Positions 1-64,000 of a stretch of DNA of 64,000 nt are shown here, in pieces. The notes beneath the pieces were generated by a model. It saw only the letters and a list, made by a program, of their open reading frames with translations, did not search any database and was not told the origin of the DNA. This DNA comes from Dudresnaya verticillata (taxonomy: Eukaryota): positions 1,550,001 to 1,614,000 of the forward strand of contig OZ374562.1 of the NCBI GenBank assembly GCA_977862235.1, written 5' to 3'. The translations under genes were made by a program, and so were the position numbers. Every line of letters begins with the position of its first letter. Positions within the stretch are counted from its first letter, which is position 1.

Positions 1-680
1 ATCCACGCGCAGATGCACGGGCACCAGGGTAGGATAAGGTTACATGTAGACAATATGGAGGTCTTCCATGTCACCAACAATATGGTTTCTTCCAGCCCCG
101 AGCTAATGTCAGAGCTACGCCTCCTACACAACCTCCTACAGAAAATGAAGGTAACTCTCAGGGCCGTGTGGATCCCGTCCGCTTTGAAACGTCACGCCGA
201 CCGCCTGATTCGCACACGGGACTGCCGGGATCTAGCAGGAACACCTTCGTTACTTCGATTATTAGAAGCCTCTCTCAGTTTACAGCACGTTGGTCGCTTC
301 TGGCCACTCAAGGAGGCCGCCGCGACCCGCTCGAAGGCCATACGCCCACAGTTCCAGAGTATTGGGGCGACGGGCTGAGTCGTCTTTGGAACCCCCCACC
401 TCAGCTCATCGCGTTCACCCTCCTTAAAATCGAAGCAGAGCAGGCACACGGGGTCATTCTAGTACCACACTGGACAGAGACGTCTTGGTACAAGCTACTA
501 CAACGGCTTTGTCTAACCTCCCGAGTGATACATCCCGGACACGGCTCCCTATTCGCTTCCGCCTCCGCCAATCCGGCATGGGCAATCGAAATAGCCGAAG
601 CCGGCAGACGGCCTCCCTCGCGATCAAGTCTGCCATCAGAGATCGCGTCCCTCGAACTAGAGGCGGAGAGTCCAGCATAA
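1..680 (+). pseudogene. DIRS pol C-terminus: RNase H plus methyltransferase-like domain (frameshifted)
   Basis: IRLHVDNMEV...LRAVWIPSALKRHADRLIR (DIRS RNase H), then in another frame WGDGLSRLWNPPPQLIAFTLLKIEAEQAHGVILVPHWTETSWY (NPP...VP.W...W MT-like motif). Confidence 0.8.
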
Positions 681-2464
681 GACTAGGGGCTCATGCACTG
701 AGTCAGAGTACGGTTCAGTCGAAGTCGAGCCAGTGGCGCAAGTTTATCATATTTTGCTTGGATGAAGGACATCGTCCGCTTGCGGTTTCACGTGGTACAG
801 TATCGGCGTACGTTGGGCATTTGTTTCAAGAGAATCGTATCCACGGGCGATCTTTGAAACACTACCCATCGGCAATTAGGACAACACATGCACGTGTAGA
901 GCTTCTCAACCCTTGTACAAGACAGGCTCTGCAAGATCTGATTCGTGTTTTTCGAAGTCAGGATGACACCCGAGGAGTATATCGTGATATCCACGCGGGG
1001 CTGCCCGCAAGTATTGCTGCTCGCATTCGCCAATTTGCGCTACAGCAAGTACCTGGAACACCAGAGCAAAGGGATGCGGCGCTAATTGAATTTCAGTATC
1101 TTATGTCATGGGGCGTGTGGTATAACGAAGTCCACGGAGACGCGGGGAAGTCTCGCACTGTAAGGAATGGCCACGGAGCCTAACGTGTGGCCTCGTAGCC
1201 GAACGGAGAAAGGAAAAGGGACGGTAGCATGGTAGAGCGGAGCGACCAAAACGAAGGACCACGGTGACAACGTATTCGTGTGCGGAAGGGAGAACTCGAG
1301 CGATCGAACACCGGGGATAAGTGCGGATGCGCAGGGCTATCGAAAGCGAGGCTCGACCGTATCCGCGGTCACGAAGACGAAGACACCCAACGCGGAGAAA
1401 CAGGCGTTTACCGAAGACTCCGAGGTCCGGGCGCTAGTCGCTTCCCGGAAACCCTCGGAGGTTGTGCCAGACGACTGGCTAAGTACTACTACGTGAGCAC
1501 GAATAAAAGTCAACGCGGGAGACGGTCCGTACTCGAATGATTCGTAACGGCCTCGGTGCCATCGAACGGTCGTCTCACGTATAGTGGCTGTTACGAAGTT
1601 CGCCAACGATGCATACGGAGGTGCGCTCGCGTCGTGGGCCTCGGATCCGTTACACAAGGAAACAACGGGAAAACCACGAAGGTGTCAGCGATTTCGTATC
1701 GGGTGCGCGCTGTAATGCGCATTGCCATCGTGGCGCGCGCGATCACGGAGTCAACTCGGAATTCGTCCGGAGGTGTCAGCGATTTCATATCGCGTGCGCA
1801 CTGTAATGCGAATTGCCATCGTGGCGCGCGCACAGTATGCGCACTGTAATACGTTTGCCATCGTCGCGTGCGCATTCATGGAGTCACTTCGAAATTCGTA
1901 TTTCTCGATTATTTTCACGTAGACCCCAGAGTAGTTTTGCGCACAGCGTCTATACCACAGCGCGAGGCTTCTGGGAGAACCGTTCAAGTTCAAGATGTCC
2001 GTGTGTGGCATGAAGTACAAGAAAATAGTTCTGACATCCTCTCTATCACTGCACGGCCTCGCACATTGCAAGGACATCCCGTTAGGGGTGCACCCGCCAC
2101 GATTCTTCGTTGTGCTGGAGTAGGGGCGTCAAAATCTCTCTCCCTTCAAGCGCGGTACTTTGAAGCCCAGCGCCAAGCACTCCCATCTCGCATGTACTGG
2201 TCATTTGCGGGGGATACTCCTGGATCGCAGCACGTGACGGATGCTCTGCAGAGAATCCTATCTGCGCTTCAGATTGCCCCTCCCCCTTTCACTTCCTACT
2301 CTTCTCACAGCCTTAGCAGCGGTAGCATTACTGCTCTCATCCTGCTTTGGGTCCCTATTCCTGTTGTTCGTTATCGGGGACAGTGGCGTTCTGACCGCAT
2401 GCTGGTTGACGTCTACTTTGATGGTCGCCTAAAGGTTACCCCGGAAATCTCGGACTACTTCTAG
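485..2464 (+). pseudogene. DIRS tyrosine recombinase interrupted by a solo LTR
   Basis: N-half STVQSKSSQWRKFIIFC...SAIRTTH; C-half YSSHSLSSG...RGQWRSDRMLVDVY. Removing 1116-1959 and one TSD copy restores Y-L-M-S-W-R-E. Confidence 0.85.
1116..1959 (-). mobile_element. Solo LTR related to the LTRs of element C
   Basis: TGTGGTATA...TATACCACA termini and TSD GGGCG/GCGCG (1 mismatch). Reverse-complement homology to 11885-12737. Internal ~90-bp tandem units at about 1682-1900. Confidence 0.92.
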
Positions 2465-2995
2465 TCACTTCTCCCTACTGGTCAGTTCCCGTACCCGCAG
2501 TAGACTCTCCCATGCTATAATCGGTCCCGAGACGGGATTTTCATATGGTGTCAATGTTTTACGCGGATAAAAAGGTAATGAATACGGGGAATAGCGATCT
2601 ATGCTGAGCGTCCGAAACCCGGAGTGGGTTTCACGAGTCTGCGTTCCCAGTTTGGGAGACAATGGGTCCATATCCGGGTCGTCGCGATCAGAATCAGAAG
2701 GATGCTAAAAGATACATCCTCGCGCCAGGTACCAGATCCAATGTTGCCCCTGACAACGGGAACAGAATATGAAAAGTGCAACTCTGGGCTTCCCTCCTCA
2801 TGGTTGCTACAGTACATAAGGCCACCGCTCGTCGCTCTCCCTACGAGGCGGCAAGTCTATCCTTTCTTCCCCTCCCTCCCGCCCTTCTTCTGCTTCTACA
2901 TTGACCATCAAGCCTGTCCTTTCTTTCTTTAGAATAACCGTTACTATGGTCTTTCTTATTTTTAATTATTTTTTCACTTCACCACAATTAATCAT

Positions 2996-3684
2996 TGTGG
3001 TGAAGTGGCCGTTTCGGAGTGCGGACGGCGGGCGAGCCGACGCGCGACCGTCGACAACCCGAGCTCTGCTAAGCGCGCGCCAAAAGCCGGAGCGGGAGTG
3101 CAGCGACAAAGTAGCACTGTATGCCCTGCTGGAGTCTGCGCGCGCCACCAATAGGAGCCAAGTAGTTGATTTATTTGTAATTGGGTAATTTTAATGATTC
3201 TGTACAGTACGTACTGTCAGCCAGCCAATGAGAATGCCGAGCATGTCCGCAACAGTGACTGGGACCAGTAGGGCCGGACCCAGCTGGTGAACCAGGCCGA
3301 TTGGGGTCTTCTGGTCCACACGGACCGGACCGCGGGGCGTATATCCCAGTACATTAATGGGTGGCCCCCGCGATTCCTACAGTAAACGGGTACGCAACCC
3401 TGGGCAAAGTGACTTACCCTAAGCCTTACTCTCATACTCCTTCACGGGTTCACCTCGCCAGCCCCGTGCACGGATTTCTGTTACCTCCGTCCCGGTGTAG
3501 CTGCCCTGGCACTGTACCGCCCCCCTTGTCTGTTGAGCCCCTTTACTCCTTACAGGTGTTGCCGCTTGAGGTACTCCCTTCGGTCTACGAACTAAGCTCT
3601 ACCACCCCGGTGCCTTGTGAGGTCACTCCTTATTGGGATTGCCTGATCAGCTCTCCTTACAGGTGTGCCTTTCACTACCCCACG
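2996..3684 (+). repeat. 5' LTR of element B
   Basis: Starts TGTGGTGAAG, is collinear with 17347-18033 (about 90% by eye) and is followed by the PBS. Confidence 0.92.
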
Positions 3685-3690
3685 TCTTTT

Positions 3691-3708
3691 TGGTCTCCCG
3701 ACCTAGAA
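3691..3708 (+). promoter_or_regulatory. Primer-binding site of element B (tRNA-Tyr type)
   Basis: TGGTCTCCCGACCTAGAA just downstream of the 5' LTR. Confidence 0.85.
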
Positions 3709-4699
3709 GACCGTCAAGGTAGAAGAATCTCCTTTGGACTCCGCTTCGCTAGGAAATCAGCTCTGTGACAACTCCGTATTGGTGTAAAGGCAGGACAAGG
3801 GAAAACACTCGTTGAGACCGTTTTGGTATCCTAAGAATAGAAGAACATATGGACCCTTCCGTATCGGATCAAGGTGAGGTGCCGAAAACCGATAGATCAC
3901 GCCGCGGTGACGATAACACCGTCCCGGAGGTGCCCTCTACTGTGACAACACGCCGCAGTGAGCCCACCGAACCGGAGGTAGCCTCAGCCACGAGAACAAG
4001 CCGTGCAACGCTGCCGACCTGAACCCCGGTATTGAGAACGCCGAAGAACTCCTCAAAGGTGTAGCCAGCATTCTCTCTAGGTCCCGGCCTGGGTCAGATA
4101 CTTCCCGCAAGGGTGTATCCAAGCCCGGCGACTCCCATCGTGTCCACTGGATACTTTCGGAAGTCATCCCACCGGTGTTGGAGCATCTCCGTATAGAGGT
4201 GCAACCCAACATGGTCAAGGAGGTTGAGACCACGCTCGCCGACACCGTTCCGTTCATCGTTAGCTCCTACCTGGAGAAACACCTTCCGGAGTTGGTACAG
4301 ACGCTCATCCGTCAGAAGTGTCAGGCGTCGGAGATCGAGCAGACGCTCACCCCCGGACAATCCTCCTCAAGCGGAAGGCCTTCGCAAACTCCAATACGGG
4401 AAATCGACCGCCTGGTAACTACCAGCAGCGCCCAGTGCGGGTGCTGACTGTCGATGGTGGTGCGGTTGGCGAGCCCCCAACTGATATGGTGGAGGAGGCT
4501 CTCATGGCACACCCCGACTCGGAAAACGTCGCAGGAGACGAGTAAGGGCGTCCCCGTCTCCTCAATGCGACGTGATACGCCCATCAATATGGGCTTTGCC
4601 GGACTGTCAGACCGCCACCATTACGGAGTACCCCCTGATTTTGTTCCAGGAATCCCCCTTGAATTTCCACCACCCGGTGATTTTGTCCGTGTTCTACAA

Positions 4700-7600
4700 C
4701 GACAGAATTATAAAATCCAGATTACCGTGGGAAGGAGTAATGAGCTAATGTTACCTCTCATCACTGTATTGGATTCTGGTTCTGGGCCAAATCTTATTAA
4801 CGCCAGACGGCTTCCACGCCACTGATTGTCTTTGATTCGCCCATCTGCCAGTCCACCTTTACGGGATGCGTCCAATAGGTCGATACGCCGGCTTGGTGTC
4901 ATTAAACTTTTTGTCCGTATCGGAGAATTGCGTACTCGAGTCCACTTCCTGGTGGTCGCGAACCTCACTGCTCCATGCATTCTGGGAACCAGTTTTATTC
5001 ATCGCCATGCCAAGACGATCCTCCCACCGGCACGGAAAGTTGTTTTCCACCACCACTCCCCAGTTTCGTTGATGGGACAAACCCGACACTCTGAAATGGT
5101 GGTTCCTTCTACCCTTCAGGCCCCCCTGTGTCATCCGCTTCGGTATCGCAAAAGCTCCGCCTAGAAAAATCCCTTATTATCCCCCCTATGACCCAATCCC
5201 TTGCATTGGTCACCACTCCTACAGGTTGTTTGTGTTTTCTTCAAAACCATCCCAAACCCATCCATAAGCACCTCACCCTTATGGCTAACGAGTTTATGGA
5301 TATAATCCCTAACAAACCCTTTAAGGTGTGGCTGACTAATTTTTCCCCCGAACCGGTGCGGCTACCCAAATTTACCGTCGTGGGCATTGCTAGTGCTGCT
5401 CCCTCTGCCATGCTCACCGCTAACGGTGTACCTCCATTTAAGGAGGGGGAGGATCTATTAATTACTTTCCTACTCCTCCTAATGAGAGCAGCAAGGCTAC
5501 ACCCCAAGATGGATTCAAAGGAAACACCGTATCGGAATCCACTACAACTCCTAACACCGACTGGAAAGATAACATCCATATTGGTGCCAAGGATGAAAAA
5601 CGCCGCGCTAAGGTGGTTACATTCCTTGAGGAGTTCAGTACCACGTGGAACGCCGAGTTAAGAAATACAACAGCCGCGAAACACCGTATTCAATTAATGC
5701 CTGGTGTCAAACCGGTATATCAGGCACCATATCGGGCAGGAGACAAACATTGCGAGCTGGAGAAGGCAGAAGTGGATCGTATGTTGTCCGCTAAGGTGAT
5801 CGAGCCATTCGTCTCGGAGTGGGCCAGCCCTGTGGTCTTCGTTCCTAAAAAGGACGGCTCCATGCGGTTTTGTGTCGATTACAGACGTCTTAACGCTGTC
5901 ACCGTTCGGGATTCATGCCATTTACCCCGGATGGATGAATGTATCGACTCCCTTGGAGAAGCTACAGTATTCAACACTCTGGATTGTAATAGCGGCTACT
6001 GTCAAGTAGAGATCCCGAGGAGGAGCGTGACAAAACCACCTTCACCAGTCATTTTGGATTATACCGCTTCCGGAGAATGCCTTTTGGGCTCAAGAACGCA
6101 CCCGCTACTTTCCAACGGGCGGTGGACATCATCCTATCTACGGTGAAATCGCAATTTGCCTTAGTCTACCTAGATGATGTGATTGTATATTCAAACACCG
6201 TTACGGAGCACTTCGAACACCTTAAGGAGGTCCTCACGCTACTCCATTTTGCAGGTGTAACTCTGAAATTATCGAAGTGTGCCTTCTTCGACACTTCCGT
6301 ACAGTATCTGGGCCACATAGTATGCCCGGGCCAACTGAAAGTGGAGCAGAAGAATATTCTAGCCGTCAAGGAGGCTAAGCCACCTACAAGCCAAACGGAG
6401 TTGCGCTCCTTTCTAGGATTATGTAACGTCTATCGACACTTCGTTCCCAATTTTGCACGTATTGATTCGCCACTCAATAAGAAAACCGGCAAGGGCCTGG
6501 TATTCGAGTTTGGAACTCTCACCGAAACGGCGTTTAACGCCTTTGAGGAGTTAAGGAGACACCTAATCTCCCCTCCAATATTCGCTTTACCCCGCCATGG
6601 TTTCAATTATACGTTGGATACCGACGCTTGTGATTGCCAAGTTGGGTGTGTCCTTCTCCAGGAGCAACCTAGTGGAGATAATCTACCAGTGGGTGACTGG
6701 AGCCGAAGTCTAACCGATGCGGAGAAGAATTATACAACCACTGAAAAGGAGTGCTTTGCTGTCGTTTGGAGTATGCTAGCGCTACGCCCTTACCTTTACG
6801 GTGAAAAGTTTATACTCCGAACGGATCACGACGTATTACGCTGGATATTGAGTTTAGCCCATGCGTCTGGACGCTTAGCAAGATGGCGCCTACGCCTATC
6901 TGAATTTGAGTTCGAAGTACAATACCGCCCTGGTATCAAGCACCAACTCGCAGACGGTATGTAAAGACTCCGAACAGGTGGTGCTGACAAAGCTGAGCTA
7001 GATGAGGAAGTGCCTTTCTTCGTTGCGGAATCGACTCCTAATGGTGTAGTGCAACATGGTGTGCAACTAACCAATTGGAAACAGTCCCGGCAGCGTGATG
7101 CCTCGAGCAGCCCTGTCCTAGGCGTTGAAAGTGGAGAAACCGAAACGGATACTACGCCAGAAAAGGATACAGTACCACCCACTCCACTCCGACAAACGGT
7201 CATCCAACAAGAGTATATGCGAAATGAGTCCCTTACTCGTGAGGCGTTCATAGACGCGCAAGCAACGGATACTTTCTGCGAGCTTAAAGCCGAATCGGTG
7301 GGATCCCCTGGCTCACAAATCGACTACGATCGACATGGGTTCCTTGTTCGCAAGTCTGCCCTCGACGGTGCACTCCAAAAGGTGGTACCGCAACAGATGC
7401 CTGGCAGAGTCCTGTATCTTGCCCACTACACCCTCATGTCGGGACACCCTGGTGGAATTAAGATGTACTACATCTGACGGAGAGACTACTATTGGCCACA
7501 TATGGCTAACGATGTATTCGAGACCGTTCGGAGTTGCCGCTCATGTGTCAAAACTAAGGGCACGCGGTTTAAGCATAAGAAGTTCATGAAGCTATTTCCC

Positions 7601-8930
7601 GCGAGTGGCCCACTGGAGTTTGTCGCTACGGATATACTGGGCCTACTGCCGAAAACCAAACGGGGATACGTCTTTGTACTGGTCATCACCGATCGGTTTT
7701 CTAAACTAACACGGTGCATCCCGTTACGGACGATTACAGCCGTCGTGGTGCCAAACGCATTTTTAGACCACTGGGTGTATGCGTATGGCGCACCTAAATT
7801 TATACTCACCGACAATGGAAGACAGTTCACGGCAAAGTTCTTCGACGCGGTCTGTGCCCTACTCGGAGTGAGTAATTTGCTGACCGCTGCCTACCACCCG
7901 CAAACCAACGGGCAAGCCGAGCGGTTTAACAAAACCATCGCGCAGCGCCTTCGACACTACGCCGAGGATCACCACACTGATTGGGATTTATACCTACAGC
8001 CGTTGACCTACTCCTACAATATGTATGTACACCGATTACGGTGTACATGCATTACGGATACTACTCCCTTTGACTTGGTGTTAACTCGACACCCATCGGA
8101 TACTATTGTTCGTGGCACCCCTGTGGAGTTGGAAGAAACCGTTACGGAGGGGCGTATGACGCCCGTGCTCCAAAAGCGGGGAACCATGCGGCGTTTGCGC
8201 TATGCCCTACAGAAGGCGCAGACCAAACAGACTACAGCCCAGTTGAATTCTAAGGCCCTCTTCGACCGTAAGGTGCGTTTCCGACCGGTGGTTCGCGGTG
8301 GCGATCAAGTCTATGTAGATCGCCCGCGGTGTATTCTACGACCCACCGAACGGAAGGAACGCGACCGATTGGGTCAACCCCTGACCACGTCGGTGAATTT
8401 GCGGAGCAAATGAAGGAGCTCCTCCCAATATCGACGGGCCCCTACGAGGTTCACACCGCAACGGACACTGTAGTCACTATGAAGAAGGATGACGTCCTGA
8501 TTCCCATCAGCATCGATTGCATCACTAAGGTACCAATTCGAGTTCCCGTGCAACCGGTGCCGCTATTGGCTCCACCGGTTACACCGCACACCGACGTGGA
8601 CGGTACAGTACCCAGCAAGTGGGAGGCACCACAGTAGTACCCCAAACACCAGGTGGTATTACTGTAATGCCCCAAACGCCAGGCGGTATTCCTGCCCCCG
8701 TTCCGGAGACAATTGATGCCGAGACGGAGTATGTCATCGAACAGATCGTGGGAAACCACGACGAACCCACGGGTATGACCTACAAGGTGCGTTGGTACGG
8801 CTACCCACCAGACCAGGATACGTATGAACCCGCCGAGGCGTTGCCGCAAAACGTTATCCACCGCTATTGGAATAGAAAGCGCACGGCAGCCGCTGCGGCC
8901 CGACGTCGCCGAGCTTCCACACGTCGATAG
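4700..8930 (+). pseudogene. pol: pol of element B (protease, RT, RNase H, integrase, chromodomain), with multiple stops and frameshifts
   Basis: VLDSGSG; WASPVVFVPKKDGSMRFCVDYRRLN; VYLDDVIV; DTDAC; TDILG..TDNG..QAERFN; YVIEQIVG..YKVRWYGY..DTYEP. Confidence 0.95.
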
Positions 8931-8960
8931 CCATTTGCTACTCGCACAAGCAGTAGTGGT

Positions 8961-9135
8961 TTTGGCAAAATCGGGCATGATATGTGGACTCCGTTGTCTC
9001 GGTGCCCTTGTCCAAGGGGCTCTACTCCATCTTGGTGACTTGGCGTTGGCAGAAACGGGCATGACATGTGGACTCTGTAATCACAGAACCCTTTCCCAAG
9101 GGGCTCTACTTCATATTGGTGAATCGCTGGCAAGC
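8961..9135 (+). repeat. Two diverged ~84-bp tandem units downstream of pol in element B
   Basis: TTGGCA..CGGGCATGA.ATGTGGACTC....CCAAGGGGCTCTACT.CAT.TTGGTGA occurs twice. Confidence 0.75.
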
Positions 9136-9314
9136 GCGCAACCACTTCTGGTATTAGGCGATTGCCAATCGGGCGCAAAGACTTGTATGGTGGGGGGTTA
9201 CCCTCACCTCTCCGGGGCTCACTCCACAGTGGTGTTGTTCCACTTCCCTCACGCCCGTGGAAGGGGGCTCACACAAATCACGAGATTTTATTGACAAGTG
9301 GCATCACTACGCAA

Positions 9315-11884
9315 TTACACTGCATTCCGCGGGCGCTTTGTTGGTGGCGCCAAGTCAGCCTCCGTATCCTCCTCATTTCCCGCGCTATCCTCCGAGTCGG
9401 GAATGTCCTCACCATACACCCTTGCGGTGATCATTGTGAGTCTCCTACCGGTGTCTGTCATGCGACGACGCAAAGCGCGAATGGTCCGTCGTAGGCGCAT
9501 CAGACGCCCTACCCACAGCACTGCAGCGCTGATAGCCTCGTTTGCCGACGTAGGAAGAGGCATACCTGCATCTCTACACCCGTCGCGGAATCGCTGCAGG
9601 GCAGCCCCATCGACGCGCAACTCCGCTTCGGTCCAACTCGCCATCTCCTTCGGAGTATCCTTCTCTTTGTTGACCGTCACGGGGTAGATATGACGTGGTG
9701 GTCCTCCATCCGGACCCGCAACGACTACGAACATCACGGAGTCACTCGACGCGGGCGACACCAGCTTGGCAACTTCGCTCCGCTTCGGTACATTAGTCTC
9801 CACTGCGATTCCAGGGCGTGTGGTCGCTAATGCCTCCACCTGGTCGGTTCCCACCTGTCGTGTCATCTCCCACTTCGGAGTCTTCTTCTTCCCCGACAGG
9901 ACCCAACTTAGCAGCTGCTGCAGCTACTACCGTGGGCTTCGGACTAACTACCGCCACGGCATCCGCCTCTTTCTCCAACTTGGTGTTCTTGCTGATTTCC
10001 GGTGGGACTACGGACTTCAGGGCCCCGATTGGTGTGGTCGTTGCGGCCACCACCGACGAATCTCCCTGCTTCCCGATCTCAGGTCCTTCAGGAGGAGACT
10101 CCGTTACGGTCTTCTTCCGCAACGAAGTCGTGCGGTCGCCCCACGCCTTGACGGCTTCTACACCAGAGGATGCTCTTGGCACGAGGACCCTAGGGTCATT
10201 TGCTCGTCGATCAACCACACCGGCTCGGGGTCTTCTCCCGATAGGAAATAGGCCATGCCACATCCGGAGTTGAGTGGCGGCACCGACAACACGCGGTCTT
10301 CATCCCAATGGTAGTCGATGAACCCTGGCGTTCGCTCCCAGTTGGTGTTTGCGTGAACCGTGAAGAGATTCTCAACACGCGCCAAGGGGTATTCGGTCCC
10401 CTCAATCAACCGGGCTACTCCAACGTAGTGAATAATGGAAACCACCTTTCCTGGTAGCTTGAATATGCGCCCGCACTCGCCACCTTCCGGATCCGTTCTG
10501 TTCCGCCGGTATGCGCTCCAGTCGGTCATCTTGGTATTGGCTCTCATGCCCCGGTAGGTGACCTGTACCCAAGAGAAAAGGACAAACATTGCCCATTTCG
10601 CTCGGAGTATCGGACCCAACACAGTCAGTAGCGGATCACCAACTGACTTCTCTCCGCCTGGGTGTGCAGCTTGCCAGTCGCGATGCTGGATAAACCGATT
10701 GGAGAAGTACACCACCACCGTCGGAGTTGGCACTTACAGCCAATGTGTGACTTCGTACTCAGCCCACCAATCCGGAGCGGTGCAGTACAATCGACGATGC
10801 GCACCCGGCGGCACCTGGAAAAACTCGTTCATGTTCCAGGTATGGAGTATCGCTATTCAGAGGCGGCGCCCATCTCTACTCCGCAACCGGAGCCGATGCT
10901 CTTTCGCTGCGTCCTCAGCCCACTGTTGCGGATTTCCAAACCAGTGGACGCTTTGGTAGTACGGCTTCTCGTAGCACAGGAAGTCGATACCAACCGGATG
11001 GTCCCGCAGTCGGTGGGCCACCGCCAGCAACCGATACACCTTGTTGGGATAGCCCTCTTCTTCCTCAACCATACGATGTCACAACCGGTTGGAGTTCGCC
11101 CTCTACAATTTGAGTGAATCCACCTGGCTGTCCACATCTCCTCAAGCCGATTCGGGAACCACTTGTTATTGATTAACCCACCGGAGTCTGTGACGGGGCT
11201 ATAGCGACGTCCCTCGAGAGTGCCACCATAGTTGGAAACGAACACCGATACGGGCATGGGGAGGCGAACCATATCGCGCTCCTCTTCGGTACGCTGACGC
11301 CGACCGGTGCGATGATCATATTCCGGACCCGGCCAAGTTCCCTCATCGGTGTAACCCGTTGCGTCCACATGCCCATGGTATCTCCCCGGTGTTCCCGGCG
11401 CGTATGGCAGTGAACTCGACGATGCGCCGCCTACACCCATGTGGAGTGGGGGTGAGGTTACTCCAACTCCAACCTGCCCAACTTGGAGACCCTGCGCATA
11501 CGCCTCGTATCGCCCATACGGAGTTGCTCGACGATAGCCAAGGGACTCGATCGCGGTGTTAACACTTGCCTTTCGAAAGGCCAGGCCGTTGTGCCCCCGG
11601 TCCCATTTGCCGATCCGGAAGCGGAGTTGGCGTCTGTGGAGCCTCGCCATCATCGCGCCGTTGCGGCACCCGCAGGCTACCCCCACGTGCTGGCAGCGTC
11701 GGTGTAGCGCTCGTTGCCACCACAACCCCCGCTATGGTGTCCGCGGGCCCACCGCCTTCTCTCTCTTCTGCCTCCGGCGCAGGAGCCGCCCCCACCGAAG
11801 GTGTACGCCATGTCAGTTGGAAGCGGCCCCGTACGCGGTCAGTGTTACCGCCTGCCATCGCTAGCGGCACACCGGGTTGGACTT
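9315..11884 (-). pseudogene. Antisense accessory ORF of element B (disrupted; probable ATG at 17223 separated by the element C insertion)
   Basis: Minus-strand ORF pieces include YCTAPDWWAEYEVTHWL*VPTPTVVVYF, WVQVTYRGM...RIFKLPGKVVSII, DGCRDAGM...RLRRTIR and a C-terminal PPTKRPR. They resemble the antisense ORFs of C, D and E. Confidence 0.7.
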
Positions 11885-12737
11885 TGTGGTATAGACGCTG
11901 TGCGCAAAACGACTCCGTGGTCTACGTGAAAATAATCGAGAAATACGAATTTCGAAGTGACTCCGTGAATGCGCACGCCACGATGGCAAACGTATTACAG
12001 TGCGCATACTGTGCGCGCGCCACGATGGCATTCGCATTACAGCACGCACGCGATACGAAATCCGTATTTCTCGATAATTCGTCCTCCGGACGAATTCCGA
12101 GCTGACTTCGTGATCGCACGCGCCACGAGGGCATTCGAATTACAGTACGCACCCGATACGAAATCGCTGACACCTTCCTGATTTTCCCGTTGTTTCCCGC
12201 GCGTAACGACACCGAGGCCCACGACGCGCGCGCACCTCCGTATGCATCGCTGGCGCACTTCGTAACCGCCACCATACGTGAGACGACCGTTCGTTGGCAC
12301 CGAGGCCGTTACGAATCATTCGAGTACGAACCGTCTCCCGTGTTGCCGTGTATTCGTGCTCACGTAGTATTACTTAGCCAGTCATCTGGCACAACCTCCG
12401 AGGGTTTCCGGTAAGCGACAAGCACCCGGACCTCGGAGTCTTCGGTAAACGCCTGTTTCTTCGAGTTCGATGTCTTCGTCTTCGTCACCGCATATACGGT
12501 CGAGCCTCGCTTTCGATAGCCCCGTGCAGCCGGAGTCATCCCCGGTAATCGATCGCTCGAGTTCTCCCTTCCGCGCACGAATACGTTGACACCGTGGTCT
12601 TTGTTGGTCGCTCCGTTCTACCACGCTACCACCCCTTTTCCTTTCTCTGTTAGGCTACGAGGCCATTCGTTAGGCTCCGAGGCCATTCCTTACAGTTCGA
12701 GACTTCCCCGCGTCATCGTGGACTTCGTTATACCACA
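11885..12737 (+). repeat. 5' LTR of element C
   Basis: TGTGGTATA...TATACCACA, followed by C and the PBS TGGTCTCCCGACCTAGAA. Confidence 0.93.
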
Positions 12738-12807
12738 CTGGTCTCCCGACCTAGAACGTGGTCCCGAAGTTTCGCATTATTCGTAATTCGTTTCTATCCG
12801 AGACACG

Positions 12808-13239
12808 ATGTCTCACGCTCCGAGTCGTCCCGATTCGCCGGTACCGAAACACGATGACGTACCGATTCCGGAGCTCCCGTTTTTCGACTCGAACGCGAGT
12901 GACCGAGAACCGTTCTCTTGCACTCGCGCTTCACGTATAACGGTACCCGATCTTCGCACCGACTCGCGTTGGCAGGCTCACGGTAGCCAGTCCGACTTTT
13001 CGTATACGTACAATCTGTTGGAAATCGTTCCCTCGGATACCGTCGATCGAATCTTCTCGATGAAGGAAGTCTCCGATGCAGAACTACGTTTACTCTACGA
13101 AGAGGTCATCGACGCGCTTTCCACTGCGTACAGTATCACGCAGCTTTCCATTCGTAATACGCATAATCGAGTTCACGCAGAGTTCGACAATTTCCGTGCT
13201 GGCAAGGTCCTTAGGATCGAAGACTCACTCGAGAGTCAA
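12808..13239 (+). pseudogene. gag: gag N-terminal fragment of element C (continues at 16486-16214 on the minus strand)
   Basis: VSDAELRLLYEEVIDALSTAY...RAGKVLRIEDSL resembles the element D gag N-terminus VSVADLQLLYEETMDSLAEVY...RRGPLASIEDGI. Confidence 0.75.
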
Positions 13240-13984
13240 TGCGCACTGTAATACGTTTGCCATCATGGCGTGCGCATTCACGGGGTCACTTCGAAATTCG
13301 TATTTCTCGATTATTTTCACGTAGACCACGGAGTCGTTTCGCGCACAGTGTCTATACCACACGGCCCCCTCCTCAAGAGCGAACGTCCCGGTCGCGGGTT
13401 ACGAATCACGAATTGGCGTGGCCCGGTTTCCCTCGATGGAGCGCGGAAGGAGTCATCCGAGTGGCGGCGCGGAGATTGCTTCGAGCTCACGTCGTCGCGC
13501 AGCGGTGCCTCAGAGCTTACGAATTTGAATTCGGATCACGTTTGCGATGGGGCCTTTGTATTGGCTAATCACGAAGATATTTCACGTACGTAGAACGGGT
13601 TAGGGCTTCGGCGCCGTCCGTCGACGCGTGCGAGCGCGGATCAGGGAGACGGGGCGCGAGCCGCGTGGGTTATTTCAACTTCGTGTTGCGCTGGGTCCGA
13701 GCCCCTTGCTTCTCCGGTCATCGCGCACACACACAACTCGCTTCAGCTCCTTGGATTTCGGTTTCTTGCGTCTTCCGTCGGCTTCTTCGTCTTGCGCTGT
13801 TGCGTCCGTGCGCATCTCTTCTCGCATCGTTCGCTCCGCTCCGTGGCGTTCGTATTTTTGCTTCGTTGGCCTCGGTGGTTTGCGGTGGTCGGTTGTGGGT
13901 TGCAGGTGTCGGTGTTGGGGCAAGTGTTGCGCGTCCTCCGTGGGTTTCGTTACGGTCAACTTCGTGTCACGTATCCTGCGCGAG

Positions 13985-16144
13985 ATGGTAGACAAGGGTC
14001 TCGAGGAGGGAACCGAGTCCCATGAAGAGCGCGTCGATGCGACTCGTCGTCGCCTCGAGGGTGAGCTTGCTGCTGTCGCGGAACGTGAGGCCTCGGAGCC
14101 TACGCGGGATGTTGCGGTGCCTCCGAGAGCTTCGGGTCCTTCATCGAATATCGCTGGCCCTGCGGCTGACTCCGATGAATACGGGCCACGGACTCTCGCG
14201 ATTCCGCACGTGGTGGACATCGGGGCTTCGGGGCCTTCGTGTGCGGCGGACCTCGGTAGTCCGTACGTATGTTCGGGGGGTTCGAATCCGCAATTCGCGA
14301 ATCGGGGTTGACAGCCGAGTGATTCGTTGGGTACGCCGAAATTCGGGACAAAGAATGAGAGTGCTCCGAGGCTTCCGTCTGCGCAGTTGTACTTCGCGTG
14401 GGATGAGTTCGCGATCTCCGGAGTTACTCACGAAGAGGTTGCTGCCTACGATGGCCGTGTTCGTCCGGATCTTGCTCGCTTTCATGCGCTTTGCGAGGGT
14501 CGCGATGATAACGGAGCTGGTGTCTTTCACGTATTCTGGCCCCGTGGCCCCGTGTACCCGACTCCGATGGGCCTTCCGTGTGACGCCTCCTACATAACCA
14601 AGGTCGACGAGGTTGCTTACGTAGATGCGTGTGCGCGTGTGCTCCTGGCACCGGGTGCGGGTATCGCCGTGGATTCTCCGGTGGTTGCGGTTGCTCGCTT
14701 TCGTGATTACCCGGAGTTCGAGTCCACCGCGGGAAACGTATGGCGTCACGTAGACTCGATTTCTCGCATCCTCGGAGTGCACATGGGTGCCGGAGACTGG
14801 AAGCTGTTTCGTGGCGCGGGCTCGATGCCCGATCGCGTGGATACGAATTCGCGTCTCGATGATCGCGTGCCTCTGAGCATTTTTCCGAGTTCGTTCTGGC
14901 TCGATACCCTGTGTGTTCGGGCCCCCGCGGGCTTAGTCGTGCCACCTCCGAGGGTGATTCGTTACTTCGGTCTCGTTGTCGACCTGTTTGCGGAACATGC
15001 GAAGAAGTGCTTCGTGCGTTTTCGGGATTCCGAATATCGCTTCGAGCTTGGTCGCGCGTTGATTTCGGATGTAACGCAGCGTCAATACGTATGGGTGCTC
15101 GATGTTTCGTTGCGTAGTTTCGTTCGTGATCGTTTGTCGAAATCGTTCTCCGAGGATGGCGGGTATCCGGATCTTTCGCTCCGAGGCTCGGATCGTACGA
15201 TGCTGTTCACGAAGATACTCGCGATTGCCATCGAGGCTGCGGATCGGAGGGAGCTCCAGTCGACTCGTCGCGATTTTCCGACGGTACAGTGGTCCCAAGT
15301 GGTCGGTCACGACGTGGGCTCCGGGGCTTGGTTCGATTGGCGTCACAACCGTCCTTCACGAGGGGGGCACGGTCCGTGAGTTGATCCGTTTTCGCATCCG
15401 AGTGCCGCGGTTCGTGCCATCGGAGGCGAGGTTGGTCCGTTGCCGCGTGTGCCTCGTTCCGTAGCTCCGGGCGTTTCGCCTTTGCTGACTCCGGGGTCAA
15501 CGCTTGGCACCAGGGCCGTTTCGTTGATGCCGATCGCTTCGGGTTCTTCGGTCGCGAGTCTCGAGAAGCGCTGTCCTACGGATGTTCGCACTCTCGACTC
15601 TGTGAGCGATGCGTGTCGCGAAGCGGGCATCTCCCCCGATGGGACTTTTCGGCAGCTGTTGGACGACCTCGGTGGAAGCTTACTTCGCGCGGCCATGGAG
15701 TTGAGTCGCCTTCGTAGGCAGCTTCGTGATCGGGATGCGGAGATAGCGGACCTTCGTCATCGTGTGCGAGACCTCGAGTTGGGCGGCAAGCGTCGGCGCG
15801 AAGATTACGGTTACCCGAGTTACGATGCTTCGCGTTACGGGTCTGGCTCCGGAGGCCCTTCCGGCTTCGGACCCAGCGGTGGCGACGGTTACGATGGTCA
15901 CCGCGGACAATCGCAGACATCGGATCCGTATGCGCCGAACTTTATTCGCGTGACTCGAGATGAAAACGGAAACGATCCTCGTGATAGCCCGCCTTACGAC
16001 TCCGCGAACCCGTATGGCCCGGCTCGAGCGGTCCCTAGTGCCAGAACGATGACACGGGTCCCGCGAGCAATAACGGATTTTCGATTACGGGTCCTCCGGG
16101 GGACATCGGTGGTTGAAGTGAAGCTCGGAACACTGCGGGGTTAA
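13985..16144 (+). pseudogene. Antisense accessory ORF of element C (now on + because of the inversion; two in-frame TGA stops)
   Basis: ORFs 13985-14311, 14327-15379 and 15440-16144 share one frame. RILGVHMGAGDW...SIFPSSFW...PAGLVVPPPRVIRYF...SEYRFELGRALISD...WVLD is clearly homologous to the element D ORF. Confidence 0.85.
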
Positions 16145-16486
16145 TACGGGGTTGTCGGAGGCATCGGTTGCCTGATGCGATAAAGGGTGCGGGGACTGAT
16201 TCGGATACGTGTTTTACGGCAACGTAGATTGGGCACCTGGGCCTTGCACGGGTTGAACTAGCGGCGAATTGCGGGGGTCAGGACGGGCATCAGAACGATC
16301 TTCGCGACTTCGAGCCTTTTCCTTCGGTAACGCTGCGGACACGATGTCACGAAGAGCGTTCAACTGTTCCTCCGTAAACGCGTGCGAGCTGCGAAAGGGA
16401 AGCGAGTGACTCTCCTTGCCCACGGGGGAGGTCGCGTCGCGCTCGAGCACAAGGAAACGGGTGCTGACTGCCGAGACGAGATCCCG

Positions 16487-17214
16487 GCGCGCCACGATGG
16501 CATTCGCATTACAGCACGCACGCGATACGAAATCCGTATTTCTCGATAATTCGTCCTCCGGACGAATTCAGAGCTGACTTCGTGATCGCACGACCCACGA
16601 GGGCATTCGAATTACAGTACGCACCCGATACGAAATCGCTGACACCTTCCTGATTTTCCCGTTGTTTCCCGCGCGTAACGGCACCGAGGCCCACGACGCG
16701 CGCGCACCTCCGAATGCAACGCTGGCGCACTTCGTAACTGCCACCATACGTGAGACGACCGTTCGTTGGCACCGAGGCCGCTACGAATCATTCGAGTACG
16801 AACCGTCTCCCGCGTTGACGTGTATTCGTGCTCACGTAGTATTACTTAGCCAGTCATCTGGAACAACCTCCGAGAGTTTTCGATAAGTGACAAGCACCCG
16901 GACCTCGGAGTCTTCAGTAAACGCCTGTTTCTTCGAGTTCGATGTCTTCGTCTTCGTCACCGCATATACGGTCGAGCCTCACTTTCGATAGCCCCGTGCA
17001 CCCGGAGTCATCCCCGGTAATCGATCGCTCGAGTTCTCCCTTCCGCACACGAACACGTTGACACCGTGGTCCTTCGTGTTCGTCGTTCCACTCTACCACG
17101 CTATCACCGCTTTTCCTTTCTCTGTTAGGCTACGAGGCCATTCATTAGGCTTCGAGGCTATTCCTTACAGTTCGAGACTTCCCCGCGTCTCCGTGGACTT
17201 CGTTATACAACACA
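16487..17214 (+). repeat. Distal part of the 3' LTR of element C
   Basis: Matches about 12015-12737 and ends at TSD GACTT. Confidence 0.9.
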
Positions 17215-17346
17215 GACTTGCATGTTGGTCGACTTGCTGTGGTGGAGTGCACTGATGATGTTCGGTCCGTTGTTGGATACACCTGAATGGATTTGTAGAA
17301 GACGTGCTGTGGCGAACGAGGATGTGTCGCCATTTAAGGGGGGGTC

Positions 17347-18033
17347 TGTGGTGAAGTCGCCGTTTCGGAGTGCGGACGGTGGGCGAGCTGTCGCGCGACC
17401 GTCGATAACCCGCGCTCTGCTAAGCGCGCGCCAAAAGCCGGAGCGGGAGTGCAGCGACGCAGTAGCACTGTATGCCCTGCTAGAGTCTGCACGCACCACC
17501 AATAGGAGCCAAGTAGTTGCTTTATTTGTAAGTGGGTAATTTTAATGATGCTGTACAGTACGTAGTGTCAGCCGACAAATGAGAACGCCGAGAATGTCCG
17601 CAACGGTGACCGGGACCAGTAGGGCCGGACCCACTTAGTGGACCAGACCCATGGGGGTCTGGCCCACATGGAACGGACCGCCGGGCGTATCTCGCAGTGT
17701 ATTAATGGGTGGCCACCGCGAGTCCTTCAGTAAACGGGTACGCAACCCTGGGGAAAGTGACTTACCCTAAACCCTACCCCCATACTCCTTCACGGTTTTT
17801 CCTCGCCAGCCCCGTGCACGGATTCTTGTTACCTCCGTCCCGGTGTAGCTGGCCTGGCACTGTAACGTCCCCCTTGTCTGTTGCGTCCCTTTACTCCCTA
17901 CAGGTGTTGCCGCTTGAGGTACTCCCTTCGGTCTACGAACTAAGCTCTACCAACCCGGTGCCGTGTGAGATCACTCCTTATTTGGGATTGACTGATCAGA
18001 TCTTCTTACAGGTGTGCCTTTCACTACACCATA
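17347..18033 (+). repeat. 3' LTR of element B
   Basis: Preceded by the PPT AAGGGGGGGTC and collinear with 2996-3684. Confidence 0.92.
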
Positions 18034-18229
18034 TTCATAAAGACATCGGTTAGGAATGAAGCATTTACACCAATAAAGACTGTCATATACGTTTCACGCG
18101 TAGGACAATTGAAACGGAAATTTCCACGGGTAGCACAATTGAACCTGAACAGAACTTGTCAACAATACTGGTAAAGAAACAGCGCATCCTGCAGGGTTAC
18201 AGAAATTTCTATAAACACCTTCTCCTTCT

Positions 18230-18830
18230 GGATTTGTTGTCACGGTGTTGTGTTGCGATTTAACTTGTCAATGGGAAGACCTCTGCCCTCTTCTCTCCTC
18301 GAGCCGAAGACGGGCTGAGATTGATATCACCGGAGTTGCCTACGATGCGACTCCGGGTTCACTCACTGCTCCCAGTGAACGAGCAGGAGTAGCAGCTAAC
18401 CGTAAACCGTAATATCAACTCTACAGTATCCGTGAACAGTATAGCTCAGAATAGTTAGCTGTAGGGACAGGCTTGAACATGTTCCGTCTATGTTACATGT
18501 TCTGGAGCTTGAAGTTGAAATAGCTACTCTAACTTGTAAACTACAGCTCCACTAAAGATAACGGCAGCAGATTATTTGGAACCGCTCTACAACATGCCGC
18601 ATCAGACTTGGGGGATGGAGTTCTACGCTGTAGGTATTAACTCGTACGGCGCTATTGGCGCTGAGGCTCGTCAGGCGTTCCATGCCATTGGCCGCTTTAC
18701 GTCCGAACAGCGAGGGAGTAACCCTTCGGACGAAACACAAGCGCTCACCATTGGAATTATATCTCACCTTCTTCGTTTTCAAGCCCTGGCAATCAATCGC
18801 CGTGGTCTTCCCCTTCAGGTAGGTCCTTGA
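18230..18830 (+). pseudogene. 3' fragment of an RLE-type (CRE/R2-like) non-LTR retrotransposon ORF
   Basis: RAEIDITGVAY...AGVAANRK, then FYAVGINSYGAIGAEARQAFHAIG...IISHLLRFQALAINRR, resembles the C-terminal restriction-like endonuclease region of CRE-clade elements. Confidence 0.6.
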
Positions 18831-18974
18831 GTAGACCGGGCGACCTAGAGCCCTTCAAACCCTACCATAAAGTGTGGCAGTATGGACGCTGTCAGCAGAA
18901 GGGCTTACAGGAGCGCTCTCCTTTTTGTGGGACAGACTGTCCCTTAACCTGGACAGCTGTCCTTTCATCGCTGT

Positions 18975-19060
18975 ACACGTGGATGACACGTGGCACACGT
19001 GGAATACGTGGGGACACGTGGACGACACGTGGCGCCAATTGGACACCTCGTATTGGCTGA
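18975..19060. promoter_or_regulatory. Cluster of G-box-like ACACGTGG motifs plus CCAAT boxes
   Basis: Five ACACGTGG and one ATACGTGG within about 60 bp, then CCAAT and ATTGG. Confidence 0.55.
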
Positions 19061-19346
19061 TTTATGACGCGCCGCTGCGCTCCTACTCACGAACGAGGAG
19101 CACCTCTGCGCTCAGGGTATCGACAGTGCAGCCGGGACCTCGGCTTGCACACCGGCGTATCCGCCACCAAGTGCCCGTAACGGGACGCATTCCCGTATTT
19201 ACATTGTACTGACTTTACTAATCCTTATAACTATAATCACAGACTAACTTAGACCCCCTTTCGGGCTGATAGACTTTTCGGCTGTCAAAGCCTACTTATG
19301 GGCGCCGGAATAGCCGGTGCCCTCAGAATAAACACTCAGCGGAGTT

Positions 19347-20120
19347 TGTAGTATAGACGTCGGGTCGATCCGACGTCTGATACTTGCTGGTCCGAAGCCG
19401 CCACACAGACCCGTCGATGGGTAGCTGTTGGGGTTGGTAGAGCGGTGTCGGCCGCGTGCGCCCCGCAGGTGCGGATCGACGGCGTCGATGCCGGAGCGCG
19501 CACGGGGCGTACCGTACGCGGGTAGGCAGCGGCCGGATCCCAGCGTCCCTGTCGAAGGGCGGCACGAAGCCGACGGAAAGGAAAAGGAAATGGGAAAGCC
19601 TAGCGAGGCAAGGGGAAAAGGGAAACCGCCCGCTGGCGTAAGGCAAAGGGATCGAACCCGAAAAGGCTGGGGGCAAGCTTCGGCGCGAGCTGTTGCTTGC
19701 CCGGTTTACTGAGCCGTCGATGGCCGACGGTCTTAAATACCCTACACTATGTGCACTACGACTACTTCTACAGTAGGTGCGCCCCACAACACCAACGCGG
19801 GAGGTGTGCGAGCGCGCGCCCATACACGTGTCGATATGTCCGGGTAACGGTTACCCGTGGGCGCGCGCGGGGCGTAACGGGCAGCGGCCCTCTCAACGGC
19901 TCGATGCCGGAGAGCGTCACAGGGGCGCGCCGTGTGCGGCACGGCGCGCGGCCGTTGCCGGCAGCAATGCGGTCGACCGCTACTAATTCAACGAAAAAAA
20001 GTAAGGGCACGCTGCCCAACCACGACTCGCCAGCGGGCGTCATCGTGTGCACCATTACAGTGCGGCGCTGCCAGCATACCTTACAGCCGCTGCTGATAGT
20101 GTGCTGACAGCTATACTACA
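19347..20120 (-). repeat. 3' LTR of element D
   Basis: TGTAGTATA...TATACTACA, with about 11 substitutions versus 44804-45577. Confidence 0.95.
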
Positions 20121-20437
20121 CGGCCCCCCCCTCAAGCGTGAGCGCCCCGCTCACGGCCGTTGAGGTTTCCCGGGGCCACGATGGCAATCCCGAGTGGCCG
20201 TTGACAGTGATTGGCACGCGCGCCCGTCGACGGTGTATGCGCGTACCCGCCCGTCTGCGCCGCTGCGCATATAAGGATCAACGCGGAGTCGGCGCTGGGG
20301 AGGTTGCGGGTATCGCTCTCCACGACCACCCCTTCGCCCACACGCTTCAGCACACCAGTGACCGCTGTCGTGTGTGTATCGTGCTACGCCTTCTCCGCCC
20401 CCTTCGCTCGACACGAGTGCCCACGTCGACGTGCGGT

Positions 20438-23340
20438 ATGACCAAGACGCGCTCGCCTGTCACCTGGGGCGCCCCTGACGAAGGGGCGCCCGCAACCACG
20501 CCGCCGCTGCCCGCTGGTGCGCCATCGACGGCTGCGCCGGTGGAAGCGGTGGCAGATGCCCAACAACCCCAGGCGCAGGATGCGCTGGGGGAAAGCGCCG
20601 CTGCGCTGCCACGCCCACCGCCCGCTGCGGTGGCGGCTTCGGTGCCCAGGGGCCCCGCTGCTGCTCCGACGGCTGGGGCCGGCGCCGCTGCGCATATTGG
20701 TCCAGCAGCTGCTGACCAGATTGGAGCGGGCGCCGCTGCGCCCGCTAAGACATCGGAGATGCGTCCCGCCGCTGCGGTTGACACGTCTCCCGCCCAAGTG
20801 CCTCCGGAGCCAGCAGCCGCTGCGCTGGCCCGGGGTAAGGCTACCCGACCTCTGCTGAGCTACGAGGAGGTCGAGGTGGCCACCCAAGACACTCCGCTGC
20901 GAGGTTTGGGTGGCTTGGACCGGAGTGGGGCGGCCGCTGCCGCCCCATGCCCAGAGGAGGCGGCTCCGGTCGCTGTGCTCTTTGCTGCTCCGCGCGTCGA
21001 TGCGCCACCCGTGGCTCGTGCCCTTGATCTGACGGGGTCGTCGACGGCCTCCGCGTCAAGGGGGAGCAGGATGCCGCCCGCTGCGGCTCCCTTCGTGCCC
21101 CGCCGGGGCCTCAGCGCATCGGCGCAAGGCGACCCCGGAGCAGGGGCGTCGACCGCCCCTGGCACAAGCGTGGCCGCTGCCATTGAGTCGTCATCGGCCG
21201 CTGCCGTGGCTCCCCCTCTGCCGGTGATCACCATGCGAGGGGTGTCTCTGACCATTGGGCCCCAGCGACTCGGTGTCGCGGTGCCCAATGCAGCCGCATT
21301 GCCTCCTACTGTCTTTGCGTGGGAGGCACCGCGCCACCAGATCCCGCTGGACCAGTGGCGTCGTTTGCCCGTGCAAAGGATTGACGTCCAACGTCTCCTG
21401 CGCGTGGAAGATGCGAGCGACGATGGCGGGGCCGCTGCCTACAACACCTTCATGCCCGCATCGCCGGTATGGCTCGTACCGAACGGCCTACCGTGTGACG
21501 TTTCGTTCGTCACCACGATCAAGCAGCTGCTGATCGTGGATAAGGGCGCCGAAGCCCTCTTTGTGAAACCCGTCGATGGGTCCCACAAGCCCCTCGCGGC
21601 CTCGTTGGCCTGGTTGAGGGACGTCCCCATCGAGGAGACGCCGGAGGAGGCGCGCGGTCTGGCCGATGCCGACTGCGCGCGCCGCATCCTCGGGCTGTGC
21701 ATGGGGGAGCGGGACTGGGCCACCTGCCGCGCCCCCGGTGATGGGCTCATCACCACAGGTGCCCGCTTGCACCCGGCGCTCGACGCGTCGTGGTTTCCCT
21801 CCGCGGAGTGGTACTCGCACCGGGACGTGCCCGCTGGCATGATCGTCCCGTGGCCCAGCATCGAGCGATATTTCCACTACGCCGCGGCGGGGAATGAGGC
21901 AGTTCGTCGAGAGCTCCTCGCTAGGCGCTCCGACGAGTATGCCTTTGAGGTGGGGCGTCGCTACGCCTCCGACATCCTATCGAAGGAGATTTGCTGGGTC
22001 CTCGACGACCGCATTTTGGTGTACCTCGATGTACTGTGGCGCAGCGGGCGCCCGGGCTTCCCACGCCTCCGAGGCGCGGCAGGCCCGGACAAAACTTCGG
22101 TGACGTTCGAGTTCGAGCAGCTGCTGAACACGACGCGCTTCGTGGCCGCTACCAGAGAGAAGCACACCCGTCGCCGCCACTTTGCAACACGCGTCGATGC
22201 GTTCATTTGCGGGGTCAACCCAGTGGCGGGGACCTTTCACAAGATCCAACGCGCACGCGCGCCGCGGAAGGATCGTGGCTACGCCTCGATGGCGGACATG
22301 GCCCGCGTCGAGCGGGCCGCTAAGCCGCGCGCCCGTCGGGGCCTATGTGGGGCATCCAAGTCGGCCGCTGCCGTTATGGCCTCGGAGGCCGAGCCCTACT
22401 TGTCACCGGTGCCGCGTGCCACGGCACCAGCACCTCGAGCTGTGGTACCACCTCCCCCGGCCGCTGCCATGGGTGGAGGTCAGGAGAAGCAGGCAGCAGT
22501 CGACCCGCTGCCCGCTGCCTATACGTCGTCGAGGCAGGCGGTGAGGTATGGCCCACCGCCATCGATGGCGGTGGCTGCCTATGTGCCGCCGCCCACAACC
22601 GATGCGCTCGATGCGCCGATGGCAGCGAGCCTCTGGAGCGACCAAAATGTACGCCGCGCCGCTGCGCTGGTACAGTTGGGTGAGGACGCGCCGCTGCGCA
22701 CCCTCGTTGCCGCCTTTGCAGCCCATCTAACGGGAACGCATGACGATCTCGCCGCTGCGAACGCCATCGCCCTTCGCTACCGCACCGAGCGGGACAGGTT
22801 TGGCACGATGCGCAACGACTGCAGGAAGAATTGAGGCGCGCTGCCCATTCATCCCCAGTCGTCGGGTCCCTCGGCAAGCGGCCACGAGAGGAGTACCAGC
22901 CGCCCCCGATGCTGGCGCCGACGCAGCAGCCGATGCCGTCATATGCGCCAGCACAGGCTGCGCAGCAACCGATGCTGCCTTATGCCGTCGGGCCCGCTGG
23001 CCAGATGCTCCCATGGGGACCTTCCGGCTACACCCCGTCGATGGTGGTACAGGGCGGTGGAGTCCCACAGCAGCCGGGCGCCGCTGCGCCCGTCCCCCCG
23101 GGCTACATGCCGCAGGGGTATGGTCCCCCAGTGGGGCAAGTGAGCCCTGCTGGGTTAGCGGCCGCTGCCGCTGGCGCCGCTGCGGTGTACCACACGTCGG
23201 GTACCGCGGCGGGCGCTGCCGCGCCAACTCAGCCGCGAGCTGCGGCCGAGGCGACCGGTTATGACCCCTCCGCCCCTGGATTTGCGTCGTCGATGAAAGC
23301 TCAGCCGGAAGCGGGGGCCGGGGGCAACGCTGCCCAATAG
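20438..23340 (+). CDS. Antisense accessory ORF of element D (probable frameshift near 22830)
   Basis: Open frame 20138-22834 with a likely start ATG at 20438 downstream of a CATATAAG box at about 20268. Ala/Pro-rich N-terminus, conserved core, helical module. GKRPREEY in the 22831-23340 frame matches GKRRREDY in element C. Confidence 0.8.
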
Positions 23341-24560
23341 TGCGATCGACGCATAATATCCGCGGGTGCTGCGGCACCCAGCGATTCGAGCGCCGCTGCG
23401 CCTTTTAGTCCAGTTATGCCGCTGCGTCGTTTAGACATGTTAAAAGGGAAAGGGGTGGGATATGGCTTCGGCCCGCATCGATGCGAACTTATTTGTGGCG
23501 AGAGCGTTCGCCGGCGCAGCAGCTCACCACGTCGGGCCGCTGCCCAAGGTGAGTGCTGCGCGCGCGCGCATCGAGCCCGCGTGCGTCGCCAGTGCGTCAC
23601 GACAGCGGTCGTCTCGGCGCGGGGCTTGCTGGAGCCGCTGCTCAGGGGCAATAGGCAAGCGTGCCGATCCCATGTGACGCCCCGGCGCCGCTGCGCGACA
23701 TGCCGCCTTGGCATGGGGGGGTCACAGTGGCTGCCCTTGCGCGCCCGTCGTGGGCGCCTGGTGCCACGGCGGCTAGCTTCGGCGAGGCCGCTGCCTCGCA
23801 CCCACTTGCCGGCGGCGTGCCGCTTCTGGCTACTCGATCAGCCGCTGCTGTTGCTCCCGCCGGGAGGCGGTTTGCGCCCAAATTTTAGCCAATCGTTGGC
23901 TGGGGAATTTTCGCAACCCCGTGCATTGGCTGTTGCCTTCCGGCCCGCTGGCCTGGTTGGGTGTTTCCCAACCCCCGGCTACAGTACGTACTGTAGCCGG
24001 AACACTTTTCGCGCTCGATGCGCTGCGTGCGCCCCGCGCCGAGGCGCACGCCAAAAGTGACGCTCGCTTTTTGGGGTGCCGTTGCACATCGAGTGCGACG
24101 GCACTCCGGTGTATCCGAGTGAAATGGCGATCGGGCCGCTGCCCTTTGTCCCACACCACTTCGCTTCGACAGCGACGGCCTTGGGCGCGTCGACGCCGGT
24201 GAGCGGCTTCGGTAGCCGTTGGTCAGCGCCCCCTTACCTTGCGTGCGTGAGGCGTCGACGCCTGTCACGCACGAAGGCGAGGTATCGGTTGCGTCTCCTC
24301 GCCGCTTGCGAGTGCGTGCAACCAGCCCGGGGCCGCTGCCCCAGGCTCGGTTAGCTGGCAGCTGCCCTGCGCGCATCGATGCGCCGGAATCAGCGTTCTG
24401 CTGCCCCCCTCTTGCGCTGCTGCCGCTGCTGCTGCCGCAAGGGTGACCTGTCTGGGCTCGGTGCCCAGTGCAGGGTAGGGTGAGGCATCGATTGCCTTTG
24501 CAAAAAGGCAACGAATGCCTGCGGCCCCCTCCTCAAGCGCGAGGCGCCCCTGCCGAGGGG

Positions 24561-27500
24561 TTATGAGGAGGAGCGAACGGCTTCGAGCCGGTTGGTGTTT
24601 CGCCGCCGCTGCGATGCGAAATAGTGGCTCACCATCTCCTCGGGGAGATGGGAACGTGGCTCCCACGTCGGCTTGCGATAGCCGGTCCACTTCACCTTGA
24701 ACACGAGCGTGCCATCGTCGGCTGTACCGTGGTCAAGGACCTTATCCACCACGAACCGCGGGCCGTCGACGGCTTTGGACGCGAGTTCCTCAGTGGTGGA
24801 TAAGTAGGCGCTGCGCTGCGCAGTATCCTCCCGTAGCGGCGGGGGACAGTAGACGGCGCGGTCCGCTGCGATGCGTTCGACCAAGCCGCCTCTGTCGATG
24901 AGCAGCGTGCGCTTGTCGTTAAGCAGCACGCGGTAGGGCCCTATCGCTGGGCTCTGGAGCTTCTTGGGTTTCTTAACCCTGTCGCTCGCGTCGATGAAGA
25001 CGTAGTCTCCCGCTCGAATGCGGGAGTTGACTTTTCTGACACGCTTGTCGAAGTCTTTCTTGTAACGCCGCTGCGTTTTTTCGAGAGCGCTCGATGCGCT
25101 TGCGAAGGCGGCGTCGAGCCGCTTGAGGAAGTCCGCGCGCACGTCCTCACTAGGTTTCGGTCTGGCCGCTGCCTTATGAAACTTAGTGAACTCCGGCGGC
25201 GGCCGGGACAGCACGAGGCTGAAGGGTGTCGTCCGCGTCGTGCGATGGACATGGCAGTTGTAGGAATACGTCAACGCCGCTGCGTATCGATCCCAGTCGT
25301 CCTGGTGATCGTTGATGTAATTCCTCAACATGGCCATGACGGTCCAGTTGTAGCGCTCAACCTGACCGTTCGCCTGCGGGTGGTAGGCGGACGTGAATAC
25401 GTTGTTCAGTCCGAGGTAGCGGCACACTGCCTGAAAGAACTTAGAGGTGAATTGCTTCCCGTTGTCGGACAACAGAGACCTCGGTGGTCCATAGTGGAAG
25501 ATCCACCTCTCACAGAACGCCACTGCGACGTGGTACGCTGTGATGGTGCGCAGCGGCGCTACTTGAGTCAGCTTCGTGAAGCGATCCGTCATGACGAGCA
25601 GGAATCGCTTTCCTGACTTCGTCTTGGGCAGCGGCCCTAGGATATCGATCGTGAGCGACTCGAGCGGCCTCGTGGCCGGGAACAACTTCAACCGATGAAG
25701 GGACCTCCGCAATCGTATGCGGTTCCTGGCACAGTGCCGACAGTTCCGAACTGTCATGGCTATGTCCGCTGACATGTGTGGCCAGTAGTAGCTCTCGCGG
25801 AGCGTGTAGAACATCCTGTTCTGGCCAGGGTGGCCAGCCAGGAGGGAGTGGTGCGAGAGCGTGAGAAGCCGCGGCTGTAGCGCTTCGGGCACCACTATTT
25901 GCTCCAACGAGGAGATGACGGGGTGACGCCGGCACAAGAGCCTGTCCTCGTCCTCGAAGAAGTGGCTATCCCGTCGACGGGACTGCCGTGCCAACACTGT
26001 TTGGCAAAAAGAGTCGCGCCGCTGCGCATCCACCAATTCCTCGACGGTTATTGGTGAAGGGAGCTTCACCGGTTCGACCCGGGTGAGGTCCGTCGGCTCT
26101 TGGCTCGCGTCGATGCGGCCAAGGTCGAAGAGGTCGACGTCGTCGCAGTCGTCCCGGGCTTCGTCGTCGGCAAGCCCCGGTGGTCGTCGCTGTCCGAGGG
26201 CTCCTTGGCTTCGCTGCCAGTGTCGTCCACTGCAGCCGGTCGATCCGGCGCCTTCCGCGTCGATGCGTTGGCTTGGGACCGCGTGGTCAGCAAGACCGAC
26301 GGTGCCTTGGGTTCGGTACTCGAGGCACCCTCCTTCTGGCGGTCGACCGCCGGGGGGTCATAGGTAGGGATCTCGTCGTCAACCTCCTCTTGCTGCGTCG
26401 AGGCCTCACCAGGCGGGACAGCGCGTCCAGCACCTGGTGTACCCTACCCGGGCGGTACTCGATCTGGAAGTCGAATTTCGCGAGTCGTAACCGCCAGCGG
26501 GTGAGGCGACCGGACGAATCGGTCAAGGACATGAGCCAGCGCAACGCGTCATGGTCGGTTCGTACCGTGAACCGGGTCCCTTCGATGTAGGGACGCAGGG
26601 TTGTGATCGACCACACCACTGCAAAGCACTCGCGCTCCGTGGCCGAGTAGTTTCGCTCCGCTGAGCTTAGTGAGTAAGACCAGTACCCAACGGGGTGTAA
26701 CTGGCCGTCCTCTTGCTCCTGGAGCAGGGCGCATCCGAGCTGGTACGCCGATGCGTCCGTGTCGAGGACGTACGGCTTGCCCTCGCGAGGGAGCCGTAGG
26801 ATAGGAGGCGATAAGAGTGTCGCCCGCAGCGTCTCGAATGCCTCTAGCGCCGCTGCGCTTGGATTATCGAAATCCACATCCGCATCCTTGCGGGTCATAT
26901 CCGTCAGCGGACGAGCGATCTTCGCGAAGTTCCTGACGAAGCGGTGGTAAGCGTTACACGCCCCGAGGAAAGACCTCACTTTGGTTAGGGAGGTCGGGAA
27001 CTGCGCATGGCGGAACGCGTCGATGCTTGTCTTCGCCATGCGTAGTTTCCCCGGCTCGATCACGTGACCGAGGTAGTCCACGCGGGACTGGAAGAAGTGG
27101 CACTTCTTCAGCTTCACAGACACGCCGCCCTTGCGAAGCAGAGTCAGCACGCGGTCTAGGTGACCGACGTGCTCCGCGATCGACCGCGAGAATATGATCA
27201 CATCATCGAGATAGATCAAACAACACTGCCATCTAACTCCGCTGAGTATGATGTCCAGTGCACGCTGGAAAGTCGCAGGGGCGTTCTTCAGTCCGAAGGG
27301 CATCCGCAGATAGCGGAACGTCCCTAGGAACGTCGTGAACGTGGTCTTATCCCTGTCAGCCGCTGCGACAGGGATTTGCCAGTACCCCGCGTTACAATCC
27401 AGCGTGGAGAAAATGGCAGCGTCGCCAAGACTGTCGATACAGTCATCCATGCGTGGGAGTGGGTACGCATCGCTCAGGGTTTTGGTGTTAAGACGTCGAT

Positions 27501-28788
27501 AGTCCACACAAAACCTGAGCGTGCCATCCTTCTTGGGCGCCAGAACGACTGGCGATGCCCACTCCGACGTGGCGGGTTCGATTACCCCTGCACGCAGCAT
27601 GGTCTCGACCTCGTTCTGTACGAGCTTCCGCATAGCGGGGCCCTGTCGATAGGGCATTGAGCGAATTGGCCGCGTGCCGGGTTCCACGTCGATGTGGTGT
27701 TGCGTAGCGGCAATCGTGCCTAGCCTCCCGTCCCACATGGACTGATGCTTCCGAAGCATGGCGAGGACTTCTTCGCGGGTGACCTTGTCTTTGATAGACG
27801 AAAGGTCCACCTGCGACTCCCAGTCCTCGATGGACTCTCTTTTCTCCGCCGCTGCGGTTGCTGCCCCTTGGAGCTTTGTGGGCTCGGGGCCCCTCGCCAT
27901 CGACGGCGTGACTGGGGGGTCGTTGCTCCCCTTACCCCTGGGCCGCTGCCCTTTGTGGGGAAGGGTGGTGATATTCATCACCCTCCCGAACTCTTCCGCG
28001 ACGTCGCGGTCCGGGATTATTAGGGCGACTGGGTTGCGGACCGCATAGCCAACCACGGTACCCTTCGGTAGGGTCCGGGCTTTGTCCGTCCAGTTGCCCA
28101 TGCTAACCCCGAAGGGTCGCCCCGACTCGATGTCGTGCACCCCGTTGGTCAGTCTCACGCCGTGGCGGAACTGCAACGAGGGTTTGGGCTCCGTGTGGAT
28201 TAACCCACTAGCCCCCGACGTCACCGAGACGAGCCTCTGCGAGTAGGCTGGGACAACCACCTGCCTAGCGAGGCGTATGGTGTGGGTATCGTGATCCCAG
28301 TCGAGAAGCTCCCGCTGGTGCTTCTTCGACAAACCCTTCGATGGGTTCTTCGGCTGCGTTGCCGGACCGGTTCCCTCGCTAGGGTTCCTGAGGCTGAGGA
28401 TGGGCACCGGGCCTCCTTTCCTCAGCGTCAGCCTTCTCGACTCGACGTCGATTCCGCGCACGTGCGCATTGATAAACTGCGTGCCTATCAGTACGTCGAC
28501 CGCGAGCGTGTCGGCGACGATGAAAGGCACGCGGAACGTCGTGTTCCCCAACCTCATCGAGAGGTGGACGACGCCGGACAGCCTCAGCGGAGTCTTGTCG
28601 GCGCCTGCCAGGCGTGGCGCGGAGTCGATCTCTGATGCGTTTTCCTCCCAGCCTGCGGGCAGGGCACCTCGAGCGATGAGGTTGTACCCGGAGCCGGTGT
28701 CCATCGCGATGGTGTGGGGTATCATAACCCGCGGGTCCGCACCGAGGGACCCGGACACTCGGTAAATCTCGGAGGACAGGAGGCACAC
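24561..28788 (-). pseudogene. pol: pol of element D (PR, RT, RNase H, integrase, chromodomain), frameshifted near 26300
   Basis: MDTGSG; IYLDDVII; DTDAS; HHSLLAGHPG..CRHC; IDILGP..SDNG..QVERYN; IGPY; FVVDKVLDH..FKVKWTGY..TWEP. Confidence 0.95.
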
Positions 28789-29217
28789 GTACCCATCGGG
28801 GGTAGTGGCCGGCTCTGCGTCGATGCATGGAGCCCCGGTACCCTCGCGTCGAGCGTCGGGTACCGCCTGTCCCGCCGTTGGGGAGCTGCGCCCTTTTCGC
28901 CTAGCCTGCCGCTTGCGTCGACCGCGGCGGCCAGGGTGGCTTGGTACGCGTCGCCCACGACGTCCCGTCGACCGGGACGTCGTTCGTGTCCTTCGAAGCG
29001 CCGCTGCGCTCGACGTGGGGGCTCGCTGCTCCCAACGCCGTCGAAGGTGGAAGGGACGGTGGGTCAGGTGTTGGACAAGACGGTGCGCGCGACCGCACGA
29101 GCAGCGCCGCCTTTATTCTTTTTCCGGATCGACCCGGTCAGAATTATCCTCGGAATCCGAACTTTCGTGCTCGATTCCGATTGGGTGTTTCGTAACCCCT
29201 GAGGCGCCTTGCGTCGA

Positions 29218-31539
29218 TCACGGAGGCGTATCAAAAAGGAGAGGGGACTCGCTTCCCTGCGCGATGGCTGTCTCTCCCTTGTGCCGCGCGTCGAGCCCTT
29301 GCGGAAGCCACTCGTCGGCGGTGAGGCCTGTGTGCTCCTGCACCGTTATAACTGCTCGGAGCAGTTCGCGGCGCGGGTCGGCCCTCGGAGGCGTCGATGC
29401 CTGAGGTTGACGGCCAGCGTGCTCGTCGAAGCCGACCCGCTTATCGCGCAGCAGGAGCCGCGGTGCGTCGCCTTGGCGGTACTCGCGGCGTGGGTCTCGA
29501 CGATCCCCGCGGTACCCCTGCGGCTCTCCGCGGTACCTTGGTGCGTCCATGCGCTGCGGGGGACCTCTCGCGTCGAAGCGTCGGTCTCCACCCCGCGGCG
29601 CATCGTAGCGCCGTGCGGGGCTCCTTGTTCTTGCGCCCGCTGGCGCGCGCTCGTCGATGAGCTGTTGGAGCATATTGCGCGAATGCGGCTGCGTTTCCAT
29701 TCGATGGTTGCAGTTCGCATACGCGCAGTACGTCTGCTGTTCCTTCGTGCGGTACGGGCACGAATACATGATGTGCCCGACCTCGCGGCAGAACCAGCAG
29801 ATGTACCATCCCTGTCGATCAGGGATGACTGCGCGTGCCATCGCCTCCTGCGTTGGAGTGAGCGGTGGTATGCGCTTGGGTAGGACCGCGTCGATGCGTC
29901 CTGTAATGTCGAGGGTCTCGACGGCCTCGGCCGACCCGGCTGTCGATAGCGCGGGTGCGACCATCACGGGTTCGAACCCGTCGGCGTCGGGGTCCACCAG
30001 CATTGTGCTGTCGATAGCAACTTCCCCGCTGGGATAGCTTGGTGGGCCCTCGATGAGCAGTGTACGGCCGCTTGCCGAGCTGCCCCCTGACCTGCCGCGC
30101 CCCGAGGTGTTCGTAGGCTGTGCTGCCTTTGCCGAACGGGTGCGGTAGGTTGTGCCCTCGCTATGGGCACTCCGACGAACGGTACTAAAATTGGTCTGTT
30201 CGACCATAGGCAGCTGCCTGACCCTCTCCGCCACTGCGGGTCTTTTCGTGGGAAGCAGGCCCCGAAGGAACTGATGCGTCAGGTTCTCATCGGAGTATAC
30301 GCCAGCGCAGGCGTCCGCATACCCTTCGAGGCGAGTAGCGAACTCAAGCTCGGACTCGGCGTCCCTCTACTTGGCGGTGGTCAGCCGGTCATGGGCATCT
30401 GCGATGACGTCGTCCGTGACGAACCTCTCGACGAGGGTATTGACCACCGAGGCCCAGCAGGGTGGGGTGCCGCGCTGCGTTGTGCGCACCCCAGAGAACA
30501 GGTGACTCGAGTACACACCTGCGACGCGGTTCCATCGAGGAACCAGGACACCACCCGCGCCGCTGCGCCTTCGGATAGTCCAACGCCATTGAATGCTTGG
30601 CGTAGCTGTCGAAGCACACCAAGCAGGCGAATCGGCTCCTTGCCGTCGAACCGGTCGAGCCGGAGCATCAGGGCCTTCATGCGGCTGACAATCTTCGCAG
30701 TGTTGCCGCTGCACACCTGCTGTTGATTGTCCCGCTGATCTACGTCATCAAGACGGTACGAGCGGTAGTCGATCGCCTTAGCGAACTCTGGCACCAACGT
30801 GGTTAAAGGCTCGATGCCTGCCATGAGTGGGCCCCAATGCCAATAGGCAGAGACGGGGCCCTCGTGCTGTCGGGGGGTCGGTCCCCCCTTTGTGTTTTGC
30901 CCGTCGAGGGCTTGTTGGAGCAACCTGGGGTCGACCCCGTAGAACGGATTGGGGTCCCCACTCGGATGGTGCGACCCCGCCGCACTCCTCGGTGGAGATG
31001 GTGGTGGTGAAGGAAAGTGGTGCCGAGCTCGTTGCTCGGCAAGTATGGCAGCGGCCAATTCTTTAACTGCACCCGCTGGTGACTGCGGTCGCGGAGGAGA
31101 GCGCTGCGCCGACGACGGGCCTGTAGCCCGTTGGCGTTGCCGCGTCGGCGCGCTCTATCAACTCAACGGGGCGGCGTAGCTCATCGAGGAGCCCCTGTGA
31201 CCGGGTTATTCCGTCCTCGATGGACGCCAAAGGACCGCGTCGAAGCGTGTCCAGGTCTTGCTGGCCGTCGGCCTTCGCCTCAGCTATCGAAGCTGTAAGG
31301 TGGTCGTACACCTCGGCTAGCGAGTCCATGGTCTCCTCATAGAGCAGCTGGAGGTCGGCCACCGAGACCAGACTCCCGGCGAGGGCCTTTTGCAGCGCGG
31401 CCCTCCGCTCGAGCCTCACATCGTGTAGAGGAGTACCTGAGACGCCGATGGTACTCAGTATTGAGGTGCGACGCGTCGCGTCCTCAACTTTTCCGGCAGC
31501 GGCCGATGCGGCAGCGGCCGGGTCAGGAGGACTCGACAT
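29218..31539 (-). pseudogene. gag: gag of element D (disrupted)
   Basis: DYRSYRLDD, RFDGKEPIRLL and zinc knuckle CWFCREVGHIMYSC, spread over several frames. Confidence 0.85.
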
Positions 31540-31601
31540 CCTTTACGTCGATCGCGTCGATGCGAGAAGTACTTGGGTCTCGACGACTTCTAGGTCGGGA
31601 G

Positions 31602-32498
31602 TGTAGTGCAAAACGTCTTTGACGGACACTGCCGAGCAGTTCGGGGCTCGGTGGTAGCGACGCCTGCGGCGATGAGTGGCCTTGACGTGGGCGTCTGGTG
31701 GTAGAGCGGTTGACTCGCCTTGGGCGGACTGTAAACGCCCTTGGCGGAAAAGAAGAACAAAAGGAAACAGAAAAGGAACACGTCGAGGACGGGTAGAGAC
31801 GTGGAAGCACGGAGGTAGACGCTTAGCCGTAGGCAGCGGTAAGGTACGCGCGTGCTGAACGGGGAAGTCTGGACCAAGGCCGGCTTGCCGGGGTTTACTG
31901 TGACGTCTGAGACGGATCAACTAAGTACAGGATTACCTAGCGGCGGCGACGCGGATGTACGCGTAATGCGGGAACTCGGGACACGTGTTGTCCCGAGGCG
32001 CGTCTGACAGATCCGTCCGTCATGCAGCCGCGCTCCTGACAGATCACGCGTAGTTCCCCGCGCGAGTCCTTACACCTACACGTGGATCCTTTCCTTACAG
32101 CCGCGCGCGCGCCTCATGGCGCGAGCGATCTCGATCCGTACCGATCCCGATCCAGTCCGGATTCGGGCCAGCGATGCGGATGCGCCAGGCTTACAGGCGT
32201 GTGCCTTACACCCCTTAATCCCGATGTGGGATCCCGATTGGATCCGGATTCGGGCCACGCTTACAGCGAACGTTCCCGCCACTGCGCCACGCGCGCACGC
32301 GTGGCGCCGTACAGTGGCCGGGTTCAGGCGTGCGGTCTGCACGCCCAGTGAGCCGTTCTGGCCCAAGTGGCCAGCGGCATGCGTCGGTGACGTGTTTGCG
32401 CCGCGGGCGGGTTGAGCGCGCCGTTGGCGGTCGTCCGTCGGTAGACGCTGCATATTAACGCTTGAAAGGGAAAACGGGGGACCCCCCCTGGCACTACA
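31602..32498 (-). repeat. 3' LTR of element E
   Basis: TGTAGTGC...GCACTACA, near-identical to 43897-44793. Confidence 0.95.
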
Positions 32499-32960
32499 CG
32501 ACCCCCTCCGAAAACGCAAACACGTCAACCTGCTTCAGCCTGCCTGCCTTCCCGCGTCTGCGTCTCTTCCAGTGCCGATCGTGTCGGTCACCCGCGTCTT
32601 CGCGCCTGCGTTTTCCCGCCCTGGGCGTTGGTTGAGCCCCGTCAAAGACGCACGTTCAGTTGTCCACCCGCCGTTGGCGCAGCAAGAACTCCGTCGAAGA
32701 CGTGTTGTTGACTAACTTCGCCAGTGGCGTGCGTGAAACCCCGTCGTTGACGTCGTATCTTGTGCACGCGTGCGTGCGCTCATCGCCTAGGGCGTTTCTT
32801 TGAGGTCCGCCTTCGGCGTTGTTCAGTCCAGCGTCGTTGACGTGTGCCGTGTTTGCTTCCGCCTTTGGCGTAGTTGACTCCACTGCGGAGTCCGAGACCG
32901 TCGTTGACGTATCGTGTGAAGTCCGCCAGTGGCGTGTGATTACTCAACGTCTCAGACGTA

Positions 32961-35267
32961 ATGGCGCAGTTCACTGGCCTGCAAGTGGCTGCGCCTTCGG
33001 CGGCGCCGGTGTATCCGTCCCCCTTCGACTTCGTCGGGAGGACGCCCCGCAACGATGCGCGATTATTCTCGCGGGCCCCCTGGTTCGACCAGGAGGCCCT
33101 GCGACACGAGGATCTCATCACCCATTACGCTGTGAGCGGATTTTTGCCAGGGGAGTTGCCCCTGGCCGTCGTGTGGACGAACGAGTGGCGCCACCGGTGC
33201 GCCATTCCGCGGGGTTGGCTGCGTATTGCCGCTGGCCAGACGCGTGCAGATGCACATGCGCGTTTCGTCGTCGACGTATATCGGCGGTTTACCCGCTACC
33301 CGGGGTCGGTATTGACGCCCACCGTCTTTGAATTTGACGCAGGGCAGTACCGCACAAATGGCGAGGTGGGTTATGGGGACCGTCTTGGGACGTTGTCGTT
33401 AAGCCATGTGGCTGTTTTGGCTGAGCCGCGGGTGCTTCAGGAGGCTAACCTCCTTGGTGTACGCTTGAAAGCGGATTTCAGATACTTGCATAGGACGGGC
33501 ACCTTCTATTGGGAGCGCTGCGTCCGTTGGGAGTGTGAAACGCGCCGCCGCAAAGGCGTTTTTGTACCGTATCAAGATACGCAGGTTGATCGCATTGAGC
33601 GGGAAAAGTTGCCGCATTGCTTCATTCGCGTCCCGCCGATGTGGCGGGACTTTGAGGTCTGCGAGGGCTTTGCGGCTGAATTGCCTCCGTGTGTCACGTA
33701 TATTGGCTCCGAGTTGCGGACGGATCCGTACTCCCGATGTTGGATCGTATTTTTCACCGAGTGGGTCATCAACGTAACTTACGCATGGATGTGGGAGGTG
33801 TATGATACCTTCCGGCTCTATTATGTGCCGCCACGCGTAGTCAGCCTCCTTGGTGGGCTTGACTTGACCGAAGTGCTGGGTGGTGCCAGGAACTGCCAAG
33901 AGTTCTGGGATTTACGCCATGTGGCGGATAACGTCAACTGGGACGACCCGGTAGCTGTGCCGCCGGGAAACCGGCGCCGTAAGGCAAACCGTCCGTGTTA
34001 CGCGGTGAGTAGGAATCATTCCGCCTGTGGCGATTGGGTATGGTACAACCCGTGGATCAAACGTCTTACGACGGAGAAAATCGCTGAGAGTCATCGTCGA
34101 ACGGACCGCTTCACGCCAGCGAATCACCCACGTGGGTTACGCAAGAATTGCGACTTTTCGGGGGATTTCCCACCCCACTTGAGCGCCTTGATGGCGGAGG
34201 AGGATGCGTTTCACGCTAGCAGCGGACCGGTTAACCCGTCTGGGACGGACGTCGTTACGCCTATGGCGGTTGAGCTTACTGCGGGGGCGTCAGCTCCCGC
34301 GACGATTTCGCCAGCGGCGGTAGGGCCGTCGGCTGTTGTGCCTGTTGGCTTGCCGTCGGTTGCGCCGTTGGATCTCTCGGCTCCCGTCAATGACGGTGAT
34401 GGTGATGCCATCATGGCTGCGCCCATGGCGAGTTCTGCGTCTGCAGTTACGCCTCAAGGCGGCTTGTCTAACGTCGCTGACGGTGCGAATCGCCCTCCTG
34501 CAGTGCCCGAGTGGACTGAGGAGCAGCGCCGCACGGTGCTCGCATTCTTGCGAGCTACCGGTGTCGTCACTGACGGGTCGGGCGGGTCATCCACGACGCC
34601 CCTCGGGCACTCGCTTCTGGCTGCTCTGCAGCCCAGCGTTGCTGCGGTTCCGACGTCGACCGTCGTTGCGACTGCGCCATCTAACGACGAAGGTGTAGCG
34701 TCTAATGACGGAGTGGCGGAAAAGCCTTTGTCGCCTAAGGCGGGTTGTGCGAGTTCGTCCGCCATTGCGTCCACTGACGTTGGTAACAAAAGTCCTCCAA
34801 AGGCGAGTGCGGTGGTAGCGCCTACGGGGGTCCCGCAGGCTCCAGTGGCCTCTTCGTCGGTGACGGTTGTTGATCGTTCAACGCCTTCGGCGGTTAATGC
34901 GGTCCCGTCAACGGAGGTGCCGGGGCCGTCGACTGCGCCCAAGGCGGTTGAGGATGCTCCGCCGCCAAAGGCGCGTGAGCGTCCTGTTGTAGCGCCTAAG
35001 GCGGATAATGACTCTAACGTTGCGCCTATGGCGGTTGACGAACAGTCGTTGCCTAAGGCGGGTTGTGAGACAGGTGCGTCGCCAGCGGCGGGTGTCGTGA
35101 CTTCGACAGCAGTGGTTGTGGCGGGTCCCTTGCGGTCCGTTCCTGCCCCTGCTGCGAGCGTACCGTCGGTGACGGAGGACGACCTCTATGAAGAGGCGTT
35201 AAGAGAGTCCGCCAATGGCGTTGGGGATGATGCTCCACTTGAGCCGTCTGCAACGAAAAAGGCGTAG
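32961..35267 (+). CDS. Intact antisense accessory ORF of element E, 768 aa, unknown function
   Basis: ATG-to-stop ORF opposite to gag-pol. Trp/Tyr-rich globular N-half containing FIRVPPMWRDFEVCEGFAAELPPCVTY...EWVINVTY...RLYYVPPRVVSLL; Ala/Pro/Ser/Val-rich C-half. Confidence 0.85.
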   Translation: MAQFTGLQVAAPSAAPVYPSPFDFVGRTPRNDARLFSRAPWFDQEALRHEDLITHYAVSGFLPGELPLAVVWTNEWRHRCAIPRGWLRIAAGQTRADAHARFVVDVYRRFTRYPGSVLTPTVFEFDAGQYRTNGEVGYGDRLGTLSLSHVAVLAEPRVLQEANLLGVRLKADFRYLHRTGTFYWERCVRWECETRRRKGVFVPYQDTQVDRIEREKLPHCFIRVPPMWRDFEVCEGFAAELPPCVTYIGSELRTDPYSRCWIVFFTEWVINVTYAWMWEVYDTFRLYYVPPRVVSLLGGLDLTEVLGGARNCQEFWDLRHVADNVNWDDPVAVPPGNRRRKANRPCYAVSRNHSACGDWVWYNPWIKRLTTEKIAESHRRTDRFTPANHPRGLRKNCDFSGDFPPHLSALMAEEDAFHASSGPVNPSGTDVVTPMAVELTAGASAPATISPAAVGPSAVVPVGLPSVAPLDLSAPVNDGDGDAIMAAPMASSASAVTPQGGLSNVADGANRPPAVPEWTEEQRRTVLAFLRATGVVTDGSGGSSTTPLGHSLLAALQPSVAAVPTSTVVATAPSNDEGVASNDGVAEKPLSPKAGCASSSAIASTDVGNKSPPKASAVVAPTGVPQAPVASSSVTVVDRSTPSAVNAVPSTEVPGPSTAPKAVEDAPPPKARERPVVAPKADNDSNVAPMAVDEQSLPKAGCETGASPAAGVVTSTAVVVAGPLRSVPAPAASVPSVTEDDLYEEALRESANGVGDDAPLEPSATKKA

Positions 35268-36470
35268 CCTTTGTTAGGTCGCTAAGAACGATTAGCGAAC
35301 GCGAGAGCGCGTGTGGTGTCGCTTTGCCTGCCCCGTGGTGGGGCGGCGAGCGAGGGATTCATACGTCATAGACGGTTAGTGCCGCGTCTCACGACGTAGG
35401 TCGTAGTGGAAGCTCATGCGGGCACGGGGGTTACCCTCGCTTGTGAAGCCCGAATAAACTTGACCGTTGTCCAACGTAGTTGCTTATGTGTCCGCTTGAT
35501 GTAGAGCGCTGCGATAGCGAGCAGTAGGTAGCCGACGGGTCCCGTTCGTATAGACGTTGTTGTTGTCTGTCCGCTGTAGTAGCGTTTGCGTAAAGGCTTG
35601 GGGCGGTGCCGCCTTGATGGCGTTTTTCTCTTTCCTTGATGCCGCTACATTAGCGTAAACCCTTTTGGGAGGGTCCATTTTCTCATGCCGACTTAGTCGT
35701 TTTGTTCCAATTGTGGTTCCGCTTGTTGAGCGAATATGTAGTTGGGGAGCCGTTTGTCGGTAGGCTTTTCGTCTTTGACGTAGAGCATGTTGGGTTAGCG
35801 TCGGGGACGGTTAGCTTGGCGACGCGCCGCGCGTGGGGCGCGTTTCTTGCGACTCCTGGGCGTGGATGCCGCGCCCAGCGGCGGAGTCATTTTTGCGATT
35901 AGCGCGTCGTGCACGAAACGTAGCCCAACTCCGTATTCGACGACTTCTTCTTCTCTCGTGTTTGCGGGCGACCCCTTTTTCGACTTGAGACACGTCGTTG
36001 ACGTTCGCGGGCGTCACCCTCGAGGCGGTTGCGTGCGCCGCCCGTAAGGGTGGCGAGTTTCGGACTTGGCCGTGAGTGGAGCGCCTGGGCGAGGACGTCG
36101 GAGACGGTCGGTCGCGTCCGTGCTCGGGTGCCTCGTGGGCGTTCGTAGTGCTGGGCACACACTTTTCAGGTTCTCTTTTGTTGGGCGCCGCCGCCTGGCT
36201 GGTGCCTTCGCGTTATTGTTTTCACATTAAAAATTTCCATTCGTTTGTTGCCCGATTTCGTGTGGTGCGTGCGCCCTCCACGCCTCCTGACTACTGTCAG
36301 CCGTCCTGTCCTTACGGACCCCCTCCGAAGAGGGTTGCCTATTCGCGTGTCGCCAACCCAATCGTCCTTGATCCGGTTGATTACAGCCCCCGTCGTTCGT
36401 AACGAGTGCACGTCGGCGGCACTTTGTATGTGGCGTGTGTTGTCGCTTCCAGCGTCCACCCTGACTAGGG

Positions 36471-39400
36471 TTACCCGCGTTGCGCGTCGTCGATGTTTGG
36501 CGGCAGACGCGTGTGCTTCTGACGGTGATACCGTACAACGTGCGATCGCGGTAGACTGGACACTGGTTCCCAGGTATTCGCTGAAGCGGGGTATCCAAAC
36601 CACTTGACGCGGTAGAGGATCTCGCCGTCTTCTGCGTGTGCGTGCGACTCAACCCGTTCGATAACGTACTCCGTCGCGCTTGTAGCGGTCGACGTGGGCT
36701 CCTGCCGTGCTAACGCCTGGGGCGGTTCACTTTGTTGTGTGATGGGCGTCTGCACCGGTTCTGCAAACCGTACTCGACGAGTCGATCGCCTAAGGCGCTG
36801 GGTCGGTGCCCCGAGCGCTTGCGTAGCGGGTTGTGGTTCGTCGCTTTTGCTGTACTGGTTCCTCGCTTCTAGCGGCGTCCTTCGCGTTAGCGCGGTCTTC
36901 CTCATCGTCAGTCGATGCGCTCGAAGCGGGACCCACCTTGGTAGCCGGCGAAGCCGAGGTTGCGTGCCCCATTCGTGTGCGGATGCCTGGACCCTCCTCC
37001 TCGTCGGAGACGGATTGCGATACACCGTCGTCGGGGTTAGCGGCGAAGGGCGAGAGCTCTGCTAACCCGCGACTGCGCGGCGTTGCATTCAGTCGCTCTT
37101 GCGAGTCGTCCGTGCTTCGCGGTGTCCCTGTGCCTCCTGCCGGGTCCGCCTGCGGCGTGTCTGGGGTTCCTGCTCCTTCTTCAGTGGACGTGGTGGTAGT
37201 GGGCCCCGGTACGTGAGGTGGCCCCGGCGGTTGCACGGTTGCGGGGGCGGTGTGCCCTGGTGGGGTTGGCGCCCATACCACGCGGTCCCGGGATAAACGC
37301 TCGCGTTCCCCGCGTCCTTTGTCGACGGTGACTGTCCCGTCGTCGACGTGAGTGACTCGGTACGGTCCATCCGCCACTGGCGCGAGCTTGTGCTTGCGCT
37401 CTGAGCGATCGGTACTCCCGCCCCGGGCGAAGTATTCCTTCCGCACGAATGCAAAGTCGCCCACAGCGATGTTCTCCTTCGATTTCCTCAGACGAGTATC
37501 GAAGTTCCGTTTTTAACGCGCCTACGTTTTCGCGAGCGACGCTTTAGCGGTTCCCATCAGTGCGGACAGCCAGGTTCGCCATTTGGTGTAGTACTGTCCG
37601 GCAGTGGGCACGCTTTCGAGCGACGGTTCCGCTTCCAGCGACAATGGCCGCGGGGGCTTAGATAGAACCAGCTCGAATGGAGCAAGGTTGGTGGACGAGT
37701 GCAGTTGCGTATTGTATGCGAACGTCAGAGCATCGGTAAACAAATCCCAGTCCCTGGGGTGGTCTGCTACGTAGTGACGCAGGGAGGCGAGGATGGTTGG
37801 ATTGAATCGTTCCACTTGGCCGTTACACTGCGGATGGTACGTAGTAGTGAAGAGATTCTCCACCCCTAAGATGCGGCAGACGTCCTGGAACAACTTGGCT
37901 ACAAATTGCGGCCCATTGTCGGACAGCAGCTTCTTGGGTGGGCCATACACCAGCACCCAGTGTCGAACAAACGCCTGAGCGATTTCCAATGCCGTAATCT
38001 TACGTAAGGGCACCGTCCGGACCAGCTTCGAGAAGCGGTCTACGATGACGAGTAGAAACTTATTCCCCCGCTTAGTGCGTATGAGCTCCCCGAGTATATC
38101 GATGGACACAAACTCGAGAGGCTCGGTTGCTGGGAATAGTTTCATCTCCTTCACGTTCTTTCGCATCAGTACCCGGTTCCTCGCGCAAGTAACGCAGTTG
38201 CGGACGGTCGCGTAACAATCCACCTACATGGACGGCCAATAATACTCACGTCGGAGCGTATGGTATAGCTTCCGTCCTCCGGAATGTCCTGCTAATTTAG
38301 CATGATGTCGGAGATGGAGCAATCGAACGCGTAACGCGGATGGTACAACGACTTGGGGTCGGGCCTCGACGGTCCGAACCAATAGTCCTTGTTCGTCCGT
38401 TGCAAACGGTAGGTTGTCCCCGTCATCCATCCGTTTCCGGATCTCGGAACAGTACGGGTCACTGGCCTGGGTGTGCACCAACTCTTCATGCGTCAATTGA
38501 CGGAGGAGCACTTCGTCCGCCGGTGGCGCGTTGGTAACCAACATCTGGTCAAACTCCTCGAAGTCTCGTTCGGAGAAATCGACTTCGCCCTTGGCGCTTG
38601 ACGTATCGCTTTCGGCGTGAGCGTAGCCGTCTTCTGACGAGTGATCCTCGTCTTTGACGCAACTTCCGTGGTAACACGGGATATCATCGTCGATCGGTTC
38701 GACCGTTTCGCCGTTCGTCTGTAGACGTGAGAGGGCATCTGCCTGAGTATTCAGGTACCCCTTTTTATACTTCACGACGAAGTCGAACTCAGAGAGGCGA
38801 AGACGCCATCTCATTAACCGTCCCGAGGGGTCGCTGATTTCCATCAGCCACCTCAATGACGAATGGTCCGTATGGACTACGAAGGACTCCATCTGAAGGT
38901 ACGGTCGCAACGTCGTGATGGACCAGACTACTGCGAGGCATTCCTTTTCGGATACCGAGTAGTTGCGCTCCGGAGCGGTTAACGAGCGTGACCAGAAGCC
39001 AAGCGGCTTCCGTTCGCCGTCAGGTTGCGTTTGGAAGAGTGCGCAGCCAACTTGGTATTCGCTCGCGTCGCAATCAATGGAGTACGGGAGTCCTTGTTGT
39101 GGCAACGCCAGGATGGGCGGGTGAGTCACCGCTTCGACAAGCGTGCGGAATGCCCGAGCCTGCTCCTCGGTGAACGGTTGTAACCGGAATTCTTGCTCTT
39201 TCCTCAACAACTTGTTGAGGGGAGCGGCGATGTGCGCGTATCGCGATACAAACCGTCTGTAGACGTTGCACAACCCGAGAAAGCTCCGTAATTCCTTCTG
39301 GTCCCGCGGATGCTTGGCTTCGCGTAACGCGGCTGTGACCGTACGGTCTACTTCCAATCGTCCCGGACGTATCACATGGCCTAAATAGTTGACGGTCGGG

Positions 39401-41220
39401 GTGAAGAAGTCGCACTTGGTCAACTTCAATGTCACCCCGGCCCGATGCAAGGTCGAAAGGATCTCGTCAACATGACGGAAGTGACTGTCAATATCGTTCG
39501 AGAAGATGATCACATCGTCAAGGTAGACGAGGCATGAGCGCCACTTATAACCAGCAAGCAGGATATCGAGGGTCCGTTGAAACGTGGCCGGTGCGTTAGT
39601 AAGTCCGAAGGGCATACGCTTGTAGCGGAATAATCCGGCATGGCACGTGAACGCCGTCTTGTCGCGATCTCGCGGATTGATGGGCACCTGCCAGTAACCA
39701 CTATTGCAGTCTAGGGTAGAGAAGACGTCCGCTTCCCCTAGACTGTCAATACATTCGTCGATTCGCGGGAGGGGGTACGTATCCCGTACCGTTACTGCGT
39801 TCAAGCGACGGTAGTCAACGCAGAAGCGGAGTGTACCGTCCTTCTTGGGAGCAAAGACGACCGGTGACGCCCATGGCGATTGCGCAGGTTCAATAACCCC
39901 CTGACGCAACATGCGATCAACCTCCCCTTGAGCGATTTGCCTTTGCTTTGGGCCAGCGCGGTAAGGCGGGGATGGAATCGGCCTGGAGCCGGGGAGCAAG
40001 TCAATATAGTGCTCCGTGGTTGCGATTTCTCCCAACGAACCGTCCCACATCGATGAGTACCTGCGCAGCATCTCCTTCAGCCGTCCTTGATGTTCGGCTG
40101 AGAGATGACTCAGGTCCAACTCGTCCACTGACGGAGGTTTAGCTACAGTTGCTTCAATCGACTTAGCGAATGTATCCGGCTGCGCCGTTACCCCATCGTT
40201 CGTTTGAAAACGGAAATCTTGATTCGCTTCCTCCTCCTTTGCCTGCTCCTCGGTGATACCTAGGACATCGGCCAGACTTATGTGACTGGGGAACACTGCT
40301 GTGGGATGTGGCAACGCGGTAGCGACGACTTGTCCTTTGAAGGGCGCCTGCGGGCGTGGGGAGAAATTCGCGACGAGAATCCGGAACACTCTCAGCGGCT
40401 CTACTTGAGCGACTCCGTTACTAACGGCCAAAGCTTGCCGATCATATAACGTTCCGAATGGTTGGATGGTAATGACCCCTGCTCGCTCCGTCGTTACCGA
40501 GATCCACTTTTGCGCCTGCGGCGGGATGATCGTTCGTTCCGCAACGCGTATTTTGGGCGACGTTCGCCCTTCGGCCGTGCCGTACTCTTGTTCCGTTGGC
40601 AACGGGGGGTACGACGGAGGCCGGCGCAGCGGGCGGCGCGTTATAGGGACACGGGTCCCGTCGTCCAGCTCAATCTCGCGACTCCGCGGATAAATCGCTT
40701 CGACGAAGCGGTCGCAAAAGTCGCAACCGAGTATAACCGGCGCAGCGAGCCGTTCGCAGACGATCAACTCCAACTTGACGACCCTTCGTCCGAGACGTAC
40801 GACTAAGTCGATTGTGCCTCGGGTCTGAATCGCCTTGTTGTTAGCGTCTGATATGACGGGGAGACTCTTGGATACGATCCGTGATCGCGCTTCTAGCGGA
40901 ATATCGTCAATACGGATGAAATTCGGACCAGCCCCCGTATCGAGGACAGTGAGTTTTCGTGCCAAGGTACCTACAGTTACGCCTAGATCGGCGTACAATT
41001 TGTAGTTCCTTTTGGCCATTACGAACAACTGTCCCCGGGCTTGTGGGGGCTGGTACCTACGCCAGGGGCGCTTCAAGGACGTCTGTGACAAGTCTACCCG
41101 CCCATCGGCGTATTTGTTAACTAAGTTCGGGCCCTCCTTCCGTGTCAGCACCCGAGGCGGGAGCCTCTCTGCTTGGTGCGACACCCCAGTGTCAGGAGTT
41201 GGTACCCTCATTAGTTTTTC
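36471..41220 (-). pseudogene. pol: pol of element E (PR, RT, RNase H, integrase, chromodomain), with in-frame stops and a late frameshift
   Basis: VLDTGAG; VYLDDVII; DCDAS; HHAKLAGH..CVTC; SIDILG..SDNG..QVERFN; DGPY; YVIERVESH..YRVKWFGY..TWEP. Stops at 38224 and around 37513-37522. Confidence 0.95.
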
Positions 41221-43769
41221 GCCTGTGGCGGTTGTAGCGGCGCTGTGTAGCGATTGACCACCGTCGGATGACGCTCCGCTGCATGCGGCATAGGTCCGCC
41301 TCGTGGCGACGGCGGGCGCGCTGCACGGCGTGCTGCTTCGCGCGCAGCGCGTTCCTTGTACCGAGTGTACGCATCGGCGGGGACTCCCGCCTTCTCGGCG
41401 TCTGTTAAGCCTTCGTAGTTGGCGATCGCTTTCATATACTCGCTCATGCGGAGGAAGCAGTCCGGTGCGATGTGTCCACGGGCATAACACTGATGACAGA
41501 TCAACTGTCTGCGAGCGTCTTGACGGAGCGGACCCCTGTCTTGCCAACCTGGCCTCGCCCGATGGACGTGGGGGGCATACTCCGAGTACGGGACGCGTGG
41601 CGCGGGCACGACGGAACGCCCAAAGGCGAGTGTAGGATCCATTGCCTCTGTGTCCTCGTCTTCGACGTAGCTGTCCGTTGGTAACGCTGAAGTTGGCACT
41701 GATGCTTGTTCATCAGCCAAATAGAGATCGCCATCGGCGTGTGTTTCCATATCGTCCGCATGACGGGTGACATCACGGAACTCAACGGAGGACTCCGCTA
41801 TCATAGCGCGCGCGGCAGGCTTCGTGCCCCTCGTCTGTGGACGTAGACCCGTTCGGTTGCCGCCAATGGCGGGGCGCAATGCGCGAGCGGCTCGGGCCGG
41901 GGCCAATATATCCCGCCTGACTGACGTCGAGCCGGCTCTGCCGTGTCTTGCGCGTTGCGCGTCACCTTCGTCCTGCGTGAAGTGGACTAAACGTTCAAAA
42001 GATAACTCCGCCCTCGGCGTTTCTTCGCGGAAGCGGGCCACTAAGGACCTGATCGTCGGGTCTAACCCATCGATGTACAGTGTCATCTTTTCCCATTCGG
42101 GATAAACGTTACCGCAACGAATACATGCGCCGGCGAGTCTCATGCCGTAAGTCGTTTCGTCTTCGCCCTGCTTCTGACTAGTCGACCGCAGGGCGAGGAC
42201 AGCGCCTCGAATCGCCGAAGGCGTGGCGTACGTGCGGAGTAGGTAGTGCACCGCCTCCGGGTACGATGATACGCCGCCGCGGTGGCGAGAGGACGTCGAT
42301 TTGACGGAGCGGAATTGCGTAGCAGCCGTGCCCCTTAAGAAGTACGGCAGCGCGACGAACGCTTGTGCTTCGCTCATCTCTAGCGTGTCCGCTTCATCGG
42401 CGAACCGCGTTAAGAATTCGAGGACCATGACGGGGTCGCTGCCGTTGAAGGCGGCGTCCTTCATCGTTAACTCGAGTCGCTTGATATGGTCTTTGACCTT
42501 CCCGGTCTCGCGACCGGAGCGCTTCTGTCCTACGTCTTGGAGACGGTATGTGCGGTACGATAGTAACTGGTCGAAGAGAGGATTGGAGGGGCTCAGCTCC
42601 TTCAGTCCCTTGTATCGCTTTCCGCGGGGTCACATTGCACTGCCGTGAGCCACGTAGTCGTCATCGTCTGACGACGAAGAGTCTGTTGACCCGCCGTCAC
42701 TAGACGTGTCTGAAGAAGATGGGGATGAGTCCCCTCGTCGGCGACGGTTCTTCTTCCGTCCATGACGCGACTTGCGGCGTTTCTTGCCCCGTCTCTTGCG
42801 ATCTTTGCGTCGTCGACGGTCTTCTTCGGAACTATCGTCGTCGGACGGCGGCCCTTGGCGCCATTTGGCGGTTTCCAGTCGCTCTAAGCGGGTTGCCAAT
42901 CGTTGAAAACGTTCGCGTGAATTCAATTCCGACTGGGACTGGACCGTCAATGCCGTTGGCTGCTGAGCATCTACCCTTTGGTTGGGGTTCGTCATCAGAC
43001 GGTCGAGGTCGGAACGGAGTCCTTGAAGGGCACTGTCCCGATCTTCTTCCAACGTCTGTAGACGGCTGAAGATACCTCCGACATTGTCGTCTAGCATCTC
43101 CGCGAATCGAGCGAGTAAGTTACCGTCTTCGGCGATGCATACTTCCCGAATCCGCTCGCGAGGTATCGTGAGGTTACCAACCCGGGCGGACGCTGGGGAC
43201 GCCATTGGCGGTGTGTGCGCGGGGGTCGACGCCTGCGGCGGACCTCCCGTGCTGCGCGGTTGCGCTAACGGCCTGGCCGGTGAACATCCGGCACTGCCGT
43301 GGGGTGAGGGACAACAGCCCCTTGGGATTGGTGATTCGTCTACGACGTCGCGCCCCGCAGGGCGTCTTTGGTCGTCTTCGACGGGTATGGTTGGTTGGTG
43401 GACCGGAACTTCCGGCTGTTCTTCGACGATGTCGGCTTGGGCTCCGTCCTCGACGGGTCGCTGTTCGGCTTGTACCGTGTCAGCGGAATCCACGTGCGAG
43501 TGGTAGGTTCGGAGGGCCGATTCGTTGGGAACGGTGGTGCGGACGACGACGGGTATCGGCGGGGGAGGTATTTCTCCCCTGTTGAGCGATATATGGGAGT
43601 GGTCGTGGCCTGGACCGGTCGGGAAGGCCGATGCGATCTCGGGGCTCACGAGGCGCCCAGACCTCGTTGTCATCCGCTGTAGTGACCGCTCCGACGCGGG
43701 GACACTCCCCGGCGTCGATGACGGTCTTCTTGAACTGGGGCCTCGCGACGGCGGCGGTCGTGAGGCCAT
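41211..43769 (-). pseudogene. gag: gag of element E (one in-frame TGA at 42630)
   Basis: 43769-42630 and 42464-41211 are in the same frame. FNGSDPVMVLEFL; zinc knuckle CHQCYARGHIAPDC. Confidence 0.9.
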
Positions 43770-43876
43770 AATGCAGTCGCAGAGTTGCCTGAACGTCGTG
43801 GACGATTAGCGACGGACGTCTAGAGACGGAAAGTCGGACGTCGCACGACGGAGTAACTCGTTGAAACGTAGCACAC

Positions 43877-43894
43877 TTCTAGGTCGGGAGACCA
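43877..43894 (-). promoter_or_regulatory. Primer-binding site of element E (tRNA-Tyr type)
   Basis: Reverse complement is TGGTCTCCCGACCTAGAA, adjacent to the 5' LTR. Confidence 0.88.
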
Positions 43895-43896
43895 GT

Positions 43897-44793
43897 AGTA
43901 GTGCAAAACGTCTTTGACGGACACTGCCGAGCAGTTCGGGGCTCGGTGGTAGCGACGCCTGCGGCGATGAGTGGCCTCGCCGTGGGCGTCTGGTGGTAGA
44001 GCGGTTGACTCGCCTTGGGCGGACTGTAAACGCCCTTGGCGGAAAAGAAGAACAAAAGGAAACAGAAAAGGAACACGTCGAGGACGGGTAGAGACGTGGA
44101 AGCACGGAGGTAGACGCTTAGCCGTAGGCAGCGGTAAGGTACGCGCGTGCTGAACGGGGAAGTCTGGACCAAGGCCGGCTTGCCGGGGTTTACTGTGACG
44201 TCTGAGACGGATCAACTAAGTACAGGATTACCTAGCGGCGGCGACGCGGATGTACGCGTAATGCGGGAACTCGGGACACGTGTTGTCCCGAGGCGCGTCT
44301 GACAGATCCGTCCGTCATGCAGCCGCGCTCCTGACAGATCACGCGTAGTTCCCCGCGCGAGTCCTTACACCTACACGTGGATCCTTTCCTTACAGCCGCG
44401 CGCGCGCCTCATGGCGCGAGCGATCTCGATCCGTACCGATCCCGATCCAGTCCGGATTCGGGCCAGCGATGCGGATGCGCCAGGCTTACAGGCGTGTGCC
44501 TTACACCCCTTAATCCCGATGTGGGATCCCGATTGGATCCGGATTCGGGCCACGCTTACAGCGAACGTTCCCGCCACTGCGCCACGCGCGCACGCGTGGC
44601 GCCGTACAGTGGCCGGGTTCAGGCGTGCGGTCTGCACGCCCAGTGAGCCGTTCTGGCCCAAGTGGCCAGCGGCATGCGTCGGTGACGTGTTTGCGCCGCA
44701 TGCGGGTTGAGCGCGCCGTTGGCGGTCGTCCGTCGGTAGACGCTGCATATTAACGCTTGAAAGGGAAAACGGGGGACCCCCCCTGGTACTACA
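43897..44793 (-). repeat. 5' LTR of element E
   Basis: Direct repeat of 31602-32498. Confidence 0.95.
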
Positions 44794-44803
44794 GGGAGAC
44801 CAG

Positions 44804-45577
44804 TGTAGTATAGACGCCGGGTCGATCCGGCGTCTGATACTTGCTGGTCCGAAGCCGCCACACAGACCCGTCGATGGGTAGCTGTTGGGGTTGGTAGAGC
44901 GGTGTCGGCCGCGTGCGCCCCGCAGGTGCGGATCGACGGCGTCGATGCCGGAGCGCGCACGGGGCGTACCGTACGCGGGTAGGCAGCGGCCGGATCCCAG
45001 CATCCCTGTCGAAGGGCGGCACGAAGCCGACGGAAAGGAAAAGGAAAGGGGAAAGCCTAGCGAGGCAAGGGGAAAAGGGAAACCGCCCGCTGGCGTAAGG
45101 CAAAGGGATCGAACCCGAAAAGGCTGGGGGCAAGCTTCGGCGCGAGCTGTTGCTTGCCCGGTTTACTGAGCCGTCGATGGCCGACGGTCTTAAATACCCT
45201 ACACTATGTGCACTACGACTACTTCTACAGTAGGTGCGCCCCACAACACCAACGCGGGAGGCGTGCGAGCGCGCGCCCATACACGTGTCGATACGTCCGG
45301 GTAACGATTACCCGTGGGCGCGCGCGGGGCGTAACGGGCTGCGGCCCTCTCAACGGCTCGATGCCGGAGAGCGTCACAGGGGCGCGCCGTGTGCGGCACG
45401 GCGCGCGGCCGTTGCCGGCAGCAATGCGGTCCACCGCTACTAATTCAACGAAAAAAACTAAGGGCACGCTGCCCAACCACGACTCGCCAGCGGGCGTCAT
45501 CGTGTGCACCATTACAGTGCGGCGCTGCCAGCATACCTTACAGCCGCTGCTGATAGTGTGCTGACAGCTATAATACA
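44804..45577 (-). repeat. 5' LTR of element D
   Basis: Direct repeat of 19347-20120, followed by TSD GAGTT. Confidence 0.95.
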
Positions 45578-46635
45578 GAGTTGTTTGGGAAGTTTCCACC
45601 TTTTGGTCGCTCGGACGCTCCGCGCCTCAAGGGGTCGCCCAGTACAGGCCCGGACATCGTAGACGAGTACTCTACGAAACACCGGGTCGCAACCTCTATA
45701 CTTTCCTTCAGTCGGTCGCGCCGAGTCTTTACCGTGCTTCCGCACCCCCCCTTTCGGGTCATCAGGGCCCGCCTTTTCCAAGTCTCTACCAATCCTCCCT
45801 CGAGCTACCACACATTAGCGTGTGACATCGGACAGCTGTCTTTTCTTGTTCTTTGCTGTTTCTGGCCGCTGCCATACTGCTACATAAAGTTCCCCATCTC
45901 TCTCTCAGACTTGGCACTAATATATGTAGAGATAATAAACCCAACGGCCTCTCAAAGCGAAACCTCCTTGGTAATCACTGTTCATCTTACTGATTCGTTT
46001 GGGATGACCAGTTCTTCTTTTGCAAGTCTGATGATTCTTTATTTGAGGAACCAAATTGCAGTTCCTAGTTATCCTACGAGGCTTCATATGAAATCCGATA
46101 ATCTTAGCCTCCCTGGGAGAGTGTAAAAGGGGAGAGAAAACTCTCCAGCAGCAGTACAGTAAACAAACGTGTAGAGCCGCATAAAGTTCCGACATTTGAC
46201 AACTTGTTGAATGACATGAAGGCCGCATGAGTCACAGTTGCGGAATGCAGGTATTATTCTACATTAAGCCGGTTTAAGTGGTAGCATTTCTATCCTTCGT
46301 CAAAGCGAGAAAGTTCGCGATGCATTGCGCGCCGCCGTCGAGCTCAGGACCAATGGTGCCGTAGATGTCCATAACCATGGAATGAAACTCGAAGTTCTTG
46401 TATTCACGGAGACGGCGGTAGTGAGGAACTTTTTCCCGTTCACAAGATTGAATGGCAGTGTGGGGACGAGATGTAGAAGGACGAATAGTGCATGAATGTG
46501 GACTTACGACAGAGATGTGTTTACGAGAAGCGGCGATTCCGAACCGAATCTTCTTCCAGATGACAACAATCTTTCATGGACAAATTCACTCCAGTGCTTC
46601 ATTTGTGTGCCTTTTGCCTGCCTTTCTCAGATGCC

Positions 46636-48231
46636 CTACAAAGCTATTTTCGGGTCAAGCACGGTAAACGACTTCTTCAGGCGAAATCGAAGCACAGAAA
46701 CATCCTCCAGCTTTCCATACTTTCGTGGTGTTCCAACTACACATGATAGCACCTTCCCACCTAATGCTGGTCTCACATTAGAGCACCTGACCTTTCCGAT
46801 CTTTATCGAGGGGAAGAGCCTCTTGATACCTGTAGAAAGGATGAAGACCCTGCTCCCCGGTAATCCACGTCGCGGGAAGATGTTGCGGATACCAGGACGC
46901 CTTCGCATTCCTGATTTTGGAATGGCAATACCGATGGAATTTCTTTGCGGTTGAGACAGGAAGATTGCGCCGAGAACGTCCACATCCAAGGTAATGCCTG
47001 GAGTCTCCACAAGCCTTGTAACTCTTTTTGCCCGTAAGTCAAAGATGTTCAGGCCCGGGGGCAGCCGATCCGTAATATCGCTACTCTCGATATTGTCTGC
47101 GTCGGCCCCCAGCAGTTTCCCACGGAAACGAGGAAATAAATTTGCTTCGTAGAATCCTAGTCCTACTGTGCCGGTTCCTATTATTCCTTCTTCTGTGGCT
47201 TGATCATTGTTGAACAGTGGTGGAGTGTATCCGGGGAACAGAAGTTTAGCCCGCGATGGGGGGATTCTTCGTAAAACAGTTTTGCATTCTCCAGCTCTTC
47301 TTCGATTTCCATGACCGTACCAACGCCCTTTGCGCAGCGGGATGACATTGTCGGGCTGACTGCGCTCATATGGCATCGATTCATTACAACTAATGCTGAC
47401 TGGACCGAAAGGCTCGTTGGCACCGCCGTCAACCACCCACGGCTTTCCATTTCGCGAAAGAGCTATTTGAAAACTTGACCTTAACCCAGTTGCAAAGAGC
47501 TTCACCCCAGTAACGTCAGGGCCGTCGACTAGCTCGGCAGTGGCAGAATTTGAGCTACTCCAACGAACGGAGCGAGTTACCGATGATGAAGTTACATCCA
47601 CATCTAACATTGTAGCGCTTAGCAAACAGTCTGGGAGATTCCCTTCCATTGGTGACTCTGCCCCTCCATTGTTGAATGTCCCGATGGAGACCCAAAGCCT
47701 CCCAGTCCTAGGGTTAACAGCGGAACCAAACACGGCTTGCTGCCCAAGGCTGAGTGATACCGGGAGTCCGGATATAAATGGTTTGTCATCTACCACAAGT
47801 GAAGGTCCAGACTCGTCAAGAATTACTCTTTCAATTCTGCCATTCTGCCAGCCACTTTCGGTAAAGCCCTGCATTCTCCATTGGAGAGCACTAGAGGAGA
47901 CGTAGAAGGTTAGAGGAGAGAATGGGTTCGCGGAAATGCCAAGAATAGTACGGCCAGCTCCAACTGTTGTCTCGGAATGCACGGCAGTTACCGTGTACTG
48001 CAGCCCAGCTCTCTTGACTCGAAGCAACTTGAGTACTCCAAGCCCTGTGCCGATCAGCAACAGGTCCGGTTGGGTTGGTGCAAATGCGAGAGCAGTTACG
48101 AAAGTTTCCGTGAAGTTGTTTCCATTCTGCTGCAGCAGTGTGCTTGCGAAGACCGGCTTGGCAGTGGCAAAACTTGTAACAGCCTGGGACACAGTCATGA
48201 GTATGGTGAGGGGGAAGAAAAGCACAATCAT
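46636..48231 (-). CDS. Secreted glucose/sorbosone dehydrogenase-like beta-propeller protein with a C-terminal IPT/TIG-like domain
   Basis: Signal peptide MIVLFFPLTILMTVSQA; FATGLRSSFQIALSRNGKPWVVDGGAN, GRLWVSIG and KGRWYGH are typical of GSDH propellers; PGIRNIFPRRGLPGSRVFIL..IKIGKVRC is IPT-like. Confidence 0.75.
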   Translation of the reverse strand: MIVLFFPLTILMTVSQAVTSFATAKPVFASTLLQQNGNNFTETFVTALAFAPTQPDLLLIGTGLGVLKLLRVKRAGLQYTVTAVHSETTVGAGRTILGISANPFSPLTFYVSSSALQWRMQGFTESGWQNGRIERVILDESGPSLVVDDKPFISGLPVSLSLGQQAVFGSAVNPRTGRLWVSIGTFNNGGAESPMEGNLPDCLLSATMLDVDVTSSSVTRSVRWSSSNSATAELVDGPDVTGVKLFATGLRSSFQIALSRNGKPWVVDGGANEPFGPVSISCNESMPYERSQPDNVIPLRKGRWYGHGNRRRAGECKTVLRRIPPSRAKLLFPGYTPPLFNNDQATEEGIIGTGTVGLGFYEANLFPRFRGKLLGADADNIESSDITDRLPPGLNIFDLRAKRVTRLVETPGITLDVDVLGAIFLSQPQRNSIGIAIPKSGMRRRPGIRNIFPRRGLPGSRVFILSTGIKRLFPSIKIGKVRCSNVRPALGGKVLSCVVGTPRKYGKLEDVSVLRFRLKKSFTVLDPKIAL

Positions 48232-50201
48232 GATGCCGGGTGCAAAGGAAATCGCAGAGTTTGTTCCGTTCGCTACGGTTTTGCGTGAGACTCAATCCAG
48301 GGCCTTCATCCAAGGAAGCAGAGACTCTGCTGTTGCATTTGTACCGTTTAAGACTCATGTTGCAATGCTGTTCGAAAGGTCAAACGTTTCCCACACGTGT
48401 CTTTTGTTGTTCTGAGGCGCTGAGTTCCGGACTCCCGGTTGCTTAACCCTAGCTAGGGGCTTTTTTTCGATTTTTAACAATAGACTTGAGGTGAACGTAC
48501 GTGTTCACAAGTTACTGAACAGGTGGTCCCAACGGGATGCAGGAAAGTTTCCAGTAGCTTCAATAATATGAGAGATTTTTATTGTGTTGTTTCTTGTTAC
48601 AATGCAGCACGCAACGACGCACAGTGTCTGTGCGTGAACCGGACACCGGATAAGATAAGATACAAGTACTTCCTGAGATCAGTAGAAATCCTCCGCAGCA
48701 TCGGTGGTGGCCAGCAAACGCCGTCCGTTGTTTCAGAACGAGATTCTGGATCCCTTGTGCTTGTGGTGCACGGACCAACAATGCTCGCATCTCATTTGTC
48801 AATTCAGAAAGGCACGGCAGCTTCGAAGCGACAGACGGCAAGGCCGCGGGGCTGCATGGGCCCGCGCAACATTGACTGCGTCACTGCGACAATAGTCTTG
48901 CGCTCAGCTTCAGCGACTAATTAGCCGTGCACAAAACGTACGCAGTGGTGCTGGCAGATACGCTCTCGAAACCGTTCCAATGCGTGTGCACCACGAAAAA
49001 GATGAAACTTACCTGTGGCACAGATAAAATCGTAGCTTTCATGTCTCAAGGTATGGGGGTGCGTTTCGCTGCTCCCTGCTTGTACCCCAATCTCTGCTCT
49101 CTCACCTTGTCGTCAACCGCCGGTCACAGGACTCGTGTTCCCCATCGTATCCCTACGGAGGGCTCTCCCAAGATACGAGGAATGTGCCAGCAAGCCACCG
49201 CTCGCAGACAGAGAGCCAGCTCGAGTGGCTTTTTGCAGGCAAGAATGACAATGCACCGTGACGTGATACGGAATAATGTGCTCTCCACGACAAGTACGTA
49301 CTGTACAAATCGCAATTCCCTTCAAACACCAGTAGATACTAACGACCAGCATGACAGTAACAGACCACGACCACACGATGTGAGGCGCTCAAGAATCTCC
49401 CACTTTTGGTTTGGATCTCCTTCAGCCTTTTGCCGGCAGAAAGGCAGAAGGGGGTTGACCCGTGGGCTGGGCAAGAACTCCACGTCCTTTATGGTTCGAG
49501 GGGCTCGCGCTGAGGAAGAATGCGATGTCGACTTTTCGGCCTGAGGCCCCTCTTTATGAGCATTCTCTGCTGGAGAAGAAGCTTCGTCGGCATCCGCCGA
49601 GAATAACCGCTCGCCGAGAGAGAAAAGAAAAAGGAGACTGCGACAGAGGTTGCGGAACCGGCTGCATGACGTTTTTGCCTTCTCGTCTTCAGTTTTTAGT
49701 GTTCTCTGTTCTCGTAAGCGTGGCTCCCGTACCGCTGCGGTGAGAAAAAAGCATTAACACCAGCGCTGCGACAGTCGTTGAGAAACGGCAGGGTTGTGTG
49801 CGGTGTGCTCTTACATCGAGGCATAACAGCAACGTGGTGCAGTATTGTATTAAATGAAGTTAAATGTAAGGGATAGTGGCCGGCGAGGCACACAGTTGGA
49901 ACAACTATGCGCATCCCGCCGTCATTGTCCTCACGAGGGGCAGAGAAACGATGCTTCCACAGGTGTGCATTGGTGAAACATGCAGGTATCGACAGTCCGG
50001 TATCTGAATCTGGACATTGATCAATCAGACTTTGCGTTCACGCGCAGCACAACAAGCCAATCACTCTGCCCTTCATAAGGGGCTGGCAGAGGCAGGCAGA
50101 AGCCGTAGGTGCCCCTTCTTGCATCCCGACAGTATGCCGAAGCCCCGGTCTGGGCCGCCTGTGCGCGCATCCTCCTCCAAGCCTACCGCCCCAGCCCCGC
50201 G

Positions 50202-51311
50202 ATGTCAGCACCAGCAAAGGCCGTGCCAATCTCCAGTCTAACCCTCTCCTCCCGCAACTGGTGCGTAACCGGCACTGTGTCGAAGTCTCGCCGGGCGGGC
50301 ATCTCGGCAAACCAGCGCCGCACGCGCTGGAAAGAGTTCTTCCTACAAGACGACGATAACGGCCCGGATATCCGCGTGGCCGCCTTCGACGCGGCGTCCG
50401 ACGCGGCCGAGGCCGTCATTCGCGACGGCGTGCTCTGTCGCATCTCCTCCGTCCACGGCGCAGAGGTGCACGAGCGCGGCCCCGCCGTCGAGATCCACGT
50501 CAACCATTGCGATGCCATCGAGGTGCTCCGGGCCGCACACGAACACGACGCAGGCTCACCTGCGTCGCGCAACCGCTGGATCCCGCCCGCTGTGCGTGCT
50601 CCAACGTACGACGCACCTGCGATGTACACGGCCGCGATAGCCGGGCATGGGTCTTCTCCAGACCGCTACCTGCAGAGCTCGTTAGCACCGGCGCGTCATG
50701 AGGGCACACCACAACCAACCCCTGCGTCAGTTCCAGTTGGTCCGGAAAGCAGAACCTACGATGTGTTCATAAGCCATGCAGGGCCAGACAAGCCTTTTGC
50801 CATTGCGATCTACAACTCTCTCCAGTCTTCCGGAATAAGCGCTTTCCTTGACAAGGAGGAGATCCCTGCTGGGGAGCCATTCAGTCACGAAATCGCAACA
50901 GCAGCGCACAGCTCTAAGGTTGGGCTATTCATTCTCTCGCCGGAGTTCTATGCGCGTAAGTGGACGCTTCGTGAGCTGAGCATGTTCTTTGATCGCCGTG
51001 ATTCCGGAGCGCGGCCTCAACCGAAGCTTATCCCCGTCTTCTATCGTTGGCGGCCGAACGACTGCGTCGAAGAGTTCTACCGAAGAGAGTCGGCGGGGAA
51101 TGTTTTCACTAGGGAATGTTTCTTCGATACAGCTATGCAGAACGAGTTTCCCAAGCATGATGTGTTCTGCCTGATGCGTCGGTTGCATAGGTTTGCTGGT
51201 GTTGCGTTGGATCCTGCGACTCCGCTTATGGTTAAAAAGGGAAAGGTGAATGGACCAGTACGGGCGGTGAGCGACAAGGTAGTAGATGTGCTAAGGGAAC
51301 AGCTGCAGTGA
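50202..51311 (+). CDS. OB-fold (RPA1-like)-TIR domain fusion protein, 369 aa
   Basis: N-terminal VPISSLT...WCVTGTVSK...FFLQDDDNGPDIRVAAFD...IRDGVLCRIS; C-terminal YDVFISHAGPDK...AFLDKEEIPAG...ILSPEFYARKWTLREL...LIPVFY. CCAAT lies upstream of the ATG. Confidence 0.85.
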   Translation: MSAPAKAVPISSLTLSSRNWCVTGTVSKSRRAGISANQRRTRWKEFFLQDDDNGPDIRVAAFDAASDAAEAVIRDGVLCRISSVHGAEVHERGPAVEIHVNHCDAIEVLRAAHEHDAGSPASRNRWIPPAVRAPTYDAPAMYTAAIAGHGSSPDRYLQSSLAPARHEGTPQPTPASVPVGPESRTYDVFISHAGPDKPFAIAIYNSLQSSGISAFLDKEEIPAGEPFSHEIATAAHSSKVGLFILSPEFYARKWTLRELSMFFDRRDSGARPQPKLIPVFYRWRPNDCVEEFYRRESAGNVFTRECFFDTAMQNEFPKHDVFCLMRRLHRFAGVALDPATPLMVKKGKVNGPVRAVSDKVVDVLREQLQ

Positions 51312-54300
51312 ACTGCAAGCTGCATTTTCAACGGAATTGACCTTGGAGGCGGTCAGAACCGGTACCCTTCCTTCGCCCTACGGGGGCCGACCTTCCAAGA
51401 GCAGCCGGAGACGTTAGGAAACGTTCGAAACATTCTGGGAAGCACGGTCACTTCTCGACGAGGCGCAACAACGGCATTTCGGTCGGGGCGGCGAAACGCC
51501 AAACCTGCCAACCAAGTTCGTCGCCAGCATCCCGTACGCCGTGACCAGCTCCACGAAGACCCGTCGTTCGAGAGCGCACTTTGGGTGCTGCTAGGCCCGC
51601 CAACGAATTGGGCTGCACTGGCGGGGAGCTGGGTGCTAGGCGGGTTGCGCACGACCAGAGTGGCTCATCGCTTCCGCGGGCATTGCGCGGGAGCGGCTTG
51701 CACGGCAGCGGCCTTCTTCATAGCACAACACCCATGTGCTCTCTCGCGCAACGAGAATAAGCGATGTGTGTTGGCGGTGCTTCTTCAGGCGGTGCGGCTG
51801 GGCACGGGGTTCCGGGCTCCGCCGTTTCAGGTCGGACAGGAGATGAGGAGATTTCGGCGGCAGGCAATCTGGGGCGAGATCTCCGGCTCGGCTTGGATGA
51901 CTGTTTGTAGCACTTCAGCGAGAAAGTGAACAAGAGGGGTCTGGTGCTGCTCCAGAATGTGGCAATGGAAGCGACTGGCAAGATGTTTCCGTTTGTGGCA
52001 CAATGTGACGACAATAGGCCCAAATATTACCGAAAAGTAGAACGTTTGTCGCGTAACAGCACTAGCGATACTCTACAAAGTATCTGCCGCCTGCACCACT
52101 GTTGTTCCTTTTCAGAAACCAGGGCACAGCGCCGGTACGAATGACGGGCCGACATTATGCGGGACGGCGGTCACAACCATGTCGACAGACGCTCGACGAA
52201 AAGGGCTGTGTGGCCTTTATGTGTGTGCACACTTCGTCAACACAGACATGGAGCAAAGCAAATAAAATACTTGGCGTTCTTCGAAGGAGCCAGCGGCGCG
52301 AAGCAGCTCCTTCCTTCCTGGCTGTGTTGCCGTGCGCTCCGCTTGCATTGCAACGCTTGACCCCACGCGAGTTGACCCCTCGAGAGCGGAGACACGTCGA
52401 CTCATGAAGCGCTTCGCCAAGGGTAACATTACAAGCACAATTGAAACTACTGACGTATGCCCCTCGCTCATGGCGTGGCGAGTAACGTGTGCCATTTGTT
52501 AAAGTGTATCCGTTCCTCGTAGTGTTACGACAAGCGGCGGAGCCCATAACGCGAGCACCTCCTGCCCGCGCGATTCCTGACCGCAATGCCCGTGTCTGCT
52601 GCTCTTATCATGCACCCGTCCTGAGGCTTGGTGTGCAGTATGTCTTTTTGGCTACAAGTGAGTAGAGTCCTGCGGGCAGGGACAGGATTCCACATGTGCT
52701 GTGCTTTTCTTTGAGTGTTGTGGCCATCTCTGTCGCATATTTTGCACTATGATTTCCCCCTTCCTTTGAAGCCTTTATGGGCAACAGCGCGAGGTGAACA
52801 GCCCTGCGATTTTGGCTATTGCTCAATCTGTGCCACAATCTGTACCTGTTGCTGGCAACTGGGCCACAACAGCAACCGTTGCCTCTCCGTTACCTCATAA
52901 AGAACGCACCCAAGCTATCTAGTTGGAGTCAACAATAACATTCTCGACCATTGAGGAAAGGGACATCCGTTACGCAGGGACAGCTTTTTCGACTTAAGCC
53001 GTTGTCCAACAAGATCACAGCAAAACACACCCTCCGCTGCAAACGACAATCGCTCCTTGTTGCAACACTCCTATTAACACCACGTCAGGATCTAGATACT
53101 CATTCTACAGTGCATTTTGACACTCGCTGTGAAGGTCGTGAAAAGGCCCTTGCAGTAGCGCTGCGCTATCCTTTACTCAGCACGATCCAAGTGAAGTGGT
53201 AGATAGCGAGTAGTCGTGTGCGAAAAAAAGAGGCTTACTGGGGAACACCAACACGAAAGGAAGGGCCAAGGCAGAAGACCAAGGCTGGGCAGCGGGCTGT
53301 TGTCAACGCTGCTACTATTGCGACGATCCGCGCTTGCATAAAGCAAGAGAGATTCGCACGCTAACGCTCCGCGACCGCAATTGCGCTCGCACAGGAAGAA
53401 CGGCAACACCTCGGCGCAGCAATCGCGCTTCGCGCGCCGAAGTCAGTTTACTGCCCGCCGCAATGGGACGGGGTTGCCACCGGCCGGCCCGCCGCTGTGT
53501 TGTTATATTTTATTTGTTGTTTATTTAACGTGGTCCTGCGTAGGCGACTTTGGCCCATTTGCAGGCACACGGTCGATTGATGGGCGGGGAGAGATGCACT
53601 ATGGAGTAGAGATGTGGCGGTGGGTGGGCTTGTCTACTGGGTGGCATGCGATGAGGGGTATTCTTCGAGGCATATACGACGGATGGCTCGCAGGCCGTCG
53701 CAGACGCGGTCGGCAGCGGATGGGTCGGGGTCGTGGAGTGACAGAAGTGACAGTGTCTGTGCGTGCGGTCGCAGTGCGAGACGGGCGGCTGGACAGCTGG
53801 GTGGGATCGGGAAAGTCCCCAGGTGCCAGCGTGTGGCTAGCTTCCTGTCTTGGTGGTCCGGGAGTTGCAGACCCAACGGTAGCCGGTGGTGTCTGTGAAC
53901 CGGAGCCATCCTTCTTCCTGATAACGCCATTGTCCATTCTCTTATAGCGACGGTTGTGGGGGACGTACCTTGGCGCAGACTATCTTGGATGCCTGGGTGT
54001 TGAAGGTTGATAGCGCCGTGAGTGTCCGACTTGCCTGCCATGAGGCTTGAACGTTCTGCCGCTGGGTCAAACGGCGCAGGCTGTGAACGAGCTTGTGTTG
54101 TAGGGATCTTTGTCGCAATTTTCGCTGTAGCGCTCGGACTCGGGTATCGTGCCCCAGAGACCAGGCGCTCTGGTCATGCTCCTACTGTATTCGTCGAAGC
54201 GACCTCCAGAGATCACCCTAGAAAGCAGTCGGTCTTGTTCTTCGTCCGCAGTAGTCCTTTTCTGGCTGACAGTCCCCGGGACTCAGCTTCATCAAGAGCC

Positions 54301-54836
54301 TGTTGCATCGCCTTCCACGCTTGTGGCGCATGAGACAGGGTTTCCCTTTCACTCTGCAGCGCTGAGCATCGGCTTACAGCGTTCGTCCACACTGTTGACG
54401 ACGAGATGAGGTGTTGAGCGTCACACTATCCCCAATAAGAAGAAAGAATATAGAGCTTTACCGAATCTGGTCTAAAAACCACAAAGGGGGCACTTATGCA
54501 GAGGGTGGACGCAGAAGGTAGAAGAGAAAGGAGACTACGAATGGCACTCATGGAGCCCCGTGAACAAAGTGAGAAGAAAGTGATAGGCAGAGCGGAGTTT
54601 TGGTAACCGAATCTGTCTTGTCTGCTTCTAAGAGCGTTGGAGATTTTCCTGGAATGCTCTCTTTCTTAACTCTGGTGTAACTCCAAGGTGCCTGTGCAAT
54701 AGATAAGCTTGCAATGCAAATCTCTCCAGAAGAAGCAGCAAGAATATGAGGGAAACGCAATGATGAAACTGGTGCCACAGATGACGACAATTTTCTTCCC
54801 GACTGGAAGATGCTAAAACATTCTCTCTGTCCGTTC

Positions 54837-55160
54837 TTATGCATAGCAACAGCTGCACCCAGGGTGACAATGGAGACAACAATGATTGCTGCTCCTACTC
54901 AGTCGGCCATGATACAATTCTTGAGAAGGTGGAGAGTGTTCGCCATTCTTGAAGGAGCCCTTTGCATTCTCAGTCTTTGATACAGCATGATGAGACACAG
55001 AGGCCGATCCAGTCCCGGCGAAGTGGGCAGATACTTCTTGGTTGAATTCCTGCTCTACAGAATTGCGAAGAACTTTGGTAGTCGTGAATGGGGGAATCGC
55101 TACAGAGTGGGAGGAAGAGCAAAGGACTAGGAAAACGAGAGAAACGAATAAGAGCTTCAT
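54837..55160 (-). CDS. Putative small secreted Cys-rich prepropeptide, 107 aa
   Basis: Strong signal peptide MKLLFVSLVFLVLCSSSHSVA, a polar spacer and C-terminal CCLHCHPGCSCCYA. Confidence 0.55.
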   Translation of the reverse strand: MKLLFVSLVFLVLCSSSHSVAIPPFTTTKVLRNSVEQEFNQEVSAHFAGTGSASVSHHAVSKTENAKGSFKNGEHSPPSQELYHGRLSRSSNHCCLHCHPGCSCCYA

Positions 55161-58100
55161 GGTAGGTCTAGATGATGGGGTATTGCTGATGTGTTTGTCT
55201 CCAGATCCCGAAGGCGTATGGTCAAATAGCAGGTCGGCTGATATATACGCAAATAGACTCAAAGGAGACAATAGAACGTCTCTTTCTTCGTTGCTTCCCT
55301 TAGCAACGTCTAAGAATAATCATACACTTCTCAGGACAAGCCCCATTACAAGCATGTAGAAATCAAAGTTATGTAGGGCTTCTCTAGAGCACGGTTTTTA
55401 TGTCACCGATAGCTTACAACCAGAGTTTCTATATGCTTTGCGTTCCTCACTGACTACGCCGCCCAATGCAATGACCATGACTTTCCATGCCCTCTTCGCA
55501 ATCAGAGTTACTGTCTCAAAAGCAGTATCCTACACTCGTTGAAAGTTTTTTCGTTCACCATGTACTCCTTCCCCTTGCAAGTGCCAATGACATGCTAATA
55601 ATGCTGAATATGCATTCGAGTTAGCACATAGCCGCACATAGCCCACCATCACTCAGACATGTTCACAGCATCTAACTGTAAATGAGGCCCGAATTGCTCA
55701 CACACAATACTTCCATTTCTCCTTTCTGCTCCACTCCAGTGCACTACGACACATCACTATCACAGCCAGCGCCTCGTAACCCTCCACTCAGACAAACAAG
55801 ATAATTGTAACTGATGCGCGCATCTTTTTAATAACGCGAAAAGTACGTCAGCCTTTAGGCTATTGAGGGGGAACAAGCACAAACGTCTGGGAGGGTTAAA
55901 TCTGGGATAAATTGGCAAGAGCGGTGCGCAATCGTACGGTGTGTCGTGTAACGTGTTCTGAGCCGTACTGTTGCGAAACGTGTACTATCACGCACGGTAG
56001 TCAACAGTAGCAGAGAAGAGAGGGTAGAGAAATAAAACTTTACTGACGAAGGAGCCCAGGCGTACGACCTAGCGGCAATTGCGCAACGGACTACGTCCAA
56101 CGTTGTGCTTATTCTTCGTCTCTCTCTGTCTCTCTCCAACCGCGGGCTGTAGCTGCTCACGCAGCTGTGATAAAGGTTGCGCCGCCGTCGCGCTGGCCGC
56201 GTTGTACACGTGGCCAGCGCGTTTCAAAATATAATATCGGGCGGCGGCCCAATGACACGGTGTAATCCAAAAGGCCGGTTGAAGAGATTCAGTGGAAAGG
56301 AGCACGCCGTGGACAGAAGTAGGTGCGGATAGTGTTTGCGCTGCAGGTCGGCCAGACAAAGTGCCGTACAAACCTGATTGAGAAGATCATCCATTACTTG
56401 CTGTCTTATGCATGCCTTGTTGCAGGGGCGTTTGGAACATGACATACTTTCTCGTCAGACTTGGGTGAGACTCGCCTATTGGAATTGTTTCCAAGCTGAA
56501 GACCATAATTACTAAACTGCTCAGTGATGCAAACGTCTTCGTGGGTTGGAAATTGTTGGTTAGTGTATGGCATGAACAGGATTCTGTCTGGACGAGTAAT
56601 TGGTGTCATCTTGATGATGTCGTGTAGGGTATTGAACTAGAGAGAGCATGAACATGGAATCTTGTACTCGCGTTGTAATTTTCAACGTTGAAAGATCTGG
56701 GTGAGCAGAGCATTATCAGATGGAGAAGAAAGTTCCAACGAGCCCAGGCGGTCTTGCGCCATCAATGATTGATTCGACTTTGCTGCAACATTCCGCAGAG
56801 GTGTAAAACGCTTGTCGATACTGTGATTAATATTCAATACCTGTATTTCTGGCTCTGCGTACGCTCACATCGCTCCGTGTGAACTCCAACTTGTATCGCT
56901 GTTATTCTGTTTTCTCGAACTTATCAATGCTATGTTTTCCTTCTCACACGCCTTACCTCATTACTGTTACAGTGCGTTGCGGTCTCAGTTAACAGGTGTA
57001 ACCTTGTTGACCGCCGCGTTAGAAACAGTGCAAAGCAAGTCCCCTTAGGGGGGTTGCTCTCAAATTTGAGAACAAAAGGATACTTGATGTTTAGTCTTTG
57101 GCAATAACATTATTAAGAGCAATACCTGACCTGAACTAGGCCATATGGTCTATTCAATAAAATTAACTTCTTCGCGGATATTCGATAGGAAAGAAATTGT
57201 CTTGTCTACAGTCAGCTTGGGCTAGTACATGAACATACCGGGTTTCGAGAGCCAAGAAATCACTGTAGGCTAGAAGATGAATTGTGTTGAAAGTGTACAC
57301 ACAGGTGTCAAAAAGGCACGGTGGACTAGGCTATCTTCAGAGTGGGCTAGCCGAGCAATCGTGAGCAATCGCTTAGCAGTCCACCATGTATATATCTGCT
57401 GGAGTCAAAAGCTATAAGCCCCGATCGGAAAAGGAAGAGGATGTAAATAGCAAAGCAAAGCATGAACATTACAAGTGGTGATTCAAGTGCTTGCGCAAAC
57501 GCGCGGAGGAATAATTTCCAATATCGCAGTACAGATAATAATGTCTAATCTCGCAGGACAGATAATCCGCCACCATCTATCTCTACAAAACGCTAAACTG
57601 TAGCGCTCTGCCTAGGCTGGACTATGTCCACGCTGGAATGTTCGGACTTCGGACCAGTCAGAGAGCATGACGACATGCAGCTCTAAAAGTGGAAGCCTTC
57701 CCTCTCCCTTTTGGTTCGGAAAAGAGTACGGTTTCTTCAATAGAGACCTTCGCGAGAGATTGCTACAGTACCACACCGTACTCATCAGAACGTGAAGTTC
57801 TTTTTCGTACTGCTTGTTTACGGTGTGCAGCCTCGAGAGCCGCACAGCCCCAGAAATGGCTGATTTGGTGCGCTTGGTGCTCGTGCGTAAGATCCGCATT
57901 ACATGCCAGCCGGGGCCTTTTTCTTTTCGCGGCACCGTGCGACTGTGAGGTACGTAAATATAACAGAAAAATACATATCCTTCCTCTTGTAGCACGGCAT
58001 TGTCTGATGGGCTGCAATCCGACCTGTGGACGGCGGACCGCAACGTTCCGCCGACGATCTTGACGCCAACAAAAGGTGTACAACCCGGCACCACGTGATT

Positions 58101-60014
58101 GTCTCTAGTGCTTGCCTGGATGCATTCTATAAAGCCATCTTTCCCTTGATCAAACATGGCTCGCATAGGAAGGACGCCTTAGCAGTTGCTTGTACTTTCC
58201 ACAAAAAGAAGCCCCCTCCTAACGCACTCTTGCGGACTGTGTGCAACAGGACTGCGGCTTTGTCTCCACTCTCTATTGCCCCAGAACCTTACTCCGTAGT
58301 CTAGGTCCTTCTACTTCGATGCTTCTCAGCAGTGTAGCAGACTTTTGAACCAAAAAATTTCATGCATTCGACTTAGTCGGGTCCGATATGAGAGGGATCG
58401 GACGATCCCAACTGGTGACGATCCATCGTCACCAGTTGCAAACATGTGGTGGAATAACAAGCTGCACAACCAGAGACAAACATTCCTCACTGGGTCCACA
58501 CTCACTTTGTGCTTCCAGTGCTGTATTTTGGATAATAATCTGTCGAAAAGCCACGAGACCTCACCGAGGTGCTGCAGGAATGTCTGAGTAGCAAAACAGT
58601 ATTCCAAGTCTTGGCCACATGGACCCTTCTCCAGCAGTATGACTATTGTAGTATTTGATACTTCAAGTCCTGTTTTCGCGCTTCTTTATTGTCCGGCCGT
58701 TCCACTCGGCCTGATGACCAGGCCACCAGGCCCTGAGTAAAGGTAACCTCTTGCGAACCTTTTCGTATGGGGAGATATTGTAATTTACGGCAAATTCAAT
58801 AAGCTCTCACTGCCATCGGCGACATAAGCCCCAAAGCAACCTCTATCGTCTCTTCATAGATTATTAGGGGGTACTCAAACAGCAGCGGGCGCATTCAAGT
58901 GCACATCCTCCACCTATTTTTCTTGCCTGCCAACCACTCTCACGACCCTTGTGCTCCAACGTATTGCGTTAGTTTGAACCGCTGCAGCCTCTCCCCTCCG
59001 TCGGCTTTGCGTCATAGTCCAGCGTGATTTCTCCTAGGCGACCTTTTAGTCCCCATTGAATGTATCTCTCCCCATGAATTCCTTTCCTTATCCGTTGGCC
59101 CCCAAAGTTCAGTGTGAGCGTTTAATGGAGTTCGTGATCCTGAAAGAGCCCAACAACGTACGTATCGATACCCTCCAGTACAGTACCGTATACACAATCA
59201 CACTTCTCACTCCACAACCAACTACTCATTCTCAGCGACCAGCACCTCTTGAGACCGAGTGATAAAACAGAATGGGCTTCTTGCGCCTTTCTACAGGGCA
59301 ATCACTTGTAAAGGGTGTTCTGTAATCCCGTTTCGACCAGAGTTTTGCGCAAGCACAGAGGGCCCAAATACAACAACTTTCTACCGCGGCCCTATTGCAC
59401 GCATCTATTATCGGGTCCTTCAGGGTGTTAGAGATTCGCTGCTGCCCAGCTCGCGGGTACCTTGCAGGGGACCTGAAATGGCTTGAAATCCTTTCAATGA
59501 AAGGCCGAGGTTTCGATGCGGAGAGGGCCAATATCCTCAGCACCGTGGCAGGCACGCGCAGAATAGTTGCGCAACTGCTATCGTAGCACTACTCCGTGAG
59601 CAGGGCATGGGCATTGGGATCGCGCTACCCCCAAAAAACCAACATACTGCTGGGTCCCAGTCGCAGCGGTCCGGAGGTCGCCGACGAGTCGAAGGGAAGG
59701 TCGAAGACGCAGGCCTGAGAAAATGATGGCGGGGTGGCGGTGCTGGGTCATCGCTTATTTCAGGCAAAGTAATGCCTACGAGCGATAATCAGATTTATCG
59801 ATATGTTTCGCAGCATCATTAAGGCGCACTGCCCCTAACAACTTGAGATAAATGCATTGTATGGGAGCCCTTACAGCCCCTAAAACCTTTGGGAAGCCTT
59901 TGCAGCCTTTCCCACACCGGGGATAATATATATGTGCTGCGAGCACGCCTGGCAAGAAGACCGCTGTTTCCTCAACATCACTCACCTATTTTGACTTGAG
60001 CATCTTGACAACTT

Positions 60015-62462
60015 ATGGACTTCCAAGAACTGCAGCTGGTGTTTCAACTAGCTACCGACAAGCCCGAGGCAGAGCGCAGGCTCCGCACTTGGATTGAGAG
60101 ACACTCAACTTCTTTCAGCAGAGAAGAGATTATAGTTTTAATCCCATGCGTTATTTTGGGGAAGCTGGCAGTCTCCGTAGGACAAGGAGGGATTCTTGTC
60201 GGAGAGGACGTTCCAGGAATTGAAACGATGTCTCCGAAGGATGTATTTCAATATTGCCAGATGTTGCTACAGAATGCCAATAGGGTCCTCATTCTCGCTC
60301 CAGCCATTTGTGCATGGCATTTTGATATCCTTAGCGAATATCCTGACGAGACAATTCCACTGGGAAGCGGCTATAACCACGCGGGCGTATCTGGAACTGT
60401 AATGCCCGGAGTTATCTCCCCGGCCTATGCTTTGCAGGCAATCCTTGCGTCATGTGTTCTTGATGAATGTGTTGTGATTAGAAGTTCTCCACATGGAGCT
60501 CTCAGTGTGGTTTCTAATGATGGATATCTCAAAATGTACAAGCTTCGAGAAAGGCTTCAGAATTACTCCCCGAAGCACATCACCTGCATGAATTTCAAAA
60601 ATGACGGGCTCCTCATCCGTCAGGGTCGCGATCGTCTAGTGGTATTTGCTGGGATGGTCATTAACTTCATACTTCTGATCGCGCTCGTCATGACAATATT
60701 TTATTCTGCGAGTAGGAGATCGTTCTTCTCTTTCGTGGTGGCGATGGAGCTTTCCATTGCTACATGGGCTTTGATTTTTGTCATCGTAAAATCACAGCAG
60801 GAGAATTTCTATTTCTTTCACGTGCTCGGTAAGTTCATGGGACTTGATGTTTTCGAGTCATTCATATTAAAAGATTTATATTTACTGCCCAACCCAATAA
60901 GAGATGAATTGAGTATAAGTCTTCTTGCCGGAGGGAGCACAAATCTGCCAGTTTCGACACTTGATTTCTTTGGTGGACCAGTTTTGCTACCCCGAGCCAC
61001 TTGGAATATTGATGAAACAATTGTTGGAGTCCTGCTTCATCATAAAACGGAAAGCAGATTGGTTTCTCCATTGACTGGCTTCCAGTTCTCTGTTCACAAG
61101 AATTCAATTGATGGGATTGGCTCTGCCTTATGTTTGAAGTCACTCCACTTTTTTGAGGATGGCTTGACTGGAATTGGCATGTATGACACAGAGTTGAATA
61201 GATTTTGCGTTTGTAGAGCCGGAGAGCTTGAACAGGTTCCAATCCAGAAGAGCAATCGCCTGAGTGAAATTAGAAACATTCTCAGCTTGCAACAATATTC
61301 CTTCCCGCAACATGCAAATATGCAGATGCTGTTGCAGGCTCTGAAAGACAAGTACAACTTCACAACTTATTTTACTAACCCTTCCGAAATGGTTTGTAGC
61401 AACTGTCAAAGTAACGAATGGGTTTCAGGAGCTTCTTCTTGTCTGCCGTTGTTGAGAAATGAGATCGTTAAACATAGAATGAGGCAGCAATGCCATGTCG
61501 GAAGTCATGGCTGCATTTTATCCGAAGCCGTGCATAAGTTCCTAACGGGTCAAACAAATTTCAGTATTGCATCGCATAATTTCTATAGTGATTCAGAAGG
61601 GAACCTGAGCGTGTCCTCAAGAGAGCTTCTGGAAGAGCTTAGCGGTCAACTTCGACAAGACCTATATACAGGTGGTATGTTGGTACAATTAACAATTAAG
61701 GGAAGTGCAACTGTTTCAAGAGCTGTTGCTGCGCTTCGCTGTTTGCTAGAGGGCAAAGCAGTTGCATACTTGAACTTGGAGACAAATAGAACTGAGGTTA
61801 TTGCGCAGATTGGAGAACTCGCTGACTGGCCAGTCTGCACAAAAGTTCAGAGCGTGAGGATAGCAAGTAACGCCAAGGCCACTGCTTTTGAGGACCAACG
61901 ATTTGGCTCAATTGCTCTCATCGGCTTTTTCGCTTCTGCGGTTTTCGCAATTGCCACAGGGGTTTTGTCAATAGTGAGTGCAGCACAAGCGGGAGAAGCT
62001 TGGTACGAGAGGGTATCGGTGATTTTCTTTTGGCCGGCACTGGGGACCCAGCTTGCGGCAGGATTGCTAATGTTTTGCAGGTTTGCGGGTATCTTTCCTT
62101 CTCGTCTTCCGACATGGGAGGGTAGTCCTGACAGGGCAGAGTCGGTATTGATGAGAATGGGAGAAAAGGAGAGAATTTTACACTCATATATTGGGAACAT
62201 TTCGGCACAGCATAGCAGTGGGTCGGCAACTTATGTTAGAAGGGCGGTCATTAGAAGTGGTGCTCTCCGGGTCCCTCCAATTTCCAAGGAGAGCGCCAAC
62301 TATGGCGGTATCGTCACCACGGCGAGAGGAACAGCGATCAGTCTATTCAACCTCGATGAAGCAAGGTTCTCCGAAGATGGTAAGCGACTGAAGTGGATGC
62401 CAGTTTCTCGACGGGGCCGTCTAACAACACTAGAAGACAAAGAATTTGGACCCTTGGTGTAA
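60015..62462 (+). CDS. Uncharacterised 815-aa membrane protein (2+2 TM helices)
   Basis: Long uninterrupted ATG ORF in lower-GC DNA, with hydrophobic helix pairs at about aa 208-258 and aa 630-690. Confidence 0.85.
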   Translation: MDFQELQLVFQLATDKPEAERRLRTWIERHSTSFSREEIIVLIPCVILGKLAVSVGQGGILVGEDVPGIETMSPKDVFQYCQMLLQNANRVLILAPAICAWHFDILSEYPDETIPLGSGYNHAGVSGTVMPGVISPAYALQAILASCVLDECVVIRSSPHGALSVVSNDGYLKMYKLRERLQNYSPKHITCMNFKNDGLLIRQGRDRLVVFAGMVINFILLIALVMTIFYSASRRSFFSFVVAMELSIATWALIFVIVKSQQENFYFFHVLGKFMGLDVFESFILKDLYLLPNPIRDELSISLLAGGSTNLPVSTLDFFGGPVLLPRATWNIDETIVGVLLHHKTESRLVSPLTGFQFSVHKNSIDGIGSALCLKSLHFFEDGLTGIGMYDTELNRFCVCRAGELEQVPIQKSNRLSEIRNILSLQQYSFPQHANMQMLLQALKDKYNFTTYFTNPSEMVCSNCQSNEWVSGASSCLPLLRNEIVKHRMRQQCHVGSHGCILSEAVHKFLTGQTNFSIASHNFYSDSEGNLSVSSRELLEELSGQLRQDLYTGGMLVQLTIKGSATVSRAVAALRCLLEGKAVAYLNLETNRTEVIAQIGELADWPVCTKVQSVRIASNAKATAFEDQRFGSIALIGFFASAVFAIATGVLSIVSAAQAGEAWYERVSVIFFWPALGTQLAAGLLMFCRFAGIFPSRLPTWEGSPDRAESVLMRMGEKERILHSYIGNISAQHSSGSATYVRRAVIRSGALRVPPISKESANYGGIVTTARGTAISLFNLDEARFSEDGKRLKWMPVSRRGRLTTLEDKEFGPLV

Positions 62463-64000
62463 GACGAGCGTGATAGCGTTGCAACTTTCAACTTGAAAGC
62501 ATTGAATGTATTGCAAAAGCTCTCCATGTCACCGCCCTTGCTTCCTTTCTTTCTCGGTGCTTTGTCTACTCCTCTGATTTTTCTACGCGGGCCCAAGTGC
62601 TGAAGGGTGGACCACCAGACTACCGTAAGTGCAACAGCTATGTGCTAGAAATGTAACAAGTCTTCAAGCTGCAGGACAAAGGCTTCACTATTATCATCTA
62701 TCTCTCACCACTTGTCCTGCGACTTCATGTGGATGCAAGACGATCTCAGCAGGCTAAGCTCTCCTAGTGTCTATCGACATAACCTACAGCAGGAATAAGC
62801 CCAACTACAACTTTGCGTACTACAGCATGGTAACAACTAGCCTAGGCCACTCTATTCTTTCAAGTTTTGCACTATAGCACTATCCACTGCAGCGTGCTTT
62901 GTATCGATACCAAGTAACGCTACTTGGCCCTCAGGGCTGGTGTGCCTGCTAATGGCCCAGTGTCGCCCGCGTAGGACCACCTTAAACAACCCATTAAAAA
63001 TTGAATCATCATTAGAGACAAGAGGTTAGATCAGTGATAGTACATATCTGTTTGAGAGCATTTCAATTGGACCAGGAAAAGCTGCGTAGAACTATTGGGA
63101 GTTTTCCGTGTGCCTTCGATTTTTGACTCCATTCGCCATCCTGTAGGAAGCCACCATCCGACGATGGAGCTGGTGGAGCGAACAGTTCGGCGGGCAGCAC
63201 TGAATCACCGGAAGAGCTTACAATAGTTCCTCAAGACTACACTGACACCTTTTGAATAGAGTACAAAATGGCCCTTTAAAGAGGATCCTTCCGGAATGGG
63301 CTGGTACCCTGAGCACTGATGTGAAAACAACGTAGAATGGTGGTTCACCATTGCTAAAGATTGGTCTGTTATTTTACAGCTGCTAGAATTGAAGATATTT
63401 GTCCATGTCGATGCGTATTTGGCGCTGTAGTAGAACTTAGTACTCGAAGCAAAGTGGTCTTCGACATTTCCACAACGATGCATCCTTCCAAATCTGTTCC
63501 ATAAATTGGAGCATGTGGTTGATGCACAGTGCAAAAAAATGCCCATGCTCAGTCTCACGCCTCCCGCAGAGTGCTATCGCGATGAGGAGACCGTCTAAAC
63601 GAGAGATACAGAAATCTACGGCGATCTCCGTGACGTTCCTTGAATAGTAGAAGTTCTACACAATGTCCCCGGTTTGCAACTAAAATCAAGCACTGTTACA
63701 AAGGGCAGGTGGAAGCCAACAAGGGAATGCCCAGCATAATTTCTATTGTAGCCCGAGATTAGATTATCGGCTTGGCATCTCACAAGATTGCTGCTGAGGG
63801 CGAAGCAAGACACCGTGCGTCTCTGCCACTTGATCCATCACAACGGTATATACTGCGTAGCCCGAGGAAAGACCTGAAAACGACAATGACAGCTATGCCC
63901 CTTTGCCCGCTTGCCTGTTTTGGAAGCCGTGACAGCAGCGTGTGGTGCTGCCAAGATCGGCCGGCATCATGGAGAGACTGAGACAACAGCCACCGGCGAG

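Follow-up and report, generated by a model that had tools for sequence, protein, structure and literature searches.

A third, antisense gene in chromodomain Ty3/gypsy elements from Dudresnaya verticillata and its putative role

RESULTS

Four LTR elements at the locus

The window analyzed here is a 64,000-nucleotide stretch of Dudresnaya verticillata DNA (contig OZ374562.1, positions 1,550,001 to 1,614,000), and it contains four LTR elements, referred to as B, C, D, and E. Element B lies on the forward strand between a 5' LTR (2996-3682), next to which is a primer-binding site (3691-3708), and a 3' LTR (17347-18031) with a polypurine tract just upstream. The two LTRs are 90% identical, and the fragmented pol between them, also on the forward strand (5095-8927), encodes reverse transcriptase (RT), RNase H, integrase, and a chromodomain, as identified using Pfam. 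Element C is inserted within B at 11885-17212 (95%). Its forward-strand 5' LTR (11885-12737) is followed by a primer-binding site (12739-12756) and a short gag-like remnant (12787-13238). The first 123 nt of its 3' LTR, its polypurine tract, and an accessory gene lie in an inverted segment at 13239-16486, and the remainder of the 3' LTR is on the forward strand at 16487-17212. Pol is absent from this segment and from C as a whole. A solo LTR at approximately 1116-1959 is a member of the same family as C.

Elements D and E are both on the reverse strand. D consists of a 3' LTR (19347-20120), a polypurine tract (20121-20136), fragmented gag and pol genes with a chromodomain in the integrase (24561-31542), and a 5' LTR (44804-45577); its LTRs are 98.6% identical, and its target site duplication is GAGTT. 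E (31602-44793) sits inside the primer-binding site of D, with a target site duplication of GGGAG (31597-31601) and LTRs that are 98.7% identical. It comprises a 3' LTR (31602-32498), a polypurine tract (32499-32514), gag and pol with a fragmented, chromodomain-containing integrase (36471-43805), a primer-binding site (43877-43894), and a 5' LTR (43900-44793).

All four elements have the same primer-binding site. Their LTRs had been described as largely dissimilar, and self-BLAST detected no LTR similarity among the four families. With LTRs, primer-binding site, polypurine tract, and the gene order RT-RNase H-integrase, B, D, and E are Ty3/gypsy LTR retrotransposons, and the integrase of each ends in a C-terminal chromodomain (PF00385) scoring above the curated Pfam cut-off.

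An accessory gene in each element

A preliminary description of this DNA proposed that all four elements carry an open reading frame (ORF) antisense to gag and pol beside the 3' LTR. The gene is present in B through E, but the copies in B and C are broken. In B, it is disrupted by stops and frame changes: a C-terminal piece on the reverse strand (9315-9923) has a helical and coiled-coil pattern and a terminal KRPR, the conserved core (10161-11072, reverse strand) contains two in-frame stops, and the 5' part, upstream to approximately 11731, is broken and unaligned. The C gene spans 846 codons on the forward strand (13604-16144), with its first ATG at 13985, stops at 14309 and 15377, a core at approximately 14390-15376, a coiled-coil pattern, and the motif KRRR. 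At present, this ORF is on the same strand as the gag remnant of C; it is antisense only relative to the polypurine tract and LTR start, both of which lie inside the inverted segment.

The D gene runs for 908 codons from stop to stop on the forward strand (20108-22834), with ATGs at 20237 and 20438 and a core at approximately 21290-22282. An overlapping forward frame (22744-23340) encodes a helical stretch and KRPR, and likely supplies the tail of the D protein. The E gene (32940-35267, forward strand) is uninterrupted and encodes 768 amino acids from the ATG at 32961, with the core at approximately residues 45-400 and a low-complexity tail thereafter. The stop-to-stop frames of D and E span 908 and 775 codons; when the bases of each region were shuffled 300 times, the longest frames obtained were 553 and 345 codons, respectively. 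All of the motifs quoted in the preliminary description were found at their expected places, and the core motif that it regarded as shared is the best-conserved block of the family.

The four copies belong to one protein family

Only C and D are alike by BLASTP (30% identity over 309 amino acids, E = 5e-26), and the remaining five of six pairs among B, C, D, and E exhibited no similarity. B and E, grouped in the preliminary description, are therefore not a close pair by this measure. Profile comparison joined the C/D group to the E group (96%, E = 1.6e-9) and B to the E group (93%). When a profile was built from external homologues without C and D, E reached 38 bits, with 4.6 as the top score in 300 shuffles, and B only 5.9 bits (top shuffle, 2.6). 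A widened profile that never included B gave it 25.2 bits, compared with a best score of 9.4 in 500 shuffles. The narrow profiles left B on the margin (scores of 20.6 and 25.6 versus shuffle maxima of 22.9 and 24.8), and against the C/D profile alone it was not significant. The C-terminal module, used as a profile by itself, failed to connect the four elements, and the weak C-terminal similarity between B and C was reached by 9 of 500 shuffles. The profile alignment between groups, proposed earlier as a critical test of relatedness, was significant, and these sequence comparisons support the retention of a single protein family across the four elements.

Position, strand, and selection among relatives

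Eighteen unnamed database proteins belong to the family. Using integrase as bait, we found it in 42 of 118 loci, after pol and in antisense orientation in every one of the 42. A chromodomain was detected in 37 of these loci with a local profile. Of 31 close integrases that have 2.5 kb or more of DNA downstream, 23 are accompanied by the antisense gene. In its antisense orientation, its location between pol and the 3' LTR, and its retention in most copies, the gene matches the aORF-3R class. Members are 600-1000 amino acids long and unspliced where intact, and uninterrupted natural copies occur in E and in the loci L007, L087, and L089. Word-based homologue searches, a method blind to this family, returned no match for D and, when started from the alignment, recovered only 1 of 18 known relatives. 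The accessory protein was also used in pattern scans of viral and metagenome contigs, which gave no match, and the integrase bait likewise gave none in viral contigs.

The dN/dS ratio was below 1 in all 44 within-family pairs (0.21-0.80, median 0.40); the median for integrase was 0.25. A value near 1, which the preliminary description had set as evidence against retention, was not observed among relatives, and the family is under purifying selection. In FastTree trees, the distances of the antisense protein and integrase were correlated across 10 family representatives (r = 0.65, reached by 2 of 5,000 permutations), with a distance ratio of 2.5, and the tree-length ratio of antisense protein to integrase was 2.4 over 15 elements. 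By these measures, the antisense gene tracks the integrase tree while evolving approximately 2.4 times faster than integrase.

Predicted structure and sequence features

The core is predicted to be a mostly helical globule of approximately 320 residues around a long central helix, with disordered arms on its flanks. The AlphaFold model of the D core had a pLDDT of 90 and a pTM of 0.89, and helices and strands succeed one another in the E core model as they do in D. The core is charge-neutral (in D, 42 K+R versus 40 D+E), and no Cys or His is among the conserved core columns of the widened family profile. Charge neutrality and the lack of conserved Cys/His mean that there is no direct pointer to DNA binding. 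A Cys cluster like that described for Boty brtn-like proteins was likewise absent from the conserved columns, with no such Pfam match. Conserved positions include columns of R (30/32), Y (46/58), and E (39/51). The core is rich in aromatic residues, with 7-15 Trp; WG/GW dipeptides are scarce (0-5 per sequence), and the tails of C/D-type members have short repeated D/N-P-Y motifs.

Two features that had been ascribed to the family as a whole were confined to subfamilies. B and C show the C-terminal coiled-coil pattern, whereas E, the D main frame, L007, and most GC-rich families lack it. NLS-like basic tails (K[KR]x[KR]) are found in B, C, and the second frame of D, but not in E or most relatives. 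The view that the protein is not env-like held up: it is antisense in all 42 loci, and no clear transmembrane helix was detected, the highest 19-residue hydropathy among 24 sequences being 1.83 on a crude scale.

As in the preliminary description, the protein could be assigned to no characterized domain. Searches of Pfam, NCBIfam, and PHROGs yielded nothing beyond weak coiled-coil or scattered sub-threshold matches. Transposase_28/TRP28 (PF04195) was not listed for the window cores at E ≤ 5, for 20 members at 0.1, or for 35 members at 1, and neither window cores nor family members had a Pfam match to the plant mobile domain. Of two PDB sequence searches, one gave a best E of 1.5 and the other no match. 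At an E of 0.001, Foldseek found no match for D in PDB or BFVD and none for E in PDB; VIA-align against 48,161 chains gave best Z scores of 2.9 (rmsd 3.5, 91 aligned) and 3.3 (rmsd 4.1, 106 aligned), and the ESM Atlas gave no usable match for the D or P0014 core. The fold searches, made against PDB and viral structures, barely covered D residues 1-72 and relied for E on a model that is weak overall (pLDDT 64). The lack of a match among these structures does not, therefore, prove a new fold.

DISCUSSION

Several gypsy elements, namely Retand, Grande, and Boty, were already known to carry an additional antisense gene. Boty is a chromovirus. Its brtn gene in Botrytis and Sclerotinia resembles the gene described here in being antisense, after pol, and in a non-plant gypsy element (PMC7264820); the earlier association of such ORFs with plant Tat/Retand elements was too narrow. 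The plant Ty3/gypsy aORF-3R genes, including Retand TRP28 (PF04195), maize Grande gene23, rice RIRE2, and PvRetro13, are similar in position, strand, and family-wide retention, and a coiled-coil (SMC-like) part occurs in some of them (PMC7264820, PMC11963269). They differ in that Retand is of a non-chromovirus lineage, TRP28 is reported from flowering plants only (PMC11963269), and our family has no Pfam match to PF04195. No function is established for antisense extra genes of LTR retrotransposons, according to a review (PMC7264820). Red-algal transposons also carry the accessory genes PAG1-3, of which PAG1 has no identified domain (10.1101/2025.02.11.637652). Unlike our gene, these belong to Plavaka DNA transposons, and PAG1 was compared by description only.

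The anti-silencing protein VANC, encoded by VANDAL elements, reportedly co-evolves fast with its element. Tandem arrays are the type of target that VANC has; no shared tandem array was found as a candidate target within the elements studied here. Like our protein, VANC is a transposon accessory protein with a globular domain and coiled coil, but it belongs to eudicot DNA transposons and has a MAIN-like fold (PMC13547354). It had no sequence match here and no entry in our fold searches, the libraries of which perhaps did not include the VANC21 structure.

The reading that we tentatively put forward, at clearly less than even probability, is that a third, antisense gene is likely ancestral in a chromodomain Ty3/gypsy lineage, likely a red-algal one, and that its product is a putative family-specific anti-silencing or transcription-licensing factor. 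The gene occupies the interval from pol to the 3' LTR, is oriented away from this LTR, and is conserved as a protein. A promoter of its own in or near the 3' LTR would make it independent of the gag-pol promoter, and the protein would enter the nucleus, in some members by means of basic tails. The chromodomain would steer the element into heterochromatin, creating a need to restore full-length RNA, which the nuclear protein may meet by binding either the element that encodes it or the silencing machinery of the host. Conflict with the host would then drive its fast evolution. Position and strand, selection, co-divergence, fold, chromodomain, and published analogies speak for this reading. The antisense product of maize Grande localizes to the nucleus and has a promoter of its own (PMC7264820), modelled oligomerization through coiled coils has been described for the anti-silencing factor VANC21 and the Athila domain (PMC13547354), and heterochromatin is the target of chromodomains (10.64898/2026.05.21.726589). 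However, fast evolution would also be expected of a protein under simply weaker constraint than an enzyme. The neutral core without conserved Cys/His, the patchy basic motif and coiled coil, the lack of a shared tandem array, and the lack of plant mobile domain and Transposase_28 matches also argue against this role.

Several other explanations were considered. The co-divergence with integrase also fits a physical partner, and the protein could be a helper of the replication cycle like retroviral Rev or Vpr, which would bind Gag, integrase, or genomic RNA and thereby help to export the RNA, assemble particles, or bring the integration complex into the nucleus. Such a role has been proposed for plant antisense ORFs (PMC7264820), and some members have basic tails; however, antisense expression would decouple the protein from Gag-Pol amounts, and its faster evolution than integrase is a further point against it; we regard this role as doubtful. 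A cytoplasmic suppressor of small-RNA silencing that binds siRNA, Dicer, or Argonaute, comparable to those of plant viruses, is unlikely: rapid evolution under purifying selection and the aromatic-rich core are consistent with it, and the D/N-P-Y repeats could serve docking, but WG/GW dipeptides are few and the core is not basic. Florideophytes and bangiophytes have cell connections, and the protein might act in cell-to-cell spread via pit connections or in restraint of its own element through copy-number control or interference with competitors. We consider this quite unlikely, given the lack of a clear transmembrane helix and a retention in all major clades that is more simply explained by a benefit to spread, although antisense products are often negative regulators (PMC7264820, for antisense RNA).

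Lower still is the probability of an enzyme of unrecognized fold that acts on nucleic acid or chromatin as a modifier and whose active site would be formed by the conserved R-x-D, Y, and E-W/Y. The fold is compact and confidently modelled, the R, Y, and E columns are conserved, and methylase, SET, and oxygenase accessory genes occur in red-algal transposons (10.1101/2025.02.11.637652). Nevertheless, no column is invariant across subfamilies, and Pro, Gly, and Trp are kept best, a pattern that looks structural. That the ORFs share no ancestry, or arise as non-coding by-products where DNA is GC-rich, might be suggested by the window pairs without BLASTP similarity and by the non-significant comparison of B with the C/D profile alone. 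This explanation is extremely improbable and is refuted by the shuffle-controlled profile matches, the uniform strand, the dN/dS values, and the confident fold.

A broader form of the anti-silencing reading is, in our estimate, questionable. The third gene would define an ancient red-algal chromodomain lineage and encode a sequence- or family-specific anti-silencing factor with a new fold, an LTR-retrotransposon counterpart of VANC that red seaweed elements would have passed on together with pol while engaged in an arms race against chromatin silencing by the host.

The antisense family offers a tractable case: a lineage-wide gene with intact natural copies, on which selection can be measured and whose confidently modelled core matched no known fold. 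Its profile lets annotators call unnamed ORFs of 600-1000 amino acids transposon genes rather than host genes. Red seaweed genomes have expanded largely via LTR elements (10.1101/2025.02.11.637652), and the family bears on how transposons are silenced in red seaweeds and on how the elements answer.

A shared antisense gene in four nested LTR elements

Element B (2996–18031) carries pol on the + strand, encoding RT, RNase H, integrase and a chromodomain, between LTRs that are 90% alike. Element C (11885–17212; LTRs 95% alike) lies inside B. Its primer-binding site and a short stretch resembling the start of gag are still there, but it has no pol, and most of gag is also gone. The stretch 13239–16486 of C is inverted, with one breakpoint falling within the 3′ LTR, and holds the extra gene together with the polypurine tract and the start of the LTR. 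Elements D (19347–45577; LTRs 98.6% alike) and E (31602–44793; LTRs 98.7% alike) have pol on the − strand, and E is inserted in the primer-binding site of D. The preliminary description had called the LTRs largely dissimilar, and they indeed form four families without mutual alignment. Despite this, all four elements share a single 18-nt primer-binding site (3691–3708, 12739–12756 and 43877–43894, with the D copy split by E into 31586–31601 and 44794–44803). Its complement shows a C1:G72/A73 pattern, which we take to be that of eukaryotic tRNA-Tyr rather than initiator Met.

An antisense ORF had been placed beside each 3′ LTR, and in all four elements a long frame begins near the polypurine tract and runs away from the 3′ LTR. 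The frame is intact in E (768 aa from the first ATG) and open for 908 codons in D, where the tail likely lies in another frame; it has two stops in C and is in pieces in B. Base shuffles (300 each) never gave frames as long as the real ones, the longest being 553 for D and 345 for E. Two 84-nt tandem units (8957–9122) lie between the B chromodomain and the end of the B antisense gene.

Several other features occur in the window. A solo LTR of the C family (1116–1959; 89%), with an internal 64-nt repeat, splits a frame at 428–1183 that has a weak tyrosine-recombinase N-terminal match (E = 0.12) and is possibly a DIRS-like remnant. An uninterrupted ORF at 50202–51311 (+) ends in a C-terminal TIR_2 domain (E = 3e-20). 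Two further long uninterrupted ORFs, at 46636–48231 (−; 531 aa) and 60015–62462 (+; 815 aa), had no significant match in Pfam or NCBIfam and are probably host genes.

The accessory proteins form one new family

BLASTP among the window proteins linked only C and D. Searching 1.84 billion representative proteins with a profile of C and D yielded 18 matches, all from ENA or Logan sources, without names and known as protein sequences alone. A profile built from these 18 alone scored 191 bits for C, 182 for D and 38 for E (E shuffle maximum, 4.6). E also matches one integrase-baited locus, L007, directly (28% over 386 aa, E = 3e-29). B was borderline with early narrow profiles. When the profile was widened by four iterations over integrase-baited loci, never including B, B scored 25.2 bits versus 9.4 for the best of 500 shuffles, and 51.6 versus 32.4 in a frameshift-tolerant test.

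Profile–profile comparison supports the proposed link between the B/E and C/D groups. The C/D and E groups align as profiles (96%, E = 1.6e-9, 224 columns), a comparison that is not fully independent because the E group was gathered using a profile started from C, D and E. B aligns with the E group (93%, E = 2.7e-7) and not with the C/D group alone. The core motif described earlier is the best-kept block, P-x-W...P-x-G...P-x-V-x2-Y, followed by E-W/Y.

A class of antisense ORFs located after pol, without established function, has been described from the plant elements Retand, Grande, RIRE2 and PvRetro13 and from the fungal element Boty (PMC7264820); PMC11963269 also treats the plant class. In full-text literature outside most subscription journals (including PMC13547354, 10.1101/2025.02.11.637652, 10.64898/2026.05.21.726589, PMC12477816, PMC2864245 and PMC2774666), no such gene is reported for gypsy elements of red algae. 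A repeat library such as Repbase, GyDB or REXdb may contain an earlier notice, and the supplements of 10.1101/2025.02.11.637652 may include PAG1 or the curated Gypsy family. The accessory genes of B–E are genuine and define a new protein family, in a kind of position already known from other elements.

Predicted structure and tails

The AlphaFold2 model of the D core (20 sequences) had a pLDDT of 90 and a pTM of 0.89. It is mostly helical: a central helix of 30 residues follows the motif immediately, and there is a terminal hairpin. The E model (pLDDT 64 overall, mostly 70–92 over residues 160–300) has its elements in the same order, as compared without superposition. Sequence and fold searches returned no match, and the modeled core is possibly a new fold. 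The core is charge-neutral, rich in Trp and Tyr, and flanked by low-complexity arms.

The tail features that had been described are patchy. Scored crudely for heptads, 12 of 21 sequences show a coiled-coil signal that stands out (at most 3 of 100 shuffles): B, C, all seven full-length C/D-type homologues, and loci L087, L089 and L025. In L025 it falls inside the core. The same score gave none in E, the D main frame or seven other loci. A K[KR]x[KR] motif, corresponding to the NLS-like tails, is found close to the end of B, C, the D second frame and loci L087, L088 and L089, and is missing from E. The view that the protein is not env-like agrees with our finding no clear transmembrane helix. 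One to three D/N-P-Y motifs follow the core in seven of nine C/D-type proteins (P0004, P0006, P0007, P0010, P0014, P0018 and P0019), a possible docking or import motif.

Distribution and evolution

We surveyed 118 integrase-baited loci, comprising the best 80 of 519 metagenome matches (from 10 of 64 parts of the collection) and all 38 genome-contig matches. The widened profile matches 42, in every case antisense and after pol. Of 31 loci whose integrases reach 34% identity or more and which extend 2.5 kb or more beyond pol, 23 carry the core. Among the other eight, L020 and L028 have an antisense match to the protein's tail, L034 is borderline, L086 is cut off before the position that the core occupies in its sister L087, and four loci, L002, L048, L058 and L065, gave no core match. 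With more distant integrases, 1 of 24 loci matches (L075, integrase 33%); the only other three with at least 2 kb downstream, L093, L094 and L098, gave no core match. After their integrases, L094 has a sense ORF with RING and Tudor domains (7274–9454) and L098 one with a weak baculovirus-F, env-like match (6963–9776). L017 carries an extra divergent family copy (3984–5114, +) on the opposite strand, upstream of the baited element and ending at its 5′ LTR.

Among 31 matches to the E Gag, the only named relatives are three Agarophyton chilense proteins (54–55%), and 20 of the 118 loci encode a Gag that matches these proteins too. A red-algal host is therefore likely for the window and may also apply to the loci. 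Loci L081–L090 are eukaryotic chromodomain retrotransposons on contigs filed in bacterial genome bins, which points to contamination of the bins by host DNA.

Retention of the gene, as proposed, is borne out by dN/dS values in the antisense frame of 0.21–0.80 (median 0.40; integrase median 0.25) across four families, 20 loci and 44 non-independent pairs, with three deep saturated pairs excluded; both medians are raised because many copies are dead. The integrase and accessory-gene trees contain the same groups, and distances among 10 family representatives correlate (r = 0.65, reached by 2 of 5000 permutations), with the accessory gene diverging roughly 2.4- to 2.5-fold further than integrase. 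Deep accessory-gene nodes are poorly supported (32–60), so vertical descent, which is plain at the level of the groups, is only probable at the root. As a third gene linked to pol, the accessory gene is conserved, under selection and fast-evolving.

Possible roles of the accessory protein

By analogy with Grande gene23 and VANC, the gene might be driven by a promoter of its own at the element's 3′ end, and its product might act in the nucleus and lift silencing of the cognate element. We hold this reading tentatively. The antisense layout would free the gene from the gag-pol promoter, the chromodomain would pull the element towards silent chromatin, and the gene's rate of change is in keeping with such a role; against it stand a core of neutral charge, basic tails found in some members only, and the absence of a repeat target common to the elements. 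That the protein instead helps replication seems unlikely, and suppression of RNA silencing is quite improbable. A self-limiting or movement factor is slightly less probable still, and an enzyme is the least probable. In element C, a single copy that may have lost pol either before or after insertion, the accessory gene is nearly intact although pol is absent, which would fit a benefit to C's own family.

Follow-up and report, generated by a model that had tools for sequence, protein, structure and literature searches.

VANDAL elements of Arabidopsis are Mutator-like DNA transposons that encode a transposase, and their VANC proteins counter silencing, removing DNA methylation in trans. VANC proteins bind short motifs (YAGTATTAY for VANC21) that are plain double-stranded DNA words located outside coding sequence and amplified in tandem, according to the available part of PMC5735166. 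In viruses, packaging-signal assembly is known in MS2, the hepatitis B virus pre-genome, and picornaviruses—there, many dispersed stem-loops have a short motif in common and are otherwise variable (PMC6281560, available part). Among plant Ty3/gypsy retrotransposons, Retand, Grande, and RIRE2 carry antisense open reading frames (ORFs) between pol and the 3' LTR; their function is stated as unknown in PMC7264820, and a regulatory, possibly nucleic-acid-binding role has been put forward (available portions of PMC7264820 and PMC11963269). Retand itself, as far as these portions describe it, belongs to a non-chromovirus lineage of flowering plants and has a TRP28 domain and tandem arrays. Hairpin-forming palindromes that vary among families have also been described in an LTR retrotransposon, where they lie only within the LTR and have been suggested to give rise to siRNA.

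Here we describe element D, which lies in a window of 64 kb (the whole stretch of DNA analysed) that probably comes from a red seaweed, and propose that its mini-hairpins form a family-specific self-recognition code for an element-encoded reader during replication; from the sequence patterns presented below, we give this reading a probability of roughly 45%. As in VANC/VANDAL, a many-copy, short, family-specific motif would be combined with an accessory protein that the element itself encodes and that has diverged among families (compare the available part of PMC5735166). This much of the VANC-like mechanism suggested by an earlier, sequence-only reading of the window holds: every family carries a dispersed motif of its own, the D and E codes are mutually exclusive, and C, D, and E encode antisense proteins that belong, though diverged, to one superfamily. 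In other respects the suggestion is not supported in its original form: the host is an LTR retrotransposon, the arms of the motif co-vary as a hairpin and so are not a plain double-stranded word like YAGTATTAY, the sites extend through coding sequence and are mostly single rather than in tandem arrays, and the protein has no detectable homology to known families. The D system is not a VANC member, and its best analogue is the dispersed packaging signals of viruses. Unlike those signals, the D hairpins sit in an LTR retrotransposon, have stems of exactly four pairs, occur in both orientations, differ in code from those of co-resident families, and are recognised from sequence and covariation. 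The D antisense ORF is conserved and matches the Retand-type ORFs in position and orientation; D differs from Retand in its chromodomain, in having relatives among red algae, and in an antisense protein family that is unmatched. D is like the LTR-palindrome case in having hairpins that vary among families, but its tiny stems span the entire element. A literature search of main texts, with few subscription papers among them, gave no account of such hairpin codes.

Element D is a Ty3/gypsy LTR retrotransposon with a chromodomain (Table 1). Its Pfam matches, on the minus strand, run in the order RT-RNase H-integrase and then chromodomain, and it has paired LTRs with TG...CA ends, a 5-bp target-site duplication (GAGTT on both sides), a primer-binding site (PBS), and a polypurine tract (PPT). 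The sequence-only reading had equated D with 19347-31601; this is one part, and D resumes past the nested element E to end in its 5' LTR. The RT/RNase H and integrase segments are in different frames, and another PPT-like copy (about 24521-24545) closes the spacer. The gag region has no Pfam match, while its piece 30381-31154 matches the E gag-position ORF at 29% identity; a likeness of the C and D gag starts, seen by eye, was rejected when tblastn did not find it. ARAGORN found no tRNA.

Table 1. Features of elements A, C, D, and E (window coordinates).
Feature	Position	Strand	Remarks
Element A	2996..18031	+	Older; LTRs 90% identical; C nested inside
Element C	11885..17213	+	Without pol; putative internally inverted segment 13239-16486
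D 3' LTR	19347..20120	-	774 bp; TGTAGT...ACTACA; 7 D-type hairpins
D mini-hairpin code	19347..31601	67+/18-	NNN-C[loop]G-N'N'N'; 85 sites
D antisense ORF	20108..22834	+	908 codons between stops; Ala/Pro-rich N-terminal part followed by the conserved core
D polypurine tract	20121..20140	-	Adjoins 3' LTR; from sequence
D antisense protein, conserved core	21230..22330	+	31% identical to C ORF
Second overlapping frame	22744..23340	+	Pro/Gln/Tyr/Gly-rich; from translation
D non-coding spacer	23341..24560	.	13 hairpins, 10.7 per kb
D integrase and chromodomain segment	24561..26357	-	Pfam PF17921, PF00665, PF00385
D RT and RNase H segment	26287..29112	-	Pfam PF00078, PF17917; putative protease position
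D gag region	29218..31542	-	ORF pieces 31063-31542, 30381-31154, 29218-30366; identity suggested by position
Element E	31602..44793	-	Target duplication GGGAG; nested in D primer-binding site
E antisense ORF	32940..35267	+	775 codons; remote homologue of D antisense ORF
D 5' LTR	44804..45577	-	98.6% identical to 3' LTR

The repeated word GCCGCTGC had been put, by eye, at about 40 plus-strand and 7 minus-strand copies in D. Counting gives 42 and 7 in 19347-31601 (46 and 9 in the whole window), and the expected numbers for D are 1.2, 1.5, and 5.6 under Markov models of order 1, 2, and 3. E, said to hold few copies or none, has 0, and a second word said to be similarly biased, CGTCGATG, has 18 plus and 2 minus. 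Seven of the eight in-codon positions quoted are exact (30558 should read 30559). The word is present in the LTR as claimed, with no plus bias there (1 plus, 2 minus), and the non-coding spacer, described as dense in it, holds 10 copies. Only two tandem arrays in D contain the word, both short, with 2 copies each. One might suspect an artefact in which Ala-rich coding and high GC content produce the excess, since 13 of the 15 antisense-ORF copies and 5 of the 9 plus-strand pol copies read Ala-Ala-Ala. In 1000 synonymous-codon shuffles, a check that the sequence-only reading had proposed, the excess nevertheless persists: 15 copies against 2.1 (maximum 7) in the antisense ORF, 5 against 0.37 in the integrase, 4 against 0.45 in the RT segment, and 2 against 0.29 in one gag segment, with 0 in the other. 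Together with the spacer copies and the flank covariation described next, this refutes the artefact, to which we assign next to no probability.

Flanks shuffled around CCGCTG would pair at positions 1, 2, and 3 in 40, 28, and 24.5 of 78 cases; the actual flanks pair in 68, 62, and 59, while position 4 is at chance (23/78 against 18.6). All four Watson-Crick pair types are present, and the covariation appears separately in the antisense ORF, the non-coding part, and pol/gag. Because the flanks are variable yet complementary, the D motif consists of a CGCT loop closed by a stem of 4 bp and is not a plain word. The loop is CGCT in 50 of the 85 hairpins and 4-6 nt ending in CG(A/G/C)T in 35, CGTCGATG being a variant with a longer loop; in a count of tetraloops in D, C[CGCT]G occurs 41 times, its reverse complement 9 times, two loops closed on TCGA 7 and 3 times, and no other more than twice. 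Five tested ORF segments contain 55 of the 85, and in all five the hairpins survive synonymous shuffling—for example, 8 against 0.2 in the integrase segment (24564-26150) and 13 against 0.6 in the RT/RNase H segment (26290-28800). The part of D at 29113-31602 has 15. Density is 8.9-10.8 per kb in the spacer, LTR, and antisense-ORF ends, compared with 4.8 in pol. Isolated D hairpins have predicted energies of -4.0 to -4.6 kcal/mol as RNA, and with 40-nt flanks the predicted RNA stem pairing drops to 0.53-0.58 (0.32-0.41 in E); wobble variants of the stems are at background level in both elements. Helical phasing of the sites was rejected, as was the idea that the code burdens the amino-acid sequence of pol (rare residues make up 10/59 inside hairpins and 136/907 outside), and an Rfam scan of 19000-46000 gave 0 matches.

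The other elements have signatures of their own. E carries CG-YY-NNN-RR-CG, with 98 matched and 8 mismatched arm pairs (3.2 expected) in 31603-43897; a fifth pair is depleted (11/98 against 26.1, p 1.6e-4), and the hairpins survive synonymous shuffles in 3 of 4 coding segments. Two words quoted earlier for E do belong to this 98-copy motif, with only 4 copies each. The D code occurs 85 times in D and 0 in E, and the E code 98 times in E and once in D. In C, which had been called saturated with TTCG and TACG, both are enriched (108 against 60 and 47 against 26), short of saturation; its own, weaker signature is NN-TCCGAG-N'N' (12 against 0.7), and it has no CCGCTG hairpin. A has CCG-NNN-CGG (37 against about 4.4 in 2996-11800) with no co-varying outer pair. 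The E and A codes are strand-symmetric, and every code in the window contains CpG.

Under the self-recognition reading, D's approximately 85 inverted repeats of 4 bp would fold as mini-hairpins on a single strand, which may be genomic RNA, antisense RNA, or first-strand cDNA. Many weak sites would add up; a transcript or cDNA richer in hairpins of its own family would gain in packaging, export, or protection, and this advantage would spread the code over the whole element. Distinct codes would, in turn, stop co-resident families from using each other's proteins. Candidate readers are Gag (compare viral packaging signals) and the antisense protein, as a Rev/Tat-like accessory. The majority orientation in D (window plus) is the strand of the antisense transcript and of first-strand cDNA; however, the 18 of 85 reversed hairpins keep their stems (as do 9 of 13 CAGCGG copies), and this counts against the model, since one RNA strand does not account for both orientations. 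Other points against it are the background level of wobble variants in D and E, the drop in predicted pairing within 40-nt flanks, and, as described below, relatives that show no hairpin excess, the generic hairpins of most rich relatives, the near-equal static G-T and A-C excesses, and conservation evidence that comes from outside D's own family. In its favour are the co-varying arms, the four-pair limit, the distinct codes of neighbouring families, the persistence of the code under synonymous shuffling, and the conserved stems of related clades. How LTR retrotransposon proteins choose their own RNA or DNA among co-resident families is a standing question, for which a candidate signal and a candidate reader are defined here at base and residue level, the D and E codes and stem-breaking and compensatory changes serving as built-in negative controls. 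If the reading is true, packaging-signal-like or VANC-like logic would reach retrotransposons in structural form.

We surveyed 84 related integrase loci, and measured conservation in relatives that are 34-48% identical in integrase and outside D's own family. Hairpins are abundant in 40 of the 84, distributed by clade, whereas 34 show no hairpin excess although they carry pol and, in those where antisense ORFs were seen, these are under selection. The idea that hairpin load strictly follows the antisense ORF was rejected, as such ORFs also occur in hairpin-poor clades. Inverted repeats show no excess at a spacer of 0 (ratios 0.81-1.22 in 11/11 groups) and peak at 3-6 in rich groups, as expected of single-strand hairpins. 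These results also bear on a quite improbable explanation, a plain double-stranded word bound by each family's antisense protein in the manner of VANC. Dispersed family-specific motifs with a diverging accessory protein would suit it, as would A's signature and the hairpin-poor clades, in which the plain candidate words CCCG[AC]GG and CTGGCGC occur in both orientations with no flank pairing and at modest, uncorrected significance. Half-sites read independently should, however, give mixed arms, which E shows in only 8 cases against 98; D's variable flanks co-vary, and loop-less palindromes are not in excess.

Four-fold degenerate stem sites are less variable in 4/4 rich groups (58/173 against 89.7, 47/159 against 67.7, 67/214 against 86.5, and 65/142 against 91.6) and in 0/2 poor groups. 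Functionless inverted repeats left by templated mutation (fold-back template switching in reverse transcription) are an improbable source of the pattern: if fold-back were a property of each family's RT, strict Watson-Crick pairs and inheritance by clade would be expected, and hairpin-templated repair could also reduce stem divergence, but the sharp four-pair limit, the fixed loop, and the depleted fifth pair in E argue against it, stem divergence is lower rather than higher, and in neither of two rich clades (97 double per 2825 single changes; 17 per 1274) do pairing-preserving double changes exceed those of poor clades (75 per 1332; 132 per 2311). A third, more diverged rich clade has 429 double per 3629 single changes. 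Most rich relatives have generic hairpins with various loops rather than a single fixed one, and stems of 4-7 pairs (one clade reaches 10). This variety, with stem selection clear even where no motif is fixed, is what would be expected if hairpins were generally selected local structure—breaking up long dsRNA, compacting RNA, or hiding it from a host nuclease or sensor—with no element-encoded reader and with family differences that are historical. We consider this rather unlikely: D's loop is fixed, as are E's outer pairs and loop length; E avoids a fifth pair, which stability alone would not favour; and families of the same genome exclude each other's codes. A preference for UNCG or GNRA tetraloops was rejected (G..A 211/13433, T..C 201/12159), as was sharing of the E code by L003, which holds E's closest antisense homologue (CG..CG with loop 3, 10 against 8.6).

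On the genomic strand, G-U changes are tolerated above A-C in 2 of 3 rich clades (0.84 against 0.49 and 0.77 against 0.43, pairwise and with noisy controls), with no asymmetry in the third (0.60 against 0.57). Static G-T and A-C excesses are near equal in pooled relatives (1.32 and 1.24), and the pooled site-level test is weak (68/91.8 against 64/112.5).

Sequence comparison places the antisense ORFs of elements C, D, and E together with those of relatives in one diverged, uncharacterised superfamily. BLASTP finds no D-E match; the D-family profile, however, matches the E antisense ORF at E 5.4e-9, and hhalign of the two family alignments gives 94.9% (E 4.7e-8). A profile search with the D core returned 21 representatives, a word-based search none. 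Antisense ORFs in relatives are under purifying selection, also in two clades without hairpin excess, and the latter speaks against the VANC-like mechanism. The D core is modelled confidently as mostly helical (pLDDT 88.4, pTM 0.87). Fold searches with it gave no match in Foldseek (best E 2.6 in PDB, 0.47 in BFVD) or VIA (best Z 2.8, rmsd 4.5, 95 aligned), and neither did the weaker E model (pLDDT 57; best Z 3.1, rmsd 2.5, 50 aligned); a missing fold match is not proof of a new fold. The D/E cores and family cores have no match in Pfam or among PDB sequences, the D core has no usable match in the ESM Atlas, the E core has none in 3 contaminated genome bins, and viral contigs yielded no true relatives (0 in one search, 4 weak rve matches in another). 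The conserved Pro-Cys of the D family was also considered as a methyltransferase feature, a reading abandoned because the modelled core is largely helical and the E family does not retain the Cys.

This protein could instead bind hairpins extruded from chromatin DNA—through transcription bubbles, R-loops, or protein-induced cruciforms—and counter silencing of its own family, a VANC-like but shape-reading mechanism that we regard as unlikely. It would accommodate the stems intact in both D orientations, the strict Watson-Crick pairs in D and E, the strand symmetry of the E and A codes, the CpG in every code, and the high density in the D spacer, LTR, and antisense-ORF ends. C, D, and E differ in both antisense protein and code, and L086 and L087 share both, which also fits, as does a review that reports, for a red seaweed, TE methylation accompanied by small RNAs (PMC8566409, available part). 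Antisense genes are, however, selected in hairpin-free clades, and the partial G-U tolerance points to RNA. Four-pair stems would also not be expected to come out of duplex DNA without help.

Returning to self-recognition, a wider form of it is tentative and, on present sequence evidence, somewhat unlikely: red-algal families would each carry 40-100 hairpins of their own geometry, read on RNA or single-stranded DNA by their own new-fold antisense protein, giving orthogonal self-recognition for packaging, export, or anti-silencing. If true, the families would amount to a natural collection of orthogonal protein-hairpin pairs, comparable to MS2/PP7. The antisense family would add a protein superfamily without a fold match, and might provide orthogonal hairpin-binding tools.

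Members of the superfamily also lie in elements C and A: the inverted segment of C carries a homologue of the D antisense ORF at 14312-15376, and A holds a fragment of an E-type ORF at 10737-10856 (E 4e-5). In D, translation probably starts at the ATG at 20438, and the overlapping frame (Table 1) is likely the original tail of the protein; with the tail now in a second frame, a frame change appears to have broken this copy. Judged by eye, the low-complexity tails of P0121, P0122, and P0133 are alike.

The sequence-only reading had reported GCCGCTGC as a strand-biased word in the retrotransposon D, and a recount bears this out, with 42 copies on the plus strand and 7 on the minus within 19347-31601 (46 and 9 over the whole window), where 1.2-5.6 are expected depending on Markov order. 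A second word, CGTCGATG, is biased likewise (18 and 2), and word counting finds zero copies of GCCGCTGC in E, the element nested in D. Synonymous shuffling, the codon control proposed with the original observation, leaves the excess in place: 15 copies vs 2.1 in the antisense ORF (opposite to pol, between pol and the 3' LTR), 5 vs 0.37 in the integrase, and 4 vs 0.45 in the reverse transcriptase (RT) segment. The non-coding spacer of D holds ten copies as well, and on both grounds a codon artefact has next to no chance of explaining the repeats—the feature is real, and stronger than first reported.

Printing the flanks of the motif makes complementary arms apparent. Around CCGCTG, flank positions 1-3 are paired in 68, 62, and 59 of 78 sites (40, 28, and 24.5 with shuffled flanks), and position 4 lies at chance level (23 vs 18.6); G-C, C-G, A-T, and T-A pairs are all present, and three subsets of sites (antisense ORF, non-coding sequence, and pol/gag) each show the pairing when taken alone. 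The strict form NNN-CCGCTG-N'N'N' occurs 50 times in D (0.4 expected), and of the 49 GCCGCTGC copies, 37 are extended by two or more pairs. CGTCGATG has the same hairpin design with a longer loop; the loops CGCT, TCGAT, GTCGAT, and TCGGT have in common a 3' CG-x-T ahead of the closing G. With this loop list, which was picked after inspecting D, D has 85 sites (67 plus, 18 minus), E has none, C has 2, and A and the rightward 18 kb have 1 each.

E was rightly said to have a motif of its own; it is larger than the two words quoted, both of which are members of CG-YY-NNN-RR-CG. This code—a dispersed, family-specific hairpin—has matched inner arms at 98 sites in E (3.2 expected) and mixed arms at 8, avoids a fifth pair (11/98 vs 26.1 expected, p 1.6e-4), and has 1 site in D. 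The near absence of mixed arms favours pairing within one strand, since an independent half-site dimer on duplex DNA would permit mixing. The code of A is CCG-NNN-CGG (37 vs about 4.4), with no outer covariation; that of C, NN-TCCGAG-N'N', is weaker (12 vs 0.7, part of it in duplicated LTR sequence). Synonymous shuffles leave the code excess in 5/5 coding segments of D and 3/4 of E, and no amino-acid cost of the D code was detected in D pol. C is also poor in words composing the E and D codes (GACG 20 vs 55.7, CGAC 27 vs 55.1, CGGC 16 vs 40.8, CGCC 17 vs 38), possibly an avoidance of other families' signals.

The four-pair, co-varying repeats are family-specific, independent of coding, and conserved in relatives. 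Integrase searches gave 80 metagenome loci, 20 genome-bin loci, and 4 viral loci, and bin searches added 25; the analysed set comprises the 84 loci of at least 2 kb in L001-L088, leaving out 4 shorter loci, 12 bin matches that were weak or short, and the viral loci. Gypsy pol is present on the genome-bin contigs; the bacterial bins G001, G002, and G003 (L081-L088, L105-L129) hold many gypsy contigs, with 17 RT matches in G001, which we infer to be eukaryotic contamination. By hairpin load, 40 loci are rich, 34 poor, and 10 intermediate. Load tracks the integrase tree (FastTree, with long-branch warnings) as two large rich clades, two poor ones, and mixed rows near D, and so represents a few independent cases, not 84. 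The excess is nil at a spacer of 0 and greatest at 3-6, lengths that loops of real hairpins have.

Two loci, L086 and L087, have in common the sharp CT-NN-N4-NN-AG code (40 copies vs 7.1 in one, 33 vs 7.4 in the other). In a clade of L015, L018, L028, and L033, stems of 7-10 pairs exceed expectation 10- to 50-fold; their arms are CCC/GGG and their cores CTAG or CCAAGG. Loops are varied in most rich loci other than L086 and L087. A generic structure directed against host defence seems distinctly unlikely. Four-fold sites within stems show less variation than sites matched for base in all 4 rich groups, with p from 9e-7 to 4e-3, and in 0/2 poor ones, each site being counted once with a natural copy as reference (a pairwise version was also run). 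Such low variation speaks for selection; templated mutation we consider quite improbable, though templated repair may still play a part. The poor clades show repeated plain words (CCCG[AC]GG and CC[CT]CGAG in L013, L072, and L020; CTGGCGC in L005, L010, and L056), in both orientations, with no flank pairing and modest enrichment—possibly true duplex-DNA motifs. Because of these candidates, and because the four-pair cut-off misses A's code, the poor clades may be using another signal. The same words lend something to a plain word of the VANC kind, after the anti-silencing protein of Arabidopsis VANDAL elements; however, the scarcity of mixed arms in E makes that reading very improbable.

In pairwise comparisons, for which controls were noisy, two rich clades tolerate changes to G-U on the genomic strand more readily than changes to A-C (0.84 vs 0.49; 0.77 vs 0.43), and a third shows no asymmetry (0.60 vs 0.57). 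At site level the effect is weaker and static counts disagree; in D and E, wobble variants are at background, none in excess. We lean slightly towards RNA as the hairpin molecule in relatives. Folding predicts isolated hairpins to be stable for both strands and for both nucleic acids, RNA and DNA; in sequence context, D hairpins are predicted to pair at about 0.5-0.65. Stems are kept in 9/13 reverse-orientation copies in D. An anti-silencing role in which the hairpins are recognised as DNA within chromatin is unlikely. The plus-strand bias of D falls on the strand of both the antisense transcript and first-strand cDNA. Tentatively, at a probability of about 45%, we take the hairpins for a self-recognition code that sits on a single-stranded replication intermediate and that a protein encoded by the element would read; they would fold in vivo, and each further site would add benefit.

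The D antisense core is 31% identical to the C ORF, and its family has 21 representatives, none of the 10 checked having a name. Profile comparison links the antisense families, with 94.9% for D-E, 89.8% for E and a third group of relatives, and 41.2% for D and that group; the D profile recovers the E ORF (E 5.4e-9). In relatives, dN/dS of 0.15-0.63 in 31/32 pairs indicates that the antisense ORFs are real genes; the remaining pair (1.00) covers only the first 154 codons. The D core model is confident (pLDDT 88.4, pTM 0.87); residues conserved in the core include Arg, Asp, and aromatics, and Pfam, PDB sequences, and fold searches give no match for it. Antisense genes under selection occur in both hairpin-poor clades, and L003, the locus carrying E's closest antisense homologue, is without E's code—both count against a tight antisense-hairpin link.

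In its proposed working, the code most resembles dispersed viral packaging signals (PMC6281560). The proposed likeness to VANC (PMC5735166) survives as the logic of family-specific motifs; D falls outside that system by the class of the element, the form of its motif, and where the motif lies. In position, D's ORF matches antisense ORFs of plants that have no known function (PMC7264820; PMC11963269), and Sirevirus palindromes (PMC4728375) are LTR-only, unlike the hairpins here. In its main text a red-algal genome preprint (10.1101/2025.02.11.637652) lacks 'antisense' and 'hairpin'; supplements of the papers compared could hold relevant TE annotations. A preprint of 2026 that treats transposases as regulators has DNA transposons as its subject.

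D is flanked by a GAGTT target duplication, its gag and pol are split over several ORF pieces, and the named relatives of its integrase among the best 120 of 277 matches are Chondrus crispus proteins, so the host is probably a red alga. A, C, D, and E have in common the primer-binding site (PBS) TGGTCTCCCGACCTAGAA, for which we guess tRNA-Tyr as primer. In both D and E, a second copy resembling the polypurine tract (PPT) may mark acquisition of the antisense segment, or be a second plus-strand primer.

Features of the elements and their surroundings in the window
Feature	Position	Strand	Remarks
D		-	Ty3/gypsy; RT, RNase H, integrase, chromodomain (Pfam)
D LTRs	19347-20120 and 44804-45577		98.6% identical
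D PBS, split by E	31585-31601 and 44794-44803
Other PBS copies	43875-43897, 12739-12758, 3690-3712
E	31602-44793		nested in D's PBS
C	11885-17213		pol-less; within older element A
Apparent inversion in C	13239-16486		takes in antisense ORF, PPT, first 123 bp of 3' LTR
Another C-family LTR	1115-1959	-
Second PPT-like copy	24521-24545 (D), 36315-36336 (E)		directly after pol; resembles PPT at 3' LTR
D-type words, complementary flanks	19071 and 45865		just beyond D's two ends
Stretch holding these words	~18890-19346 plus 45578-45830		may be another LTR remnant
Long ORF	60009-62462	+	817 codons; no Pfam match
Long ORF	46636-48291	-	551 codons; no Pfam match
TIR-domain ORF	50109-51311	+	PF13676, E 3e-20

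The TIR-domain ORF is possibly a host immunity gene.

Follow-up and report, generated by a model that had tools for sequence, protein, structure and literature searches.

Gene content of the window

The window, by which we mean the whole stretch of 64 kb that was analyzed, contains on its + strand an open reading frame of 369 codons without internal stop (50202..51311). Its product, which we name P0001, consists of an OB fold that is connected by a linker to a TIR domain. The first 45.6 kb of the window, which is eukaryotic, are mostly retroelement-derived and contain ORFs for reverse transcriptase, RNase H, integrase and chromodomain. The presence of long ORFs without interruption next to chromo-gypsy elements may point to a red seaweed as host. 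An outer gypsy-type LTR element (19347-45577), which encodes a chromodomain integrase, has 774-bp LTRs that are 98.6% alike and is bounded by a duplicated GAGTT target, harbors a second, nested gypsy-type element whose ends (31586-32498 and 43875-44793) are 98.7% alike; both elements are young. Each of the two also contains one long ORF (908 codons at 20108-22834 and 775 codons at 32940-35267, counted from stop to stop, both +) that runs antisense to gag-pol in the interval separating the left-hand LTR from pol, and that gave no Pfam match at E≤0.1. The regions 33-2464, 11885-13361 and 16487-17213 are repeated fragments that are 86-95% alike. Judged by eye, their ORFs resemble parts of a DIRS-type tyrosine-recombinase retroelement; the two of these ORFs that were scanned had no match in Pfam.

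Position 45577, where the right LTR of the outer gypsy element stops, is 4.6 kb upstream of the ATG of the P0001 gene. The original prediction gave this distance correctly, as about 4.5 kb. Closeness to a retroelement is uninformative here, however, as the first 45.6 kb of the window are mostly retroelement, and another gene (46636-48231) lies in between. This gene, on the - strand, is an unrelated ORF of 531 aa with a signal-peptide-like N-terminus; it had no Pfam match at E≤1 and its exact sequence is absent from the protein collection.

Terminal repeats framing the P0001 gene were not found in region 48300-54500, and region 45500-64000 contained no Rfam match. Plant Helitrons carry RPA-like genes, according to the portion of PMC4683698 available to us. 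A strict Helitron scan of region 45578-64000 returned a single hairpin-CTRR-T site, at position 62937, which is 11.6 kb away from P0001, and no RepHel-like ORF was noticed among the ORFs of the window. Two other features were observed on this side of the window. One is an ORF of 817 codons (60009-62462, +) with several hydrophobic stretches and a sub-threshold Pfam match (E 0.09). The other is a pair of intergenic sites, at about 53521-53570 and 62940-62989, that match each other in inverted orientation over 50 bp with 82% identity.

The OB-TIR reading frame

The frame encoding P0001 is open from position 50109, and its first in-frame ATG is the one at 50202. When the bases of the entire ORF were shuffled, none of 5000 versions remained open. 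When only the 213 nt encoding the linker were shuffled, however, 3610 of 20000 versions did. Since the linker alone is often open by chance, its continuity is weak evidence for the fusion, and the real support is provided by a second protein, P0002. This protein also contains an OB fold followed by a TIR domain, and its linker cannot be aligned to that of P0001, which argues that the fusion in P0001 is not a chance read-through. The sequence GTAAGT at 50956 was considered as a splice site and rejected, as it is located within a conserved R-K-W motif.

The only Pfam families that P0001 matched at E≤1 were TIR_2 and TIR. In agreement with what had been predicted, P0001 therefore contains neither NB-ARC nor LRR, and inspection by eye of the downstream ORFs of at least 90 aa did not reveal an NB-ARC or repeat ORF. 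With NB-ARC and repeat domain missing from the polypeptide, P0001 is not a TIR-NLR or TNP. It is not built like RPA1 (RPA70) either: P0001 has one OB fold followed by a TIR domain, whereas RPA1 contains DBD-A, -B and -C in tandem plus a zinc ribbon. Finally, P0001 gave no Pfam match to PYD or HIN and its OB fold is single, and hence it does not belong to the AIM2-like receptors.

An RPA/SSB-type OB fold at the N-terminus

Structural modeling established an RPA/SSB-type OB fold for residues ∼5-112 of P0001 (50214..50537, +). An AF2 model based on an alignment of four sequences had a pLDDT of 83.5 and a pTM of 0.76, and three of the five models scored above 82. Foldseek returned 13 matches to this model at E≤0.001, every one of them an RPA/SSB-type OB fold; the best was OB-A of Tetrahymena Teb1 (E 5.1e-5), and RPA70 was matched at E 3.7e-4. 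Superposition with VIA-align gave Z 12.7 and an rmsd of 4.3 over 110 aligned residues for Teb1, and Z 11.5 and an rmsd of 3.0 over 103 aligned residues, at ∼20% identity, for residues 183-293 of RPA70. The OB folds of archaeal RPA, SSB and MCM10 also score within 1 Z of Teb1, and structure by itself thus does not point specifically to DBD-A of RPA1. An earlier AF2 run on the single sequence of residues 1-123 (pLDDT 45.3, no Foldseek match at E≤0.001) was discarded.

The sequence matches are weak and point in the same direction. Residues 1-117 of P0001 had no match in Pfam, and weak OB matches were obtained for two relatives, P0002 (E 0.0099) and P0009 (E 4.7e-5). A P0001/P0002 profile searched against 177,635 PDB sequences retrieved only DBD-A of human RPA70 (three matches at E≤10, best 0.19), and a four-sequence profile, which also included TIR columns from P0002, matched RPA70 DBD-A at E 0.0024. 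Based on these matches, descent of the OB fold from DBD-A of RPA1 is likely. The original prediction had assigned an RPA1 DBD-A-like N-terminus and would have been refuted if this region did not model as an OB fold. The OB fold was indeed obtained, and it is only the attribution to DBD-A in particular that depends on the weak sequence matches.

Other searches were less specific. In the Atlas the top three matches of residues 1-120 (0.91-0.93) were unnamed clusters, and named OB proteins, found at 0.88-0.89, are regarded as leads only; full-length P0001 gave no usable match. The best TM-scores to the query in a viral fold library (0.63-0.66) were lower than those of the best cellular matches (0.67-0.71), and there is thus no sign of a viral donor for the OB fold.

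In an alignment to residues 182-241 of 8rk2_A, R58 and F62 of P0001 (50373..50387, +) are the counterparts of R234 and F238 of RPA70, which are named as DNA contacts in the portions of PMC4269926 and PMC4937323 available to us. Both residues are unchanged in 5/5 OB copies. Judged from strand alternation, W43 and F47 in strand 2 probably face the same surface as R58 and F62. The position of W43 is aromatic or His across the OB family (H/Y/Y/Y), and that of F47 is Y/F/Y/F. Residues 26-44 contain seven K/R and no acidic residue. The basic hairpin of the P0001 OB is not conserved among its relatives, however, and the net charge of the OB is neutral (14 K+R, 14 D+E).

Other contacts of RPA70 appear to be missing. 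R210 pairs, in a weak alignment, with Gly33 of P0001, and this contact is not kept. The second aromatic contact, F269, is located on what we take to be the long L45 loop. The sequence alignment ended before F269, and in the OB model strands 87-92 and 95-100 are connected by a turn of two residues, so that an L45 loop with an F269 equivalent looks absent. The DNA-binding face seems partly kept. In RPA, mutation of polar residues can sharply lower the affinity and mutation of aromatic ones has a modest effect (available text of PMC4937323), and conservation of F62 is therefore no proof of DNA binding.

The linker and the TIR domain

Residues 113-183 (50538..50750, +) form the Pro/Ala linker that had been predicted between the two domains. 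Pro, Ala, Ser and Thr account for 51% of its residues and it is likely disordered; BLAST did not align it to the linker of P0002 at E≤10.

The TIR half (50751..51308, +) consists of a Pfam core, residues 186-287, and a conserved C-terminal extension up to residue 369. Matches to TIR_2 (PF13676; E 2.9e-20, 73.4 bits versus a cut-off of 28) and TIR (PF01582; E 2e-14, 54.2 bits versus a cut-off of 21.3) were well above threshold, and with YDVFISH, FLD, ILSPEF and WTLREL all present the domain is as complete as had been proposed. The closest PDB sequences are AbTir, PdTIR-type proteins and the flax proteins L6 and L7, at E values from 5e-10 to 5e-9, and Cat1 (9mud) is also among the sequence matches. 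The WxxxE motif, W254-T-L-R-E258 (50961..50975, +), aligns to WTNYE of AbTir and WCLME of L6/L7. W254, T255 and E258 pair with W204, T205 and E208 of AbTir, and the glutamate expected at the catalytic position is thus retained. In the portion of 10.1101/2022.05.07.491051 available to us, AbTir E208A is inactive, W204 is required for cyclization of ADPR, S176 and R178 matter for activity, and, within a filament, two TIR domains jointly build the active site. S191, G224, W254, T255 and E258 are all conserved at positions of the AbTir site. The BB-loop residues S176 and R178, on the other hand, correspond to P226 and S228 in P0001, which counts against full conservation. The catalytic WxxxE motif is intact, and P0001 may thus cleave NAD+.

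Relatives of P0001 and spread of the two modules

P0002 is a protein of 328 aa (Logan, one contig) that matches P0001 at E 2.4e-52, with 40% identity over 87% of P0001. It is the only one of seven matches among 5703 candidates that spans both halves. Identity between the two proteins is 47-50% in the OB fold and 42% over 186 columns of the TIR domain plus tail. That both domains are kept while the linker has diverged is as expected with selection on both domains. P0002 as called begins midway in the first OB strand, so that either the gene was called too short or its OB domain is damaged. These results demonstrate that the OB-TIR architecture of P0001 is real and conserved.

The OB module also occurs on its own. 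When 1.84 billion representatives were searched with an OB profile based on P0001 and P0002, three passed E≤0.001, namely P0002, which is a member of the profile, P0009 and P0010. P0009 (768 aa) contains two OB copies and P0010 (159 aa) a single one, in both cases embedded in Pro/Ser-rich sequence, which in P0009 is of low complexity, and neither has a TIR domain. In the reverse direction, a profile built only from the OB copies of these TIR-less proteins recovered P0001 with 39.8 bits and P0002 with 26.4 bits. For both P0009 and P0010, the longest contig given in Logan measures 18,339 bases. A search of longer proteins (575-2000 aa), with a profile that included the TIR columns of P0002, yielded one match in 7989, again P0009; proteins shorter than 202 aa were covered by the representative search only. 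A word-index search with residues 1-120 gave no match at E≤10 among 159 candidates and also missed P0002, which indicates that its sensitivity is low. P0009 compared by phmmer with PDB gave no match at E≤10.

The OB-TIR combination was not recovered from the other sources searched. Among the best 80 of 477 metagenome TIR matches (from 17 of 64 parts), all were TIR-only and the OB of P0001 was present at none of the 80 loci. None of 133 pattern matches in viral contigs was confirmed, and phage records contained no match. Prokaryote genomes gave one candidate in 36 (L081), a match of 12 residues that was rejected as chance.

In a TIR tree of 64 rows, P0001-P0003 grouped with P0004-P0008 and the metagenome locus L016, apart from 55 other metagenome TIRs (support 99/100); this tree represents the 80 metagenome loci by 56 distinct sequences, contains few columns and its bootstrap had not settled. 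P0002 and P0003 were placed together at 90/80 in the same tree, and P0001 and P0002 formed one side at 44/0 in a tree of 15 rows. The TIR trees are poorly resolved and neither demonstrate nor exclude that the fusions in P0001 and P0002 go back to one event.

Two members of this group have other partners. P0003 (Logan, 368 aa) has a TIR domain that is 48-53% identical to those of P0001 and P0002, followed by a C-terminal domain of ∼150 aa without match in Pfam or PDB; its pattern resembles what we take to be actinoporin/aegerolysin-like beta-sandwiches. In L016 (1897-2784) the TIR domain, the only Pfam match, is followed by a P-loop-like GxxGIGKS, noticed by eye, before the ORF ends at the contig edge. 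This P-loop indicates that the family of P0001-type TIR domains likely includes NLR-like proteins.

Possible functions of the OB-TIR protein

We tentatively read P0001 as a one-piece sensor in which the OB fold clusters TIR domains on nucleic acid into an active NADase, a reading to which we give somewhat less than an even chance. Because the NADase site forms between two TIR domains and P0001 has no NB-ARC, a lone TIR needs a clustering agent. The OB fold would collect many copies of P0001 on exposed ssDNA (or RNA), possibly ssDNA of viral or retroelement origin, and the linker would allow the TIR domains of neighboring copies to meet. The assembled TIR domains would then cleave NAD+, and either the loss of NAD+ or a cyclic ADP-ribose isomer, which is possible since W254 is kept, would elicit a defense or cell-death response. 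As a single OB fold would be expected to bind weakly, long exposed nucleic acid and cooperativity between TIR domains would be required, and activation would resemble the length-dependent switch of AIM2. Several points count against the sensor: there is one OB only, its charge is neutral, R210 is lost, L45 is short, and only two OB-TIR proteins were found.

A lone, weakly binding OB would also be compatible with a decoy; an ssDNA scaffold and a decoy were the two ideas put forward in the original prediction. Many OB folds have proteins rather than DNA as ligands, and the OB of P0001 might be an RPA mimic that is bound by a protein of a pathogen or mobile element, which would cluster or free the TIR domain. 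Such an integrated decoy, or protein sensor, would suit the neutral OB with its seemingly missing F269 loop. It would also suit the variety of partners in this TIR family (an OB in P0001 and P0002, a C-terminal domain without annotation in P0003 and a P-loop region in L016), to which the TIR+Pkinase protein listed for Pyropia in the accessible part of PMC6928737 may be added. However, the residues that remained unchanged include R58 and F62, the equivalents of DNA contacts, and an OB that is only ∼20% identical to RPA70 (the human protein; RPA1 of the host may differ) would make a poor mimic. We therefore regard this explanation as unlikely.

Clustering on ssDNA could also serve as a checkpoint on self DNA, in which case the ligand would be host ssDNA, exposed by replication stress, by UV damage or at telomeres, and the outcome NAD+ loss and cell death instead of immunity. 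The closest folds, those of Teb1, RPA70 and MCM10, are indeed OBs of nuclear DNA metabolism, and in the TIR-less members of the OB family one or two OBs are embedded in a protein of low complexity. But the nearest TIR relatives include the NLR-like L016, and an OB family as narrow as this one (three of 1.84 billion representatives, including the profile member) is unlike a core repair factor, so that we give the checkpoint a small chance.

A further alternative concerns the origin of the fusion, for which the original prediction had taken a hint from base composition. The OB part is in fact richer in GC than the TIR part (0.66 versus 0.53), also at third codon positions (GC3; 90/112 versus 109/186, Fisher p 1.3e-4). 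The GC3 change-point is at codon 129, within the linker. In 2000 permutations a step of this size occurred once, which makes it the strongest among the eight ORFs tested (next, 29/2000). The high-GC stretch begins ∼100 bp upstream of the ATG (0.70), however, and GC rises again past the stop (0.62). Moreover, four of the seven other ORFs have a higher-GC3 stretch in their first 150 codons, one of them significantly. A 5′ composition effect would thus be at least as likely as the trace of a recent fusion, and since P0002, at 40% identity, has the same layout, the fusion is probably too old for a compositional trace. Hence, the compositional difference stands but is a weak argument for chimeric origin. 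That the domains form a chimera is better shown by their separate occurrence, the OB being alone in P0009 and P0010 and the TIR being joined to different partners in P0003 and L016.

The GC3 step inside the linker would nevertheless fit a shuffled OB that landed before a TIR-only gene and that acts as a localization or oligomerization tag or has no function, perhaps in a gene that is weakly expressed or decaying. The OB module is found alone, doubled in one protein and joined to a TIR domain, support for a common fusion of P0001 and P0002 is 44/0, and a TIR-only product could arise from an ATG that lies in frame at codon 141. Against such a passenger, both domains are in frame in two ∼40%-identical proteins whose linkers are beyond alignment, and P0001 has neither stop nor frameshift, which makes this possibility about as improbable as the checkpoint.

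Very unlikely, finally, is an L7-like 2′,3′-cNMP synthetase: the TIRs of L6 and L7 are among the best PDB sequence matches (E 3e-9 and 5e-9) and the L7 TIR builds filaments on nucleic acid, but the Cys required for synthetase activity (L7 C132, RBA1 C83; available text of 10.1101/2021.11.09.467869) is replaced by Thr255 in P0001 and by Thr in P0002 as well.

Returning to the one-piece sensor, its most explicit form would be an ssDNA sensor-executioner in which a domesticated RPA domain is combined with a TIR of the NLR family. Viral or retroelement ssDNA would template a filament of TIR domains, and this filament would consume NAD+ or produce a cyclic ADP-ribose isomer. We consider this complete scenario doubtful. 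In plants and algae, TIR proteins that lack NB-ARC are common, and little is known of what clusters them in the cell; with its 369 aa, P0001 offers a direct test case of ligand-templated activation. If the sensor reading is correct, P0001 would be a minimal, guide-free switch from ssDNA to NAD+. If nucleic acid does not activate it, P0001 would be another shuffled TIR-X gene.

Comparison with known systems

The OB-TIR architecture is apparently undescribed. No such fusion was found in the literature searched, a provisional result as supplementary architecture tables for algae could list one, and the accessible portions of PMC7824862 and PMC8195603 contain none. To our knowledge, no nucleic-acid sensor has been described in the eukaryotic lineage to which P0001 belongs.

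Red algae carry TIR domains with varied partners, such as TIR-NBARC-WD40 in Chondrus (PMC9806590) and TIR+Pkinase in Pyropia (PMC6928737). Like the TIR-only and TIR-X proteins of plants and algae, P0001 has a eukaryotic WxxxE TIR, lacks LRR and is shorter than 400 aa. Unlike the red-algal TIRs described in the available portions of these two papers, it has an N-terminal OB as partner and no NB-ARC. Of 56 distinct metagenome TIRs tested, 55 form a clade that excludes the TIR of P0001. With DBD-A of RPA70 and OB-A of Teb1, P0001 shares the fold (Z 11.5-12.7), the PI..L....W pattern and the R234/F238 equivalents. In contrast to these proteins its OB is single, outside an RPA trimer, only ∼14-21% identical, without R210, with a short L45 turn, and fused to a TIR domain.

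The bacterial TIR-APAZ protein of SPARTA is a nucleic-acid-gated TIR NADase. P0001 resembles SPARTA, Cat1 and AbTir in its predicted TIR NADase, which would likewise depend on ligand-driven assembly, and W204, T205 and E208 of AbTir align; it differs from SPARTA and Cat1 in that an Argonaute, a guide and a cyclic-nucleotide sensor are all missing. The flax L7 TIR is similar in sequence (E 5e-9) and also linked to nucleic acid. However, L7 binds DNA via the TIR itself (available part of 10.1101/2021.11.09.467869), and its synthetase Cys is a Thr in P0001.

A parallel in design is provided by the AIM2-like receptors (PYHIN). In AIM2 and IFI16, OB folds template a polymer of the signaling domain (PMC7734173, in the portion available), and in P0001 too an OB-type nucleic-acid part would be tethered to a signaling domain driven by assembly. 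No AIM2 or IFI16 chain was among the listed fold matches of the OB, and the likeness is one of analogy only. P0001 has one RPA-type OB instead of the tandem pair of HIN200 in AIM2, the order of its domains is reversed, and its effector is an enzymatic TIR rather than the death-fold adaptor PYD. If the sensor reading holds, the combination of OB-fold DNA sensing and a polymerizing effector would have arisen outside mammals too, and P0001 would represent a counterpart of AIM2 that evolved independently and acts as an enzyme.
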